This document shows positions 1-64,000 of a DNA stretch of 64,000 bases, piece after piece. The position numbers and the translations under genes were made by a program. Source of the DNA: Psammoneis japonica. Lineage: Eukaryota. The stretch is from positions 679,681-743,680 of the forward strand of contig QPGO01000023.1 in NCBI GenBank assembly GCA_008632985.1. The letters run 5' to 3'. The notes beneath the pieces were generated by a model. That model worked only from the letters and a program-made list of their open reading frames with translations. It was not told the DNA's origin and made no database searches. Numbering within the stretch: position 1 is the first letter of the stretch; each line of letters opens with the position of its first letter.

Positions 1-2
1 AT

Positions 3-461
3 TATGAATGGAGTGACTATATACTACCCGTTGAAGCTGGCTTGTGGAATCGTGTACAAAAGATCTTTATGGATCAAACGCTGTACTTGAGTGTCAAGTG
101 CAGTTTGTATATAATGGCTGTTGGACTTTTGGGAGGTGATGACGTTGAGACGGTAAAGGGTAATGTGAAGGAGCGAATTGTACCAATCATGTTTACTGCG
201 TGGAAGTTCTGGCCTCTTGTTCATTGTATTACATATGGAGTTATTCCTGCGAGGCATCGAATCCTCTGGGTGAATTCGGTTGATTTGGTTTGGAACGCCA
301 TTTTAGCAAGCGCCGCTCGGGGTGACACACCAGGAGAAGACGAAGTAGACCAAGAAATACCGGTTCAGAAGTTCATCGCGTCCGATGAAGAAGAAGTTTC
401 TCATGCGGAAACAACAGAATCGTTTTCTCCCGTCGCCGTAGTGGAAGGAGACACCCTCTGA
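3..461 (+). CDS. Mpv17/PMP22 family membrane protein, 3' part (5' end outside window)
   Basis: Frame open from window start; family motifs DQTLY...WKFWPLVHCITYGVIPARHRILWVNSVDLVWNAILAS. Confidence 0.85.
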   Translation, partial: YEWSDYILPVEAGLWNRVQKIFMDQTLYLSVKCSLYIMAVGLLGGDDVETVKGNVKERIVPIMFTAWKFWPLVHCITYGVIPARHRILWVNSVDLVWNAILASAARGDTPGEDEVDQEIPVQKFIASDEEEVSHAETTESFSPVAVVEGDTL

Positions 462-1028
462 AGAGGTAGCAGCTTGCTGCTCTTCTTCAGATGAAGTCCT
501 CAATACTCTGAAAGTCCGGACACTTTGAATGCGATGGTAAGGCTCACGGGAAGCAAGGTTAAGGCTATGGCATGCTAAGCGAACCCATCATCGAATTCTC
601 TGTACCCGGCAACAGCTACCAAATTATATGTTTTCTACATAACAAGTTACTCATTTTTGTTCACACACTACACCACATTAGCTATTTGATCGAGTAAAAG
701 ATGAAGTAAACGATAGTTGGATTACAGATCTGTGAGGCTCTCTACTAGCTAGCTTGAGTGAGACCCTTCTTCATCGTCGAGATCCGAGATTGCTAAACGG
801 GCTGAAGACGGCTGGCTGACGGACGTAGGCGCAAACCCCGCCCGCCCATCCATGATAGCCCATGATAGCCCATGATGACGACAACCGCGACGCAAACAGG
901 CAGCGCATGAGAAGTGAGAAGTAACCTTAGTAAAACGGTGATACCGGTACTTTCCCTTTCTCTCGCAGCTCACGATTTCCCTATGGATACTGTTGTTATT
1001 GGAAGTTCATTCTGAAAGCTGAAAGAAG

Positions 1029-1760
1029 ATGAGCCAGAGCAGCGATGATGAATTTAGCAGTGGGAGCAGTGTCGACCCATCCACGCTCGTGATGGACTGG
1101 AGACCATCTACGGCGACCAATCTCGAACCCGCAAGTAAAGGGCAAAAGGAAGACAAAGAAGTTAACGTGACTCAAAGAGAAAATGAAAAAGAAACAATTG
1201 ATGAGCATGCCAACAAACAGGATCGATCAGAAATAATTGCTGAAGGGCATTGCTCAACTCATACAGAGGGGAAAGGTTCTAGCGCCGGCGCTAAGAATGA
1301 CTCCAATCACTTAGAAGAGGAGCCAGCAACAGCACGAGAAAACAATGAGATACGACTTATTTTTGGAAAGAGCATCCTTGATTGGCAGAAGGAATTAAAA
1401 GGAGAAGCTCGAAAACAAAAGTCAACGGAATGTATAACGCTAAGACATGGACACTATGAACCGCTACCAAGTGGCTCGAAACTAGTGGTCAAGTCGTCCA
1501 ACGCTTCCTTAGTTGTTGCTACGGAGCACGGTGTACAAGAATACAATGGCCAGAGAACTTCCTCGACGGGTGCCTGGTTAGACTGCATTGCTGTTTATGA
1601 TGAAACCCGAGAGGCATACGTCTTGTCCAAGGTTGACTGGTCCGCACACCTAAAGCTCGAGAAGACGAAGACTGGCGATACCGCCCAACATCCACGGAAA
1701 AGACACTCCGCCACCACAAACCCACATTCCAGTCGGAGTTCCAAGCGCCATTGTGCGTAG
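1029..1760 (+). CDS. Hypothetical protein with probable EAF (ELL-associated factor) domain
   Basis: 243 aa ORF; LIFGKSI...ITLRHGHYEP...YNGQR...DCIAVYDETREAYVLSKV resembles the EAF domain pattern. Confidence 0.55.
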   Translation: MSQSSDDEFSSGSSVDPSTLVMDWRPSTATNLEPASKGQKEDKEVNVTQRENEKETIDEHANKQDRSEIIAEGHCSTHTEGKGSSAGAKNDSNHLEEEPATARENNEIRLIFGKSILDWQKELKGEARKQKSTECITLRHGHYEPLPSGSKLVVKSSNASLVVATEHGVQEYNGQRTSSTGAWLDCIAVYDETREAYVLSKVDWSAHLKLEKTKTGDTAQHPRKRHSATTNPHSSRSSKRHCA

Positions 1761-1839
1761 TAGGGATACAAGCACCTTCAGGCCCACATTAGCATAACAT
1801 CTATGCTACTAAAGGAGATATTATATCCCTGGCCGCGGG

Positions 1840-4800
1840 TTAGACCAGACCTCGGCCGCTGCGGCCTCTACCCCCACCCCTTCCTCCTCGGCCGCCTCTG
1901 CCGCTTCGACCACGACCACTCGAGCTTGGGTGTGAACGGGGTCTGTCAGAGGACCCTTGACGCGATTTCGCAGCATTGTCACTTGAACTTGTTCCAAAAT
2001 TCCGGTCGATGACTTCCATCGATAGCGGTCGGTTCCTAATCACCTGCAGCTTTGACTGTTCAATGTAGACATTTCCGCCATCGTTTTGATGCTCTGCGCT
2101 CTCTGCCTCATACTGCAAAACTCGAGCTTTCAACATGTCACGCTCACGAGCTGCCTCATCGTCCTGCTTCGTCGCAACCTTCGCAAGATTCGTGTCACTA
2201 GGAACGACGAGGTCCTTGGCTTCAACTCTCCCTTTGTTGCCTTTCTTGAGCAACTGCAACTGTATGCCTGCTTTTCCACCAAGCGCAAAGGCGGGGCCTT
2301 CGTCATTTATAGCTCCTGTCGCAGCTGGCTTCTTCCTTACAAACTGGGAGCCCGAAGGCATGGAGTCTGCCACTTGCTTGCGAGCTCCTACCTTCCCCTT
2401 CTCGAGTGCTTCCATTGTCACTCTACGGAGTTCACGTTCAAATAGTTCGTCTTCGAGCTGCTTCGCGTACGCCTCCTCGTCCAGGTCCTCTTCATCTGAG
2501 AACTCGTCTTCGTCCGAGTCTTCATCGAAATCATTTGATCCCTCTGAAATATCGTCGCTTGTGGCCTCTGATTGAGAACCCCCCTCAGAACCCGAGCCGA
2601 CTGCATCCTCATCGTCGGTATCCATGTCACTGTCGCTGAAGTTTGCCTCGCTGTCTTTGGCACTAGCTGATAAGGCATCTTCAACGGATTCTTCTTCGTC
2701 TAAGTCTAACACGGACAGTCCATTCTCGATCTCATCGGTGTCAACCGTAGATGACGCGGTATCTTCTGCAGCGTCGGCCACTCCTGCCAAGGCTAGCAGC
2801 CGTGCTTTCGTTCGACTCTCCAAGAGCGCTTCCTCTTCTTCCAACTCCACCGTGGCGTTATGTGCCTCGATCCACGTATTGTAGCGCTTGAATCCTGTAA
2901 CGACGGGAGGTTTCCTTCCTCTTCGGGATGCGTCTTTCGACAAAGCTGACTTCCAGAGGGAGTCAATCTTGTCAAACAAATCTAGGACAGCAAATTCTAC
3001 CTCTGTAGGGAGCGAGTCCTTGGTGAAAAGATATCTCTGAAACGCTGTCAAGAACGCTTCCAATTTAGGAAGCGTATTTCGCCCCACAAGCGTTGCCGCA
3101 GCAGCATCAAGCAAGGTGCATACCAGCGTTACACGATACACAGACGATGATGGATCGAGGGGCGACGGCACACGAGGATCGAAAACAGAATGCCGAGACA
3201 CAGCTACAACCTGCGGCTTTGGAGGCTCCTCTTCTGCCTGTTCCATTTCTTCATCTTCTAATTCTTCATCTTCTTGGATTGTCTGGGTTGCGGTTCTAGC
3301 TGAACTGTATACCGGAAGCCCAGGAGGGGTATTTTTCTCGACTCCGTTAGCATCGCCAGTGGTTAACTGGGCTTCGCTTGCTTGTCGGAGGGCGTCAGGA
3401 ATCTCGTGTCCAAAGTTGATAAAATTGTATAATTGCTGGAACACAAAAGTCGGTGTGACCAGAGATTTTGCCTGCAGCATCCCGACAAGCCTTGCATATG
3501 ATATGGTCCGCTGCTGCTCGCGAAATGTCGGGTGTTCCATCGCCCATTGAAGCTCCTCCACAACGGAGTCCACGAGACGGGACGATATTTCTGGCTTTGT
3601 GCGTCTTAACGCAGCAACAACAGAAGCAACTGCACCGATTGCTTTGTACCGGCCACGCCGACAAGTTTTCAGCATAATGTGACAAATGAGAGCTCCGCAC
3701 TGCTTGGAAGGGTCGTTCCAGGGGAACTTCAAAAGCTGTTTGGTAGTAAACGACACACTGGAATCCTCTGGTGAAAGTTTCACCATGAGCAAATACCTCA
3801 GGTAGGCCTCTAGCGGCGGATAGACTTTGGCTTGCTTCCTCGGTGCCGCAGGAGGCGGCTTCACCATGAACATCGCGGATTTGATGAGAGCCTGTGAACG
3901 CTCGTCGAGATTCTTGGTAGAAGTAGCGAGAATTAAAAATCCGAGCATCGTGAGAGAGACGCGTTATCAAACACCTGCATCGAACGCTGCGTGTTCTGCC
4001 CTACCTTGGCCTTGCTTATTCGCATCATTGTGTCCAATAACGCAGTCAACCTTGCCTCTGTATGCTTGGTCCGGTATAGATATCGACCGCAAGATTCCAG
4101 CACGCAGCACGCGACATCAATGTTGAAACCTGAAAAGTCGTCGAGGCATCTTCGCAAGCATCGCAGCGCAACCATCGGAGGCGCCACACGAAACTTTGTA
4201 AGCTCGCCCAAATACCTCGCGGTTTTTAGCCTACTCTCCACGTTCTGATTCTTTTTGAACTTCGCTTGACCGTGAAATTGCTGTTCAAGGTCTTTAACGA
4301 TAGTAGATGCGATCTCGGGAAAGATTCGATCCAGAATCGCTGCCATCCTAGAGTAAAATGGAAGCAGGTCAAGGCGTGTTCGCGGGACGAGAAACAATGT
4401 GCTGGTGAGTCTCTTCCTTGAGTTCTTTGACGCAGCGTGATTGACACAAAACTTCTCAGCAATTTCATCGACCTGTTCTCTTCTAGAGCACTCTGGTAGC
4501 TCCTGTTCAAGCAGCATAGTGAGCTTAAAATGAGGAGTGTCCTTGTCTTCTTCCCCAGCTTCGTATGATAATAATGAAACACAGGTTAGTATGGATTGGC
4601 GAAGGAACCCGCGACAAGACAATATGGGCAAACCAACCTGTTTCCTTCTCTTCTTTATTCTCTTCTTCATCCCCTTCCTCTGTCTCGTCAGCTTCCAAGT
4701 CTCCTTCGGATGATGGCGCCACATCCATATTCGCTTCTGCCTCCTCCTCTTCTTGAACAGCATCAAACCCTGTCCCGTACTTCTGCACGTTCTCCGCCTT

Positions 4801-6528
4801 TCTGCGTTCAACATCTTCTGGTGTCATCCCCAGAAGCGTCGGTGGGATCGTGGTTAAAAGATCGGGGATATCGCAATAAAAGTCCCGCGTTTCCTCGTCA
4901 TCAAACGGTCCAAAGCTTCCGTCACCTTCGCCGCCCTCTTTGGTCCAAAGCTCCAATCCAACACCGGCGCCCTCTGTTTCATCCTCTTCCTCCTCTTGCA
5001 GCTCCGGTACGTCTTGATCTAGAACGTCTGACAATGCCTCAACGCTTTTTTGCAATGACTCCATCAGTTTTCGCGCATCCAACAACCCTTTCTCGCGAGC
5101 TTCTGGCAAAGTTCCTGAGAGGAGGCGATCCTGTTCGCAGCGCTTCTCCAGCTTTTGAAGCTTTCCATGAGTGGTGACAAGCGAGTTTGACAGCGTCTCG
5201 TAAGCACCCAAACAGTGGGTTGACAACACTTCTGAAACCGGAGCTGGTAGAGCTCGTTCAGACAAGACTCGGTCGACGCGATCCAACGCCTTCTGGGCCT
5301 TGTCGGCCAGTTCTGGAGAAATCACAATCGGCTTTTCTGCCTCCTTCTCACTTTCGGTAGGGGCAGCTGCCGTGGCACCTGCCTCGTCTGTGCTAGCCGG
5401 ATGCTTCGCTTCTTCGGTATCTCCAGCTTCAGCAGCAACTAATTCAGCTTCCGGACTCGCCTGGTTAGAACGCTCGATTTCTTGCTTCAGCAGTTGAGTA
5501 TCGTTTTGAATTGAACGTGGCTTGGTACCCAGAATCTCGAAGCCAGCCGCCTTGACAAAAGACACAACCAAAATGGCATCAGAAACTACATAGTTTCCAG
5601 CAGCGCCGCCCGTCGCTTCGGCGACAATCTTGACAATGGGCTTGGCGTCCGTCAAGATTCCGTTCAAAAGAAACTCCGTCACAAGTCGCATGTACAGTCT
5701 TCGACTCTTGCCAGCATCTTCGGATGTCTTTCCTTGGATAGAGGACCAGACAGAAGGCAAGAGAGCATTCAGAAAGTCGGGGTACCTCTGATGCATGGCG
5801 ACACAGAGGGATACCACCACCGGCAAGTCTGCCACCTTCATCTTGGATTCCAGCAGAGCGGAAGCCACTTCCTCCACATAACGACTGAGATTAAGGGTCG
5901 CCACTTCCTTTTCAATGGCGGCAGAAGTCAAACTCCAGGCTCCGCCCGTTTTGATTTTCTTGACAAAGGACGTGCACTTCTTGAGATCCGACTTGAGCTT
6001 CTTCTTGTTGGCTTGGAATTGCTTACGAAAGGCAGCCAAGTTTTCAGCGGCAAGTTCGGCACGACGGGTCTTATGCAAATTCGTCGTTTCAACTACTTGA
6101 TCAAGCGAAGCGCACGCATCTTGTACCTTCTTGACCAGATTCTCCGACTGTACCCGCCGTTCGTCCTTTGCTGCCTGTATTGCTTTTTCAGCTTCTTCCT
6201 GACGCTTGAGTTCCGCTTCTGCCGCTGCTTTTTCGGCAGCCACCTTGGCGGCTTCTTCTTCTCGCTTAATTTCCTCTTCTGACTTTGGAGGAGCCTTTTG
6301 ACCCCGACGTCTCTGACGACCACCCTGATTCTTGCCTTTCGAGTCGTCTCCACCACCGCCACCACCCCGCTTATTCTGTTGATTTGCCTGTTTCTTACCC
6401 GGTTCGTTCTGCTGATTTCCGTCTCCGCCTTTTCCACCACGGTTTCCTCTTCCTCCTCCTCTTCCCTTTCTTCGATTACCACGTCCTCCTCCACCCCGAC
6501 CCTCTTGGGGACGCGGTGCTTCGGACAT
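1840..6528 (-). CDS. UPF2: Regulator of nonsense transcripts 2 (UPF2/NMD2), 3 exons
   Basis: MIF4G motifs LKSDLKKCTSFVKKIK, LNLSRYVEEV, FDDEETRDFYCDIPDL, RLDLLPFYSR, ARYLGELTKF; acidic tract and C-terminal Upf2 domain. GT-AG introns at 4559-4637 and 3913-4004 join three ORFs in frame. Confidence 0.93.
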
Positions 6529-6966
6529 TGTTGCTACCCAATCGTCTTTGTATTGTCCCGCCCTGTTTCGTTGTGCGGTGTGCGCTTTTTTGTTGTGTGC
6601 CTGCGATGTCGCGCCTCAGGATTTTTATTGATATTATGCTCATTCATGAAGGTTGTATTTTAACTGCGGAAAATGACGTGCGACTGACAGACGCAGTTAT
6701 CCTGTCCGGTCCGTCCGTCCGCGCGTGCGTGGCACTCGCAACGACGCGCGATGGCTTTTCCCGCCATTTTTGCTTTGTGATTTTCGGATTTTGGCTTGAG
6801 CATGAAAGACATGCCGTCACATCTGATCGAAGAAGTTCGTTGTTCATACTACAGCAAGGCTCATCTGCGTCGTCCCTGCCTTTCAACTACTTCTCTGTCT
6901 TGTCCCCAAAACACTTTCACAGTTTTACGTCCGTCTCGATAACAAATACCTGGTAGTAACAGAAGT

Positions 6967-7701
6967 ATGAAGGTCAATGCCAACTTTAAGATTTTTGCAG
7001 CCACGCACTTTGACGCATCCAAGTACATCCCATCGCCTGCCTATGGCGTGGACAGATTCATGTTGGATCGCATCGGGGACGAAAAGGCCCGAGCAACAAC
7101 AATTGTAAAGTACTCGCCGAACTCCAAGTTTCCAGAGCACACGCACATTGGTGGAGAAGAATTTCTCGTCTTGGAGGGAACATTCAAGGATCAGTTTGGT
7201 GCGTTTCCTGCCGGTACCTATGTCCGAAACCCAATTGGTAGCATTCATGCGCCGTGGGTCGATGACGATGGATGCACAATCATGGTCAAGTTGCTGCAAA
7301 TGGCAGACACGGGAGAAGGAACGGATCCGTTGCATGTCGACTTGTCCGCGGCCAAGGAAACTCTTGGAACGAAGGTGGATTATGGAACAGTTGCAAACTT
7401 GTATCACAACGAACAAACCGGAGAGCGAGTTCAAATGTGCTGGATAGATCCCAACAAGAGCTTTTCTTCAGACGAAAACGCATCTGTTGGCGGCGAAGAA
7501 CTCTTTGTAGTGGACGGATCGCTGTCGTCCTCCGATAATACTGAATATGGCAAATGGGGTTGGTTGCGATTTCCAGTAGGAGGCGACGATGCGAGATTGA
7601 AACTCAAGTCAGGCAACACAGGAGCACAAGTCTATAGAAAGACTGGGCACTTGACAGAAAAGGCAATGTCAATGGAGAAGATTCAGATCTCTGAGAACTA
7701 A
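6967..7701 (+). CDS. ChrR-like tandem cupin protein (Cupin_7)
   Basis: Intronless 244 aa; GVDRFMLDRIGDEKARATTIVKY...FPEHTHIGGEEFLVLEGTF...YVRNPIGSIHAP...GCTIMVKL, plus a second degenerate cupin (GGEELFVVDG). Confidence 0.88.
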   Translation: MKVNANFKIFAATHFDASKYIPSPAYGVDRFMLDRIGDEKARATTIVKYSPNSKFPEHTHIGGEEFLVLEGTFKDQFGAFPAGTYVRNPIGSIHAPWVDDDGCTIMVKLLQMADTGEGTDPLHVDLSAAKETLGTKVDYGTVANLYHNEQTGERVQMCWIDPNKSFSSDENASVGGEELFVVDGSLSSSDNTEYGKWGWLRFPVGGDDARLKLKSGNTGAQVYRKTGHLTEKAMSMEKIQISEN

Positions 7702-7824
7702 GACTACCTTTTTGTTATCCTTTCGATAAATGAAAACATTGATTGAAAATTAGAAGATTACCTCACATTTCTTATTATGTATTCAAACTATGATAAAAAT
7801 TCAGTCGCAAAGTTTACAGGTAGC

Positions 7825-9156
7825 TTAGAATGGAGAGTTGTAACCCAACGCAACGAAAAACAATCCCACCACAATCCCAGCAGCCGTGTTTGAGACGGAA
7901 GGTAACAATTCAAAGTTTCCAACAGTCATTTCGATTGGAGCCAATAGGAACCCATTTGCTAATAGTTGCAGGGTTCGTGATATGCGGTCGTCAGGTGTCC
8001 ACTCTTGACTTTCGACTGCCATGACAACAAGCTTAGGTCCGATATACTGAGTACTCATTGTCACGGGATAGCAGACCGATGATATGGCCATCATGAGCAT
8101 CGACGCCTCTGTAACGTAGTTGACAAGAAGAACAACCGTTTCAAAAACCGTCCGGTTCTCTTCTGAGCTCTGCCATATTGTAGAGATGATACTTGTTGTG
8201 GCAAGCAGGAAAAGGGCCAGAGCCAACACCATTCGATACCCAAATCGATCCGATAGTTGTCGCATGTCTTGGCCTAATCGATCAAAAGAGGTTGACCAAC
8301 GTTTGAGAATTGCATAGTAGTCGGGACTATCAGAGGGGTCATTAGTCTGTTGATGAGCGTCATCCATTTGGGTGCCAATATCGATGTCGAGCTCTTTAAG
8401 TCTAGCCACAATGGCCCGCAACGCCAAAGCTATCAACAGCAAATGCCCCATCACGGTGATAGAATGGAGGAGGATAAGAAGCGCAGCGAATGGGATGTAC
8501 AACACATACATTGCATCTGAGAGCCCAACGTCCCTCTTTCTGAATACAAAAGATGACAGTTGGAATGAGGATTTCAACAAAATCATAACCACACTAAAAG
8601 TTGAGAGGTGACGCGAGCCTCGGTCGAGCACGAGCTTCTCGGTGTTTTCTCGGCACTCTTCAATGGATGCATCTTGAGAAAAGTACCCCAGTGCTGTATG
8701 GATCGGAGCAGCGGGCCAAAAGCTCAAGAAAACCAAAAGCGCAAAGACATCCAACCGGAGAACGCTCTTTATGGACAAATCTTCTCGCGTCCAAGCACCG
8801 AGGATGATAATGTAGTATTCGGATAGGAATGCCGCCAACAGAACTATCACGGAAAGCATTACCAAGTAACGACAGAATCGATTTCGGGGACACATATAGT
8901 AATACGTTCGTCTTGATAAGAGTGGTGTCTCTGTCGTCAATATCCCATCAAGCCTTTCCCGCTCATTTTGATTTCTGTCTTGCGAATAGAGCGGGTGTTG
9001 AAGCATCAAAGCACCCTCGCTCCCTTTCGCTTCCAAAGCTGCTCGTTCAAGTCTCAAAAAGCAAACAACAACATAGCGGTGAAAACGATGGTCCGAAGGC
9101 TCGGTGGGTACCTCACTGTTGTCATCGGGGCCGGCATGGGGGGTTACAGACGCCAT
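7825..9156 (-). CDS. Multi-pass membrane protein, possibly gustatory-receptor-like/7TM ion channel superfamily
   Basis: About 7 hydrophobic segments; start taken at ATG 9156 (MASVTPHAG); C-terminus RQLSDRFGYRMVLAL...APIEMTVGNFELLPSVSNTAAGIVVGLFFVAL. Confidence 0.6.
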   Translation of the reverse strand: MASVTPHAGPDDNSEVPTEPSDHRFHRYVVVCFLRLERAALEAKGSEGALMLQHPLYSQDRNQNERERLDGILTTETPLLSRRTYYYMCPRNRFCRYLVMLSVIVLLAAFLSEYYIIILGAWTREDLSIKSVLRLDVFALLVFLSFWPAAPIHTALGYFSQDASIEECRENTEKLVLDRGSRHLSTFSVVMILLKSSFQLSSFVFRKRDVGLSDAMYVLYIPFAALLILLHSITVMGHLLLIALALRAIVARLKELDIDIGTQMDDAHQQTNDPSDSPDYYAILKRWSTSFDRLGQDMRQLSDRFGYRMVLALALFLLATTSIISTIWQSSEENRTVFETVVLLVNYVTEASMLMMAISSVCYPVTMSTQYIGPKLVVMAVESQEWTPDDRISRTLQLLANGFLLAPIEMTVGNFELLPSVSNTAAGIVVGLFFVALGYNSPF

Positions 9157-9504
9157 TGTTTCATGTTTTGGAATGAGAATCGATTGATTGATTCTTGATG
9201 ACACGAACAAGAACCGGACGAAGGACGAGCCGCGTCGTTTTTTTGCTTCGCGCGCGGAGCGGAGATTTGAGTTTTGAGAGCTCGAGCCTTTTTGCTTTGA
9301 CAGCGGCCGAAATGATTCAAAAGATCTCTGATTGGAACGACGGACCTCTGCCTGCACAGTGTGTTCCAGAGAGACAAGGTAAGGCCCATTGTGCTTGGGG
9401 GATACTAGCGCTATCTTGTCACCGTTTTCAGCGCATGCTGCTCATTTCTACAACAGAGCGTCACTTTGCACATGACATGTGAAGTTCAAAGGAGATGATG
9501 TGTG

Positions 9505-10710
9505 TCAAGTGATCTTGGAAGTTGATGTTCGAGCAAGCGCTTGGCTTTTGCAGAAGCATTCTGATTCCTTGAAGGTCAAAAGAGGTCTAGGCCGGGCGTC
9601 ACTGAAACGATCAAGGTGCGATGGAATCTTTTGATGAAACACCACCAAAGCCCGAACGTCAAAGGATCGCCGAGGTGTGACGGCGGCGTCTTTTCCTTTA
9701 TCGGCAGGAATGGGCAGAGCGCAATGCCACAAATCAGATGGCTTTTCCTTGTTGCGGTCATACTGTCTGAAAACTAGGCACTCATCAGATTTCATAGCAG
9801 AGTATGTATACCATCGTGTTTTTTCCCGGTCCACCGTGGCTTGCGGAAAGCTTCCTTTGCAATCCGATTTGTATCTCGTGGCCAAGAGACCTAACGGAGC
9901 GCTGCGAATAGGACTGTCGAAATCCGCATTACGCCAAACATTGATTACAGCAAAGCGTCGCCCGGAGCTCAAGGCTATTTCGAGTTCTTTTCGTGGAAAG
10001 GAAACGTCTTGGCAAACCCGATTTCTTTCCACAAGTCTTACAAGATCGTTTGTATCAAGTGCACCAACATCCATGTCAATATGAACCATTGCAGCCACTG
10101 GCGCTGTAGGTGATGAGTCCAAAGATGATTCTTTGCTCTCGTTGGACATGACTACGCCTTCTCCGCGAAACATGGGTTGCCACCAAACAATGCGAGAAAT
10201 GGTCTGGTCCTCTTCTGCCTCTACGTTGAAGGATTCCAAAACGATATCGTCCAGTTCTGGTAAATAGGTGTCTCGGATTTGAGCCATATCATTCCAATCT
10301 GTAATCCTCGTCGGTGCGTGTTTCAGTTCAAAGCCACAGCAAGATAAACTTGCTTGCTCCAACACTCCTAAATCATCATTGAAAACACCTTGTCTCGCAT
10401 CGTGCACGTCCTCCTTTATAGCATGAAGCTTTTGCTCCGCTTTCTTGCAATCCATAAATTCACTGAAATATTTGTTTTCTGATCCGTAATGTGCTTCAAT
10501 GTATTCGGCTGCTGCCGAGTAATCAACTTCCACATTGCGCCATCGTGGTAGCCATCGAGGTGCGTCGTGGTCAGGAGGAGAAGCACGGTGATTCTGCAAC
10601 TGCTGCGCAAATCCATGAGCTGTAGAAGTAACAAGAAGACCCCTTATCAGGAAAAAGGATGCAAGAGAAACGCCCTTCGGAGCACTGTGTCGACAGCGGC
10701 GATTTCTCAT
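9505..10710 (-). CDS. AsaB/CmcJ/NvfI-like oxidoreductase, possibly plastid-targeted
   Basis: Motifs CGFEL, AMVHID, RFAVINVWR, PIRSAPLGL, WYTYSAMKSDECLVFRQYD, RRSFDVRALV; N-terminal signal-like stretch ending AHG-F. Confidence 0.75.
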   Translation of the reverse strand: MRNRRCRHSAPKGVSLASFFLIRGLLVTSTAHGFAQQLQNHRASPPDHDAPRWLPRWRNVEVDYSAAAEYIEAHYGSENKYFSEFMDCKKAEQKLHAIKEDVHDARQGVFNDDLGVLEQASLSCCGFELKHAPTRITDWNDMAQIRDTYLPELDDIVLESFNVEAEEDQTISRIVWWQPMFRGEGVVMSNESKESSLDSSPTAPVAAMVHIDMDVGALDTNDLVRLVERNRVCQDVSFPRKELEIALSSGRRFAVINVWRNADFDSPIRSAPLGLLATRYKSDCKGSFPQATVDREKTRWYTYSAMKSDECLVFRQYDRNKEKPSDLWHCALPIPADKGKDAAVTPRRSFDVRALVVFHQKIPSHLDRFSDARPRPLLTFKESECFCKSQALARTSTSKIT

Positions 10711-11268
10711 CGTCCTTGGGACGCACAGAACACAGAACTCAAGACGACGACGACTCTGGACTATGGGGCTTCGACTAGCATAAAATGCAATATGATATAA
10801 TCATTGACATATAAAAAACATTGATATGATTTATTAATGACGAATATACAAGAATGTTGAATGACTGCATATGACTTTTTGCGTAAGATTTGTACTGTTC
10901 TACGCACTTAACGAAGAAAATGCTGAGGCAATATATAGAATGACTCTTCATAAGTACGAATTCAAATGATGGTCATGCCCACGCCCGCCACGCAATTTAA
11001 TCAAACATACGAGCATATATGAAGTATTATTCAAAGACGGAGTTGACAAACGGAGTATCGACGGTTGAATGTGTAACATCTACAAAAACATCTAAATAGT
11101 TGAAAGGTATGGACTTTTGTGAGACATTTGTATATGATACACATGTAAAACCTGCTATTTGTTTTGGCAATAACCGTTATCATTAACTAAAGGCGTACAT
11201 AAAATCCAATACAAAATGTCTGACCGGTATAACAGGTACGTTTATGCTAGTCGTAGCCTCATATGTTA

Positions 11269-11712
11269 CTGGTAGGGGGTACATCCGGCCTGACCCCTCG
11301 GACGAAGGTCAGACTTCCCTGTTAACAGACAGACCGACAGACCATTTCGCGAATCCGTGATACGACTACTAGTTTGAGGCGATGAAACCATTTTAAGACT
11401 ACACTTACAACAACTGTAAACACCCTTGTTGACCATTATTCACCTCTAAGAAGTGGTCCTGGGCTTCTTTGTACCTAGCAGGACCAAAGAATTGATGAAG
11501 GCAGGTCATGAGTTTTTTCAAAAATTACCGAGGTGGACGCGCGAACATGGCCCCAAAGCGTCGTGAGTCGTGAGGGAGAAGCGCAAGATTTCAAGCTACG
11601 TAAATCTTGGTACATATTCTACGTACGTGGTAAATATGCGTACCTTTGTACGAGGATGCAATAACATATACCCTCTCTATAACATATACTAAAATACCGC
11701 ATGTACCCCCAG
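11269..11712. mobile_element. MITE-like element with imperfect TIRs and 7-bp target duplication
   Basis: Left end CTGGTAGGGGGTACATCCGG vs reverse complement of right end CTGGGGGTACATGCGG; TATGTTA flanks both sides (11262-11268, 11713-11719). Confidence 0.6.
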
Positions 11713-11735
11713 TATGTTAACGCGAGCAGACTGTA

Positions 11736-12053
11736 CCGTGATTATCATAGAAAATCTGTGCCAAAATCAGAATCTGTACCTATTTTTCAGGGCTTCAGAA
11801 AATCTGTACCTATATTCTGAACGGAAATCTGGAATCTGTACCCCAGTACAAATGTACGTAGGATCTACGTAGGACGCGCCAGGCTTAACTGGGGAGGGGT
11901 TCTTCAAATCTGAGAAAACCCAAATCCAATTTTAGCAGAATCAGTGCAAATCTATACTTTTTGAGGATCTGTATCTATTTATCCGGAATCCTTGAAAATC
12001 TGTACTAATTTTGAACCAAAATCTGTGGCACAGATTTTCTATGATAATCACGG
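11736..12053. mobile_element. Tc1/mariner-type MITE with TA target duplication
   Basis: Perfect 28-bp TIR CCGTGATTATCATAGAAAATCTGTGCCA flanked by TA on both sides; many internal AATCTGTA(C) sub-repeats. Confidence 0.85.
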
Positions 12054-12401
12054 TACTGATCATGGTGCAGGCCGTGGTATCGTGTATCGTCGTTCGTGCT
12101 GTACGATTCGTGACTCGATTCTTCATTCATTCATTCGCGGGAACTTTTCGAATGTTCCGTTCCATCCAATCCTTCGGAGGCAGCGCTCGCTGCGACAGTC
12201 TGCATGAACACGTTATTCAAATGGCAGAAGTTGAGACAGCAAAGTAGAAGTTGTGGTTAGGTGAGGAGAGTCTTTCGAAAAGAACATTCTTTTCAGGTTC
12301 TGCGCTTCAACAAAGCGCAATTTGAAAAAGTTGCTCGAATGGATGACAGAACTCTGGATCTGTGACCACTTTTTCGACTTCCGAGCGAGCACCTAACCCC
12401 T

Positions 12402-13127
12402 TTGAACTTGTTTTGGTCTTCAGTTAGCTTGGAGCACTTAAGCTGTCAAGTCTGCATTGAATCATGTGTGGAGATTCTAAAGGAAACGAGGCGACTCGGA
12501 ACCAGCGATCTGGATCCACTGGCAAGGAAGAAGGAGGGGGTCCGGACTCCAGTCATCCCACCATTTTCCGAGGTGGAACTTACCCTCCTCATTCATCAGC
12601 ATCCACCCAAACTGGCAGGCAAGGGTGAGGCTCTTGAGTCGCTCATAGACGCCATGGTTGAGCTTGGAAATCCAAATGGGGCACTCTTGGGCATGGTCAT
12701 GGCAGTTACAAACTGCATTGACCGTGGTGCTGTCCACTGCCGTTTGGAAAATTGGTGTTGCAGCTACTGTCTCCACCGTCACGGAGCTCCACCGCAGTGT
12801 TGCGGTCATTGCAAGAGAGTCTTTCATTGCAATCAAGGCTGCCAGAAAAAGCATTGGCGCCTCCATAAGAAGGTGTGTGGCACAGTCACCGAGACTTGGG
12901 ATTTGGAAGAGTGGAGGCAAGAATTGGAAGAGCAGATTTTGAACGACATGGAGAATGACCGGGAAAACGATGTGAACGAGCAAACACTCGACTCTGGATT
13001 CTTGCTGATGGAGCAGAGCATCTTTAGAGACCACAAGCATTATGACTCCCCTCGCTCGATTCTTAAGACCCGCAGCGAATTGGAGGACATGATGTGCATT
13101 GCCCACTGTTTCTCCGAAGCCTTTTGA
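12402..13127 (+). pseudogene. MYND zinc-finger gene remnant, partly hypermutated
   Basis: CSYC...CCGHCKRVFHCNQGCQKKHWRLHKKVC is a MYND finger with the canonical YC read as HC; no clear ATG; locally CpG/TpA-poor. Confidence 0.6.
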
Positions 13128-13345
13128 GAGCAAGAGCAATGGAAGGATAATGTAGAGCGGACGGCTTTTTGGGCACAGCACTGTAACCACTTGGTGGCGA
13201 AACTTTAATCGTGTGCCAGGCCTACATTCTTTAAATAGATGATACAATTCGAGGTATTAGATCATCGTCGTGATCGATACGCAGCATGAAACATTAGATG
13301 CATTTGAGAACAGGTGCAGCGGTCCTGAATCCGCCTCCCGTGGAG

Positions 13346-15091
13346 CTACTCGACCGGCTTCTCCTGCCGTTTCCGCTGCCAAAAGAACCTCCTGCGCGGT
13401 TCGTTGCTTTCACCTTGATCCTTTTGGTCCGTTTCCATCTCTTCCTCTCGTCTCTTTCTCTGCCAGAAGCGTCTCCTCCTTCTTGGTCCATTGTTCTCGT
13501 CCAACAAAGGGTTCTGGTTAACTTCTAGCGGATCGTCGCTGAATGTGTCAGAAGCGCTGCTGCCGTCAGAGTCCGACTCTTCTTCTTCCTCTTCTGGTAT
13601 TACTTCTCCAAGTACCACTCGAATATCCCGATCCATCTCGTACTTCTTTGCCAAATGCAACGGTGTCCAACCCCACCGATCCTTCATTTCACGTGCCTGG
13701 GGAAACTTGCCTACAAGAAATTGAATCAGCTCAATCGGAGCTGGTCCATTGTTGAAGCAAGCCAAGTGCAATGGTGTCCAGCCCCAATTATCAACCTGTT
13801 CTAGAGTTTCCGGATAACGTTCAACCAAGTATTCGGTCACCTCCAGGTCGGCATTGTAATTACACGCGACGTGCAACGGCGAGCGCCCGTCGCTGTCATT
13901 TGGAATTTCCATGGCCGCCATTTGCTCCACAAGCAGCTGTATAACTTCGATGTCCGCATCCGCATAACAAGCACAATGCAAAGCTGACCTGCCGTCCTTT
14001 GGAATAACTTCGAGTGCTTTGGGATAATCTTCAATCAGAAAGTCAATGCTTTCGAGTGATGCACCCTCCAAGCATGCAATATGCAATGGCAGCTGGCCTT
14101 TGTCATTTTCAACTTTAATTCCTTTTGGATAAGCGTTCAGAATGACTTCAATGAGTTGGTCGTCAGGATACTTTGTACACGCTAAATGCAATGGGAGCTG
14201 GCCTTTGTTGTTTTGTACAGACACTGCATCTGGATTCTTCTCCAACAACAAATCAATGACACCCAGAGGTGCATTCGAATTGGCAGCATTATGCAGTGCC
14301 AATGACCCCAACTTGCTTACTTTTTTGTAGGCCTCGGCGTACCAATCACCCAACAGTCGAATCACACGAACCGAAGCACCGTTGCTACAAGCTATCTCCA
14401 TGGGAGTTCGACCAAAACTGTCCTCCATTGCAACGGCGTCTGGGTACAATTCCACCATTAACTCAATCAAATCGAACGGAATCTCTTTAATTTCACATGC
14501 CAGTATCAAAGGCGTGCGCTTGTGGCTGTCTTGTACTTGAAGAGCCCTCGGATTTCGCTCTACAAGCATTTGAATTACGTCCAGATCTGCCTTGTGTTTG
14601 CAGGCCCAATGCAATGGAGTGGCATCGTTCTTGTCTTTTACCAAGATGGCCTCTGGGTTCTCATAAAACATGAGTTCAACGACATCACGAGTCGCCCGTA
14701 AGCCGCACACCATAAAGAGGGGATAGAGCTTGTCCTCCACCGCCGAGTACCTGTACCGTTTTCTGGCCGCCTTTGGCTTTTCGACAAAGACCTCTCGAAC
14801 GGCATCATTGTCATATTCTTCCCGTTGCGTCTTGTTATTTGGATCGAGATTGAGGAGCTCATAGTAAATGCTAGGTTTGCACTACGAGAAACAACAAGGC
14901 GAAAGTGTTAGCTAGAAACACACAACATACCGCAGCTGAGTCATCCATAATTTTCTCAGAGCTTCATCGTTGAAAAGAAGTACGATGCGGCATACTTGAG
15001 GGATGAAACACCTCCATTGGTATTGACTTACAACTGTATTCTTGCAACAGTCTGTCACCGCTGCGGCGCCTTGAAGAACCAAGCCAAACAT
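13346..15091 (-). CDS. Ankyrin repeat protein (about 10 repeats), probably two short 5' introns
   Basis: Repeated TPLH/LPLH.AC motifs in ORF 13346-14740; upstream ATG at 15091 followed by GTAAGT and GTATGT donor-like sites. Confidence 0.85.
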
Positions 15092-15728
15092 TGTTGAATT
15101 TCTTTCTTAATTAATTTATGGAGTGAATTGAAGCAACCGGGACGCGCAACAAGGTAAACAATACAAATTTCTTGTCTATCGTCTCAAGCAACTACCTGAA
15201 CCCTTAACCTTGAGCGAGATGTATGCAGCGGTCAACTCAGAAGTGCGGTCACAACAAACACGGTCTCCTTTCCCTCTCTCCCACTTGGTTTTCGTAGTTT
15301 TGTTGTCGATGATGTAGCGCGTAGCTCCGCCGTAGATTTTGTACGACAAAAAAATTTGGGAAGGGCCGCACCACGAGTTTTCGAAAGTTGGAAGAGTGTC
15401 CGCAATGCATTAACTCCAAGTTGAGTCAAAATCGATAACAAATCAAATACATGACTGAGTCGAAAGATGACACTCTAGTTCTGAGATAAGGTTACCGGTA
15501 GTGCAACGCAAGGATAAACATTGCAACGTCCGTCATCCGTCAAACGGGAAAAACATAAGCCCCCATCCAGTGGTATTGTAAGGTAGGAAAATCTACCGGA
15601 AGCTCTCTACTCTCTAGAGTAGAGCTATCTAGCTACTACTCTAGAGTAGAGGGTCGTAGAGGTAGAGTACATATTCATACAGCTATCTCTACTCTACAGC
15701 AGAAGATTCCGTATGCAACTCTTAGAGT

Positions 15729-17578
15729 CTAACGTAAAACTGGATTTGACTCCAATTCCGCGAGCAATGCCAAAAGAACGGCAGCATCAAGACCAGCATA
15801 ATCCAGTTGTTCCGCATGGAGGGGTCGACGAGACCAGTCGGAACACTGTTGGTCCTTACACAAGGTCCAGCCATCAAAGCAGTGGCTACAGCATTTCTTT
15901 AGGCTAGGCAAGGAAGCACGGCTATCTGATTTTCCATTGTCGCAAGTATCGCTTCTGTCAGATGAAGCCATGGCAACTGCCAAGATTGGTTGAAGATCCA
16001 CGCAATGCTTTGTGGACATGTCTTTCCCGGTGAAATGCATCAGTTTAGACATGTCGTGGCCCATTGAGAAGCCCAGTATGATCATGATACTCGAATTGAA
16101 AAGCCAGTCAATCAGGTCAGCGACAAGCTTATTGTACTCGTAATCACAGCCGAAACTGTCGGACTCTGTCTTGTTGCACTCGCAAGGTTGCCGTTTCAAA
16201 TCAATGATATATGCAGCGAGTGCCGAAGGTCCACTTGAAATCCAGGCCAGCTGTAGCGTTGACAGGTGAACTCCCTGATTGTGATGAGCAGTGTACCATT
16301 CAGTGTCCATGGCCACCACAGCAGTCGGAGCCGGCCGTCTCGCGAGCTCTTTCAGGACGTCGTAAAGAGGCAGCAGGTCTTTGAGAGAATCGATCCAAAC
16401 GGGACGACTTGGAAGGGATAGATGAGATGTACCGGTCCTTTTGAATAGCACATCTCTTGGAAGATCTCTGACAGAATCCACGGCTAGTCGGAGAGTCTCC
16501 GGGTTGGCTCTTGCTATTCTAGACGTCGTCTTTGTTCGTCTTGGCCTTGTTTTCTTTTCATACATATAGCTGGCAGTGAGCGACGAAAATGCCGCATCGA
16601 GTAGTTTCTGCAAAAGGAACTGTTCTCGATCGTTATCGAAAAGACTGGCAATATCCATTTGAGAAATGAGGTCATCCATGCTAGCAACTGACGAGCACAT
16701 GGCTTGCAGCCGCTTGGCGGTATCGGGGATCCAAGATTGTTTTCGGCATTCCCCAAAGCGAACGATTGCAGCAAGAGACTTGCCAAACATGTTCGGGTCC
16801 TTCTTTTGTAACGAGTCTTCTAGTTGCTTCCAGTCGAGCTGGTGTTGTTCCCACTCGCTTTGGGATGGTCCAGGTGGAGGTGGCTTCTTCTTGGGCTTTT
16901 GTTGCGGCTTTTTAATTTCACGTGCTAGACCTGGATTGTTTCGGGCAAAGTTTCCTTTTCTCGATGTCTTATCGGTTGGATTGACTGCGAGATCCGTCAC
17001 AACATCGGTCGATTCCAGCGGTCGATCAAGAAAGCGTGGATCTAAATCTCCATATATTGCACCATCTGAATGGGTAATTCGATAGTTCTGCCAAGGTAGT
17101 CTCTGTTTGTTTCAGCCTCTTGAATAGCCTTGACTGTGTCTGATTTCAGATGAGACGATGACAAGCTAAGTACCGATTGACCCTTGTTGTTGACTATGCA
17201 GACGTTGGCACCGCGTTGCAGCAAGAGCAAGCACGCATCATCGCGACACCGGGTGGTGGCAAAGAAAATTGGTGTCTTGCCATAACTATACGGCCCCGTT
17301 GCAATTTGATTCACATTACAGCCAAAGTCTAGCAAAAAATTAATGTTGTCCAGACTTCCATACCAAGCAGCCATATGAAGGGCACCCTTGCCGTCGTGTG
17401 ATGCCATGGTATCCAACTCGTCGCTCGTCCATCCTTGCAGCAACCGTTTCAAATACGCTGTATCTTTGCCTCCCGCCGCCCGACGAATTTGAGTTGCACT
17501 CGTTAGAACCCCTTCATTGGCACTAGACTTAGGAGAACGCAGCGATTCTTCGTCGGCGCCGTTGCTTGACTTTGACAT
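15729..17578 (-). CDS. Ankyrin + DEDD 3'-5' exonuclease (EXD3/MUT-7-like) protein; frameshift near 17100
   Basis: Ankyrins (GKGALHMAAWYG, GKTPIFFA); exonuclease motifs VAMDTEW, LQLA, LGFSMGHD, SDWSRRPLHAEQLDYAGLDA; the two ORFs join through a 1-nt shift (PWQNYRITHSDGAIYGDLDPRFL). Confidence 0.8.
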
Positions 17579-18829
17579 GGCCGGATCATGGGTCACGGCG
17601 ATTTTTGATGTCTTTTTTTTTGTGCATGCGTGTGCGGTGTTTCGGTGAGACGTGTGAGAAATGTGAGACGCCGCTTGTCGGTGAAACGTGAAACGACATT
17701 GGGACAGTGGGCCCTCTCTCTCTCGTACGGTAGAGAAACGCCCCCAACAGGAGCAGGAGAGAGACTGTTGACCACTGCTGGGGACTCCAAAATTCACTTG
17801 TCAAGAGAATTGTCTTGTTTGAAGTTGACAAGTTGGATCCCAGGACCAAAGCAGCAGGACCGGAGCAGCAACGGCCGTCGTGCAGTTGAGGCAGCATCCC
17901 TCCTCGCCACAGCTGTGAGCTGTGAGACTCTCTTTGGAAGTTGCAACAAGATGGGTCCCAGAGCTGGTGGGGCAATGGCCGTTGCTGTTGCACATCCCAG
18001 AATTCCAATCAAGAGGAGGGCTGGAAGAACGAGTGGTGGTGGCCGCTCTTTTGCTTGCTCCATTGCCACCGCAGTTGCTGGGCAGCCGACACTTGCACTT
18101 GATGCCAGGTGCAAGTCATGGGGGTCTGGTCAAGGGTTACAAAGTGAACTCCAATCTCTGTGACAGAAAATGCAAATGGGGGTGGAACTGATTTGATCAT
18201 GAGCTTGATGCAGCCGGCATCACCGGATGCTGCGAAGAGCATTTGAGTGAAAATGACACCCAAGGCTGTGCCAGCCAGCAGCTCAAACTCGTCTAGAGCA
18301 AAGTCAGGAAAAGGTTGTCGCTGATGGTGGCACTTCAAGAATGGGCATCAGTGGGAGCAACAAAGCACCTGTTGGGAGAGTGAGCTCAGGGTGAAAATGC
18401 CGCCCAATGCAGCCAAACAAGACGCGATGGTTGCACATTTCAACCACAGAAATGTGAACTTTGGCACAAAGCACAGTGGCTCATCTGGTGTTGTCAGCGC
18501 ACACTTGTGCTGAAAAGAGTTCATGTTGATGGAGTGTTTTGTTGACACCAGTGTGTTGCATTTTTGGAAGATTGCAACATGTGTGTGGCTTCAGTGACCA
18601 ACCTGTGATGACATTTTGCATGATGCTGGTGTGCACACTGTCCTTGGCCCTCCTCATTGGCTTGCTGAAAACCATCCTCTTGTGCACTTTTTTGATGATG
18701 GTCAAGCCAGTTCAATTGAATGAAAAATTGTCTTGCAGCATCAGTCACTCAAAGATGTCAATGCAAAGAATTTGTTTTGCATGCTGGCACCTGGATTTTT
18801 TTCAAGCTTTCAAATGAACTTCATCAGCC

Positions 18830-19290
18830 AGCATTTGCCATTTTTTTGGAAACTTTTGTGCCAAGACTGCACAACAAAAATGTGTTCAGACAAGACTCAG
18901 AACAAAAAGGGTGAAAAAGCAAGAAAAGAGTGACAGGAGAGTGACTTTTGCACCATGATGTTGAGGAGCACAAAGAGAAAAGGGTGGGCACATGGGTTGC
19001 CAATGGCTGCAAAAGAACAGCCAGTTTTGCATTTGAAGGGCTTGGGAGACATGTTTGCGTTTGCAGCAAATTTGCTGTTGCTTTGTTGCTGCAACTGCAG
19101 CCAATGATTGGCTGAGCTGCTCAATTTTTGAGAGATGACAAGGTGTGGTGCACACATTTTCACATGATGCAGCACCAGCACAACCTCTGTTTTGAGTTTT
19201 TTCAAGAGCTTGGCTCATCCTGCCACCACTGACCCAGCTTGCACTTTGATGTGCATCAACAGCCATGACACCAAGCTGTCAAACAATGCG
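18830..19290. repeat. Dispersed repeat, diverged copy of ~42000-42440
   Basis: Shared blocks GAGCTGCTCAATTTTTGAGAGATGACA, CCACTGACCCAGCTTGCACTTTGATG and ATTTGAAGGGCTTGGG in the same order. Confidence 0.8.
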
Positions 19291-19755
19291 CGTTGATGCC
19301 CAATTGGACCTGTGCACAGAAAAGCGCACATCAAACATGTCTTGGGATTGGAAAATTTGCAGTCACAGTGAAGTCTCAAAACAAATTTCTTCCACAGACC
19401 TGCCACAATGTTTTTCTGCTTTTGCAGTCTGGGTGTGGCAGTTGTTTTTGTTTGTTGTTGTGAGCAGAGGCATTCATGGCAGCCTGCAGTGTCATCAAGC
19501 CATGCCCTCACCTTGGTTCGAAGCACCACCATGCAAAAAGCAGTCTGGGGCCAAGAAACTTGAAGACAATGTTGGGCTGGGACAACTTGCACAAGGTTCT
19601 GCAATCTCATCCATTTTTAACTCATCATTGCCACCCAAACTGCACATGCTGCCTTGAAGAGCCTGGCCATTTTCAGGCCTCTTCATGGTTGCTGCCATGC
19701 AAATCAGGTGGGGGGCATGTGGAGAAATCCTGGTCTCTGCACAACCAACATTTGT

Positions 19756-19786
<31 letters not shown>

Positions 19787-19789
19787 CCC

Positions 19790-20535
19790 TTTTGCAACAA
19801 ATGTGATGATCCTCTGCAAACAAGGCAAGGATTCCCACTTTGGCCAACAGGTGTCACATCTCCTCTTTCAATTGAAGCCAAACATTTGACAGCTCACAGT
19901 CAAACCATGAAACCACTGCACAGAGTGGTCTGGCACAACAACTTGAGAACAATGAAATCTCATCAAAATTCCAATGCATTGTTGCTCTCCAAACCTTGCA
20001 CCAGAAGGCTGAGGCACTGTGGTTGTCTTCACGGTCACCACCACATTCCCAGGAATTTCTGTGATTTTAAGCACAGGCACTTGGACCCTGAATCAGATGA
20101 GGCATGATGAGCATTCTTAGCCATTGTGCATGACCGACCCTTGTTCTCTTCTCCCATGCAGATGTGATGATCCTCCATGCAAAATGATGCAAGGATTTCC
20201 GCTCTGACTAAACAGGTGTCAGATCTCCTTTCAACAGAAGCCAAATAATGTCGCGAAGTCGAGAAAATGCCCAGTCAGGTCGCATTGCGGACGTTGACCG
20301 CTCAGAGCCCCATCCACCATCCACCATTGAAACATGTTAGCGGTCCAGCACAACTAAAGAGGACAATCTTTGTAAGACTTATGTGAGGTCCTGAAATCTC
20401 ATCGATTTTTTTAAATGTTTTATTGCTGTCCAAACCGCACACTCGAAGAGCTAGGGCATTGTAGGCATCTTCGTGGTCGCCACCGTCGTTGCAAACAAAC
20501 TTGTTTTGATTTGCGCGGGCACTTCGACCCCTGAA
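19790..20535 (-). pseudogene. Two tandem decayed copies of the 3' ~425 bp of the adjacent GT31 gene
   Basis: Units end at CCCTGAA (20091, 20535; gene equivalent ~20960) and share GAAATCTCATC, CCAAACC, TGATCCTC and GCAAGGATT with the gene. Confidence 0.85.
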
Positions 20536-21645
20536 TCAGACGAGGCATGTAGAGTTTTTCCAGCCTTTACACAACCGATTTTCACTCTTTTTTCCATTGC
20601 ATACATGGTGATCCTCCAAATATAAATGACGCAAGGATTCCCATTTTGACCAAACAGGGGATAAATCTCCTTTCAACGGAAAGTAAATGTCGTGAAGTCG
20701 AGAAAATGTCAGATCGGGTACCTTTGCAAACGTTTGACTGCTCACAGCCCCACCATGAAACAAAATAGAGCGGTGTAGCATAACTTGGGGACAACCTTGA
20801 GCTAGGACTTGTGTAAGATCCTGAAATCTCATCGATTTGTTGAAAGTGATGTTGCTGTCCAAACCGCACACTCGAAGAGCTACAGCATTGTAGGCATCTT
20901 CGTGTTTACCATTATTCCAAACAAGCTTCTTCGATTTTGAGCAGGCGCTTAGACCCTGAACAAGATCATCTGACATGATATAACCCCAACCACGGATAAA
21001 CGACAATCTTCTTAATCGTTCTCCGGTTCCAACATATTTGAAATTCAAATGATAGCCTTGTCCTCCAAGAAATCGATGACGGGGCCATGTATTAGAGTCT
21101 TCTAGTAGACGGTCGAGTAGAAGATACGATTCATCATCAAGCTTCATGTGATAGTCAGCCTGAATATTCAAGGAAGCCCATTCATACCACGCATTCATCT
21201 TGCCAGTGTTGTGGACGTCTGAACTGTTCAGCAGTACGACATCGCCATAGTGATCCCGTTCGGCCTGCAATTCCGTTATATTGTGCGTCGCATCCAGAGG
21301 ATTCCCTTGTATTCTGGGTTCTTGTTTGTTTCCAATGAGAAAGTACACAAGGATTGTGCCATCCTGAACCGCGGGATGTTTCATCCACGTATCTCGGTGC
21401 ATTTGCCGACGCATAAAACTTGAACCACGTGGGGGTCTTTCTTCCCAATCAAAGGAAGAGATGATTGCGATTGCAATTTTGCGTTTTGTTGAATTCTCCA
21501 ATGAAGAAGGAACCGTCACAGCGTCAACTTTGGTGGCGACCTTGGATTCTCGAAGAAAAAACGATTGGAATTGGGTGAAATTAACGCTCGCCATAACCAA
21601 GGCCACCAATATAATCACACCCACTTGGACGAGACTTTTCTTCAT
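20536..21645 (-). CDS. Glycosyltransferase family 31 (beta-1,3-galactosyltransferase-like), type II membrane protein
   Basis: N-terminal TM anchor; RRQMHRDTW, VYFLIG, ELQAERDHYGDVV, YHMKLDDESY, GWGYIMS, HEDAY; intact with normal TA/CG content. Confidence 0.85.
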   Translation of the reverse strand: MKKSLVQVGVIILVALVMASVNFTQFQSFFLRESKVATKVDAVTVPSSLENSTKRKIAIAIISSFDWEERPPRGSSFMRRQMHRDTWMKHPAVQDGTILVYFLIGNKQEPRIQGNPLDATHNITELQAERDHYGDVVLLNSSDVHNTGKMNAWYEWASLNIQADYHMKLDDESYLLLDRLLEDSNTWPRHRFLGGQGYHLNFKYVGTGERLRRLSFIRGWGYIMSDDLVQGLSACSKSKKLVWNNGKHEDAYNAVALRVCGLDSNITFNKSMRFQDLTQVLAQGCPQVMLHRSILFHGGAVSSQTFAKVPDLTFSRLHDIYFPLKGDLSPVWSKWESLRHLYLEDHHVCNGKKSENRLCKGWKNSTCLV

Positions 21646-21899
21646 TGTAGACCTTCAATGTGGACAAAATCTGCGTTGCGTTGTTGCACTTTGGTTGCAT
21701 TTAAAAAAAAAAAGAATTGGATAATAGAGACAGATGAGAGAATCATTTCGTGGATTGAAAACCGAAGCTTTGGAGCTTGACAGGAGTTTCGGCATTTTTG
21801 TCACATTCGTGGAAAAAGAGAGAGATAGAGGAGGCGGTTTTCCTTGATGATGATTCGTTCCGTTGAGTGCGCCAAAATTTCAAATTTTTGAAGCAGAAG

Positions 21900-24079
21900 C
21901 GTTGAGGCGAGCGCTTGGCGCGCGCGCACACACCTCGAAAGGCAACTGCCGTTACCACCACCAACGACACCAGTGGCATCACCGAGCCTGCTGCCGCCGA
22001 TGATACCTCCGCCGCTCCTATCGACTCCAACGACCCTCCCATCGACTCTGCCTCCGACAACCATACGCCCTCCACCACCTTCAAATGCATGTTCGACACA
22101 AATCACCCAACCATGGAACCGGGCCCACTCGACCCTGATGCAATCACCCGCATCATCACGCAAACGCTCACTCACCACGCCGACTGTGAGCCTCTCACCA
22201 TCAAACTGTGGGATGTCCAATGCACCTCCACCACAGACATTAACTGCAACACACCATGCAAAACCAAAAATTGGCACTCACCATGCGACATCACCCTCAT
22301 CCCAGCTGCCAACGAAGAGCAACTCGACTTCCAGCTTTTCCACGAACAAGCCATCCGCCTCGTCCAGAATTGGCACGCCACCCCACATGCCACTTTCATG
22401 AACTTACCACCAACGACCAATGCCCACACTGCATCCCTTCCACTTGCCCCCTGGAATTTGCCACTGCCGAGCCGTGGGTCGAACACTGCACACCTCGCAT
22501 CCCTGCCTTCAACAACTTCAAATGCTCCGCTTGTGGCATCCTTGCTGGTGCTTCTCCCAACTGCCATGGTCCCACACACTGCACCATGGAGTTCCTGCTT
22601 GCATGCCTCCACAACCACATCCTTGCCCTCCTTCCCAACCAGGACCCACCTGGAGCCACCATCCAACCAGAGTTCCGCACCTGTGAAACCTTCGTCAATC
22701 ATGTTGGTCTCCGCCCAGCCCGCTGGAAAGGCCGCCGCACCGGACCCTCTGTCAACATCCACTGTGCATGCACCCCCACCGACACTGCTTGGAATGCATC
22801 AACCAGGCTCCTCAATCCACCCGGCAAGGAGTGCAGCAAATTCACAGTCTGCAACATCCCGTTTGCCGTGCTTCCCTTCCCCACTGACACCAACAACGCC
22901 GACTGCCTCGCCCAGCAACTCCTCGCAATTGACCAAGGCCCTGCACAAGCACACTGTGTTCTCACTGCATGCCTGCACACCATCACTGATGCCGACATGG
23001 AGCACAATCTTGCCACCCCACATTGCACCGCCGCCACACCCGTCTTCCTGCCCCATGACAACGCCCCTGCGCACTTCAAACTCCCATTCAAACCCCACCC
23101 CCAGACCATCCACCTCACCAACAGAAATCTGCATGAATGCCCTGGGTTCCCAGCTGACCTCCTCAGCAACATCTGCATGCTGGGACCTCTCCCAAACGAT
23201 CCACCCACCTCCACACCTCAGCCCACACTGATCCCATCACCTCACTGCACCAAAGCCGCCCAAGCTCCACCAGCCCCTGCCATCTCCAGCCTCTCTCGCA
23301 CTGCCTGCACCTCCCTCTCTGCCACGCGGCAATTCCCACCCACCAACATCCCTGCCACCACTGCCCGTGCCTCTCCCAACCCCCGTGCGCCACCTGCTTG
23401 CCCTCCTCCTCAACACCGTTGTTCTCCTGGGCGTGGCGCCCCTGCACCCGGCTGTGGCGGTCGCGGATCCAACCCCAGAGTGAACCCTGGCTGCTCCCAA
23501 CCCCGCCACTCCTCCTCCACATCTGCCAACTCCACATCCAACCCTCCATCCTGGACCCTTGTCAGCCGCAAATGCCGCAACACCAACAGCACCCCACCTG
23601 ACCCCTTTGACACCATCCTCAATGCACCCATCCCTCCGTCCCAATGAGACATCGACAGAGACTGTGTGTCCAATGATGCATGCATGGACAACCTCACCCT
23701 CTTCGGCAAAGACGATGACCCCGATGACAACACCAACGCCATGAATGTGATGTCACAACACGACATCGACCACTGCGCCACCCTCACCACATGGGTCCAC
23801 ACCCATTGCCCTGAGTGCCTTTGAGAATGGAAGCACGCTAAAGCTCAGGCCATTGAAGACAACACCGATCCGCAATCTTTCCACCAGCATCTCCAAGAAT
23901 GGAACCCCCAAGCACCATGTGTCTGGAGTGCCCACACTGTGAATGGTCTCCACCGGAAAATGCCACCACCCAAGACCTCCCCAAGGCAGTCCGAGCTCAC
24001 CTGCGGGCCGAGCATAAAACCCCAGACCTGCGCTTTCTCCCACACGACTTCCTCTCCCAAGCCAACCTGCACTCGTGCC
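21900..24079 (+). mobile_element. 5' part of a decayed CRE-like non-LTR retrotransposon (ORF1-like region and C2H2 finger)
   Basis: Long C/A-rich frameshifted ORFs, then CPHC...HLRAEH...FLSQANLHSC, cut at 24080 by an LTR; same strand and composition as 26590-28935. Confidence 0.6.
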
Positions 24080-24971
24080 TGACAGACATCCGAGATGGGG
24101 AGCACACTCCCTTGTGTCGGACAGACCAGCATGGACAGCATGGAGAGATCCGATGATCTCTCCTTTGCTCACTTTCTTTCTCATCTAGCACACAATTGTC
24201 ATCTGTCCCAGATGTCCATTAGATTGTCCCGACACCGCTAGTCCACAAGGTTGTGAGCAGCAGTGCGCTGTTCCTCTTCCTCCACGCTCCTCTGTTGCAA
24301 TGCCCACTGTGTGATTTGGTGATTTTTCTTCATTGAAATCGTCATCATTGTCAGCCATTTTTTCACCTCTCGATTTGTGATCAAATGACCACCGCAGAAC
24401 ACACACCAGAGCTCTGTGCAGGAATTTGATTTTTTCCCACGCAACCATGGTGAACAAAAATCAAAACACCGTCGATTTGACCAAGATCAAGACGATGCGG
24501 GTTGAATTCAGCCCACATGATCTCTCACCCAATGCACACCGTCACCTGAATGCTCTTTGTTCCAACAAGATGCCTGCTCCTGAAGATCTTCTGGATGGAT
24601 TTGCTCCTCAAGGCCTCAAGAGCGACGCTGTTGCTGTCCTCCATCACAAGATCGTTCACAATCTCATCATCCCCCAAGCTGCCCTGACCAAAGATCTTGC
24701 GCGCATTGGACTGATCATTGAAAAGGCCCCTCTCTTTGTGGCCATCCCTCAAGACTCCCCGGTTCATCTGAACCTCAGTGCTCTTCAGAAGGCTGTGATC
24801 AAAGCGATCTCAGAGAACGATGACACCACAAAAGTGTGTGTTGGGACTTTACGTTTCCATTCAGCACTGTGATCGCTGGGATGATGTCTCAGATGATCCG
24901 CATCCAGACCCACCGCCCACCTCAAGTTCTGCATCCCCGCCGGTTGCTGCCACAGGTCCCACTCCTGAAGA
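24080..24971 (+). mobile_element. Ty1/copia-like 5' fragment: ~168-bp LTR (24080-24247), PBS and start of gag-like ORF
   Basis: TG...CA-bounded segment followed by A+GGTTGTGAGC (24249-24258), one change from GGTTATGAGC, the complement of the tRNAiMet anticodon arm used as half-tRNA primer by copia; ORF MVNKNQN follows. Confidence 0.6.
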
Positions 24972-24974
24972 TTG

Positions 24975-26350
24975 TTTTGGTGTGGGTGGCTCTTGATCAA
25001 CTCATGCGGACGCTTCGTCCAAATCGGTGAGATGTCAAAGAGAATCATCTTGATGGCAGCATGTCCATTGCCACAGCATTGACGAATGATGTCAGGGTGC
25101 TTGGAGTCTGCCGGAAAGATTCCAACCTTCTGAATGTGCTGGAAGACAGTCAGTTTCATTCTGTCAAGTGGCACTCTCATCCGGAGTGGGAGATCATCAG
25201 TTGGATCATTGCCACATGTGAAGCCCCAGTTTCCACCGTCCTTGATAAAGCATCACAGAGGGTGCATGCACACACCACAAGCCGAGGCCTGTTGGGTTGC
25301 AGCAGTGTGCTGTGCACGGATTCCTTGAGGGGAGATGTCCTCACAAGTGAGAGGATCACAAAGGAAAGACTTGGCATCCCAATCAATGTGATGAACAAAG
25401 AGAGAACCATCCGCAAGGATTGGACGCTCAGTGCCATCTTCACAACAAAGGTTTCCAGACTTGTGGGGTGCTGGTGATTTCCCTGGCACTGCTTTCCCGG
25501 CTTCCTTGCGTTGACAGCAAGCTGGTGCATCCTTTGGAAGTCCTTTTGGATTGAAGGTGTGTGGAGCACTGGCGGCAGTCAAGGAAGAAGCCGCACCAGC
25601 AGCAGTCATGACAGACGGCAAAGGAGATGGTGCTGCAGGAGCAGATGTCTTCAATGTGTTTGTCACAGCTTGCTCAGGCTGTTTTTAACCAGGCAAATGA
25701 GCAGCTGAGGCCTTGGCAAAGTCTTCAGGAGTGGGACCTGTGGCAGCAACTGGCAGGCATGCAGAACTTGAAGCAGGCAGTGGGTCTGGATGCAGATCAT
25801 CTGAGGTGTCTTCCCAGCAATCACAACACCAAAAACCAGGGCTGAAATGGAAACGCAAAGTCCCAACATGTGCTTTTATGGCATCGTTGTTCTCTGAGAT
25901 CACTTTGATCACAGCCTTCTGAAGAGTGCTGAGGCTCAGACGAACCAGGGAGTCTTGAGGGATGGCCACAAAGAGAGGGGCCTTTTCAATGATCGGTCCG
26001 ATGCACGCAAGATCTTCAGTCAGGGTGGCTTGGGGGATGATGAGATCATGAACGATCTCATGATGGAGGACAGCAACAGCGTCGCTCTTGAGGCCTTGAG
26101 GGGCAAATCCATCCAGAAGATCTTCAGGAGCAGGCATCTCATTGGAACAAAGAGCATTCAGGTGACGGTGTGCATTGGGTGAGAGATCATGTGGGCTGAA
26201 TTCAACCCGCATCGTCTTGATCTTGGTCAAATCGACGGCGTTTTGATTTTTGTTCACCATGGTTGCGCGGGAAAAAAATCAAATTCCCATGCAGAGCTCT
26301 GGCATGTGTTCTACGGTGGTCGTTTGATCACAAATCGAGAGGTGAAAAAA
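24975..26350 (-). mobile_element. Second, inverted and longer copy of the same copia-like gag region
   Basis: 25722-26350 is the reverse complement of 24358-24971; reading continues with GVCMHPL*CFIKDGGNWGFTCGNDPTDDLP...CCGNGHAAIKMILF; runs into the N gap. Confidence 0.65.
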
Positions 26351-26534
26351 NNNNNNNNNNNNNNNNNNNNNNNNNNNNNNNNNNNNNNNNNNNNNNNNNN
26401 NNNNNNNNNNNNNNNNNNNNNNNNNNNNNNNNNNNNNNNNNNNNNNNNNNNNNNNNNNNNNNNNNNNNNNNNNNNNNNNNNNNNNNNNNNNNNNNNNNNN
26501 NNNNNNNNNNNNNNNNNNNNNNNNNNNNNNNNNN
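26351..26534. other. Assembly gap (N run)
   Basis: 184 N bases. Confidence 1.

Positions 26535-26581
<47 letters not shown>
26535..26581. repeat. (CA)n microsatellite
   Basis: Pure CA run next to the gap. Confidence 0.95.
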
Positions 26582-26583
<2 letters not shown>

Positions 26584-26589
26584 AAGTCA

Positions 26590-28935
26590 ACTCTGCTCTC
26601 ACAGCCACACACCCACCCCACGGCACCACCTGGCCTGCTGCATTGCAGTGGCTCCACACTGTCGAGCTCATGCCCCCACCATTCCGTGCCTCCACATGCC
26701 ACAAGCTGTCTCCCTCCATGCACCACAAAGTCTTCACAGCACCACACCACATCCTCACCTGGACAATTGAATCCATCAAGCCCCTGCAACTCGACTCCAA
26801 CAACCCAGCCCCACCCCATGAATGCACGTCCACACCCTTCTGGAAACTGCTCCTTCTCTTCAAAGCACTCATTCTTGCTCCGCCTTGCTGCTCCCCCACC
26901 ACAAACCCCAAACGCCGCCCATCCGCTTCCTCTGTTGCCTCAACATGCCTCAAACTCTTCCGACAAGGGTGCATCTGCAAACTGCATGACACGGCACACA
27001 CCACCACCCCTCACTCAGCTCCCAACACCCACGCCCCTGACTTCTCCACTTCCACCTGCTGCCGTGTGGCTCAAGCATCCACAGACACCGACAACTTTGG
27101 CGCAGCTTGCCACCGCGTCACCTCCAACCTCCCAGTTGCCACCATTGATGATGCCCGCCTCCAGCTCATCCACAAACTGCACCCACCTCACGCACCATGC
27201 CCACCCCAAGCGCCCACCACCAACACATGACACTCCACGCCCCCCCCCCCATTCCCTCCATGCATCTCCGATGACCACCTCTTTGCTGCCCTCAGCAAGT
27301 GTAAACCCGGCACTGCCACCAGCCCATGCGCTGACTCCACCGACCTCCTCAAAGGCCATGCCCTCTGCAAAACAAGCACCCCCAAGCAGCTGCAACTCTG
27401 CCCGCACCTTGCCACCTTCAAGGAATTCTTGATGATCCTCCAAACCAATTCCGTCCCCCCCTGACATCCAGCACATCCGCCTCCGCCTCCACCATCCCCT
27501 TTCTTGTCTCTCAACTAGCTCGCTCCTTTGATGCGCAACACACGGACTGACTGCAGGCCATGATGACCCCCTCAAACTCCCACCCTTCTGCGCTTGCTTC
27601 CTCCGCACTTGGGCCACCTCCTGCCACCCCTTGCGCCTTTGTCAGGTTTTTCAGCACTGCAGAAAAGCTGCCACACACATCCTCGACCCCCCCCACCCTC
27701 CCCAAAGGCCTTCGTCAAAACACACCCGCTGCGCAACCTTTCCCACACCCTTTGTCATGCACACTTCCAATGCATGCTCGAAGACCTCCATCTGCATGGA
27801 CCATTGCACGTCACCCATGCACTCCCGTCCCTTCTCTCTCCACTTAAAAGTCTCACACTCCACCCCCTTGCTTGCTTGCCACCTCAACAATGCCTGAACC
27901 CTGAGCAGTTCCACCTCATGCTACAATGCAAATTACGGCTCCCCATCTCGCCCCACCAACTCGAATCTACCTCTTGCCCCTCTTGCTCTGGCACCATTGA
28001 CCCATGCGGTGACCATGCCTTCTGTTGCCGATCCCTCAGACACAAAACAACCATGTCCAATGCCATCCGCGATGGCCCACACGCTGCTTTCCAAACACTT
28101 GCCCCACTCTCTGGCATCTGTGCTGACTCTTCCGCCGCACACCATGAACCAACCAACCTGATGCCTCATTCACCCCTCAAATGCCCTGCTGATGTGGGCA
28201 TCCAACTTGCTCCAGCCGCCTCTGCTGCCTCCCCTCTTGGCCACCGACACCTCACTGTTGACGTCACTGTCCCTGAACCTCCCCCATTGCCTGCTCCTGG
28301 CTTGCCTGCCCCCACCCACAACCCTCATGCCGAGGCACACCACACAAGCACAAAACAGAAGTTCAATGGAACCCATGAAACTCAAAATGAAGCAACCCTC
28401 ACATCCGCCCTTAACAACGCTGGCATCCACCTCATTCCCTTTGCTGTTGACCATCTGGGAGCCCCAGGCTACTTTGACCATCGCCTTCTTTTTGGCACCA
28501 ACCAAGACCTCCCCATCCCTGCTCCACCCGCCCCCCACCTTGGAACACCGAAACCTGTTTTCAACACCCAGCTGCCCATGCCACATGTGCATGCACCCGG
28601 AACAATCCCCATCTGCCATCCTCCCTGCCGCCACTGCCACTCAGCAAACCATCTCTGCTGAATGCTTTGGCCCAACCCACCACTCTTCAACACCGTCACA
28701 ATGGGGTCCACAGAGCCTGAGCCTTGCAATTGCCAAATCGCTTGCTGACCAACTGGCCCACCACTCCACCAAACTGCAATCTCAAACATCAAACCCCAAC
28801 TTGAAATCCATCCCTTTTCCTGCCTGCATGACTCAGTTCCACCATTGCTCCATGTGTCTGTCCCTCCCCCCACGCCACCAGGTGATGTTGCACGTGAACT
28901 CCTCATGTGCGCGTGCTGCCAGGCAGTTTCCCTGA
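26590..28935 (+). mobile_element. 3' part of CRE-like non-LTR retrotransposon with CCHC finger and restriction-like endonuclease; RT core largely deleted
   Basis: FWKLLLLFKALILAP, KPGTATSPCADSTDLLK, LQCKLRLPI, CPSC...DPCGDHAFCC, NAIRD, CPADV...LTVDVTV, LIPFAVDHLG. Confidence 0.8.
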
Positions 28936-29639
28936 CCAATGAAACATCACTGATCTGCACTGCAATGGAGAAAAGGACACGTGCTTCACATTGCTCCATC
29001 TTTCACTGGCAACGGGGAACCCAGACACACGATCATTTGCTGGGGTGGTGCAAACATCACCTGACATGATGATCCCCACTTCCGAGTCTCCTTTTGGCCT
29101 GCCCCCCTCTGCGGAGCTTTTGTCCGCTCCCTGCTGGGTTGTTTTTCAGCCCTCACCGTTGGTTCTCTTTTTCATTTGGGATCAATTGCTCTAAATTGCT
29201 GGACTTTGGTCAAGAAAATTCCAGGTTCTCTGTCTGGCAGCTGGGCCTGGCTTGCTCAGGTCCCAGACAGCATGTTTTGCCTTGTGCAGCGGTGGCTCTA
29301 AGATGGCTGCTCTTTTCTTCTTGCACAGGAGGCAGCAGCATTGCAGTTGTTTTGCACTGCAAGAGCACCTTGCAGCCAGCCACTCTTGTGCCAGTGCTGT
29401 GGCTGCTGCTGCCATTGTTGCTGGGCTTCTGGGTTCACACAGGGCCTGGTGGGCAGCCAGCAGCCAAAAGCAGCAATGTTTTTTGCTTTTCGCCATTGGC
29501 TGTCAAGCCCTGCAGCCCAGCTCCATTTCCCCATGACTTCGCTTCCATTTCTTCCTTGGCCATGCATGGCCCTGTCAACAGCCCTCCATCAGTTGTGCAT
29601 GACCACCCTGTCAACTGCCCTTCATCAACTGTGCTTGAC

Positions 29640-29815
29640 CCTTTTGCTTCTTTCTTTCTTTCTTTCTTCTTTCTTTCTCTCCTTCTTTCTTTCTTCTTTC
29701 TTTTGTTCTTTCTTTTGTTCTTTCTTTTGTTCTTCCTTTTGTTCTTCCTTTTGTTCTTCCTTTTGTTCTTCCTTTTGTTCTTCCTTTTGTTCTTCCTTTT
29801 GTTCTTCCTTTCTTC
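29640..29815. repeat. Pyrimidine-rich tract with 12-bp tandem repeat (TTCTTCCTTTTG)n
   Basis: Directly visible; reads as KEEQ repeats on the minus strand. Confidence 0.9.
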
Positions 29816-30049
29816 TCTGCTGGATTGAGAAAGCCAACCAGCAGTTTTCCTGTGGCACAATCTTTGACCAGGCACCTGCCAGCCCTTTTGCTGACTGTTG
29901 AACAGAACAAAAGTTGGTCATGCTGTGAGGTCATGAGTGCCTCCTCTGGCTGTCACTTTAGAACAAAACTTGTCAGCCACCTTTCTGCCTGCCAATGTTT
30001 TCTCAGTCACCACCCCACCACTGCCACATCCTCCTCCCACCCAACTCTC

Positions 30050-31804
30050 CACAGACCTTTCTTCATTTCAAGTTCGACAGACAGACTGTACGTCAAGCGG
30101 AATTTGGGCAGAAAAGTGCAGCAAGTGGACCGGACGCACGTGCGCACGTCTGCATGTGCCGGTGCGGTGCGCAACCTCTGGGGCCCCACCGGTGCGAAGC
30201 AGGGCGAATGGCGGCAACTTTAAAAAGCATCCCAACAATGCCAATGGCCACAGCAGAGCTCTGGACAAAACGCAATGAGCTGCCATCTAGCAGAGCCAAA
30301 CAGTTCCTTGCTTGTGTGTCACAGCACCTGAATTAGACTGAAATGCAAATGCATGCAGAGCAGAGGCATCGCACGCAAACGACGCGAAAAAGCGGTCCCT
30401 GAGCTGCACGTCCAACAATGAGGATGAGCGCGAGATTGATCGCGCTCACTGCAAATGCATGTGAACCAAACAAATCAAACACACAAATGTTGTCCAAACT
30501 TGTTGTGTGAAAGAAATCCATGTGTTGTTGTTGAGTGCAAGCCGAGGAATCGTGCACAAACGACGCGAAAGCGGCTCCAACGCGTCCAACAACGAGGATG
30601 AGCACGAGATTGATCGCGCTCACTGCAAACACATGTGAACCAAACAAATCAAATGCACAAATGTTGTCCAAACTTGTTGTGCAAAAGCCAATCCAGGTGT
30701 TGTTGTTGAGTTCGAAGCAGAGGCATTGTGCACAAACGACTCGAAAGCGGCCCCAACGCGTCCAGCAATGAGAATGAGCACGAGATTGATCACGCTCACT
30801 GTGAATGCACATGAAGCAAACAAATCAAATGCACAAACATTGTCCAAACTTGATGTGTGAAAGCCAATCCATTGTTGTTGAGTTCAAAGCAGAGGCATCG
30901 TGTGCAAACGACACGAAAGCGGCCCCAACACGTCCAGCAACGAGAATGAGCACGAGATTGATCACGCTCACTGCAAACACATGTGAACCAAACAAATGAA
31001 ACACACAAATGTCATCCAAACTTGTTGTGCAAAAGCCAACCCAGGTGTCATTGTTGAGTTCCAAGTCCAGCCATTGCACACAAATGACGCAAGGGCTGTT
31101 GCAGCATGCCCAACAACGAGATGAGCGCGAGATTGATCACGCTCAACTCTAAGGATGCATGACCAAACAAATTAAATGCACAACAATGGCCCAACATTGT
31201 CGCATGTAAGCCAGTCCAGGTGTTTTTGTTGAGTTCCAAGTCCAGCCATCGTGCACTGATGACAAGAAGCGGTTCCTCATGCACCCCAGATTGATCAGCA
31301 GCGCTGGTCACCGAGGTCGACCCCACAATCCACAGCTCAATCCATTTCACTCACAACATGTCAACAACGCGAACAGTGGAATGTCAACACCTTGCTCTAG
31401 AACATGAGACGAAATGAACAACCGTGAGCAAGACAAGTTTGGGCAACAACACACCCAAAAAGCATCAAAACACGAAACTGCACCACATGATGCACAAACA
31501 CAACTCAACACAATAAATTTTCTTACCACAACATGTGTGTGCACACATCAGCCACAGGATGGGGATTGTCACCGGTGTGGAGCCGATCGTCTTCGAAATG
31601 AGCGTCGCAGAGACGAACGCCATTTTCACCATTGGTGATTTTTGAATTTGTGCTCTCGTCGTTGGAAAAGCACCAGAAGCTGTGTACGGGGCGCGGTCTG
31701 ACATCGCAGGGGGAGAGTTGCAACAAGAAATTCTGCCCAATTTCCGCTTGACGTACAGTCTGTCTGCACCCAGGCAAAAATCTTGAAATGAAGAAAGGTC
31801 TGTG
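30050..31804. mobile_element. Non-autonomous DNA transposon with bipartite TIRs
   Basis: Outer perfect 23-bp IR CACAGACCTTTCTTCATTTCAAG (30050-30072 / 31782-31804) and inner 36-bp IR with one mismatch (30078-30113 / 31731-31766). Confidence 0.8.
30350..31260. repeat. ~175-bp tandem repeat, about 5 copies, inside the TIR element
   Basis: GAGATTGATC(A/G)CGCTCA recurs near 30432, 30606, 30782, 30954 and 31128. Confidence 0.9.
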
Positions 31805-34800
31805 TCACTGGCCTGGCACTCTTCTTCTCTGCCACCCCTTCCAACCTCTGACACGTGCATGCCCTGCACTCCCCTCTTGCAATGATGGCATCCTGGCTGC
31901 TGGAGTCCAGTTGATGTTTTGTGACATGCTTGCATGCACCGCTGTCATGGAACTTCAGGAGGCAGCCCATGCATTGCAGCCCTTCTTGAGGTTGCCATTG
32001 ACAAAATGAAGAATGCACTCATCAAACAAAACAGAGCAGAGGAAGGGGTGACTGCAAGCACAAACCACAAGAACATGACCTTCTTTGTTCTCAGCCGGTG
32101 TGCACAAGCAACTAAATTCATGCGGGGTGGCACTGGCGCCATTGGGTGCCAGATTGACCTTGAGTGGGCAAGGGTTCTCTGAGGGTGTGAATGGCTGACA
32201 ATGGTGCAGAAGGTTGTCTCTAACATGTTTTGGTGCTTGTCAAGAATGAAACTCATCAACAAACAAAATCATTGCATGTGTGCTGTCTCTGTCCACCGAT
32301 CTTCAATGTTCTCACTTGTTGGCCATGCATTCTTAGAAACACGCTCATTCACAAACACTTTGATTGTGAAACTTGCAACAAACAAAATCATTACAAACAT
32401 GCTAACTCTGTCCAGTTGTTAATTGTGTGTTTTTACAAATGTCAAGTCATGAATGATTTGACCATTTTTTACCTGCGTGGCCCGATTCGCGGTCAGCGGA
32501 TGCACATTTTTTCACACCACACCACACCACAGACACCAACAGCCGCAATGATGTTGACACGACCCATGTCAACAACGTTGCAGAGGTAAGTTCTTTCTTT
32601 GTTTTCTCATTTACACCAATTGCATGCTCACCAAAGATGTTGTTTGTGCTTTGTTGAAGCTTCACAGGTGGATTGATCGTCTCGTGTGGTCGATTGTTGC
32701 ATCTGTGATGTTGGTGTTTTTTTTTTCGCAGCGTTTGCACCACCACAGCGCATCCGTTTGGGAGCCTTGTGCCTCGTCCCACCCTGCATCCTTTGGCACA
32801 CCTGTCATGCATGTTAACATGGATTTGTGACGTGCTTGACATGTTTTTGAAGGTCTTGGTCGGCTCGTAATCACAGCATGTCATTTTTTGGCGACAACAA
32901 TTTCTTGAAAGTGTTGCATGCTGTGGGAACAAAACGATGCGATGGAGTCTCGGGGACACTCACGATGTTGGCATTTATCAGACAGCCTTCCCACAGTCCA
33001 AAAAAGGCAATCCCATGAGCACAACATAATTGTTTGAGCATTGGACTCGTTTTGATGAAACTTGCACACCTCATGAGCCTTTTTTTGTGCATCTTGTTCA
33101 TGCGTGTGGGCATCTGGTCCTTTTTGACCCTTTCTTCCTACTCTGCAATTGTGCCATCTTTATGATCTGAGGCACAATGTCTCCCACATCATTTTGGGTG
33201 ATCTTGTCAGTGCAACTGCCAGACCAGGTTTTGCACTGGGCAAAACGGAGAAGTGGAGGCTTGTGTGGCCGGGCTCCTTGCCTGCTCTTGGATGCGTGGA
33301 TGCAACGATCCGCTGGTGGCATTTGAGGCCATGAAATTTGCTGGGGTGACTCAGAACTGCCTCGGAAAGGTGACCCAGTGAGCACACTGTGACGTGTGGC
33401 CTCAATGGATTGTTGTTGTGTGTGTTGTTCTACTCACATTTTCATTTTGCCTGTCATGTTTTCAGCATGATCATCTGGGACTGCAAGTGCTGAAAGTGGC
33501 CTTTCCATGCCAACACTCTACATGACACAAGTCCTTTGACAACACTTGTTTGTTTGGGGAGTCAGATCTTGGAGCTTTTGGCATCTAGTGGGTCTAGAGA
33601 GGCATGAGTGTTGGATGAAATGTGGGCCAGGTTGTGAATGGAATTTGGCTGACTTTTGCTGTTTTTTTCTCGACGGTGTGGTTGGTCAGTGCGCGGGTTT
33701 GTGAGTGTGGATGGACTCTCCATTGAGGGCCGCTGTTCTGGAATGCTTCACTCTAGAGTAGAACTTGGTGCAAAAGGTAAGAGATCCATCATCATTTGTG
33801 ATTTTCAACTCATCGTGGTGTTTTTGGCGTTGTCCAATGAAAAGTTGGATGATCCATTTAAAAGACTCACAGCCTTTTGCTGTTCTTTAGAGGTGTGATT
33901 GTGCAGCTCTTGACATTCCAGTTTTCTTTAAGGGTGGGATTGCATCACATGTCATTCGAGAAGTGTTGTCACAGTGTTCTTGCTTGCGGGTTCAGGCCTT
34001 GTCCTGACAGAGACTGGAAAGAATGTCTCATCTTCTTCCCTCTTGCCATTGCTGCAAATGAAGACAATGGCCAGAGTTCATCAGCCACACATCCTCAGTT
34101 CCAAGGGGTTCACTCTGATGGCAAGTTTGATGACATGTCTTGCTGGTGTCTCCAGTTGGAGCAACACACTTGCTGGGGGGTGGTGGTGCATGATGCACAG
34201 GCCAGTGCCACTTGAGAAACTAAAATGGATCATGTGGTGGTGCTCCAGATCATCATCATCACCATCAATGCACAGTGGTTTAAGTTGCTGCCTGCATGAC
34301 ATGCACCCCAAATGTGCTCAGCCTGCATTTGTTGAGTGGGTTCTTGACCCAAGTGTGTTGTCTTTGCAATCTTGATTTGGGAAGCTGCAAGCCATGTCTT
34401 GGGCAGCAACAGCAGCCCCTTGCATGATTTCTCCACACAAGAAGATGCCCAGCTGCACAAGGTGTGAAAGCGCCACACCCACAGATGTGGCAAAAGAGGT
34501 TTGCAGCTGTCTTGGGATGGCATTGGAGGACTCCAGTGGATCCCAGAGGATGCAACGACAACAATGGTTGGGAAGCAAAGGCTTTGTCTTGTGTCCATGC
34601 AGCCCTTTGTCTCTCTGACATGACTGGGTTTCTTGGCCCAGCCACCCTGCCTGCAAAAACAAGAAAACCATGTGTGTGACAGTGCAAGTGCTCTGTTGTC
34701 TTGGGGCGGCCTTGGATGACTTGATCGGGACCCAGAGAATGCAACACCAACCATGGCTGGGAAGCAAAGGCCTTGTCTTGTGTCGGTGTGGCACTTGGAC

Positions 34801-34809
34801 CATGCAACT

Positions 34810-37450
34810 CCCAACCATGGCTCTTTGGGGTTTGCCTTGGGTCCACCAAAGACAGTCAATGATGTTTGAACAACAGTTGTTGGGTGGGTGGGTGCACTCA
34901 TGGTGCTGTTTCACTTCAGAAGTTGGGAATCAAGTCTCACCTGACATTTTGTGAAGTGACATGGGCTGCAGCTGAGGCAGGTTGGCTTTGAAACTCCCTG
35001 CCATGGCACTTTAAGTGTCACCTTGGGTCCACAGAAGACATTCAATGGTGTTTGACAACAGTTGTTTGGTGTGTTGGCACATTCATGATGTTGTTTCACT
35101 TTTGATTTTGGGGCTCAAGTCTCACCCTGACATTTGTGAAGTGACATGGGCCACAGCTGATCCATGGTGGCTTTGCCACTCCCTGCCATTGCTTTTGAAG
35201 CATCACCTGGGGTCCACTGCACACATTCAATGGTGTTTGACAATGGTTGTTGTGTGGGTGGGTGCACTCATGGTGCTGTTTCACTTTTGAATTTGGGAAT
35301 CAAGTCTCACCCTGCTGGCAGTCATGTGAAGTGACATGGGCTGCAGCTGAGCCAGGGTGGCTTTGCTGCTCCCCCACCATGGCTCTTAAAGTGTCACCTG
35401 GGGTCCACTGCAGATATTCAATGGTGTTTGACAACAGTTGTTGGGTGGGTGGGTGCACACATGGTGCTGTTTCACTTTTGATTTTGGGAATCAAGTCTCA
35501 CCCTGACATTTTGTGAAGTGACATGGGCCACAGCTGAGCCAGGGTGGCTTTGAAACTCCCTGCCATGGCTCTTGAAGTGTCACCTGGGGTCCACCAAAGA
35601 AATTCCGTGGTGTTTGACAACAGTTGTTTTGTGTGTTGGTGTGTTCATGATGTTGTTTCACTTCAGAAAATTGGGGCTCAAGTCTCGCCCTGACATTGTG
35701 AGGTGACACAGAGCCAGAGTTGCACCACGGCAGCTTTGAAGCTTCTAACCATGGCTCTCAAAGTGTTGCCTGGGGTCCACTGCAGACATTCAAGGGTGTT
35801 TGACAACAGTTGTTGGGTGGGTGGGTGCACACATGGTGCTGTTTCACTTCAGAAGTTGGGAATCAAGTCTCACCCTGACATTTTGTGAAGTGACATGGGC
35901 TGCAGCTGAGGCAGGTTGGCTTTGAAACTCCCTGCCATGGCACTTGAAGTGTTGCCCGGGGTCCACAGAAGACATTCAATGGTGTTTGACAACAGTTGTT
36001 TGGTGCGTTGGCACATTCATGATGTTGTTTCACTTTTGATTTTGGGGCTCAAGTCTTACCCTGACATTTGTGAAGTGACATGGGCTGCAGCTGAGCCAGG
36101 GTGGCTTTGCCACTCCCTGCCATTGCTTTTGAAGCATCACCTGGGGTCCACTGCACGCATTCAATGGTGTTTGACAATGGTTGTTGTGTGGGTGGGTGCA
36201 CACATGGGCTGCAGCTGAGGCAGGTTGGCTTTGAAACTCCCTGCCATGGCACTTTAAGTGTCACCTTGGGTCCACAGAAGACATTCAATGGTGTTTGACA
36301 ACAGTTGTTTGGTGTGTTGGCACATTCATGATGTTGTTTCACTTTTGATTTTGGGGCTCAAGTCTCACCCTGACATTTGTGAAGTGACATGGGCCACAGC
36401 TGATCCATGGTGGCTTTGCCACTCCCTGCCATTGCTTTTGAAGCATCACCTGGGGTCCACTGCACGCATTCAATGGTGTTTGACAATGGTTGTTGTGTGG
36501 GTGGGTGCACTCATGGTGCTGTTTCACTTTTGAATTTGGGAATCAAGTCTCACCCTGCTGGCAGTCATGTGAAGTGACATGGGCTGCAGCTGAGCCAGGG
36601 TGGCTTTGCTGCTCCCCCACCAAGGCTCTTAAAGTGTCACCTGGGGTCCACTGCAGACATTCAATGGTGTTTGACAACAGTTGTTGGGTGGGTGGGTGCA
36701 CACATGGTGCTGTTTCACTTTTGATTTTGGGAATCAAGTCTCACCCTGACATTTTGTGAAGTGACATGGGCCACAGCTGAGCCAGGGTGGCTTTGAAACT
36801 CCCTGCCATGGCTCTTGAAGTGTCACCTGGGGTCCACCAAAGAAATTCCGTGGTGTTTGACAACAGTTGTTTTGTGTGTTGGTGTGTTCATGATGTTGTT
36901 TCACTTCAGAAAATTGGGGCTCAAGTCTCGCCCTGACATTGTGAGGTGACACAGAGCCAGAGTTGCACCACGGCAGCTTTGAAGCTTCTAACCATGGCTC
37001 TCAAAGTGTTGCCTGGGGTCCACTGCAGACATTCAAGGGTGTTTGACAACAGTTGTTGGGTGGGTGGGTGCACACATGGTGCTGTTTCACTTCAGAAGTT
37101 GGGAATCAAGTCTCACCCTGACATTTTGTGAAGTGACATGGGCTGCAGCTGAGGCAGGTTGGCTTTGAAACTCCCTGCCATGGCACTTGAAGTGTTGCCC
37201 GGGGTCCACAGAAGACATTCAATGGTGTTTGACAACAGTTGTTTGGTGCGTTGGCACATTCATGCTGTTGTTTCACTTTTGATTTTGGGGCTCAAGTCTC
37301 ACCCTGACATTTGTGAAGTGACATGGGCTGCAGCTGAGCCAGGGTGGCTTTGCCACTCCCTGCCATTGCTCTTGAAGTGTCACCTGGGGTCCACTGCATG
37401 CATTCAATGGTGTTTGACAACAGTTGTGTGGTGTGAAGTGATGTGGGCTG
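34810..37450. repeat. ~186-bp satellite, about 14 monomers, with a 1243-bp higher-order duplication
   Basis: GTGAAGTGACATGGG recurs every ~185-190 bp; ORF track entries repeat at a 1243 offset (35015/36258, 35703/36946). Confidence 0.95.
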
Positions 37451-37459
37451 CAGCTGAGC

Positions 37460-38830
37460 CTGCCTGGTGGCAAAGGAGGTTTGCAGCTGTCTTGGGATGG
37501 CATTGGAGGACTCCAGTGGGTCCCAGAGGATGCAACAACAACAATGGTTGGGAAGCAAAGGCCTTGTCTTGTGTCCACACAGCCCTTTGTCTCTCTGACA
37601 TGGCTGGGTTTCTTTGCCCAGCCACGCCACCTGCAAGAACAAGAAAACAATCTGTGCAACAGTGCAAGTGCTCTGTTGTCTTGGGGTGGCCTTGGAATGC
37701 TTGATCAGGTCCCAGAGAATGCAACAACAACAATGGCTGGGAAGCAAAGGCCTTGTCTTGTGTTGGTGCGGCACCTTGTCTCTCTGGCATGGCTGGGTTT
37801 TGGCCCAGCCAAGAACCGTCCTGCTGCAAGAAAGATGGGAGAACTGTCTGTGTGACAGTGCAAGCACTCCTTGTTGTCTTGGGACATTTGCAAGAGACTC
37901 CATTGGGTCCTCAAGGATGCAACAACAACAGTGGTTGTGAAGGAAAAGCCTTGTCTGGTTGTGAGTTTGGTTGCATGTCTTGGTGTCTCCAACTGGAGCA
38001 ACAAGCTTGCCGAGGGGTGCACAGCACATGAATGATTTTGGAAGCTGCAAGCCATGCTGTGGGCAGCAGCAGCAGCCCCTTGCATGATCCCTCCACACAA
38101 GAAAATGCCCATCTGCACAAGGTGCTGTGGGGAGGCATCAGCCAACCTGCAAAGAAAAGGGAACCATCTGTGTGATGGTGCAAGCACTGCATTGTCTTGG
38201 GATGGCTTTTGGCAGCTCAACTGGCAAGAAAGACAAGGGAGTCATCTGTGTGACAGTGCAAGCACTCCGTTGTCTCAGGATGGCTTTTGGTGGCTCAACC
38301 TGCAAGAAAGACAAGGGAGCCATCTGTGTGACAGTGCAAGCACTCAGTTGTCTGAGGACAGGCACAAGAGACTCTGTTGGGTCCAGGAGGAGGCAACAAC
38401 AATGGTGGTTGGGAAGGAAAAGCCTTTTGTCTTGGGCCAATGCAGCCCCTTTTCTTTCTGATGTGATCGGCTTGCTTTGGTGATGGAGCCACCACCCCAC
38501 CTGCAGAGGCAAGGGAGCTTTCTGCAGACAGCGCCAGTGCCCAGACGTCTTTTGCTGCCCCCCCCCCTTGGGTGACTCCATTGTGTCCCAGGAGAGCCAA
38601 CAACAACCTTGGTTGGGGAGCAAAGGCTTGTTTTGTGTCAACAATGTGGCCTCTTTTCTTTCTGATGACATGACTGGGGCCTTCTTTGGTCCAGCCAGCG
38701 CACCTGTGCAGATGCCATTGAGCCATCTGTGTGACAGCACAAGTGACCAGTTGTCTTGGGATGGCTGTGGGAGGAGACTCCATTGGGTGCCAGGGCATGC
38801 GCAACAACAATCATGGGAACTTTGTGCCAG
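37460..38830. repeat. Second ~180-bp repeat family; related copies also at ~34130-34810
   Basis: Recurrent GTGACAGTGCAAG...TTGTCTTGGG...CAACAACAATGG.TGGGAAGCAAAGGC; 34490-34790 matches 37470-37780 and 34381-34460 matches 38041-38120. Confidence 0.85.
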
Positions 38831-41800
38831 TGCATGAGATTGCAATGGCTGAAGGCAGAGTGGCACAGGCCTGTGTTTGCATGGTCGGCAGTGGCTTTGT
38901 CATTGTGAAGGCAGCAGCAGTGGTGGCAGTTGCTGGGTTTGGACCATCAGCCGGCACTGCAACAGCTCCAGCAGCAGAGCCTTGGTTTCTCTGAGGGCTC
39001 CTGCTGCTGAGCTTTTGTGGCTGAGATTGAGCTTGAGATTTGCCAGCTCAACCTGCACAGCAAGACTGTGAAAATTTGCATCTTAACAAGAACACATTGA
39101 CACAATGAAAGATGAGAAATTGACCAACTGCCGACACACATGTAAAACCTAAATGACTGGATGATTCATTGAGTCATTTCAAATCATTCAAACCTTCAAA
39201 ACGGAATGTGAGCATGGAATTTTAAAACAAAATTGTCACTTGAAAATGATGCTGACAGGAATCACCAGGCAGACAGGCTCAACATTGCTGCAAAAACATG
39301 AGCCATCATTTCCTCACAAGACACAAAACACAAGGCCCATCAAACATCATGACAATGACACAAGCAGCAAGGGAAGACAACAGAAGAGCACCAGGGGGAG
39401 GAGGACAATGTGGAACACAAGGCAAGAGAGAGGCAGGAACTGAGTCTGTGAGTGCACAGAGTTTGGGCAACAATGCAAACAACTGATGCTTTGGCCAATC
39501 TTTCAACTCAGACATGATGTTGATGACATGCAAAGGGAGATGGAAGGGAAGACAGCCCTGCAGGGGCCACACAAAGGTGAGCAAAGCACATTCAAAACAA
39601 TGCAAATGCAATGCTCTCATCTGTTGCGTGCTCTTTTCTCTTCTTTGCAGGCAATGCTTTGGCAAACTGGTTCGAAACACAAAAGAGACATGGTCGTGCG
39701 CAAAGGTGAGCAGAAGCACTGTTTTTGTCAAGACAAGCCCACTCAAAAATAAAACATGTGCAATGCTCTGATCTGTTGCAAGCTCTTTTCTCTTCTTTGC
39801 AGGTGAAGCTTTGGCAATCTGGCATGCCAAGCAAAAGAAACAAGGTCACGACATGGAATGAACGATGGGATTTTGTGCATGGCAAGTGAGAGCGGATGCA
39901 AGGGTCAGCAAAATGAGCGAAGCATCATGCCATCACTGCGGCACAGGAGAACCGGCAGGAGACAGGAAAAAGCCAAGGAGAGAAGAGCAGGAAACAGGAA
40001 GCAAAAATGCGTTCACTGCAGAAATGACAAAACACAGCTGGCACAATCACATTGCAAGAAACACACAGCCAATGTACGAGCATCTTAATGCAACAAATGA
40101 ATGTTGCAGTTGTCAGAAATGAACAATGTTGCAAAGCAGTCACAATTGCACCCTTGTTGAGAAGTTTCATTGACAACTGTTTCCCACTTAAAAGGTCGCA
40201 TTAATTGTGAACGTGAACTGAATAATTTTGAAATCATTGTGGTCGTCATCTTGTCAAGATTGAATGAAGAATTAGAGTCATTTTCATCAAGTGTTAAATC
40301 CCACTTGGCATGTTGAAACAATTGTTAAAATCGATTTGTGCACAATTGATGAGCACTTGTCAAGAACACAGGATTCTCAACAAGAGCAAAACGAGCTCTG
40401 AACAAGAGCCATGACATTTTCCAGATGCATCTTGTTCGCCAGTGCAGGTGATGTGCGCACCTGTGCCCAGCTGCACACTGTGCACAGCACTCCTTTGTCT
40501 CTCAAATTTGATTGCAACTGCCTTGAAAGCCTCATGATCAAGGTCAAATGGAGCAGATGGTGAGACCCATGAAGGTGCATGCAGTGCATTCTGAGCTGAG
40601 TTCAGAGTGGCAACACCACCACGCTCCTCCCCAAAATCAGAGCAGTCCAAAGCAAATGGTTCCAAAGGTTGCTCACTGATTTCCTCTGCCCTCCCGCGGT
40701 CTTGATCCCACCCTGGATCATCATGTGCAGGAAACATGTCATTGTCTGGGAGAGCATTGGTGTCAGCAGACGTCAAAGAAAGTGATGGTTGGATGTCTGC
40801 AAGAGTTTACATGGAGAAAGAGGTTTCTGAGGGGGGGGGGGGGGGGGCGACAGAGTGGGTGGCCCCTCTTTTGGTGTCACGTTGCCATCATTTGTGTTGT
40901 CTTGGTCAGAGGTGAAAGGAAGGACTGCATTGGAGATCTGAAGCTGGCTGCTGCAGCCTGGCTGAAACTCCAGTGCACTTTTCACAAAATGGAAGAGCAA
41001 GTCCATGCTGTCCTGTGGGCAAGGTTCCTCAGTTGCCATGAAAGGAAGAGGTGCGCTGCACTGCTCAGCACTTCAGGAACTGACAAAAGCAGATGTGAAA
41101 GCCATTGACACACAGATTGCTTTGCAACACTGGGCAGTCATCAAAAAGATGATCGCTGGTGCAGACCACATGGATGTTTCACACAGCCTCATTTGGAGAC
41201 ACGTTGACATTTAGCGCCAAAGCCAAACAGGCGTGGTGCAAGATGGGCCTCATCTGTGTGTGTCCATTGAGAGCGGGGCTTGATGCGGTGTCAAGTGAGT
41301 CCAGGTTGGCATCAAGTGGGTCTTTTTCTTTGTGTTCCAAGAATCAACCCTGCGTTGCAGCAACTGCAGGGACTTTGGCGTCATTTGCACTGGTGGTGAC
41401 AGGGGGCTTGCCAGGGCAGTTGTTGGTGGCACCCAAAATGCAAGGGAGCCATCTGACTGGCTGAGAGATGCAGCAAATGTTTCCACTGTCTGTTTCTTCT
41501 TGGTGTGCTTGCACACGCATGCTGGGGAGTCTTGGTCATTGTGTGCAACATGAGCCAAGAACTTGGAAGAATGCTCGGCACTCTTGAGGAAAGGGATCAT
41601 CTCCAAGTGGTCACCCAAAAGAGGCAGGAGTCAGCATCAAAAATGTGTGCGTGGAGTTGCAAAAAATCCTTGAACACAATGAAGCAGCTCACAACAGAAC
41701 CCATCACAAAACACTGGATGCCCCTGAAAAAGGTTTGTGTCAAAGCATTCTTGCAGCCATTGCCACAGCAGGAGGCAACAATCCAATGCCACCAGTGGCT

Positions 41801-41999
41801 GTTCTTGGGAAACTGTCAGCATGGGACAACAGCTTGTGCAGCACATGTGATGTTCCAAGCAACTCACACGCACCTGATGTGGTGGATTGTCAAGGTGGCA
41901 GTTTCCAAAGCAGGCAAAGCCCCAGTCTCCTCAAAAAGAAGCCATCACAAAAGATCTGCTGTGCGTGCTGGCACCAAGATTTTTCTGCATGCTTTCACA

Positions 42000-42440
42000 A
42001 AGAGCTTTGCCAGCTGTTTTCCATTTTTCACAGAAACTTTGGTGTCAAGATGCACTGAACAACAAAAACAAGTGGGGCAAGATGCAGCACTGAAAGAGTG
42101 AAGAAAGTGAGACATGATGTCAGGAGAGTGGTGATTTTTGCATCACAATTTTGAGGGGCACAAAGGAAGGCAGGGCTGCCAATGGCTGCAAGAAACATCA
42201 TGCCAAAAGCTTTGAATTTGAAGGGCTTGGGGTGTTGGCATTCACACAGCAAATGACCAACTGAGGAGCTGCTCAATTTTTGAGAGATGACAGGGCGGGT
42301 GTGCACATGCATTTTCACATGATGCATGCAGCAGCAGCACAAGAGCCTCTTGAGTTGTTTCATGCTCAGCTTGTCCTGCCCACTGACCCAGCTTGCACTT
42401 TGATGCGCATCAACAGTCACAACATCAAGCTGTCAAACAG
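42000..42440. repeat. Dispersed repeat, diverged copy of ~18830-19290
   Basis: Same shared blocks as the partner copy. Confidence 0.8.
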
Positions 42441-43949
42441 CGTGCACATCAAGGTGCAATCTTCAAGCAACATGTGCTTTTTGGCATTTTGATGACATGC
42501 CAGCAGCATGACATTGGCAAATTCAGAAGCCTCACACCAAGTTGCTTTTGGCTTCTTCTGAACAAAAAGTTTGCATTGTCAGGAGTGGCGATGCAAGGCT
42601 TTTGCTTGTCCTCAGTTCAACTGTGCCAAACATCCAGTGCACACTTGTGGCACTCCAAGCCTCAAACAGAAAACCAGCACACACATGCTTGGGTGGAGAT
42701 GAAGCTTGTGGACACAACAGCTTGCTGCTCAGATGCTGGAAGTTGCAAGAGGGTCCTGGATGAGCCACAAGGATGCACAGATCCATTGGTCCAAGAAACA
42801 AACCACAACCCAGTCAGTTGATTGTTTCCCTGTCACATTGAAAGGGTTGGACCCAACAAGATCTTTGTTTGACATCTTGTTGGCTCCAAATGCCATGTTG
42901 GCAAGAATCTGCACCTCAGTGAACACACACACATTTGTCAAACTTTCCAAGTGTTCCTCCATTTCCAAAAAGTGCAACAGTGGCCCTCACTGCTCTCAAT
43001 GATGCAGCAAAATGCTTTGTCAGACCACTTGCTTTTCAATGTTGTGCAGAACATGCAAGACCTTCCTGCCATCTGACAGTCTGTTGGCGAAACACACTCT
43101 GGCAACTTCAGCTTCTTTTCCAGTTTGTCGTCAGACTTTCATCTCAATTGTTGTGCTTCTTGCCACCATTGCCAGGATCATTGTCACTCAGATTTGATTC
43201 ATTGTCTCTCATTGCCCACTGCAGCTGCCTCCAATCTGTCAATTTCTGTGTCACTTTCTCCATTTTCATCAAGACAAGAATCCACATTGCCAGCATCAGG
43301 ATTTTCTCCAAGCCATTGAGCCCTTCATCATGGTCCCAACCCACCTCAAACTCAACAGCACCACAGCGCAATTGCCACCTGTTGCAGCAGCTGCTGCTGT
43401 CATTGTCAGAGAAGCAACTTTTCTGCAAATTGTGTGGCAACACCCCATCATGCATGCTTCTGAGTCAAACTCAAAGGCAATTTGCACAAATGCAGCTTTT
43501 CATTTCCACCTGATGCAGAAGCTTGGCTGGCCAAGGCTGTGCAGGCAATCTTGCCCAGGCACCCCGGCTCCCTTGAAAGAGCTTGCAGCCAAAGACATTT
43601 CAATGACAAAAGGAGCAACACACGCATTGATGCCATTTTTTGTGACACAAAATGTTGTCAACAAGATGCTCTTGGACAAACCAGCTTTTTTATTTGCCTC
43701 TCTTTTCCCTTTTGTCCCACCACAAGTTTGTTGTGTGCTCATGGTGTCAGCGCTGTGGCATTTTGAAATGCAACAGACTGTTCTCAAAAGCAAAAACAGA
43801 GAGCAATTTGAATGAAGCCAACATTTGACAGCCCTGCTGAGCCATGTTAGAGAAAAATTGGTCCAACTGCCCAGGTGGAAAAATTGAGTGTTGTGGAAAT
43901 TACAAGGCCAGTTTGTGTGCACACACAAGCACAACAGGGGCATGTGGAG

Positions 43950-44690
43950 CTTGAGACCCTTCGCACTGATGTGGTCATGTGTTTGCACATGAGGGCCAGT
44001 CACTCAGGTTACAACTCATCTGTGTGAAAGCCCCACAGCCTGCTGCAGGTCTCATGCTGTGGCTCATGCTGCTTCAGCACAGTGTGCTGATGCATGATCA
44101 TCAGCGCCACCTCCACATGCCAGCCTGCAGATGCATGAAAGCAGCCTCACTGCATCATCATGCCCAGGGGGTTCCCCCCACTGCAATTTCAAACACTTCT
44201 GGCACAAGCAGGAGTCAAAGATGTTCAAACAACTGCAAGAAATCATCAAGCTGCATCAAACTGCTGTGCCAACATTGTTCAAAGTGCAACTCAAGGACAC
44301 CCTCATGGTGTGGTGAAAGCTCAACAGATTGTTGACAACGCCCCAGCTGCAGCCGCACACAGCCTGCACTGTGTGAAGTGTTTCCAGAGTTTTGGGGATG
44401 TCACCCAGAGCTTTGATGTGCCAGACATGCTTTGTGATCTGCCACTTGTTGGAAACATGGCTTCCATTTGAGATCATTTCAGGTCTTGACTGACAGCTGT
44501 TTGTGTGTTGGCAGAATCTCAAAAGACACCTCTTTGATTTTGTTGAGCCAGGCAACAAGTTTTGATTGAGAGCAATGACCCTGGCAAGTTGGACACAAGA
44601 TTTTTTGGTCCATTTTCTGTCACAAAAGTTCATGCAAATGGAGACATTGTGCTGCAAAAAAGAACACACCTCTCGCGCATTTGGGCAAGT
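43950..44690 (+). mobile_element. Decayed Ty3/gypsy integrase fragment
   Basis: FQTLLAQAGVKDVQTTARNHQA...IVDNAPAAAAHSLHC...DMLCDLPL...NDPGKLDTRFFGPFSVTKVHANG matches the gypsy integrase core and GPF/Y module. Confidence 0.8.
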
Positions 44691-45813
44691 TGACACTCTG
44701 CCACGGTGGCAGAGATTGACAGATTCAGCACTCAGCTGAGTTGTGCAAAAGTCAAGAAAAGTGAAGTGAACTTCTGCATCATTGCTGCATCATTGGTTGT
44801 GTTGCCAAATGAAGATTTGGGCTGCTCAAATGACCAGGGCACTGCCCCCCCCTCCGCCCCCCCTCTGCCGTCACACTGCAACTCACACCTCGGACTCCAA
44901 ACATTTTTTCTGCATGATTTCTGCACAGCCTGCCTGCACAGCTTGCAGCAATGGTGGCGCAGCAACTTTGAAGATGCAAGCTCTCTCTGACCTCTGAGAA
45001 CGCCGTTTCTGTCAGATGCGCTGCATCTCGCCCTCCCCCGTGCTGGTGCTTTTGGCGAGCACAAATTCTCAGAGTGCAGCGCCATTGAGTTTGGTGTGTT
45101 CACCACACATGGGCCCATCTCTTTCCCATGGCAGCAGCCCCATTTCTTGTCTTATAAAACTCAGTTCCAACAGCTTCAAACCAATGTGAAAAACACCGCA
45201 CACAGACCTCCAATGTGGGAGCGCGGTGAATAAAATGTGGAGTTTTGGTCTGACATCATCACTGTAACCATCACAGACTCATGTCTGTGACAGAAATCCG
45301 AACACTGCTGGAGACATCGAACGACGTGTTCGCTTCGTTCGTGACTTCTTCTCATTAAGACCGTTGAGCGGTGTCAGTCATGGTCATCAATCGCGTCTTT
45401 CATTAAATGCTGTAAAGTACCGTAGGCCCCGTACGACGTTCTACTGACACACGGACATCTTCTTAGATCCGCGATCTTAGTCCCGCGTCGATGCTGGTTC
45501 CTGATCTTCCTTTGGTCGTCAGCTAAATAAAATATTATGATACATACATGATTGAATGATGAACATTTGACACCCGGTCATTCTCAAACGTCAATTTCAC
45601 GTAGAAATCTACGATAATTCAATGGTGACTTTCGTTGCAGAGACATTGACGAAGATCGAAACGAGAATCGATTGACCATTTGTTACGAGCAACACACAAA
45701 AATTAAAAAAAAAATCCTCCCAGCCCTTGGTGCTAAATACTCTTTTCAAACCTTCTCTTTTCTTACTTCAAAGTTTCTGCGACCTACGAACTTCTACTTT
45801 ACAAACAAATATA

Positions 45814-48357
45814 ATGGGTGTTGTTAACGAGCAGAAAGGACGCATTGTTGCTGTTTTGCTTGGAGCGACGTTGTTGATGCCTTTTGCCATCGTTTCTCAC
45901 CGCCTCTGTTCTGGTACCGGTATTGTAAACCCCGAGCTGATACGGGACCCTTCTCCGACTAGCCACCGCAATCTCATGAGTGCAGGAGGCTGGATCCAAC
46001 TTGGGGAAAGCATCAAAGGTGATGAAGGCGGTCAGGAAGGCGATATTCTTGGTGGCCAAGTTTTGCTGTCATCTGACGGAAATCGTCTTGCGGTTTGGAC
46101 GGTAAATACCCGTTTCTTCGAGCGAGGCGGTAGGTATACGTTGCTCGACTGGAACGAATCCACGGAAACTTGGGAACAGGTGTTTAATGTGTCTGGTACA
46201 TACTTGTCCATGTCTGGGGACGGGTCGCGCATCATTGTAGGATACCCTGAGTATGACTTTCCAAGAGAGGACGGAGATGATGATGAATACGATGACTACC
46301 TCGATGAGGAATATTTCGATGATGATTACGTTTATGACGATTATCATTATCTGTCATACGATGATGATGACGATTACGACGGCGAATATTATGAAGAAGA
46401 ACTGGAAGAGGAATATGGATACGAAGAGGAATTACGAAATGAACGATATGATGATGGTGGTGAGCTGCCATACGATGATGATTACGAATACCTCGACGAG
46501 GAATATCTCGATGAGGAATATCTCGATGATGATTACGTTGATGACGATTATCTGTCTTACGATGATGATGACGATTACGACGGCGAATATTATGAAGAAG
46601 AACTGGAAGAGGAATATGGATACGAAGAGGAATTACGAAATGAACGATATGATGATGGTGGTGAGCTGCCATACGATGATGATTACGAATACCTCGACGA
46701 GGAATATCTCGATGAGGAATATCTCGATGATTGTTACGTTGATGACGATTATCTGTCATACGATGATGATGACGATTACGACGGCGAATATTATGAAGCG
46801 TACGAGGAAGAACTGGAAGAGGAATATGGATACGAAGAGGAATTACGACATGAACGATATGATGACGTCGACTACGAGTATGATGGTGATGAATACGAGC
46901 CGTACGATGATGATGATAACCCGTACAAGGAACTGGAAGAAGCATATGAGGAACTGGAACAGGAATACGAAGAACGAAGTGAAAAGGTGAACGAGCTAGA
47001 AGAGCAATTTCGAAATGAACGATACGAGCATAGGGATTCTGGCTATCTGACCATTTATGATTGGGACGGAACCACATATAAAAGTATGGCAACCATTACC
47101 GGTACCTTTGCATACCAGCAAATGGGGTTCGCGGCGCAAATTTCTGATGATGGGAAACGTTTCATCACCGTCGTGTATGACAACGGCGATGCTAAGGTTG
47201 AAGTTTACGATTTGATTGGAGGTTCCTGGGAGTTGACTTCTAGAATCGACGTTTCTTCTCGAAACGTACATTTGTCTCGAGACGGAAAACGCATCGCTGT
47301 GACAGCCGAGCCGGGATTAGCATTCTTCCCTGACACATCATCATCAGAAGTACATATTTACAAAGAAACTGGGTCTTCTTGGAGTCAGGTTGGACCCAAG
47401 CTCGACGGACTCTTTTTGGCAATGTCATCCAAAGGCGATCACATTGTAACTGGCACAATCACTTTCCCCTCTGGATCGGTTTTCATCCGATCGTTCCGTT
47501 TGGTTGGTGCATTTTGGGAACAATCCGGAGAAATTGTGATTGGTGCGAGCGATATTTCTTCTCATTTCGGTGTTGACGCAGCCGTGTCTAGCGACGGTCG
47601 GCGTTTAGTGCTTGGGTTTTCTGGAAGACTTGGACCCAGCAGAATTTTAGGAAAAGCCCGAATGTACGACTTTGATGGCTCCTTGTGGATTCAAAGAGGA
47701 GATGACATCACTTCCGACATTGTAGACGCGTTTGCTAGCAGAGTCTCAATCGCAGGAGATGGGGAGCTTGTTGCAATCGGTGAACCGTTCTACGACGCTG
47801 GTAACGGTCTTCTTAGGAATAGTGGACGCGTTACAGTTTTTCAGTTTCAAAGCAAAGCAAATGACGGACCGTTTCCCGATAACTTCCAGGAGGTTACGTG
47901 TGCTTACACGTCGTGCCTTGATAGCCTGATATCAACCTACGGCACGCGCACAAACTTTGGTGATGGTCAAGATGCATACGATGTGTCTCGGCTCAAGGTG
48001 GTAGGCACTCAGAGCACAATGAAAAAAGGTAAAGTGGCTGCGTCCCTCCGATTTCTCAGGTCTGCATTGAAATGGACTGAGATTCTCGGTGATACCGCCC
48101 CTAGCTTTTCCAAGACCATTGGCAAACAAGCAAGCGCGTGCGCCGTTGAATTGGTTGAGAACTTCATCGGTGCATACGAGAACACGGACATTCTCGACAA
48201 GTCATTCCTTGAAGACGTCATTAAGCCAAAGCTTGCGGCAGCCAAGGCTGAGAGAGCTTCCAAGAAGTGGAAGGAGAGTGTCATCAATAGCAATGTCGCG
48301 GTGTGGAAGATCATGAACGAATTGGACGAAAAGTTCGTTCCGCTTTGCGAGGGTTAG
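45814..48357 (+). CDS. Secreted/anchored FG-GAP-like beta-propeller protein with a long Asp/Glu/Tyr-rich insert
   Basis: N-terminal hydrophobic segment; blades LSSDGNRLAV, MSGDGSRIIVG, ISDDGKRF, LSRDGKRIAV, VSSDGRRLVLG, IAGDGELVAIGEP; start taken at ATG 45814. Confidence 0.85.
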   Translation: MGVVNEQKGRIVAVLLGATLLMPFAIVSHRLCSGTGIVNPELIRDPSPTSHRNLMSAGGWIQLGESIKGDEGGQEGDILGGQVLLSSDGNRLAVWTVNTRFFERGGRYTLLDWNESTETWEQVFNVSGTYLSMSGDGSRIIVGYPEYDFPREDGDDDEYDDYLDEEYFDDDYVYDDYHYLSYDDDDDYDGEYYEEELEEEYGYEEELRNERYDDGGELPYDDDYEYLDEEYLDEEYLDDDYVDDDYLSYDDDDDYDGEYYEEELEEEYGYEEELRNERYDDGGELPYDDDYEYLDEEYLDEEYLDDCYVDDDYLSYDDDDDYDGEYYEAYEEELEEEYGYEEELRHERYDDVDYEYDGDEYEPYDDDDNPYKELEEAYEELEQEYEERSEKVNELEEQFRNERYEHRDSGYLTIYDWDGTTYKSMATITGTFAYQQMGFAAQISDDGKRFITVVYDNGDAKVEVYDLIGGSWELTSRIDVSSRNVHLSRDGKRIAVTAEPGLAFFPDTSSSEVHIYKETGSSWSQVGPKLDGLFLAMSSKGDHIVTGTITFPSGSVFIRSFRLVGAFWEQSGEIVIGASDISSHFGVDAAVSSDGRRLVLGFSGRLGPSRILGKARMYDFDGSLWIQRGDDITSDIVDAFASRVSIAGDGELVAIGEPFYDAGNGLLRNSGRVTVFQFQSKANDGPFPDNFQEVTCAYTSCLDSLISTYGTRTNFGDGQDAYDVSRLKVVGTQSTMKKGKVAASLRFLRSALKWTEILGDTAPSFSKTIGKQASACAVELVENFIGAYENTDILDKSFLEDVIKPKLAAAKAERASKKWKESVINSNVAVWKIMNELDEKFVPLCEG
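46290..46870 (+). repeat. Coding tandem repeat, about 3 x 201 bp (67 aa)
   Basis: GAACGATATGATGA at 46441, 46642 and 46852; near-identical units. Confidence 0.9.
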
Positions 48358-48550
48358 GTATATCCTACTGCATCAGTCTATCCGTCAATTCTTTCTTACA
48401 ATATACATTGGCCGCCAACCTGGCAAGCGATAGAGAGGTGACGTCCTGCTCCAATCCGGATGGCTGTAGATACAATGACAGAGTACATAATCGTGTTAGT
48501 CAAACCTGTTAAGTACGAAACATCAATCCGACTTACATGTAACTTGCCTC

Positions 48551-49185
48551 TCATAATTTCGTCAACGTTGTTGACAAGACAACAACAAGCGCGAGGATAC
48601 AGATGGACCAAACTGCAATAAGATACCGCTGAATGACAAGAACCTGGCCCTAAAAACACCGCAAGAAGCAGAGCTTCACCATGTCCCATTGGGAAATACC
48701 ACAGGCTCGTAAGGGCATTCGATTCAAGGCATTTGCCACGTGTGAATGGCAATTGTCACAGCATATATTGTGCATTCTTCCTCTATAAGCTCCATTGGCT
48801 TCTTCAATTGCTCCATCCCAACGTTCAGCCCCTCCTGGAGTGAGGAGAATAATCCGGAAAGTGAGCTCAGAAATCCTGTCGAATCGTACGTACGTGCGCA
48901 GATTCATGATCAGAAAGTGAAAGAGTCAAATATCACACTCACAAGACAAACCCCCAACATCCATTTTGAGAGCACGTGTTGGTTTACCAAACGCCATACG
49001 ACCAGAATCCCCAACGGTATAAGGGCCTTGTAAGTCGGACGCCACACCTCGAGAATCTGGAATCTGCAAATTCCCATGTGCCCGACAAAGGGCAAGATCC
49101 ATGTGATTGGTGGCAGGGGCGACCACAGAATTGTAAAGCTCAAATCGTCTACGGCATTGTCGTTGCTGACTCGGTTGAGTTCCAT
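48551..49185 (-). CDS. TMEM222: TMEM222/RTE1-like (DUF778) protein; one probable intron and apparent indels
   Basis: ILWSPLPPITWILPFVGHMGIC, GPYTV...MAFGKPTR, HNICCDNCHSHVANALN, WDMVKL spread over several frames. Confidence 0.8.
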
Positions 49186-49720
49186 CGTGTTGTTGTGCTC
49201 GGACTGTCAATTCAGTCGAGAAGCACGCAAGCGACCGCTGTTCACTTCTTGAGCCCGTTCTTCCTTTGACGGCATGCCACACGGTTCTCTCCAGCTCACA
49301 AAAGAAAGAAATTGCTGGCACACCAGCTCTTGTCATTGCTCTGCTATGACGGCCATTTGCATCTCTTGAAATCTCTCACTTGCCTGGGCACTATCATTTT
49401 GTCACCCGGGCCTCTCGCATCTTCAATGTCTCATCTCTCATCTCCTGTTGTGCGAGGTGCGAGAGGCTGAGATTTTTTCTCAAAACTTGTCAAAACTGCC
49501 CAAAAAGGCGCACATCACGATTTTCACATAAAACACCGCGAATCTATCCAAATCGGTGTAGGCATCGAGCAGCGACGCTATCACCATGGCTTCCTTGTAT
49601 CAAACAACGGCACTCCATCCCTTTCTCCATCCTTCGTCACAGCATAACCTCCCCTCTGTACATCTTTATTGATTCATTGTAGATTTATTTGAATAAGGCA
49701 CTTTTTTAAAAGCGCTCACG

Positions 49721-50767
49721 ATGGTATTGCCAACGACAAGACGAAAGAAAGGAGCATGTTCGTGTTTCAGAATCGCTTTGGCCTCAATGTTGGCGATAGC
49801 AATATTAAAATGGAAATACATCGGTCAATACAATGTTGATCCATTTCTCCCAGATTCAGATCCCTTGAAAAAGACGTCAGATATTCCAAACAATTCTCTT
49901 TTGAACGCGTTGGAAAAAATCAAGGCCCGAAATGCCTATCTCTGCACCGAAAATACCGATCATTCACAGTGGCGACGAAAAACAGGCGGCCCTCCCATGT
50001 TTCACAAGGTTCCTTCTACTAGTAGCAGTGTCATAAGCCTACTCTCTCCGGTCTATAACTGTCCCTGGACACTCCATCGAACGAACTACGTTTCAGAATC
50101 TCAGTTTGACGGTGGCAAGTGGACCTGTGGACTCGCGGATATGCGCAGGGAACGAAGCAACAACAATCACAAACCATGCGTCGTGTATTCGTTTGGTTCC
50201 AACGGGGACGACGTTTTTGAATCGGACGTCCTTGTACAGAATCCAGACTGTGAAATTCACATTTTTGATCCCACCAGCGGTGAACCGCCCAATGCTTGGA
50301 AAGGACGGTATCACTTTCATTCCTCTGGCTTGTGTGTTGGGAATGCCACCACGTTCACACTGGACGATAGGACAACCACCAAAACTACCAAGGGAAGCAC
50401 ATGGCCGTGCAAGTCTCTGCAGGGACACATGAAGGATTTGGGGCACTCGTATGTGGACATTCTGAAAGCGGACGTTGAGGGGATGGAATGGGATTTGACT
50501 GCCAATTGGGGAAATGAGGACCGAATCGGACAGGTGCTTTTGGAATTCCACTTTTGGGTGAAGAGTCCTCCACTACCCAGCTTGCTGAGGGACCATCTCA
50601 TTCCATTGGAGCGATTGGGATACCTTATTCATACGTTGGAACCGGTGGCGGCAACGATTGATGCGTTCGAGATTACCTTTCTGAACGTTAACTGGAGTCC
50701 GGATGGGAGAAATCGAAATATCTATAATCGCAAAATGTACCCCGTCACTCCAGGCATCGTCCTCTGA
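49721..50767 (+). CDS. Methyltransf_22/METTL24-like SAM-dependent methyltransferase
   Basis: N-terminal TM; DGGKWTCG, CVVYSFGSNG..FE, CEIHIFDPT, LGHSYVDILKADVEGMEW, QVLLEFH. Confidence 0.88.
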   Translation: MVLPTTRRKKGACSCFRIALASMLAIAILKWKYIGQYNVDPFLPDSDPLKKTSDIPNNSLLNALEKIKARNAYLCTENTDHSQWRRKTGGPPMFHKVPSTSSSVISLLSPVYNCPWTLHRTNYVSESQFDGGKWTCGLADMRRERSNNNHKPCVVYSFGSNGDDVFESDVLVQNPDCEIHIFDPTSGEPPNAWKGRYHFHSSGLCVGNATTFTLDDRTTTKTTKGSTWPCKSLQGHMKDLGHSYVDILKADVEGMEWDLTANWGNEDRIGQVLLEFHFWVKSPPLPSLLRDHLIPLERLGYLIHTLEPVAATIDAFEITFLNVNWSPDGRNRNIYNRKMYPVTPGIVL

Positions 50768-51471
50768 CGTCGTTTTGGATTCTTTGCCTGTGGTGTAAAG
50801 TTAAAAATTTGCTTCAGTCAGGGTCCTGGTAACAGCAGAGCTGACCCGAGGCGCATATGATGTGGCAGATCGTAGAAAGGGCAGAAGGTGTGAGGAGCGT
50901 TGTCAAGCTTCGTTTGCTGTGATGAGACCGCCGTTGTTGAATTCGTTGTCCGGCATCTCGACCTTGGCGTTGTCGCTTCCTTTTCAAACTGGGTTAGATT
51001 CAACGGCAAGAGGGGCCTTCTACGATACTCATGAACGTACGGGCTCTACCAAGAGATTATTTTGTTTCACTTGTGGACGTACACGGAATGAACTAGTGCT
51101 CTTCGTCAAGTCGCAGTGGAGCTGATTCGATTATGAAGAGGCACTTTTGCACTGCCACTTCTCCTTCGGGCATTGAACTCTGCCACCCAATGCATGTTTA
51201 AATGTGGTTTCACGTGGTCCCTTAGAGAACTACGGCGCGACTTTTGATTCATGCCGAATGACAGTATCGAAGACAGCCAAGCTTTCTAACGTAGTACGGT
51301 ACGATTTACCGGGACGTCACTTTTCTATTGGATAAGCTAAATTACTAAAAGCTTACTAGGAAGGAATATTACCTCCTCCAATTTAGCTATGATACTGCAT
51401 GGAATGAAGACCCTCTGAGGGTTGACGCTGCAAGCGCCAATCATTGGTTTCCGGAGCTGCGGTATTGGCCA

Positions 51472-52128
51472 CTATTGGCTCCGTGACTTTTTGAATTGTC
51501 TTGCTTCCATCGGGATGGATTTTGTGGGTTCGGTTGTCTTGGTCTTGCCGTCTTTTCCGAAATGAATCAACCGTTTCACAACAACTCCTTCATTGTCCTG
51601 TCCTTGATGTGGTGCTGTGCCTTGTTCTTGTGGCTCTAAGTCTTGATTAGCACTTGCGGCAGGAGCCTCCTCGTCGCCTTGGCTGTCGCTCTTGACCTCG
51701 TCGGTTGATGGTTCTTCTTCCTCGTCGTCGTCAGGAACACGCGTGTAGCCCAACTTGACTGGAAATGCCAAGAATGTCGACGACGACAGCCAAAACAAAA
51801 GTGACAGGACAGGGAAAGTGGCTGGGATGTCAACTGCAGCGACCGTGGCTGCACCAAAGGCGCCCGCCACCACTCCAAAGAAGATCAGCTTGTGCAAGGT
51901 CCCCTTGTCGTAGCGAACGCAACACAGACAGGACGAGCAAGTCAATGTTGCGGTTGCGTAGACCACAGCCACGACAAACACAGCAGGAGACAAAAACATC
52001 ATCACCAAACCCGCCATGGCTGTGAGATGAGCAGCCAACACGATCCACTTCTCCCTTGGGGACTCTGCACAGGTGCACAATGGAAGATCGGGAAGGGAAG
52101 CTTGTTTGGCATTGTCAGTGTCGGTCAT
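51472..52128 (-). CDS. Hypothetical membrane protein (about 4 TM, acidic tail)
   Basis: 218 aa ATG-initiated ORF with hydrophobic N-terminal half. Confidence 0.6.
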   Translation of the reverse strand: MTDTDNAKQASLPDLPLCTCAESPREKWIVLAAHLTAMAGLVMMFLSPAVFVVAVVYATATLTCSSCLCCVRYDKGTLHKLIFFGVVAGAFGAATVAAVDIPATFPVLSLLFWLSSSTFLAFPVKLGYTRVPDDDEEEEPSTDEVKSDSQGDEEAPAASANQDLEPQEQGTAPHQGQDNEGVVVKRLIHFGKDGKTKTTEPTKSIPMEARQFKKSRSQ

Positions 52129-53312
52129 GTTGGATGTGTTCTTGCAGAAAGCAACTCTTGAACAAGCTGCAAGTCAAGATTTGGTGAAACAAGTAAAGAG
52201 AAGAGAATGAGAAAAATGAGATCGAGAATCTAGACTACTCTACAAGCAAATCCCAAATCCACGAGGGCATGACTGAAACATGTCCGGCTGCGACAAAATT
52301 TCCGCATCCGCAACCACTTTGACTCGTGACTCGGAGAAACAGACACATGAAAAGCAGCACAGTGGGCACAGTTTTAAGTGTGAATGACCACGTCATCCAA
52401 CTGCCATGACAATTTCAATCACGACTTGGAGTTCGTGCCGCCCCAGCATCCGCTCCACCATCTGTCACCCGAGCAGGAAATCTTGGATCTTTCTGGCCTT
52501 GCTCCACAGTCTCTTCTGTCTCTGTTGCAAAGAGAGGGAAACCATCGTTGTAAAATGATGATGCAGTGGTTTCCTCTGCAATCATCTTTTCTTGAGATTT
52601 ACAAAGCAACATCGTGCATTCTTTCCCGGTTTCACACACAAAGTTCGATGAACTTGAACTTGGAGAGAGCGCGATGATCGTGCTGAAGCGGACAAAGGCA
52701 GACGGCGGATAAGGACCGGCTAAATGCGCTCGTCTAAACCAGGTTTTGCGCCCCAAAATGCGCAAAAGTTGGCTACGTGTATACTGCGTAGACACAGTAC
52801 TGACAGATGACGTCACAGCCTTCCTGCAACCCTGCGCGCTCTGCATGCGCGCTGCCGCGAGCTTCAACACCCGTGACTGAGATCCTGTGCGACATTCTTG
52901 AGATCTGCATGTTGTTTGAAACGACTGAACCAGCAAGAACTATCACTTGCTTGAGTAGGTGATAGCTGCAAATGCAAATGTATGTAGTAGTGAGTTTTAT
53001 GGCAGTCAATTGTTTCTAATTACTTCTGTGATTCTGTGCAGTTGCTAGCAGCTCATCACGAGTGAGATGCAACGTTTCGGTGAAAGCCACGTAGAATCCC
53101 AGTATGTTTCTACACAAGAGCGCATTTTTGCGCATTTAGCGCAAAATGAGCCCCAAAAACTCAAAAATGCGCACTGCGCATTTTTGGAGATCTTTCGATC
53201 GATCGCTCGATCGAAGTAAGATCCTCGCGATGATCGGCGTCGGGCCTCGGGGTTTGCCACTGTCTATTTCATTCAAGCATAAAGGAAATCCCAATCTAGC
53301 GGTACTGGTACG

Positions 53313-54079
53313 ATGATACAACATACGCAACAAAGAATACAAGAAATAAGTCGCTCAACACACTGGGATATTGTGATTCCGGCCACGTTCTTTGCGGCAG
53401 CAGCGATTTCTTGGTACGATCCAACACGAGCGCCATCGATTTCGTTCCTAATTTTTGGCTTTTGCACAGTCTTTGTTTCCCCTGTAGCGGCCTACTTCAC
53501 AGCGCCAGTTGCCCAAGGGCTATCTGCGGCAACTACGGATGCTCTGAATACATTGACTGATAAGAGCGATCCAGAGCAGGCGGAACAAACAGATCGGCTC
53601 TTATCTGCGGTGGCAGATGTGATCAACAGGTCGCTCGAATCAAGTGCCTTGACCACAACGTTCAAAGAGTCTCTAATAAGCTCCTTGGTGGACGACGATC
53701 TCCATGAAGCCTTCATCAATACTTTACATGCTGCTCTCGTCAAGGCTTCTGAAAACGTTGAATTCCGTTCGACAGCCTGGATACGATCAAACACGCTTTT
53801 ACTGGAGCTCTCAGCGACGAGAGCTTTGTCACGGAACTCATGGAGAGCATGGTGGGAGCAATAGTAAGCGCATCAAAGAAGGAGGAATTACTTGCCACGA
53901 TTTTAGATGTCATGACGGAAGCTGTTTCTCAGGCTCTTGCGAATGAACGATTTGTCAATCAAATCAAGGAAGCCATCCAGGAAGTGATACAGGATGGAGA
54001 CCTATACAAAGCGGGAGCACGTGGAGTAGTTTCGGCAGCGTTTGGGCGTACTAAGAAAAGCAAAATGACAGCAACATGA
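53313..54079 (+). CDS. Hypothetical helical protein with N-terminal TM; frameshift near 53780
   Basis: Overlapping ORFs 53313-53864 and 53840-54079 continue a similar amphipathic repeat. Confidence 0.55.
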
Positions 54080-55185
54080 CAACCAGGCAAATCGGTTCCG
54101 GTTGAAAAGGATAGCTTGACTTTGGACGAGGGTGCATGAGATGTGTTGTCAGTCTGCAGATGACGTATTCTCGCAGGGTGCTGTGACTGTCAACTTCTTC
54201 CATTCGATAGATCTCTTTCTGCTGTGATACAGTTATTATTGCTTTGAAAATACAATAGCCTCGCTGCTGCACATACTGCTGGACGAGACTTTGGAGGCGA
54301 CTGCCGAAAGTGGTGACTAGTATCTGCCTCGAATCGGATACGCGGTCATCAACCCACGCTTCTGTGCATCCTCCCATCGACATTGGTTATTCATGCTGTC
54401 ATCAAGGATCCATAGATTTTTGTAACAGTATCATTTTTTCAACGTGCTCATTGTTGAATCAATCCAACTCGACGGTCAATCCATCTTTGCTGCTCAAAGG
54501 CAATTCGCATCTTTGCATTCCTCTAGCTAGAGAAATTAGACCCGAAAATTAACAGCACTACCCGTTCACCACATTACTCGGAACAAATATAAAGTTAAGG
54601 GTTTACCTGGGATTTTGAAGGAGCCGGATCTGTTCGGTTGGATCCGAGATTGGTCCAATAATATAATAAGCAAGTAAGCAAAAATGGGATGGTGCGTGGT
54701 CTGTCTGCGCTGCGCTGCAAGAGGGAAGTTCCAATCCGCGCCGCGATGATTCTTCCATGAATGCCGCAACAATAACGCTCCGCCCTCCTGCGACCTGCGA
54801 GCCAAGCAAAGGTTGGTGCAATAATGAGCACCGAAGCGTTGAAGAAGTACTATCAGAAAGGAGGGTTACCCGTAAGGAGATGGTTTCTGTGGCTGTTTTA
54901 GGCTTGCCAGTATCTTTTGGTTGACAATCCAATTGAACCTCCTGGGTTCGCTGCTGCTGACAGAACATGATGACAACGCTGCAACATCATGGGAACGGTC
55001 TTCGTTCCCAGTGGTCGCCCACAGTATGAGTGGGGAAGCGGCAGTGATGGAATGCAGTTTGAGCCACTGTTGGAGTTCCTAGTTCAAATGGACTCGTCAC
55101 CACCAGAGTCGTCCTTCACAGACTTTGTTCCACTGATTGTTCGAAACGGCGAGCTACTGCATTCAACGTCAAGACAAATGCCCTC

Positions 55186-56347
55186 ATGGACAAGTACCCT
55201 GGTTTTCGTGGTCGATATCCCGGTCGCGTATTCCATGCCGAAGATATGATTCATGAGGCGATTCGCTTAGGTTTGCATTGGATGGAGAGGGAACCGCGAT
55301 TTCGAGCCGTGTGGACGGAAAGGATGGTGGACTTCCGCTGTTGTTGCGACATGCGGATGATCCAGGTTGTGGCGAAAACAAACACTTGATGGCTGCAATG
55401 ACGCGGACAAATGATCATACCGTGTCATCTTCATTGTCGTATCCAATCCCATATCTTTCCTGGTGCACTCATGTGAATTGCCATTACTCGTGGCCCATTG
55501 TCTCGTACAACTTGTGGGAACGATATGCCAATCCAATGAAATATGGAACAGTTATGCAACAAAAAGATTGGAGGCGTCAGTTTGCCTTCCAAAACTGGTG
55601 GTATTCATGGAAAAGCAAGATACGAAAGGCTGTTTGGAGGGGATCACCAACTGGAAACTGGATCGTAAACGACAATAAGGACGATATCAATTCGTTGCCA
55701 AGGGTGCAACTTGTACGACTGGGAATGCAACACCCCGATCTCATTGATGCGGGCTTCACCACTACAACCCAGATACATCCGGACAAAGTAAAAGCATTTC
55801 GTAGCGAGATGCCAATGGTAAGGAGAACAACTTTGGACAAGCAGCAGCGGTATAAGGCAATCATTGATATAGACGGGAACACTTGGTCTGCCCGCTTTGG
55901 CGAGCAGCTATGCCTTAATTCTGTTACCATCAAGGTATGTCTTTTGTGTATGCAGGAAAGAGTCACGGACGCTGTCAAACTTTTGATCTTAAACTACCTT
56001 TTCGAAATCGTGTATGCTCTTTCCATTATTATTAAGGTGGAACCAGCATGGGTGGACTCGTTCTATAAGAAGGACTTGGTGCCATGGGTACACTATGTCC
56101 CTGCCAACATGTCAAATTTGATTGAAATGGTGAAATACGTTGTCGCGGATGATCACGATCTCCAATGCAACGCATTGTGCGGAATGCCAACAAATGGTGT
56201 GAAACAGCCATGACTAAAAGTCAAATGGCCATCACTACACTTTGGACGCTTGCTTTTATGTGGAACTTTTGGATAAAGGGAATCCCAATTGGCGCGAGGT
56301 ATGGAAACGCAACGCTACCGCGTATCATTTACCAAGTCTACAAATGA
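55186..56347 (+). CDS. Glycosyltransferase family 90 (CAP10/KDELC-like); 5' end uncertain, one intron near 55935-56035, indels
   Basis: WKSKIRKAVWRGSPTG, PRVQLV, IDAGFT, YKAIIDIDGNTWSARF, LVPWVHYVP. Confidence 0.8.
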
Positions 56348-57082
56348 CCAGTGTGGATCAAATCCACGCAAGGTGGAAGTCAATTGGTCGAAGAAAACGA
56401 TGGTTTCCATTTCTATAATCCAAAACTAGAGAAAGGCACATCTTGCAAGAGCCTGTATAATTGGTATTTGAATACTGCATTTGGTGCTCTTCCAGAATCG
56501 CGAAGTCCCCTCTAAAACAGGGTCTTTCCACCGAGACAATGTATGCAATTGTCGTGAGAATGCGACAAAGATGTTCAACAAAAGGCCGCACCAAAACAGG
56601 AAAGCAAGCCGGTAAAAAAGCGACTGCGCCTTCCACCCATTTCGTACAGGCCACGAGAAAATGGCACAAGTTACCGTGATAGTAATTGTTAAACCTAGAC
56701 CAGCAACAAGAGTTTTGCGAGGAAATACTGTGGCAGCGTTTCCATAATTTGCTGGTGACTGCGTTGCACACAGATGAACGTACGAGCGTTTGGAGTGTTG
56801 CCCCGTCCACTTACATGGAGATTCGGCATGCTATCATTATTCTCTGTATCTTTCTCCCCTCCTATCTTGCTCATAGCTAGAGAGGGTCTACTCTTTTTTT
56901 TTGCGGTTGGACGCTTGAAAAGCGGTCTGCAGGTCGAAGGACGTACAGTACGCATGACTGAAATAGCGTGACTGAGTGACGTCAGCCGACAACGCAGGAT
57001 TTTTTGACACAACCATGGCGGTCTTGGTGTGGGCTTCTATCACATGTCGATGATACTGTAGGGTATCAATTGATAATGGAAC

Positions 57083-57858
57083 ATGTTTTCTCGAATCCTT
57101 GTAACCAGCACAAAGAATTTCCTGTCGACACACCGTCGTCTATCGACACTTTCTTCCAATCCAATTGTGGAGATTCGAGAGGATCGTCTTCATCCACATT
57201 CATTCTTACCGTACGTTCAAGCGACGTCTGACTTCTCGGATACTATCAAGTCGCAAGCCCCACTCAAGCTTTTCTCAATAAGTGATACTGGAGGGACATT
57301 AAATGAGGCGATGCAAGTGTATTACTATGAGGGTGGCCACAAAGAACGTGATGCCACGCTGAAAGCAATGCAGGCATCACAGGATATGAAAGACTACTTT
57401 CAGAGTGTAGTCCTTATATGGCTACCCAGAAGTCGAACCTCTTTGTGGAAGCTCCGCTTGTGCATGAATTTGATGCGATACATGGACTTGGTTCTGACTT
57501 TGGTACCGAGATAGATCCTGGTGAAGACACCATATTCGAGTTTCGACGATACAAGCTAATCCTGGGGTATGACACGGTTCCAAACTTCATGACGCTATAT
57601 AAGGGCGGTTTCCCTTCCAAGATTGAAACCAATGATCCATCAACATCCCTAGTTACTTTGCTGTATTCTGAAGTCGGTCGTCTGAATGAAGTGATTGAGA
57701 TTTGGCGACATGGATCTGGAACATCGGCCATGGAACGATCACGTGTAGGAGCGCGAGGAGCAACAGAATGGAAACATGCCATTGCATCCATCGCTCCGTT
57801 GGCAATTGAGTTCACATCTACCATTCATAGACCAACATCCTTTTCTTCACTTCGATAA
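57083..57858 (+). CDS. NIPSNAP family protein; frameshift near 57415
   Basis: IVEIRED, DTGGTLNEAMQVYYY, IFEFRRYKL, SEVGRLNEVIEIWRH, PTSFSSLR. Confidence 0.85.
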
Positions 57859-57992
57859 GAGGTAGAACGAGATTTCGATTTGAAGGATGCAATGTTGTGA
57901 TCACTGTGTTACTTCTATACAATGTCAACCGCAGGAAGCCGTAGGAAGCATTCTTTCTGCGGCTTCCCTTGTTTTCCGTGTGTCTCTTGTGT

Positions 57993-59935
57993 TCATTGGC
58001 GTCTGTAGCAGTAGTCCTTGCCGCGTCGTCCTTTTCCGAAGCAGCCTGGAACGGAGACTGATGTTTCGTTGCGGTGGAAACAATATAAGTCATCCCCACT
58101 GCAGTCAGCGTCACTATCGCAATCACCTTCACACTCTGCAAGATTGGTAGCGCCCTTGCCAACATACTTGAGAGGAGGACCCGGTCCGTAAAGTGTGGTA
58201 TTGATGCAATAGTCCTTGCCTCTTTTTGCACGCCCCTTACAACCAGGAATTGGCTCCGCTGCGTCGCGATGAAAGCAGGCAAGGGACGCTCCCTTGCAGT
58301 CACTGTTCATGTCACAGTCACCTTGGCACTCCCTCAATTCCTTCATACCCTTGCCAACAAATTCCAACTCGATAAGATTTGACAAGTCAGGCGCACTATT
58401 GCCAGGCGGGCAATCGCCACAAGTGACTGGACATTTATTGCCATACTTTTTGCATCGATCCGCTTGCTTTCCAACCCATCTGCAAGTGCGTGCCACTCCG
58501 TTCCGGCTATTGAAACTTCTATCTGGTGCATCCTGGCAGGAAACAGGCGTGCCGGTCGTGGTCGCCTTCGCCGTTGAAGCCGCCGTAGGAGGAGCAGTCG
58601 GAGAAGCAGTCGGTTGGACCTCGTCCGGTTCAACCGGAGGAGGATCAGTCATGCTCCACGTATCTTCTTTTATTTTTGGGCATCTCCCTTTCGGCGAATC
58701 TGCGTATAGACCACCTCGGTGATCAATGTCGAACATATAGAGGCCATCAGGATCATCTGGATCTCGAATGACAGAAACTTTGACGGGAGGTGCATCGCCA
58801 CCGTTTTCAAGCTCAATATCAACAAAGTTTGGAATACTGTCATCAGGATAAGTGGTGCAGAATCCGTAGTCAGTATTGCCATGCAGAAATAATACCGGGA
58901 GATCGCGGTATTGATCTTTTAGCAACGTTCTGAGTGGTTGCCCAAATGGAATCCTCCGTCCCTTTTTAACTAGGTCAGCTTGCCCAAACAGAATAGCCGC
59001 TTTCATATTGAATTGAGGCTTTGAATAATGCTCGAGGGCGTGTGTCACCCACGCGAGATTCTGTGGTAGTCGAGTATCTGTGTTTACGAACGAGCATCAG
59101 AATGAATGCGTCAGTGTACCTGCATCATTGTCACACTTCGATTGAAATAATCATAGATGCCCATTCCTTACCTTCGTCGCCTGAAATAAGGGTAATTCAC
59201 AATTCCACGATTTTACTATGAGATCAATTGAAGCAAAGCGTGTTTAACATTGTCGTGGACGTTTCACTTACCAATGGTCCCGCCGCCAATGTGATTAAGC
59301 CCCACGTGCAGGATCCCGTCTTTGAAGAAATGCCAATTCTCTATTCTTGGAACAAATTTTCCGTCAGCATTCAACCGATACACATCTTCCTGTCGTGTTA
59401 GATTCAGAGCCGTGCTAAAGCCATAAACGCTATCTGGCCCAAACGTTTCAATCCATCGATCCCAAGCCAAAGCAATGTCATCACAAGAATGCCACGAGTT
59501 GTCGTCGGGGACGAAAAGGCAGTCCTTGGGATGATAATTACGTGCATTATCGGAATTGCTAAACATGTTAGCAATGTCGGTGTATGATTCGGGGGTGCAT
59601 TTGGTGGAGCCTCTTTTGATTCCTCCAAGATGTATCAGAAACGAAGGTTCTTTTCGATCTGTGTGGAGTTTGATTTTTCTCAGAGCGGAATTCAAACAAT
59701 ATCTCTCGTTTTCATCTCTTGGAACCATAGCCATTGCATAGAAGCTGGAGACAGTTTCTGGTTTGACTGATGAATCAAACGACTTGAGGTCTCTGCAATC
59801 CCTGGGGTCTTCAAGTAGTGCGGCAAGGTTGCGTTCAAAATTTCCATCGTTACCTCTTAAACCAGCATTATACGTATTTGTGCCAGCCACGGGCGTCAAC
59901 AATGCCGCAATGCAGAGAACAGAATCAAACTTCAT
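57993..59935 (-). CDS. Secreted calcineurin-like phosphoesterase-fold protein with PT linker and Cys-rich C-terminal repeats; introns within ~59050-59270
   Basis: Signal peptide; FYAMAMVP, FLIHLGGIKRG, FVPDDNSWHSC, VLFLHGNT; PTASPT linker; CPVTCGDC; two ECxGDCD repeats. Confidence 0.7.
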
Positions 59936-60374
59936 TGGATGATCTCATCAACGTTCAATATCTGTTCATCGGTTGTTGCTGTACGAGACGTCGGTGATTT
60001 AGTTTTTGGTCGTCAAAACTGAGTCCTCATTTTGTGGACTGCAGTGAATCGGATGAGATTTTCTTTTGATAAAAGTCCACGGTGTTATCATACCAGAAGC
60101 TACATACAATGCGCCGTATGCAAGACATTTGCTTAGTTCGGAAACATCGTTCGCTTCGTCCAACATGTGAATTTACATTCATATCTAAATATATTGATTT
60201 TTACCTGTTTTTACTGTCCACATTTTTTTTATGTACACCACAAATCCTCTTCAGCCGGATGCTGAATGCTGCGCTCGTGCCTCTTCGAAATTGTCATCAG
60301 AGGTCATCTCGTTAAATCTACCACAGTTCTTCTTCAGCCAGACGCTGCCATGGCATTTCAAAAACACCACCTTG

Positions 60375-61748
60375 TCAAACCATGACCTCCTTGATGATGC
60401 CGATGCCGCGGACGTGGCCGTCGCGAAAAAGGATACGCATGTTGGGTCGGACATACATTGGATGAAAGAGAAACTGAAACGTAACTCTCGCGATGCTACC
60501 AGGTCGAAGGATGACTCCACCAGCGACTGAAGTAGTATGGATCAAGCCGTTGTCCTTCATTTCAAAATCAATCACACGCGAGGCCTGCTTAGAGTGGAGA
60601 ATGTGAACCATGGTCTGAGAAACCCCAGGTGTTATGGTTGTGCCCTCACCCTTGAGCAAGCAGATCTCCGCGACAAACTTTTGCACCGGTTGAACGGGCT
60701 CCGTAAGGATAACGGCACCCTTTCGAAGCTTTTTACGGTGTGGCTTCTGAATGGGGAAAGCGATGCATGCAGAATGACCTGCCCAGATGTGATTGACGCT
60801 TGTCTGTGCAACGTGGAATGATTTCACGACTGTCTTCAAATAAGATCCGTCACTCTGCGGACCAACGTAGATAGCCTCTCCAACACGTAATTCACCAGCA
60901 TTGACAAAACCAGAAACGACTGGTCCAACTCCAGTCACGTTGAAAGTATCCTGTACGAGGAACTCAAATGATCTGTTGATCTTCTTGTGATGTTGACGGC
61001 GCTTTGGTAAGGCGAAGAGCAATGAACGAAGAATGTCAAGACCATCGCCGGTGACAGCAGAGACAGAAACGATCGGGGCAACAGAGTGCATCTTGTCTTT
61101 GACGACGTGAATATCACGCTCAGTGCGAACGGAGTATCCCTTCTTTCCCACCTCGGGAGCGCGGAGCAGGTCAAGAACCGCTTCTTTGGTACTCTTCAAT
61201 ACGTGCCTGGGGCAGCCATCGATCTTTGTCAGCACCACAACAATCGGAATACCGGACGATGCTACAAGTTTCAGGTGGTGCATGGTCATATGCGTTGGAG
61301 GATTCTTAGAGTCCACCAGAATCAAAGCGTAGTCTTGCATGCCACTAGACACTCCATGAATAGTAGTCTTGAGGTACTTCTCGTGACCGGCAAGATCCGT
61401 GAGGGTTACTACTCTCTTGGCCAGACGTGCAATCTCGCTGTCACATTTGCTGACACGGCGAATATCCGAAGGAACCACGACCTCGCCGTTCTCTTTGAAG
61501 CCAAGAATGTGATAGCTTACGCTGGAAGTTCGCCCGGTTGCTACCTCGTGCTTATGCTGGGTAATGGCGGTTCGGCTTGATCCGCGGCCGTCATCCAACT
61601 TCGACGTAGATAACACGCCGATCAAAGTACTCTTACCCGCATCAACATTTCCCACTACCGCCACACGGACGTTGCGACTCGACATTGTCTCTAACAAATG
61701 CACTTGCTCATCGACTTTGCCGCCGTGGGATGCACTTATATTCGTCAT
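60375..61748 (-). CDS. GTPBP1/GTPBP2 (GP-1) family translational GTPase
   Basis: VAVVGNVDAGKSTL, LDDGRG, HKHEVATGRTSS, DLAGHEKYLKTT, TKID, followed by EF-Tu-like domains II and III. Confidence 0.92.
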   Translation of the reverse strand: MTNISASHGGKVDEQVHLLETMSSRNVRVAVVGNVDAGKSTLIGVLSTSKLDDGRGSSRTAITQHKHEVATGRTSSVSYHILGFKENGEVVVPSDIRRVSKCDSEIARLAKRVVTLTDLAGHEKYLKTTIHGVSSGMQDYALILVDSKNPPTHMTMHHLKLVASSGIPIVVVLTKIDGCPRHVLKSTKEAVLDLLRAPEVGKKGYSVRTERDIHVVKDKMHSVAPIVSVSAVTGDGLDILRSLLFALPKRRQHHKKINRSFEFLVQDTFNVTGVGPVVSGFVNAGELRVGEAIYVGPQSDGSYLKTVVKSFHVAQTSVNHIWAGHSACIAFPIQKPHRKKLRKGAVILTEPVQPVQKFVAEICLLKGEGTTITPGVSQTMVHILHSKQASRVIDFEMKDNGLIHTTSVAGGVILRPGSIARVTFQFLFHPMYVRPNMRILFRDGHVRGIGIIKEVMV

Positions 61749-62137
61749 TTATTTGGGTACTTTTATATGCTCGTGTTCTGTATTCTTTTCACCTTGTTGT
61801 ACGCAATCCGTTCAAAGCAGACTATCTTTGTCATATCGAGTAGGTGTTTTTGGCACGTTTCGGTGGTTTATGGCAATCGCTTGAAGATAAAGGTGACGAC
61901 CAGCCTGGATTACTGGGCTTCGATCGATTTCGAATGGGTTCGTCCAACCACGACTGAAGGAATGGCAATGCATGACTGAAAATTGAGATGATTGAGGCAC
62001 AGACGGAACGGCTTATTGATCCTGCCTGTCTGCCTGCCTCGCCTTGATCCTGCCTCGCCTCTGCCTTTTCCTTCGATTCCATTCAGTCACTGCCTCACAT
62101 TTCTGGTCGTTATCTTCGTGATCGCACAAAGTTGTTA

Positions 62138-63178
62138 TCAGTCTGACTTCTTTCGCTTTGGAGAAAAGAAGTTCGTTATTGTGTTTTGAGGCTTCTTCGG
62201 CGCGCATGGTATTGGTTCCTGCGCCAATGAATAGACTCGTTCCAACAGTTGATGAGCGTTCTTTGGCATGGCGGCCCAACCTTCACAAGTCGTGCCTAGT
62301 TTCGCGATGGGCTCCAAGTCATTAAGCATAAAACAAAATACCGTCAATCCATCTTGTCGCCAGCTATGGATCTGAGTAGCTATGCGGTCAAGTTGCTCAG
62401 GACTATAGTCGTAACGATGCTCGTCGTTCGAGCCGTGCAGTCTGATATACACAAAGTCAGCAGTGGATGGAGCCTCCTTTGCTATTGAAGCTAGGTCTTG
62501 TAAGGAATACTGATCTCTGAACGAAGAGCCTAATGTGTTGTCGCCGCGGCCTGTGATGCTGGTGCCCTGTGTGTATCGCCCGACAGAGTTGGGATGATAG
62601 ACCAAGGCCCAATTTTCTCGATGCAGCAAAGACCGTACTTCTTGATTGTTGTAGGTTGTAGCATTCCGAAACTCAAACGCTAAACGCCCCGTGTATTCAA
62701 TTCTCTTGACCAGACTGGAAACGCTTTGCAGCTGCGATGTTGTCACGGCAAGGGATTGCGGACACTGAATCAAAACCACAACTTTCTCTGATAGCGTCTT
62801 TGCACGTTGTAAGAAGATTTCCAATTCATCAATATTCAATTCCGTTTGATTTTCATGGGTTATTGTCTTTTTCGCCTTTAGAACAAATTGAAAGTTTGGT
62901 GCAGCGTGACGCCTCCATTTTGCAATCGTTGCGTCAGTTGGAAGGCCATAAAACGTGCCGTTTATCTCGACGGAGTCAAAGTGCTGCTGATAGTAATTCA
63001 ATTGTCTTTCTGAATCATTACCGACCAATGTCTTGGGATAAAAGTTCCCTACCCAGTTAGAATTCGAAAAGCCGGCACAACCGCAGTGAAATCTACCCAA
63101 CGTAGCTGCCTCTGAACCTTTTGTTGTCGTTGATGGAGCTCTTGCTACGCCTTCAGGCTCAACTTCCTTACGTTTCAT
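62138..63178 (-). CDS. DUF72 (YecE-like) protein
   Basis: WVGNFYP, YYQQHFDSVEINGTFYGLP, FVLKAKKTITH, LIQCP, AFEFRN, FVYIRLHG, YDYS. Confidence 0.92.
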   Translation of the reverse strand: MKRKEVEPEGVARAPSTTTKGSEAATLGRFHCGCAGFSNSNWVGNFYPKTLVGNDSERQLNYYQQHFDSVEINGTFYGLPTDATIAKWRRHAAPNFQFVLKAKKTITHENQTELNIDELEIFLQRAKTLSEKVVVLIQCPQSLAVTTSQLQSVSSLVKRIEYTGRLAFEFRNATTYNNQEVRSLLHRENWALVYHPNSVGRYTQGTSITGRGDNTLGSSFRDQYSLQDLASIAKEAPSTADFVYIRLHGSNDEHRYDYSPEQLDRIATQIHSWRQDGLTVFCFMLNDLEPIAKLGTTCEGWAAMPKNAHQLLERVYSLAQEPIPCAPKKPQNTITNFFSPKRKKSD

Positions 63179-64000
63179 GACGAATCACTCCAGTGAACGT
63201 TTTGTAAAGGTGTCCTTGAGATCAATGTTGGCATCCACAATCCACAACGTGAACTCGACCCAAGCTACAGTAAAGCCTTTATTTCTTTTATTTTTTTGAT
63301 GATGTGCACAGACTCGTTTCAGCGAGCATCCGACATCCGACAAAGATAAAGTGGCACGTTTCGCGCGTTTTGTGTCGCGCGCAATGTTTGGCAGTGCGTT
63401 ACGTTGTGGGGGACGTCTTCGGAAGTGAGACTGTCGAAGAAAGTTACGTAGAATTTGTACTAAAACAGTCTGTCAATCAGTGCGATTGGGTATTTGGGAC
63501 CTCTGGACAGATCCGACGTGTTTTCTTGTGCGTACAAATTGTACTGGAAAAAACCCCAAACGCACTGGCGATCAGACCGCCTTCGACGATCTCACTTCCA
63601 AAGACGCCCCCCAATTGTGAGTTGCGAGACAACGAACTGGAACCTGGAACAGCAAGAGCGTTATTATCGCTATCGTTATTCAGGTGTGTTGTGTTCCCCA
63701 TGGAACGGCATATCAGATGATTATGTGTTTCTATTTTCTAGTATATTGTTGTTGGAGCGTGAAATTTGGTTTTGGCATTGGTGTTGACAACGTCGCAATT
63801 CACGTAAAACGAACGCGCCGCACGGTACTTTTTGCAACTCGCTCGTCACCTCTTCATGTACTGTAGTTTTTTCGCATGTCGATTCCTTCTTTTTTGCGCT
63901 AACTATCTTGTTGCTTCTTTGCATAAAATCTTTGTTATCTCTTAAGCAGTCAAAGAATAAGGTCATAGCACAATATGGTATTTCAGGGACAAGACGCGTG

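Follow-up and report, generated by a model that had tools for sequence, protein, structure and literature searches.

Psammoneis japonica contig QPGO01000023.1 carries a tract of transposon and satellite DNA in which the dinucleotide TA has almost vanished, and the locus raises the question of what removed it. The window analysed is 64,000 nucleotides long (contig positions 679,681 to 743,680, forward strand); this is a single locus, and the flanks of the same contig serve as the baseline. The original prediction described a tract from 17,750 to 45,300 with TA nearly absent, CG reduced and TG/CA dominant between normal flanking genes. Observed/expected ratios in 2-kb windows bear out this description: in the island they are 0.02–0.18 for TA, 0.07–0.72 for CG, 1.56–2.42 for TG and 1.35–2.21 for CA, compared with 0.41–0.83 for TA and 0.85–1.42 for CG in the flanks. 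The island is strong, but it is not continuous. A normal stretch at 20,068–22,064 splits it into two blocks, at about 17,740–20,060 and 22,065–45,150.

17740..20060, no strand: mutated block 1, poor in TA/CG and rich in TG/CA, delimited by TA/CG positions
22065..45150, no strand: mutated block 2, delimited by window composition and TA/CG positions
20068..22064, minus strand: stretch separating the blocks, with normal TA/CG; holds a Galactosyl_T (GT31) gene at 20536-21654 (-)

Block 2 includes a run of N, 184 long, at 26351–26534.

The dinucleotide losses and gains balance. TA density is 3.9 per kb in the island versus 39.0 in the flanks (98 TA in 25.2 kb, where about 980 would be expected at flank density), and CG density is 19.6 versus 55.0 per kb. 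The combined loss of 70.5 per kb (TA, 35.1; CG, 35.4) matches the gain of 73.9 per kb in TG plus CA (219.6 in the island versus 145.7 in the flank), and the YpR total is essentially equal (243.1 versus 239.7 per kb). GC content stays near 50% (about 0.46–0.58). Since the CpG deficit accounts for roughly half of the extra TG and CA (about 35 of 74 per kb), a second process probably acted at TpA besides CpG decay. AA and TT are retained at 0.95 of their flank level (72.7 versus 76.6 and 77.2 versus 81.2 per kb, respectively) and TA at 0.10. The island also carries long spurious open reading frames, because TAA and TAG have been erased.

Among the predicted element types, a restriction-like-endonuclease (RLE)-type LINE, an element with terminal inverted repeats (TIRs) and two satellite families were recovered. 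The copia and gypsy elements were not: six-frame Pfam scans of 17.6–20.0 plus 22.0–26.35 kb, and of 30.3–34.4 plus 38.8–45.4 kb, returned no transposon family at E ≤ 0.1. The LINE is represented by two parts of one reading frame.

26589..27455, plus strand: non-LTR retrotransposon ORF, N-terminal part, placed by tblastn of 150 homologues (about residues 10-370 of full-length homologues)
27535..28878, plus strand: same LINE ORF, C-terminal part, with the CCHC knuckle and restriction-like endonuclease region

At E ≤ 1e-3 the C-terminal part matches 197 homologues, the best of them at 3.9e-43. RVT_1 occupies the middle of full-length homologues, and the coverage map shows that this copy has suffered a deletion of the reverse-transcriptase core that would separate its N- and C-terminal parts. 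The order of domains, with a CCHC knuckle and a PD-(D/E)xK-like endonuclease region (motifs that we named by eye and take to be such) on the C-terminal side of the reverse transcriptase, suggests that the element at 26.6–28.9 kb is the remnant of an RLE-type LINE (the R2/CRE/NeSL type) of R2/CRE-like architecture. Related LINE loci in metagenomes have ordinary TA in 47 of 47 cases (observed/expected 0.33–0.87).

The LINE gave the changes a direction. Against 150 and 19 homologues, we counted the single transitions that would return the copy to the family consensus. C>T changes occurred at CpG in 13 of 199 positions and at other CpN in 2 of 236 (CpA, 0/8; CpC, 0/134; CpT, 2/94). As predicted, T>C changes were more frequent at TpA (8/192) than at TpC (1/178) or TpT (1/122), with 2/52 at TpG. 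The odds ratio for TA-type versus other transitions is 4.2 (p = 0.009), in a small sample of 8 TA-type and 13 CG-type events from one element. On this element, then, the polarity appears to be T>C at TpA. The protein bears the same imprint. In eight Tyr-rich columns the LINE copy has Cys or His six times, Phe twice and Tyr never, and Cys/His make up 11% of homologue residues at these columns (p = 4e-5). The two substitutions singled out by the original prediction both hold: codon 28005 (DPCGDH) is TGC where the 150 homologues have Tyr (42%) or Phe (28%), and codon 28182 (CPAD for RPAD) is TGC where 76% of them have Arg. Arg CGC became Cys TGC five times, and the conserved residues ruined comprise Tyr to Cys/His, Arg to Cys and Leu to Pro. 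A homologue from another source (P0134) has Arg-to-Cys changes and retains Tyr.

Repeated sequences within the island offered a means of asking when the changes arose.

24358..26350, no strand: TIR element, arms 24358-24971 and 25722-26350
34487..38900, no strand: 186-bp satellite and related short repeats, including a 1.24-kb higher-order repeat
30354..31276, no strand: 174-bp satellite, TA lost and much of CG retained

The TIR arms align over 614 positions at 91% identity. Of their 54 mismatches, 51 are transitions and 47 fall in YpR steps. They include 14 CA/TG double mismatches; CpG decay on its own would give 2.46 (p = 3.5e-7), with every CpG in an arm presumed equally mutable. The two copies of the higher-order repeat (34959–36219 and 36202–37458) are 98.8% identical, with 3 such double mismatches versus 0.1 expected. 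This excess in the TIR arms and higher-order repeats indicates that the mutations arose in DNA already in place, the copies having been mutated independently. A further repeat pair (18751–19285 and 41935–42439; 83% identity, 9 CA/TG double mismatches) links blocks 1 and 2. For the sequence near 25060 (CCGNGHAAIK), also put forward as a case of lost Tyr, neither a homologue nor a Pfam family was found. The 174-bp satellite demonstrates that the TA and CG losses are uncoupled: in the 30,001–32,000 window, CG observed/expected is 0.72 and TA is 0.10.

TA loss depends on the neighbouring bases. With flank or foreign LINE DNA standing in for ancestral composition, survival in the core relative to the flank is 0 for ATAC and ATAG, 0.014 for ATAT, 0.016 for GTAC, 0.036 for CTAC, 0.04 for ATAA, 0.11 for GTAA, 0.13 for CTAG, 0.19 for CTAA and 0.34 for TTAA. 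Loss thus runs ATA/TAT > GTA/TAC > CTA/TAG, with TTA/TAA far behind and TTAA erased last. The same order was obtained against the LINE-loci baseline and in a less mutated zone.

31300..34300, no strand: intermediate zone, 12.1 TA per kb

In this zone (pooled with 40,000–40,400), sites containing ATA/TAT are gone and TTAA sites are all retained. CG survival is 0.21 for TCGA, 0.26 for ACGT, 0.50 for CCGG and 0.62 for GCGC, a slight bias toward loss of A/T-flanked over G/C-flanked CG that is confounded by GC-rich segments.

The neighbouring DNA shows how sharply the changes are confined. The gene at 20536–21654 (-) encodes a Galactosyl_T protein (Pfam PF01762, E 3.1e-11), and the stretch that holds it (20068–22064) has 10–21 TA and 18–31 CG per 500 bp. 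By alignment, the 3' end of this gene is tandemly triplicated (copies 0, 1 and 2), and copy 0 reaches into the island.

19740..20150, no strand: copy 0 of the gene-end triplication, within block 1, stripped of TA and CG

The aligned stretch has 2 TA and 2 CG in copy 0, 12 and 22 in copy 1, and 22 and 18 in copy 2; copies 1 and 2 are unmutated. Likewise, a flank gene contains a 207-bp tandem repeat that is unmutated, with 27 TA and 29 CG retained in both copies. Flank DNA without open reading frames (6.7 kb) has TA and CG observed/expected ratios of 0.73 and 1.00, so the island (TA, 0.02–0.18) differs clearly from intergenic sequence, as had been anticipated. The normal ORF-free flank and the intact 207-bp repeat argue against a genome-wide bias; judged by the flanks at this one locus, TA loss is not such a bias.

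Any account of the island has to accommodate the signature and its polarity, as well as the findings that the changes are confined to the island and came after the sequences were in place. The original prediction proposed a second, island-restricted A:T>G:C process at TpA, and it gains support from the mass balance, the LINE polarity, the Tyr columns, the in-place double mismatches and the normal flank. On balance, we think it probable that CpG decay plus a second DNA-level mutator, restricted to the island and acting at TpA, rewrote the repeats in place. Dead transposons and satellites would have been rewritten in DNA by two context-specific transition processes, both of which would halt about 100–200 bp from neighbouring genes. 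The first would be ordinary-looking decay of CpG to TpG/CpA, leaving 7–72% of the expected CG depending on the element, and would most simply be deamination of 5-methylcytosine in methylated repeats. The second would convert the T:A pair of 5'-TA-3' to C:G, yielding CA or TG, and would have come near saturation throughout the island, further toward completion than the first. Its agent may be an active, targeted enzyme or mark with a RIP-like logic, guided by heterochromatin or by recognition of repeats.

As for the chemistry of the TpA process, we tentatively prefer a deaminase, TadA/ADAT-like or of another kind, that would turn adenine into hypoxanthine in T-A-N on DNA. Adenine deamination predicts A>G with a 5' T neighbour, and the T>C changes at TpA and the Tyr-to-Cys/His replacements conform to this. 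No enzyme in nature is known to us to deaminate the adenines of double-stranded chromosomal DNA, and a literature search found no description of natural A-to-G editing of chromosomal DNA. The fuller proposal, a RIP-like defence in which a natural DNA adenine deaminase acts at 5'-TA-3', best at TAT, and is directed against DNA that is heterochromatic or repeated, is conceivable, although we would not call it likely. The U/T-A context of the changes fits the ADAT/TadA substrate, U33-A34. However, TadA acts on a UACG loop and ADAR prefers a 3' G, unlike the 3' preference in the island (T>C>G>A).

In several respects the island resembles RIP as known from Neurospora and other ascomycetes. Dense, near-saturating transitions are restricted to transposon and repeat DNA, the edges beside genes are sharp with adjoining sequence slightly affected (gene-end copy 0), and duplicate copies were mutated independently in place (the TIR arms). 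The chemistry runs the other way. Fungal RIP converts C:G to T:A, mostly CpA to TpA, creating TpA and AT-rich DNA (PMC2621366), whereas the island loses TpA via A:T>G:C, keeps GC near 50% and has no C>T changes at CpA in the LINE; the host, moreover, is a stramenopile and not a fungus. RIP responds to the length and identity of repeats and relies on RID/DIM-2-type enzymes during the sexual phase; at this locus the 207-bp repeat of the flank gene and gene-end copies 1 and 2 are unmutated. RIP-like hypermutation of the basidiomycete type is confined to TpCpG, to be compared with an island survival of 0.21 for TCGA versus 0.62 for GCGC, where GC-rich segments are confounding. The reduced CG, the TG/CA gain and the Arg-to-Cys codons are like CpG decay of methylated transposons; in diatoms, CG methylation is maintained by DNMT5, and according to PMC9998398 Phaeodactylum cells that lose DNMT5a have no DNA methylation and overexpress young transposons. 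The island nevertheless also loses TpA, which 5-methylcytosine-driven CpG decay cannot remove. Hypermutation by APOBEC, ADAR, ADAT and TadA is similar in that mobile elements are inactivated through deamination-type transitions in particular sequence contexts. Those enzymes act on single-stranded cDNA (APOBEC) or on RNA before integration, unlike the changes here, which include non-retroelement sequences and postdate integration. A literature search found no genome-defence or DNA-decay process described with a TpA-erasing pattern.

The alternative that survives best is a mutagenic modification of thymine in N-T-A, which we regard as rather unlikely. A TET/JBP-type dioxygenase would produce 5-hydroxymethyluracil (5hmU), or a further oxidised form, at TpA in silenced repeats; the modified base would sometimes pair with G, and TA would slowly become CA/TG, as 5-methylcytosine does at CG. 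Oxidised thymines can mispair. The data can be described just as well with T as the altered base, as T>C at N-T-A with a 5' A favoured, and one logic would serve both processes, as the decay of two palindromic epigenetic marks. The account of dinoflagellates in PMC11572971 has 5hmU enriched in repeats and aiding transposon silencing, and cites an older study in which T in TA and TC was preferentially replaced. That precedent shares the thymine chemistry, the TA/TC preference and the link to silenced transposons, but in the same account 5hmU is a mark, not reported as a mutation process, in another lineage. TpC, furthermore, is practically unmutated in the LINE (1/178), and the literature search gave no report of 5hmU in diatoms. 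We know of no TA loss in 5hmU-rich dinoflagellate genomes.

The remaining explanations are far less probable. We consider it very improbable that T:G mismatches from 5-methylcytosine deamination entered non-canonical mismatch repair, with pol-eta-like A>G errors at nearby WA, a mechanism that the original prediction had listed. Both processes share one island and TA is a pol-eta hotspot, but WA includes AA, and AA/TT are retained while TA is nearly gone. TA has also been depleted more completely than CG, and the two losses are uncoupled, whereas a process set off by CpG deamination should show the opposite order. An artefact of assembly or base-calling, arising where heterochromatin bases are heavily modified, is improbable to a similar degree. 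Long-read base-callers do err in methylated repeats. A 31-mer-contig run contains 0.76 of the words sampled from 38,001–48,000, about 70% of which is island, and so has most of the island words, although this run shares its sample with two companion runs and may derive from the source sample, which makes it other than independent confirmation. A strand-specific miscall at a palindrome would be expected to give conflicting strand calls rather than a clean 97% TA loss with lowered CG, and the CpG changes, including the five Arg-to-Cys codons, resemble ordinary decay. Less credible still is A-to-I and C-to-U editing of transposon transcripts, fixed by reverse transcription and insertion. The LINE, our sole source of polarised evidence, is a retrotransposon, and ADAT/TadA-type enzymes work on U-A, but the signature also marks the TIR element, the satellites and the pseudo-copy of a host gene 3' end, and independent mutation of TIR arms and higher-order repeat copies once they were DNA largely refutes the idea. 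Least probable of all is that no mutator acted: that the elements were always TA-poor, or were selected to avoid TA/CG (e.g., for nuclease escape; UpA and CpG are both suppressed in many viruses and mRNAs, PMC5659819), or that the lineage has a genome-wide TA>TG/CA bias visible only in unconstrained DNA. The results contradict this: conserved LINE residues are destroyed and the RT core is deleted, related elements elsewhere and the ORF-free flank have ordinary TA, and the arms of repeats came to differ, in place, where TA had once stood.

Mutated repeats of this kind evade homology-based transposon annotation, most of the island having drawn no Pfam match, and skew composition-based analyses. 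The signature (low TA and CG, high TG/CA, unchanged YpR, ATA/TAT lost first) can be checked in any assembled genome. To our knowledge, all described repeat-directed hypermutation (RIP and its relatives, APOBEC) and all decay of methylated DNA run from C to T. Removal of TpA by A:T>G:C, all but complete and confined to a block of transposons and satellites, would mean one of two things: a DNA adenine deaminase that occurs in nature, directly relevant to base editing, or a mark on the thymine or adenine of silenced DNA that is mutagenic. If the deaminase reading is true, no natural DNA adenine deaminase would have been known before this one, and the defence would be such that dead transposons end up GC-neutral and without TAA and TAG stop codons. 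The process would, if real, add a mutational branch of a new kind to genome defence, one that operates in a major marine algal group.

Windowed counts agreed with the original prediction that in the island (TA- and CG-poor, TG- and CA-rich transposon and satellite DNA) TA is nearly absent, CG is reduced and TG/CA dominate, while the flanks, the rest of the window, are normal. In 2-kb windows, the observed/expected ratio for TA was 0.02–0.18 in the island versus 0.41–0.83 in the flanks, and for CG 0.07–0.72 versus 0.85–1.42; island TG and CA stood at 1.56–2.42 and 1.35–2.21. The signature had been placed in one island of ~27 kb. At 500-bp and single-site resolution it persisted but proved discontinuous, forming two blocks (~17,740–20,060 and ~22,065–45,150) that total 25.2 kb, with a normal stretch holding a galactosyltransferase gene between them. 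The block edges are sharp, within ~100–200 bp. Block 1 is bordered on its left by a CpG-dense, TA-poor segment (17538–17739, 20 CG in ~200 bp), with the likely start of an ankyrin gene a short way downstream. This segment may be a promoter, not part of the mutated block.

Features of the island and flanks
20536–21654 (−), galactosyltransferase gene in the normal stretch between the island blocks
24358–26350, inverted-repeat element (TIR element) with terminal arms of ~615 bp
26589–28878 (+), LINE remnant (decayed RLE-type non-LTR retrotransposon), from homolog matches
30354–31276, satellite with a 174-bp unit
~34.5–38.9 kb, satellite with a 186-bp unit and a 1.24-kb higher-order repeat (HOR)
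41.9–42.4 kb, repeat also present in block 1
45676–48357 (+), 893-aa ORF with no Pfam family
Flanks, compact genes with long ORFs: Upf2, 7tm_7-like receptor, ankyrin proteins, 3'-5' exonuclease, glycosyltransferases, GTPase and DUF72

The 120 best listed relatives of the GTPase (60375–61748, −) share 53–58% identity with it, and every organism-named one is a diatom, which places the host among diatoms or close to them, with no near neighbor in the protein collection. The receptor, a 538-aa ORF at 7825–9441 (−), matches the insect-type 7tm chemosensory family (PF08395, E = 1.6e-07, 31.5 bits, cut-off 26.6).

Dinucleotide sums were compared between the 25.2 kb of island and 38.6 kb of flanks. 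TA fell from 39.0 per kb in the flanks to 3.9 in the island and CG from 55.0 to 19.6; TG rose from 73.5 to 105.9 and CA from 72.2 to 113.7. Total pyrimidine-purine (YpR) steps were 239.7 and 243.1 per kb, respectively, and the combined gain of TG and CA (73.9 per kb) is balanced by the loss of TA (35.1) plus that of CG (35.4). Half of this gain is the most that CpG decay alone accounts for. TAA and TAG triplets are almost gone from the island, leaving TGA as the sole stop, which explains its many long overlapping ORFs. In 6.7 kb of ORF-free flank DNA (12 pieces), TA was 0.73 and CG 1.00, and there is therefore no genome-wide bias surfacing in neutral DNA; island TA lies well below this intergenic background. 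The ORF at 45676–48357 contains an internal tandem repeat of ~207 bp (46289–46865, 93–97% identical), both copies of which retain 27 TA and 29 CG; the 10 mismatches between them include no YpR transition. The strand composition at 46,001–47,000 is extreme, with only 6–15 CA versus 47–48 TG per 500 bp and a CG observed/expected ratio of 1.42. Within the island, CA is about twice TG at 22–24 and 26–29 kb, with a GC skew of −0.4 to −0.5, and the sign is opposite at 33–38 kb. This block-wise asymmetry probably reflects the inherited coding-strand composition of Pro/His-rich elements, and we preferred this reading to strandedness of the mutation process.

The direction of change was read from the LINE remnant. 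An exhaustive profile search with ORF 27567–28661 returned 197 proteins at E ≤ 1e-3 (best 3.9e-43); no homologs were found among proteins of near length. In the full-length relatives tested, RVT_1 lies mid-protein (5/5). The copy in the window matches only their N-terminal (26589–27455) and C-terminal (27535–28878) parts, and nothing between 27455 and 27535 corresponds to homolog residues ~370–760; the reverse-transcriptase core has therefore been deleted. The C-terminal part carries what we take by eye to be zinc knuckle and restriction-like endonuclease motifs. This architecture fits the CRE-like label first given to the element.

The remnant was aligned with 150 homologs in its C-terminal part and 19 in its N-terminal part. 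For each codon, we accepted a single transition that restored a residue whose frequency in the family was ≥20% and ≥3 times that of the present residue, and supported changes were expressed in the forward direction, on the pyrimidine strand. C>T at CpG was supported at 13 of 199 opportunities and T>C at TpA at 8 of 192. Elsewhere the counts for T>C were TpC 1/178, TpG 2/52 and TpT 1/122, and those for C>T were CpA 0/8, CpC 0/134 and CpT 2/94. Relative to all non-TA, non-CG transitions, the odds ratio is 4.2 for TA-type events (p = 0.009); for CG-type events it is 6.8 (p = 8e-5). The eight TA-type events replace Tyr by Cys and by His, Leu by Pro twice (CCA), Val by Ala (GCA), Ile by Met and by Val, and Thr by Ala. 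At eight columns with Tyr in at least a quarter of homologs, the residue in the window copy is Cys or His six times, Phe twice and never Tyr. Cys and His make up 11% of homolog residues at these columns (p = 4e-5), with at most two in every one of the 150 homologs. Tyr accounts for 1 of 364 and 0 of 289 residues in the window copy versus 2.0–2.5% in homologs. The Tyr>Cys and Arg>Cys replacements originally picked out at 28005 and 28182 were both upheld by this comparison.

Related LINE loci on metagenome contigs (47, from a scan built on an alignment of five homologs) all had TA observed/expected ratios of 0.33–0.87 and CG ratios of 0.35–1.06. The pattern used, DP[FY]GDH, disfavors Tyr-mutated copies, so the scan is uninformative on whether other organisms share the A:T>G:C change at TpA (the TA arm). 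One LINE homolog from another source (P0134) has Cys for its relatives' Arg at three places and keeps Tyr in DPYGDH, a case of plain CpG decay without the TA arm.

Repeats compared with their own copies showed that the change arose in place, on DNA. The TIR arms are 91% identical over 614 bp, and 51 of their 54 mismatches are transitions, 47 of them in YpR steps. Aligned pairs comprise 13 CG/CG, 16 CG versus TG or CA, 3 TA versus TG or CA, and 14 CA versus TG. Two neighboring changes are needed for a CA/TG pair, unless it derives from an ancestral TA or CG and each arm was struck on a different strand. A uniform CpG process, calibrated on the CG classes, predicts 2.46 such pairs where 14 were observed (p = 3.5e-7), an excess that would fit if the 614 bp once contained ~30 TA sites, each with a mutation probability of ~0.95 per arm. 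HOR copies are 98.8% identical; 10 of their 15 mismatches are transitions at YpR steps, with 3 CA/TG pairs versus 0.1 expected. The 174-bp satellite yielded 44 versus 5.6 expected, a figure that draws on non-independent pairs of monomers. A tandem triplication covers the 3' end of the galactosyltransferase gene (19740–21040; units ~440 bp, 70–76% identical), and the stretch with the copy inside block 1 has 2 TA and 2 CG, compared with 12/22 and 22/18 (TA/CG) in its untouched sisters. Three-copy parsimony on this triplication was too noisy to give a direction of change. That one copy is mutated and the other two are not is more suggestive of a domain edge or of leakage than of targeting of this particular repeat. 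Since the TIR element, the satellites and this pseudo-copy are all struck, RNA editing followed by retrotransposition is ruled out.

A TIR element and satellites had been listed among the repeats and were found, the latter in two families. The copia and gypsy elements listed with them were not recovered: six-frame Pfam scans (X at stops) of 17.6–20.0, 22.0–26.35, 30.3–34.4 and 38.8–45.4 kb gave no transposon family, nor did 24 island ORFs give a transposon domain. The only island hits, to Toxin_35 and DUF819, were below cut-off and treated as chance. ORF 22244–23647 returned no homologous protein (ESM Atlas scores ≤0.81), leaving a by-eye likeness to a Tc1/mariner DDE motif unsupported. Both blocks contain microsatellites, of CTTT type and with a 12-bp (TTTTGTTCTTCC-like) unit, at 19727–19814 and 29628–29833.

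At this one locus, with one polarizable element, island DNA has thus undergone context-specific A:T>G:C change at TpA in addition to CpG>TpG/CpA (the CG arm). The central proposal, a second, island-restricted process at TpA, is supported by the mass balance, the polarity in the LINE remnant and the in-place excess of CA/TG pairs. TA survival, taken as symmetrized tetranucleotides in the core island relative to the flanks, was lowest for ATAC and ATAG (both 0), ATAT (0.014), GTAC (0.016), CTAC (0.036) and ATAA (0.04), and higher for GTAA (0.11), CTAG (0.13), CTAA (0.19) and TTAA (0.34). The order was unchanged with the 47 LINE loci as baseline and recurred in a less mutated zone (31.3–34.3 and 40.0–40.4 kb, 12.1 TA per kb), where ATAC, ATAG and ATAT were 0 and TTAA was fully retained. 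A multiplicative model in which each adenine of TA is struck according to its 3' neighbor (T>C>G>A) reproduces the ten values reasonably well. AT steps fell from 67.1 per kb in the flanks to 51.5 in the island and GC steps rose from 57.4 to 71.6, as expected from ATA>ACA and TAC>TGC. CG survival showed mild context dependence (TCGA 0.21 to GCGC 0.62). When NTGN gains were regressed on flank TA and CG contexts, which stand in for ancestral composition, the fit was weak, with an R2 of only 0.18–0.24 for TA and a negative one for CG alone.

The two arms differ in extent. TA loss is uniform and near complete; CG retention is variable (0.07–0.72), and CG loss is weakest where TA has already gone, as in the 174-bp satellite and at 22–28 kb. 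In the TIR arms, the estimated probability of change per arm is ~0.38 for CG and ~0.95 for former TA sites. From this unequal extent we take the TA arm to be the quicker and presumably an active process, and the CG arm to be slower, presumably decay of methylated CpG. In Phaeodactylum, transposons are CG-methylated, and loss of DNMT5a removes methylation and leaves young transposons overexpressed (PMC9998398).

The TA arm would be the work of an enzyme or mark directed at silenced repeats. One candidate chemistry, which we put forward tentatively, is adenine deamination in T-A-N on DNA. TadA/ADAT acts on U33-A34, and the strict 5' T of the TA arm agrees with that substrate. The 3' preference differs from that of TadA or ADAR, and we know of no natural adenine deaminase acting on DNA. 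A mutagenic thymine mark in N-T-A is a somewhat less likely candidate. In a dinoflagellate, 5hmU is enriched on repeats and aids transposon silencing, and older work cited in the same study places it preferentially in TA and TC (PMC11572971), but TpC is not mutated in the LINE remnant (1/178). Error-prone patch repair by a pol-eta-type polymerase with its WA preference, suggested at first, is disfavored since AA/TT is retained in the island. An assembly or base-calling artifact at modified sites is very improbable. A run stored as exact-word contigs contains 0.76 of the 31-mers sampled from 38,001–48,000 (~70% island), most island words being present, although the three runs listed, with no RNA run among them, are all from one sample that may be the assembly source, so that they lend no independent support. 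If a palindromic modified site were miscalled in a strand-specific way, the two strands should give conflicting calls, not the clean loss of 97% of TA, alongside lowered CG, that is seen.

A full-text literature search, in which subscription journals were thinly covered, returned fungal RIP, APOBEC and ADAR editing, CpG decay and dinoflagellate 5hmU, and no description of repeat-restricted TpA removal. RIP is the closest known system in logic, whereas the chemistry of the island runs in the opposite direction. We therefore place the TA arm as a variant of repeat-directed hypermutation, and any enzyme behind it might be categorically new.

Follow-up and report, generated by a model that had tools for sequence, protein, structure and literature searches.

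Region-limited replacement of TpA by CpA and TpG, accompanied by CpG loss, around a GT31 gene of the diatom Psammoneis japonica

The GT31 gene, its tail copies and the surrounding blocks

The window analysed here is a stretch of 64,000 nucleotides from the diatom Psammoneis japonica (GenBank assembly GCA_008632985.1, contig QPGO01000023.1, positions 679,681 to 743,680 of the forward strand), and all positions given below are those of the window. It harbours an intact galactosyltransferase-family gene on the minus strand (20536..21645), which encodes a protein of 369 aa. The ORF was assigned to glycosyltransferase family 31 (GT31) on the basis of a match to the Pfam profile PF01762 (Galactosyl_T; E 3e-11, 43.9 bits against a curated cut-off of 23) and of conserved full-length homologues. 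Seven homologues, with 46-64% identity and 70 invariant columns, cover the C-terminal part, and the repeated segment described next is therefore part of a real gene.

The duplicated segment comprises the last ~430 bp of the gene (20536-20966, minus strand) and contains 18 TA and 15 CG. As claimed in a preliminary description of this DNA, the tail of the gene is repeated twice toward the mutated DNA; the three copies were confirmed by repeat families with spacings of 429-443 and 361-366 bp in a repeat search, and by local alignment scores among the copies of 174, 51 and 45, whereas 200 shuffles each averaged about 10.5 and never exceeded 16. The proximal pseudo-copy (~20100-20535, minus strand) carries in-frame stops at codons 279, 332 and 362 and has 11 TA and 20 CG. 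The distal pseudo-copy (~19787-20099, minus strand) has internal deletions and retains 1 TA and 1 CG, so that the earlier remark that the proximal copy keeps many TA and CG and the distal copy almost none is correct. A (TTCT)8 microsatellite, detected by a tandem-repeat scan (19755..19786, plus strand), lies at the outer end of the distal copy. The ~430-bp array is absent from the output of Tandem Repeats Finder, because its copies are only about 70% alike, and was recovered by the repeat search and MAFFT. The pairwise identity of the copies is ~69-73%, and the three branch lengths over 322 columns are 30, 38 and 45 changes, the distal branch being the longest; 9 of its 45 changes are transversions, and the distal copy also carries indels. 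The sequence strings first used to compare the copies were all located at their positions: CGGTGTAGCATAAC of the gene (20771) corresponds to CGGTCCAGCACAAC (20341) and TGGTCTGGCACAAC (19926), TATAAATGACGCAAGG of the gene (20621) to TGCAAAATGATGCAAGG (20178), and CTTAGACCCTGAA of the gene to CTTGGACCCTGAA in the distal copy.

The gene lies in an island of normal composition (20200..22065; TA rho 0.47, CG rho 1.01), which extends beyond the gene by ~340 bp on the side of the stop codon and by ~420 bp on that of the ATG. On either side of the island is a depleted block. Block 1 (17745..20195, 2451 bp) contains 5 TA (rho 0.03) and 26 CG (rho 0.19), with a rho of 1.86 for CA and 1.77 for TG, and block 2 (22073..45150, 22,894 non-N bp) contains 90 TA (rho 0.065) and 459 CG (rho 0.31). 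Overall, rho in the blocks is 0.03-0.07 for TA, 0.19-0.31 for CG and 1.7-1.9 for CA/TG, compared with 0.57-0.58 for TA and 0.96-1.01 for CG in the flanks, and the G+C content of 47-51% is unchanged between blocks and flanks. The composition changes in steps at ~17740, ~20195, ~22070 and ~45315, which shows that the depletion is confined to discrete regions. No tRNA gene was found at any of the block borders.

The CA+TG surplus of the blocks equals their TA+CG deficit. The flanks have 39.5 TA, 55.7 CG and 144.7 CA+TG per kb. The corresponding values are 2.0, 10.6 and 225.6 in block 1 (82.6 lost and 80.9 gained) and 3.9, 20.0 and 219.7 in block 2 (71.3 lost and 75.0 gained), a balance which presupposes that the blocks started with a flank-like composition.

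Block 1 also contains the remnant of a DUF819 membrane-protein gene, corresponding to the last ~120 residues (17929..18275, minus strand). It was recognised by Pfam (PF05684, E 2e-5; at 24.2 bits the match falls short of the cutoff of 27), by phmmer hits and by tblastn (two joined pieces, E 4e-22). Both Tyr residues that are conserved in the aligned stretch are replaced, one by His (ELYLAS>DLHLAS) and the other by Cys (GYATAT>GCATAT). A companion run, from which we draw no conclusion, covers mostly genic parts and includes paralogues of the GT31 and DUF819 genes.

Fate of TA and CG in the copies and in the repeats

All 12 gene TAs that could be aligned in the distal copy have changed (5 to TG, 5 to CA, 1 to AA and 1 to AT), and so have all 11 aligned gene CGs, compared with 137 of the 301 other gene dinucleotides (Fisher p 1e-4 for TA and 2e-4 for CG). 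We also tested the possibility that TA sites are lost no faster than other A/T sites, and found 12/12 changed for TA against 40/87 for AA, AT and TT together (p 2.8e-4).

Three-taxon parsimony alone strictly polarised only 2 TA sites on the distal branch, the numbers in the duplicates being small, and it assigned 5 TA/CA-TG differences to the 'gene' branch. For this reason, residues conserved in the homologues were used to determine polarity. Those homologues that come from JGI sources (P0003, P0006 and P0007) have at most 57% protein identity, a distance at which silent sites in their DNA would be saturated. At codons 232 (Leu in 7/7 homologues), 252 (Tyr/His), 321 (Tyr in 6/6) and 342 (Tyr/Phe), the TA-bearing codon of the gene encodes the conserved residue, which indicates that TA is ancestral there, and the copies read CCA, CAC, TGG and TGC, respectively. 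In addition, where the gene and the proximal copy have a TA in common, the distal copy has TG at 2/2 sites. The four outgroup codons and these two sites bear out the proposal that the change is polarised from TA to CA/TG. The accompanying proposal, that sequence other than transposable elements is affected, also holds, as the GT31-derived copy and the DUF819 gene remnant are both hit. The view that the gene approximates the ancestor is right for TA at the four codons, but the gene itself looks derived at position 20775, where all 5 run contigs and the homologues side with the copies against it, and at position 20907, where paralogue contigs side with the copies and themselves carry 3 extra bases.

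Of 17 gene TAs, 14 are altered in the proximal copy, although this copy is mostly outside the block, and 8 of these have become CA or TG (p 0.017 against other A/T dinucleotides). Two of these changes are common to the distal copy; thus the border may have moved, the first copy may have been exposed before the duplication, or the change may have occurred in parallel. The proximal copy has also gained TAs, namely in its three stops (CAA>TAA, TGG>TAG and TGG>TAA). Gene conversion was considered as a reason why this copy keeps TA and CG; its identity to the gene is 0.65-0.79, with one 60-column stretch of 0.90 (20413-20472), and gene conversion is therefore not a general explanation.

The border between block 1 and the island was located by a step fit, with the best position at 20190/20200 and a support interval of 20178..20246 (2*dLL 117.5). 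Among YR dinucleotides, TA and CG together account for 10/287 to the left of ~20195 and for 121/330 to the right. Logistic widths of 1-80 bp cannot be told apart by their fit, whereas lnL drops by 3 units at 160 bp and by 7.5 at 320 bp, and the transition spans at most ~350 bp. The step falls inside the proximal copy and not between copies, so that depletion within this copy is limited to its outer ~100 bp. In the preliminary description the mutations were thought to fade toward the gene like a spreading chromatin mark; we could not support this, since a narrow step fits better than a gradient and the CG count of the proximal copy (20) is even above that of the gene segment (15). The pseudo-copies serve as an internal control, since one original sequence lost its TA and CG on one side of ~20195 and kept them on the other.

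Repeats inside the blocks have undergone the same kind of change in place. An inverted repeat was found by repeat search in block 2, with its left arm at 24358..24971 (plus strand) and its right arm at 25722..26350 (minus strand), the latter adjoining an assembly gap of 184 N (26351-26534). As assembled, the arms show 58 differences over 614 aligned bases, 56 of which are transitions. CG, TA, CA and TG account for 51 of the 58, including 16 CA/TG doublets, 16 sites with CG against TG/CA and 3 with TA against CA/TG; CG is retained by both arms at 13 sites and TA at none. According to a simple model, ~2.5 of the doublets would derive from CG and ~13.5 from TA, and the conversion per arm would be ~0.95 for TA (roughly 500 times background) and 0.38 for CG (roughly 80 times). 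A satellite of ~186 bp with a higher-order unit of 1243 bp (34774..37444, plus strand; repeat search) has 8 CA/TG doublet columns among 7 monomers in direct orientation, and other direct repeats in the blocks have 3 and 4 such doublets. As the differences between repeat copies are almost all among CG, TA, CA and TG, the changes came after duplication and in place. We concluded that several points are demonstrated, namely in which direction the changes ran, which dinucleotides they hit and what they produced, that they acted in place and after duplication, and that the border is sharp; we hold this with high confidence.

Since TAA and TAG stops cannot occur in the blocks, long spurious ORFs are to be expected in their annotation. 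None of the 106 stop-to-stop ORFs of the blocks (23 + 83) matched a Pfam profile at the curated cut-off, and there was no viral or TE match among them, a result that heavy mutation of foreign DNA could also produce. Weak matches to cysteine-rich profiles (Toxin_35, 0.0019; Cys_rich_FGFR, 0.0018; MAML2_TAD, 0.0012; BssB_TutG, 0.0018; DUF4389, 0.079) were rejected as chance or compositional. For a protein-like ORF in the inverted-repeat arm (24381-24869), no homologue scored among 23 candidates of near length.

Known systems and alternative explanations

The process most similar to the one described here was reported in Bigelowiella natans. In mutation-accumulation lines of this alga, two silent viral regions acquired 231 mutations, of which 230 were A>G or T>C, all at TpA, and these regions mutated at ~1000 times the background rate; the de novo rate is ~1e-7 to 1e-6 per site per generation and the process is active in some lines only (Mettrop et al., bioRxiv 10.64898/2026.01.13.699255). 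Clusters are defined in that preprint by a rho of at most 0.43 for TpA and of at least 1.52 for CpA+TpG, and the diatom blocks far exceed these thresholds. Common to both organisms are A:T>G:C change at TpA giving TpG or CpA by strand, defined regions, and clusters poor in TpA and rich in CpA+TpG; in the diatom, all 12 aligned gene TAs changed, 10 of them to CA or TG. They differ in several respects. B. natans belongs to the Rhizaria and its regions have a rho TpA of 0.45, against 0.03-0.07 in the diatom blocks. Its targets are giant-virus and virophage inserts, while in the diatom host-gene-derived DNA is hit and no viral or TE domain was found. The preprint reports TpA changes only and no CpG effect, while CpG is also lost in the diatom. 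Finally, the B. natans evidence consists of de novo mutations, and the diatom process is known from its fixed footprint alone.

Deamination of 5-methylcytosine is the ordinary cause of CpG decay in methylated DNA. The blocks resemble such decay in that CpG becomes TpG/CpA and these products are correspondingly in excess, the effect being strongest in repeat-rich DNA outside genes, which themselves are spared; the CpG deficit is accompanied by a TpG/CpA excess, as at the 16 inverted-repeat sites that are CG in one arm and TG/CA in the other. However, this accounts for the CpG half only, the loss of TpA being no product of cytosine methylation. A single enzyme or mark, for example a deaminase taking both A and C, might instead act on TpA and CpG alike, the CpG loss then belonging to the same defence. 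Both losses end at 20195 and both yield CA/TG, and for ADAT2-type enzymes editing of A as well as C in DNA has been reported (cited in bioRxiv 10.64898/2026.01.13.699255). We consider a single system unlikely because the extents of the two losses differ. At the left end of block 1 TA is gone from 17732 while CG persists to ~18500. The CG loss in block 2 is partial at 22-33 kb, where rho is 0.34-0.88 for CG and 0.03-0.17 for TA, and strong at 34-45 kb; at the right edge of this block the combined TA+CG step lies at ~45315, with CG returning at ~44.9-45.0 kb and TA from 45153. The rates in the inverted repeat also differ ~6-fold, and the B. natans process acts on TpA only. Furthermore, CpG methylation has been called and analysed in a diatom, with DNA methylation among the marks mapped on genome features and repressive histone marks on TEs (PMC4504042). 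From the difference in extent, an ordinary process unrelated to the TA loss may underlie the loss of CpG.

Deaminase defences, such as ADAR hyper-editing favouring a 5' U, APOBEC/AID and the action of ADAT2 on DNA, share with the diatom blocks A>G change beside a 5' T and clustered, strand-wise, inactivating edits. They differ from the diatom case in that ADAR is a metazoan enzyme working on double-stranded RNA, and in that the diatom changes are fixed in genomic DNA and on both strands.

Repeat-induced changes of the RIP type have also to be considered. RIP in ascomycete fungi, the classical repeat-triggered transition hypermutation, changes C to T mainly at CpA, creates TpA, lowers G+C, is triggered by homology and hits all copies. 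The blocks share with it saturating, context-specific transitions in non-genic or repeated DNA, a dinucleotide signature and sharp compositional boundaries; moreover, the affected DNA beside the gene is duplicated and block 2 is repeat-rich. On such an explanation, a homology-dependent defence would have struck every copy and the gene copy would have been kept by selection alone. We regard this as very improbable. The direction is the reverse of that of RIP, since TA is destroyed and not made: TpA is near absent, CpA/TpG has risen twofold and G+C stays the same. Mutation has passed over the gene segment and most of the proximal pseudo-copy, although the latter, with three in-frame stops, is free of selection, and the step ignores the copy boundary. 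In addition, the ~1.5 kb that separates the distal copy from the DUF819 remnant is equally depleted without containing any within-window repeat longer than 60 nt. As, among three similar copies, the hits are restricted to the one within the domain and to 100 bp of its neighbour, the targeting appears to follow position and not homology.

Three further explanations are hardly tenable. One is that age and not place matters, the distal copy being the oldest and having decayed neutrally in a TA-disfavouring genome; the copies are indeed old (~69-73% identity), the distal branch is the longest (45) and TA is under-represented genome-wide (flank rho ~0.57), but three such similar branch lengths (30, 38 and 45) cannot by age alone account for 1 TA and 1 CG in the distal copy against 11 and 20 in the proximal one, which even gained TAs, the step lies inside the proximal copy and not at the copy junction, and the inverted-repeat arms turned over nearly all TA with ~7/614 other differences. 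Equally implausible is the idea that the blocks are foreign or selfish DNA that was poor in TA and CG on arrival, through UpA/CpG selection in RNA or in another host, the distal copy merely looking mutated: the satellites and inverted repeats of block 2, the 106 long ORFs without a Pfam match at the curated cut-off and the viral targets in B. natans would suit it, but the adjacent host gene is the source of the distal copy and of 100 bp of the proximal one, the changes extend to a host-type DUF819 remnant, the differences between repeat copies within the blocks lie almost only among CG, TA, CA and TG, and the mass balance fits conversion of flank-like DNA. Nor do we give any real weight to an artefact in which modified bases (5mC, 6mA or other) were miscalled and the real DNA keeps its TA and CG. 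The scaffold has an N gap, the platform is unrecorded, and the inverted repeat adjoining the gap differs by CA/TG doublets, as strand-specific fold-back miscalls would; against this, the TA-free sequence recurs in contigs built from exact words of a public run (word depth ~65), which match 2.1 kb of block 1 at 17613-19746 with 3 differences and 1 inserted base and 0.66 kb at 19795-20452 with 0 differences, in a run which may be the assembly data of the window itself. Symmetric miscalls on two strands would be expected to give a mixed consensus and not a clean absence of TA and CG, CA/TG doublets occur in direct repeats too, and the distal copy also has indels and transversions (9/45).

Proposed process and its meaning

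We think it probable that ~25 kb of this diatom DNA has undergone region-limited hypermutation of TpA to CpA/TpG, together with CpG decay, in silent chromatin. Two processes would be at work. The first would convert TpA to TpG or CpA, that is A>G on either strand, near to completion, and may be of the same kind as the TpA-only hypermutation of Bigelowiella natans. The second would convert CpG to TpG or CpA less completely, in a domain nested within the TA-free domain, and is probably deamination of 5-methylcytosine. Both would be confined to silent chromatin with an edge at the ends of the GT31 transcription unit, and the targeting would be by position and not by sequence homology. Enzymatic deamination of adenine in DNA, in a T-A-N context, is a plausible but tentative candidate for the TpA step.

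The TAs that survive in the blocks (n=95) have non-random flanks, with 0 ATAC, 0 ATAG, 1 ATAT and 24 TTAA; their contexts differ from normal TA contexts (chi-square 161.6) and from CA/TG contexts (94.4). A more speculative, wider reading is that diatoms share the DNA adenine-editing defence of the chlorarachniophyte, which might then be an old and widespread stramenopile-alveolate-rhizarian system, saturating here, aimed by chromatin, stopping within a few hundred bases of a transcription unit and reading three bases of context. A TA that precedes T or C on the strand being edited would be removed first and TTAA last, an order that would point to a strand-reading deaminase and not to a symmetric methyl mark. 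If the aim is taken by chromatin position and not by homology or foreign origin, even host-gene fragments within the domain would be erased.

Near-total removal of TpA over tens of kb is very unusual, the one description to date being a 2026 preprint on a distant alga; our literature searches found no paper on TpA loss or hypermutation in diatoms, the B. natans preprint being the sole report of TpA hypermutation they returned. The locus is a rare natural control, in which one sequence is present in three copies across a border, and it establishes, without an outgroup genome, which way the mutations ran, how specific they were and how sharp the edge is. It also offers handles toward the enzyme, namely the preferred flanks, a border that lies at a transcription unit and a rate of ~500 times background. 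Depleted blocks of this kind mask the origin of DNA from homology searches. A saturated footprint in a diatom suggests that the process occurs widely in marine protists, themselves major primary producers, and it would shape their repeat landscapes, the decay of their pseudogenes and their local mutation rates.

Two blocks depleted in TA and CG

The window is eukaryotic DNA with long, intron-poor genes, and its GTP-binding protein has its top matches, at 55-58% identity, in diatoms (Cyclotella, Seminavis, Thalassiosira, Skeletonema and others). Its 1-kb dinucleotide profile contains two sharply distinct blocks. Block 1 (17745-20195, 2451 bp) holds 5 TA (observed/expected ratio, rho, 0.03) and 26 CG (rho 0.19), with CA/TG at rho 1.86/1.77; block 2 (22073-45150, 22,894 non-N bp) holds 90 TA (rho 0.065) and 459 CG (rho 0.31), with CA/TG at 1.71/1.82. 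In the flanks, rho is 0.57-0.58 for TA and 0.96-1.01 for CG, and the island between the blocks (20200-22065, 1866 bp) has 64 TA (0.47), 98 CG (1.01) and CA/TG at 1.18/1.19. G+C is nearly equal in blocks and flanks (47-51%). The flanks contain 39.5 TA, 55.7 CG and 144.7 CA+TG per kb; assuming a flank-like starting composition, block 1 (2.0, 10.6 and 225.6 per kb) lost 82.6 TA+CG and gained 80.9 CA+TG, and block 2 (3.9, 20.0 and 219.7 per kb) lost 71.3 and gained 75.0. Block 1 is present in contigs of a public sequencing run, which may be the assembly's own data, at a word depth of ~65; these contigs match it apart from 3 differences and one extra base in 2.1 kb, and fully over 0.66 kb.

Repeats inside block 2 carry the same changes. 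The arms of an inverted repeat (24358-24971 and 25722-26350) differ at 58 of 614 aligned bases, and 56 of these differences are transitions. The 58 comprise 16 CA/TG doublets, 16 positions of CG against TG/CA, 3 of TA against CA/TG, and 7 differences outside the CG/TA/CA/TG set. CG is kept in both arms at 13 sites and TA at none. A simple model assigns ~2.5 of the doublets to CG and ~13.5 to TA, from which per-arm conversion would be ~0.95 at TA (roughly 500-fold background) and 0.38 at CG (roughly 80-fold). CA/TG doublets are also found in direct repeats, namely in 8 columns among 7 monomers of a ~186-bp satellite (34774-37444) and in two other pairs (3 and 4 doublets), which excludes a strand-flip artefact. 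The satellite is arranged in a 1243-bp higher-order unit, and two units are ~100% identical; thus they duplicated when TA and CG had already been largely lost. A second tandem array (30409-31227, period ~175 bp, 5 copies 61-84% alike) lies in a part of the block in which CG remains fairly frequent. In the assembly, the right arm of the ~610-bp inverted repeat ends exactly at a 184-N scaffold gap (26351-26534), and a homologue search with a 163-aa protein-like ORF in one arm (24381-24869) found none among 23 candidates of near length.

The TA-free zone of block 1 contains, on the minus strand at 17929-18275, a DUF819 membrane-protein remnant that covers the ~120 C-terminal residues (Pfam E 2e-5, below the cut-off; phmmer matches; tblastn E 4e-22), in which two conserved tyrosines are replaced, one by His and one by Cys. 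As had been proposed, non-TE sequence is therefore among the targets. The remnant ends ~220 bp short of the start of a neighbouring ankyrin-repeat gene, and a diverged, apparently intact DUF819 paralogue is present among the run contigs. The mass balance, the repeats, this remnant and the read support are evidence that the base changes happened in place in the blocks.

The 95 surviving TAs of both blocks are unevenly distributed over contexts: 24 are TTAA, 20 CTAA/TTAG, 19 GTAA/TTAC, 1 ATAT, and none ATAC or ATAG, as against shares in normal DNA of 16.8% for ATAC, 10.5% for ATAG, 8.6% for ATAT and 4.5% for TTAA (chi-square 161.6 against normal TA contexts, 94.4 against block CA/TG contexts). 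Grouped by the base that follows the edited A (either strand), survival increases as T < C < G < A. The skew suggests that the target preference spans three bases. The order is compatible with an enzyme that reads a single strand; in these data a -2 effect on a strand is indistinguishable from a +1 effect on its complement.

Over 22001-29000, which is TA-free and only partly CG-depleted, GC skew is -0.41 to -0.52 (plus strand C-rich), and the long ORFs of this stretch, rich in proline, serine and threonine, are probably artefactual, TAA and TAG stops being absent. Within a large gene (ORF 45676-48357), the acidic repeats at 46001-47000, rich in Asp, Glu and Tyr, have a distinct and unusual dinucleotide profile, with CG rho at 1.79 and CA rho at 0.45.

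The GT31 gene, its copies and the direction of change

The island contains a GT31 glycosyltransferase ORF (20536-21645, minus strand, 369 aa; Pfam Galactosyl_T PF01762, 43.9 bits against a cut-off of 23). Seven homologues (46-64% identity) span its C-terminal third and motifs such as WAKWESLR are kept, which shows that the gene is intact and that the repeated segment is genuine gene sequence. Its final ~430 bp (20536-20966) recur as a proximal copy (~20100-20535) and, with deletions, a distal copy (~19787-20099); the pairwise local alignment scores are 174, 51 and 45, and shuffles reach at most 16 (200 each). All sequence strings quoted in the preliminary description are present where it placed them. 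TA and CG number 18 and 15 in the gene segment, 11 and 20 in the proximal copy, and 1 and 1 in the distal copy. Derived states common to both copies at codons 321, 329 and 354 suggest a single first duplicate that later doubled. Over 20628-21547 the summed contig depth is 3-5x the single-copy level and the contigs are 85-90% alike, hence several paralogues or alleles of GT31 are present in the sample. TTCT-type microsatellites lie at the outer end of the distal copy (19755-19786) and inside block 2 (29628-29833).

All 12 aligned gene TA sites are altered in the distal copy (5 to TG, 5 to CA, 1 to AA, 1 to AT), as are all 11 aligned CG sites (5 to CA, 2 to TG, 4 other), against 137 of the 301 remaining dinucleotides (Fisher p 1e-4 for TA, 2e-4 for CG). 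TA was lost faster than other A/T-only dinucleotides (12/12 versus 40/87, p 2.8e-4). Three-sequence parsimony over 322 columns assigned 30 changes to the gene branch, 38 to the proximal and 45 to the distal, 36 of the last being transitions. Only two TAs common to gene and proximal copy were aligned in the distal copy, both reading TG there, so conserved residues of the homologues were added as a protein outgroup. Gene CTA at codon 232 (Leu in 7/7 homologues) is CCA in the distal copy; TAC at codon 252 (Tyr or His) is CAC there; TAC at codon 321 (Tyr in 6/6) is TGG in both copies; and TAT at codon 342 (Tyr or Phe) is TGC in the proximal copy. At codon 290 the same TA changed both ways, from CTA to proximal CTG and distal CCA. 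These codons bear out the proposed direction, TA to CA/TG. The gene, taken as a proxy of the ancestor, is good but imperfect, since the copies are favoured at 20775 and 20907. Each of the five run contigs has C at 20775, where the window gene has G, and homologues and copies side against the window gene (codon 291, His versus Asp in the homologues); at 20907 paralogue contigs side with the copies and carry three extra bases near 20905. Possible sources of the discrepancies at 20775 and 20903-20907 are an error in the assembly, allelic variation or a change specific to this gene.

Borders of the depleted DNA

The mutations had been described as fading towards the gene like a spreading chromatin mark. 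The results showed a step instead: TA+CG make up 10 of 287 pyrimidine-purine dinucleotides left of ~20195 and 121 of 330 right of it, with the best step at 20190/20200 (support interval 20178-20246, 2*dLL 117.5). Logistic transition widths of 1-80 bp fit equally, and 160 and 320 bp are worse by 3 and 7.5 lnL units; thus the change is complete within at most ~350 bp. The step falls inside the proximal copy, whose outer ~100 bp have 1 TA and 1 CG and the remainder 10 TA and 19 CG. CG is commoner in the proximal copy than in the gene segment, and TAs were gained there (CAA>TAA, TGG>TAG, TGG>TAA). Recent gene conversion was rejected as an explanation of the TA and CG kept in this copy, its identity to the gene being 0.65-0.79, with one 60-column stretch at 0.90. 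Of 17 gene TAs, 14 are altered in the proximal copy, 8 of them to CA or TG, versus 167 of 391 other dinucleotides, which hints at past exposure. Further borders lie at ~17740, ~22070 and ~45315. TA loss extends beyond CG loss: on the left, CG is retained as far as ~18500, and over 22-33 kb its rho is 0.34-0.88.

Proposed mechanism and known systems

We propose two co-localised processes in what would be silent chromatin, both bounded by the GT31 transcription unit, whose transcript ends are presumed: an A>G hypermutation directed at TpA, of the kind seen in Bigelowiella natans and probably by DNA adenine deamination, and 5mCpG deamination. The pattern of change, its direction and the border are established by the sequence data; the enzyme and the chromatin state are putative. 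In Phaeodactylum, repressive histone marks are reported on TEs, and CpG methylation has been analysed (PMC4504042).

In B. natans mutation-accumulation lines, 231 of 302 nuclear mutations fell in two integrated viral regions, where 230 of the 231 were A>G or T>C, all on TpA, at ~1000 times background and in some lines only; clusters poor in TpA and rich in CpA+TpG occur elsewhere in that genome, and an ADAT2-type deaminase was put forward as candidate enzyme (Mettrop et al., bioRxiv 10.64898/2026.01.13.699255). The available part of this preprint mentions neither diatoms nor CpG, and our literature search found no report of TpA hypermutation for diatoms. TpA loss is common to both cases, but in Psammoneis japonica it is saturated and joined by CpG loss. 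CpG decay by 5-methylcytosine deamination would account for the CpG half of the pattern. Fungal RIP, which depends on homology, makes TpA and so runs in the opposite direction. Of the three similar copies only the one within the depleted domain is mutated, from which it would follow that targeting is by position rather than by homology.

The original observation is confirmed, and the phenomenon is real and striking. It is not a new category, since it resembles a process already reported once, in another lineage; in this case the TpA loss has reached saturation and CpG is lost as well.

Follow-up and report, generated by a model that had tools for sequence, protein, structure and literature searches.

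An inverted pair of copia 5' ends in the diatom Psammoneis japonica and the loss of TpA from the surrounding transposon island

The inverted pair of copia 5' ends at positions 24080-26350 of the analyzed stretch of Psammoneis japonica DNA (contig QPGO01000023.1; 64,000 bp, in the following the window) is best explained as a convergent pair of sister copies, the arms of which were mutated separately by a chromosomal process directed at TpA. We regard this explanation as a whole, including the role of the inversion as a bystander, as likely. The specificity for TpA, the occurrence on both strands, the timing after insertion, the patchiness and a short-range coupling of neighboring changes were observed in the pair, in its family and in further transposon families of the genome.

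Anatomy of the inverted pair and its host element

The following features were assigned in the window:

21900..24079, plus strand: host non-LTR retroelement, upstream part; start approximate
22001..45000, no strand: TA-erased repeat island of about 23 kb; TA o/e 0.00-0.19, CG o/e 0.07-0.88
24080..24971, plus strand: copia piece, element positions 1 to about 910 as mapped on full-length copies
24080..24248, plus strand: 169-bp 5' LTR belonging to the copia copy, with TG...AA ends and matching both LTRs of full-length copies
24249..24258, plus strand: position of the primer binding site; family forms are reciprocal here (GGTTGTG / GGTCATG)
24358..24971, plus strand: left arm, comprising the 5' leader and the beginning of ORF1 with ATG at 24447
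24968..26350, minus strand: continuous copia piece, element positions about 281-1663
24968..24971, no strand: junction with a 4-bp microhomology (AAGA/TCTT) that intact copies have at either breakpoint
24972..25721, minus strand: 'spacer', part of the second, inverted copy (element positions about 910-1663)
25722..26350, minus strand: right arm, from the second copy (element positions about 281-910), its end cut off by the gap
26351..26534, no strand: assembly gap of 184 N directly after the right arm
26535..26580, plus strand: (CA)n run adjoining the gap, missing in 5 related host copies
26578..28942, plus strand: host non-LTR element, downstream part from the RT to the zinc-knuckle/endonuclease region, decayed; end approximate

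In inverted alignment the two arms are 89.0% identical over 629 columns with 3 gaps, and 51 of the 54 substitutions in this pairwise comparison are transitions. Thus, the arms of about 620 bp claimed in the original prediction are present in the assembly, and all six arm differences quoted there were found (24386, 24395, 24404, 24417-24420, 24829 and 24835-24838). The proposed spacer of about 750 bp exists as the stretch between the arms but is not a separate unit, as it continues the second, minus-strand copy (24968-26350). This 1383-bp minus-strand match runs unbroken to 12 of the 28 other loci and also to 9 extended copies. The left arm is truncated at about element position 910 and carries a 15-column deletion. 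In the pair, 0.9 kb from the 5' end of a copia element of 7 kb is fused via the 4-bp microhomology to an inverted 1.4-kb piece of a sister copy. Among the scored matches (40 of 52 candidates scored), the window alone contains sequence covering both sides of the junction. By itself, the inverted pair is a real but minor transposon rearrangement. A second foldback copy of the family, L064, with 418-bp arms of 94.7% identity and 13 of 19 differences at YpR, was found among the 20 extended loci.

A genome search resulted in at least 41 matches (40 of 72 candidates scored), and the window was compared with 28 other loci. Full-length copies measure about 7.05 kb and have LTRs with TG...AA ends, a purine tract ahead of the 3' LTR and 5-bp target site duplications (TSDs). 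Two LTR matches were present in 14 of 20 extended loci, the TSDs of which were exact in 5 cases, different by one base in 4 and unresolved in 5; at the window locus a single LTR is visible. Family copies contain gag_pre-integrs, SH3_retrovirus and RVT_2 in this order, which is the copia order, and homologues from outside the genome carry the same set. A profile search of the family copies for the rve core and a Pfam search of ORF1 and the arms gave no match. Among named proteins, those of Cylindrotheca fusiformis and Nitzschia inconspicua are nearest (52-53%). With direct LTRs, a short TSD and the pre-integrase domain ahead of the RT, the element belongs to Ty1/copia. Its ends are TG...AA rather than the TG...CA termini of this group. 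According to the accessible text on the diatom CoDi Ty1/copia elements, TG/CA termini occur in 23 of 26 families, leaving 3 of 26 as exceptions (PMC2806351). The element shares with those described there direct LTRs, a short TSD and the order of pre-integrase, SH3 and RT domains; unlike them, the copy in the window is truncated and inverted and its LTR ends are TG...AA.

The host, called CRE-like in the original prediction, is a non-LTR element; it runs on at both sides of the insert, and its relatives carry an RT. Seven other host loci match the window until about 24079 and again from 26557-26847; the host breaks at 24079 and restarts, without a change of orientation, at about 26578, which leaves about 75 bp to be explained. 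Its last five bases before the insert, GTGCC, are a candidate target-site duplication. At the position of the (CA)n run, the 5 related host copies mostly contain a short C-rich run instead. For a symmetric insertion, a second LTR, a leader, a TSD and the host's 75 bp add up to about 360 bp; the gap of 184 N is shorter, which counts against a single symmetric insertion. A Pfam search of the host in six frames gave no match. Two host relatives were found at 39-43%, with RT and C-terminal motifs which we take to be those of CRE elements, a clade in which the RT is followed by a zinc knuckle and a restriction-like endonuclease, and the CRE label rests on this assumption. In the Atlas clusters of the host relatives, 29-35% of the members carry RVT_1, and a PDB search with one of these relatives returned nothing useful.

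Loss of TpA in the island and in the copia family

The TA o/e ratio was 0.00-0.19 in each kb of 22001-45000 and 0.01-0.03 in 18001-20000, compared with 0.30-1.03 in the gene-bearing flanks. Surviving TA steps in the island were mostly YTAR (49 of 93; RTAY 7 of 93), this context accounting for 222 of 1335 steps in the flanks. All 3 TA steps kept in the 5' LTR are in YTAG context. In the part of the other family copies that matches the arms, TA o/e was at most 0.19 in 27 of 28 copies, and over the family TA was kept at 3 of 1041 RTAY sites versus 89 of 497 YTAR sites. The erasure of TA was equal in other families, in the host element and in tandem arrays. In a 30-row alignment, 51 of the 58 columns differing between the arms were YpR-YpR pairs. 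Hence the dominance of YpR differences noted in the original prediction is seen in the arms but is no property of the pair, since TA was erased throughout the island and in non-inverted copies.

The 35 differing YpR sites of the arms comprise 16 reciprocal CA/TG sites, 3 with TA in one arm and 16 with CG in one arm. Independent decay of ancestral CG or TA had been proposed for the reciprocal sites. They mostly go back to TA: 12 of the 16 have CG in at most one of the 28 other copies, 3 have CG in at least 8 copies and are CG-type, and one is intermediate and unclear; two of these last four are beside an indel. The case named in advance as fatal to the proposal, that all reciprocal sites were ancestral CG, thus does not apply. 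None of the 28 loci examined is a TA-intact member of the family, the best arm o/e being 0.36; therefore the polarity rests on the column classes, on outside proteins and on other families. Where at least 70% of 40 outside homologues have Tyr (24 columns), 10 family copies contain Cys 120 times, His 76, Phe 18, Tyr 10 and others 6 times, so that 196 of 230 conserved Tyr codons became Cys or His. Trp was kept in 113 of 117 cases in the same comparison. The catalytic Tyr of the RT is Y in 15, H in 11 and C in 3 loci (29 of the best 30 RT loci, out of 150 listed), CG o/e being 0.75-1.03 throughout while this residue changes. From the TA-retaining copy L031 to its 89.6% relative L057, TA was kept at 8 of 123 sites, with 55 TG and 54 CA; CG was kept at 94 of 122.

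CpG decay after cytosine methylation as the source of all reciprocal sites would agree with the depletion of CG in the island, the CG in one arm at 16 of the 35 differing sites, the 3 CG-type reciprocal sites and the 27 C5-methyltransferase matches in the genome. As the sole cause it is refuted by the 12 reciprocal sites free of CG in other copies, by the change of Tyr codons to Cys and His and by the loss of TA where CG is intact. Slower decay of CG to TG or CA by 5mC deamination presumably supplies the other YpR differences, and the 27 methyltransferase matches could be its source.

The 9 polarised blocks, taken from 7 copies, had A>G changes at 731 of 1731 As preceded by T, compared with 57 of 2366 after A, 93 of 2730 after C and 29 of 2639 after G. 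The following base also had an influence: 288 of 500 As were changed before C, 188 of 368 before T, 82 of 302 before A and 103 of 386 before G. A pyrimidine at this position thus approximately doubles the share of changed As, giving a preference for 5'-TAY-3'. Within 10 LTR pairs, 72 of 93 differences were at YpR, 56 of these without CG, and in two pairs of TSDs the difference is at a TA step. These differences between LTRs and between TSDs show that the change occurs in chromosomal DNA after insertion.

A young copy lost 151 of 165 TA steps over 4 kb and none of 75 in the later 1.5 kb, along with 26 of 374 CG. Several of its sisters at 98-99% identity are almost untouched, and 11 copies at 98-99% identity kept a TA o/e of about 0.78 in the RT part. 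As near-identical sisters are spared and hits occur in patches, duplication alone is no trigger and loss of CG is not needed. The unevenness between copies of one young family is in keeping with episodic action. Within single copies, TG and CA are interleaved and nearly equal in number. In one young family TA was lost first from the 5' side, strongly in 4 of 8 compared copies and weakly in 2. A general polarity of this kind was rejected, as L132, L133 and L136-L139 of other families keep more TA at the 5' end. TG exceeds CA in one patch (71 TG, 44 CA) and in the family (1735 and 1434). A sense-strand bias was likewise dismissed, as YTAY sites account for most of this excess, symmetric contexts being close to 50:50.

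The original prediction had taken neighboring changes in the same direction as hints of strand-processive events. Such coupling is confined to directly adjacent TATA steps and is absent from 3 to 3000 bp. Over this range no same-strand runs were found among 313 family sites and direction was uncorrelated, the 3-10 bp bin being slightly below the null (z -2.2); two polarised sets gave no runs from 3 to 300 bp. This absence of correlation may point to accumulation over many cell cycles. One of the quoted pairs of neighbors, 24417 and 24419, consists of one CG site and one TA site.

At adjacent steps in the family, concordance was 0.707 versus 0.573 (n = 133, z 5.1), and TATA sites were concordant in 102 of 142 cases at 15 site pairs, with 84 expected; TGCA was found in 26 of 142. 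The polarised TATA set comprises 7 copies of two other families with one reference copy each, sites recurring among copies. Here the fates were TGTG 16, CACA 13, CATG 2 and TGCA 0, giving 29 of 31 same-strand outcomes, among them one polarised pair with 8 of 8 concordant (2 of 1000 shuffles). Lone TACA changed to TGCA 32 times and to CACA 23 times, and lone TGTA to TGCA 29 times and to TGTG 12 times. Stepwise hits should therefore often yield TGCA, which the pooled TATA sites lack; hence joint changes are frequent at two As (or two Ts) of one strand that lie two bases from each other. This points to an enzyme whose bystander window spans 2 nt. In the copia family of the pair, where TGCA does occur, the concordance is weaker, which counts against coupling. 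At 24835-24838 the arms differ by one such TATA double hit, which affected opposite strands in the left and the right arm.

Origin of the pair and its role

Outside YpR the arms differ in 7 of 292 columns and rank third in closeness among 435 pairs (median 16%), each arm being the nearest copy of the other. At TA-type sites they disagree in 11 of 35 cases, as any two copies do (mean 0.38, sd 0.09, 298 pairs). The arms are thus like sisters outside YpR and like unrelated copies at TA-type sites; therefore, they were sisters with TA steps intact when the pair formed. This bears out the predicted independent decay of the arms.

The divergence had also been used as an argument against an assembly artefact. 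It shows that the arms are two real copies but does not prove their adjacency. A chimeric joining of two real copies, or of two alleles, located elsewhere would fit the gap and the (CA)n run adjoining the right arm. Both foldback copies sit at assembly breaks, L064 terminating at a contig end. A junction-spanning read piece was not among 9 of 489 pieces listed (one run, short contigs); this run, the sole one matching the stretch, may be the assembly's own sample, and no RNA run was among the matches listed. Against a chimera, the junction is within contiguous sequence, and its 4-bp overlap, found at both breakpoints in intact copies, is probably too small for overlap assembly. Furthermore, host DNA is in register on both sides, the arms are mutually closest, and left-arm-specific and spacer-specific read pieces are equally deep (50 and 52). 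A 130-nt read piece of depth 50 has zero differences to the left arm, so that the left-arm variants are fixed DNA, with the caveat on the origin of this run. We therefore consider a chimera improbable.

Chromosomal foldback was ruled out because host DNA resumes beyond the gap. An origin by two insertions, or by a dimer of full elements joined tail-to-tail, with subsequent microhomology-mediated deletion of an unstable centre, would account for the asymmetric centre with its 4-bp microhomology, which is the usual outcome for long palindromes, and for the 75 bp of host missing from the account. Separate sister insertions in opposite directions within at most 75 bp are unlikely, and a dimer with deletion would be indistinguishable from foldback in its end state; this route appears possible but the weaker one. 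The simplest reading, which we hold with slight preference, is a single integration of a folded-back or end-joined cDNA carrying the same LTR end on both sides. Our search of the literature found no paper on integration of foldback cDNA.

The structure had further been suggested to yield hairpin or dsRNA that nucleates silencing. The hairpin can form on paper. The arms, however, are mutated to no greater extent than non-inverted copies, and full-length copies show no focus of TA loss on the part homologous to the arms. A specific form of this idea is a locus resembling Mu killer of maize, in which read-through from the left LTR would give a hairpin RNA and siRNAs that start silencing of the family and thus mutation. 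The LTR is indeed directed into the structure, the arms retained TA steps at pair formation, and in a folded model of 1491 nt they are predicted to form a long duplex (-901.6 kcal/mol, a value without shuffle control). The short derivative L080 moreover lacks TA over about its first kb and keeps it downstream. Its upstream flank is TA-dead too. The arm ratios (TA o/e 0.03-0.05, CG o/e 0.52-0.59) are like those of non-inverted copies, the spacer has TA erased to the same degree, and TA kept per kb is 3-12% over the first 7 kb in 10 long copies and the two window copies, with no minimum in the arm region. The equal erasure in other families, in the host element and in tandem arrays also argues against a role of the hairpin, which makes a Mu killer-like function quite unlikely. 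Because TA was erased island-wide and in non-inverted copies alike, the inversion is regarded as a bystander. According to the accessible text of PMC3440606, Mu killer derived from a DNA transposon and a hairpin transcript was proposed for it. The pair shares with it an inverted and partial duplication of a transposon's 5' part with an unpaired centre, readable as a hairpin; unlike Mu killer, it involves an LTR retrotransposon known from DNA alone, with arms that differ by 11%.

Candidate mechanism and known mutators

In the favored explanation, the pair formed first and each arm was then mutated separately by a chromosomal process turning A:T of TpA into G:C on either strand, with TG or CA as products. 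This process prefers 5'-TAY-3' and affects kb-scale patches of transposon DNA to near saturation, independently of CG loss. The inverted layout happens to record two independent runs. We give even chances to a DNA adenine deaminase of the TadA/ADAT fold, presumably recruited to silenced domains and converting A to inosine in locally opened DNA. Such an enzyme would act over many cell cycles, one visit often hitting two neighboring As of the same strand and leaving TGTG or CACA. Since A-to-G cannot be separated from T-to-C on the opposite strand by sequence, the adenine chemistry is a proposal. A search of the genome with PF14437 yielded 5 deaminase matches which look like housekeeping types, none tied to the process. 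One of these, L111, is ADAT2-like with HAE, PCxxC and a downstream Asn-bearing motif, its position being judged by motif rather than by alignment. A gene of this type is expected for tRNA editing anyway and provides no link to the mutator.

A thymine-side process at TpA (TET/JBP-type oxidation of T followed by mispairing with G), or an adenine adduct such as 6mA, would be compatible with all counts, as A>G and T>C at TpA concern the same base pair, and the same-strand double hits at TATA suit two Ts as well as two As. We consider this alternative rather unlikely, although clearly less so than editing of RNA. Near-complete, clean transitions would suit inosine better than weakly miscoding thymine products, and the 5'-T preference is typical of TadA/ADAR-type deaminases. 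TadA prefers a 5' T; for ADAR, a 5' U preference is stated in the main text of a preprint on Bigelowiella (bioRxiv 10.64898/2026.01.13.699255). This preference would also suit A-to-I editing of element RNA by an ADAR-like enzyme with subsequent copying into cDNA, and the tandem same-strand changes would suit gap filling by an error-prone polymerase with a WA signature. Both are highly improbable: the even mixture of TG and CA in single copies and the differences within LTR pairs and TSDs, which require change after integration, speak against RNA editing, and the frequencies of A>G after A (57/2366) and after T (731/1731) against a WA polymerase.

It is tempting, yet tentative, to assume that diatoms own a natural DNA adenine base editor acting on silenced transposons, with a TAY motif and a 2-nt same-strand bystander window, and erasing TpA and tyrosine codons as a heritable defence shared with rhizarian algae. 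That fold-back copies such as this one are the source of guiding dsRNA seems improbable. A natural DNA adenine deaminase, if confirmed, would be of interest to work on genome defence and base editing, and the TAY motif together with the TATA double hits provides a substrate signature for testing candidate enzymes. The value of the inverted pair is that of an internal control, as two sisters identical at birth were mutated independently at one place. With 72 of 93 LTR-pair differences of the family at YpR, LTR dating is distorted, and ages would be inflated several-fold where the mutator is present. In a 2025 preprint on two araphid diatoms, older LTR age patterns were read as ancient insertion events; its main text contains no mention of TpA or hypermutation (10.1101/2025.10.24.684338).

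RIP consists of dinucleotide-specific transitions on both strands which cripple transposons and spare genes, and it creates TpA from CpA; it acts before meiosis and depends on RID/DNMT4. The process described here is alike in its dinucleotide-specific two-strand transitions crippling transposons and sparing genes, and opposite in chemistry, as TpA is removed. RIP itself, with C-to-T changes at CpA that raise TpA, was rejected because CA (190 of 206) and TG (114 of 127) were kept from L031 to L057 while TA was lost. Its duplication trigger does not apply either, since near-identical multicopy elements are largely spared or patchy, hits stop inside elements and the inverted arms have no excess of mutation. 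RIP is named for ascomycetes in the accessible text of PMC9998398.

Among the literature searched, TpA-directed mutation of A:T to G:C is in print solely for integrated viral DNA of one rhizarian alga. No report of a TpA mutator in diatoms was found, most subscription journals being outside the coverage of our search, and the word 'diatom' occurs 0 times in the main text of the preprint on this alga, Bigelowiella natans (Mettrop et al., bioRxiv 10.64898/2026.01.13.699255). As described there, TpA hypermutation affects integrated NCLDV and virophage DNA, TpA-poor windows are enriched in RT and DDE domains, and an ADAT2-type deaminase is proposed; the de novo rate is raised about 1000-fold and the process is active in some lines only. 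Judged by its sequence properties, the process in the diatom appears to work like this mutator. In both, A:T changes to G:C only at TpA, on both strands and confined to regions of foreign DNA. Near-saturated TpA mutation in diatom transposons would extend the process to a second major lineage. The TAY preference, the kb gradients within elements and the same-strand double hits at TATA were found here and are undescribed in the main text of the preprint, the Fig. 2B or Table S2 of which may display flanking context. Unlike in Bigelowiella, the host is a diatom and the targets are copia elements, non-LTR elements and tandem arrays instead of integrated viral DNA, with erasure to an o/e below 0.1 compared with 0.45 for the Bigelowiella NCLDV region.

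Variants of the copia family and direction of TA loss

The copia family of the inverted pair in the window has a second foldback copy at L064:2243-3583 (element orientation), which has 418-bp arms that are 94.7% alike and terminates at a contig end. Short derivatives of 2.5-3.1 kb with an LTR at both ends were found at five loci (L073, L075, L078, L079 and L080). These carry an internal segment absent from the long copies, and a small segment lies in inverse orientation between copies among them. At L080, TA is retained in the middle and the 3' part, yet the flanks on both sides are TA-dead.

In the young copia family (loci L122-L129 and L103-L104), TA loss begins at the 5' LTR end in 4 of the 8 copies compared and extends 2-4.5 kb inward, while CG is intact in these copies. 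In copies of other families, in contrast, the 5' end is the spared part.

Repeats and genes in and around the TA-erased island

Further repeats, frames and genes are located as follows (window positions; strand where assigned):

7825-9441, minus strand: 538-aa frame with a 7tm_7 chemosensory-receptor match (E 1.6e-07, above the cut-off)
20200-21700: galactosyltransferase gene, spared, with a TA-erased block on either side
30050-31804: terminal inverted repeats (30050-30113 and 31731-31804) with a 175-bp tandem array between them
34803-37435: array with units of about 185 bp, duplicated as a 1.26-kb block (98.3%)
45676-48357, plus strand: 893-aa frame just beyond the island edge

The element with terminal inverted repeats, probably a non-autonomous DNA transposon, is also TA-erased, and the array of about 185-bp units is almost without TA and CG. 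The borders between the galactosyltransferase gene and the erased blocks are a few hundred bases wide. The chemosensory-receptor match occurs in a diatom-like genome. A Pfam search with the 893-aa frame, which contains 207-bp repeats rich in TA and CG, gave no match.

Enzyme-like loci and outside homologues

Three C5-methyltransferase-like copies (L117, L118 and L119) have TA o/e ratios of 0.03-0.09 and, judging by this composition, were struck by the mutator, the process converting TA to TG or CA; the five longest C5-methyltransferase matches are spared. A single 491-aa frame (L110:1381-2853, minus strand) combines a zinc deaminase motif with an apparent 2OG-Fe oxygenase domain.

Among the 40 outside protein homologues of the copia family, P0005 (ENA) reads Cys six times and His once at the conserved Tyr columns, and the remaining 39 have at most two His/Cys each. 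The P0005 pattern may represent the mutation signature in another organism.
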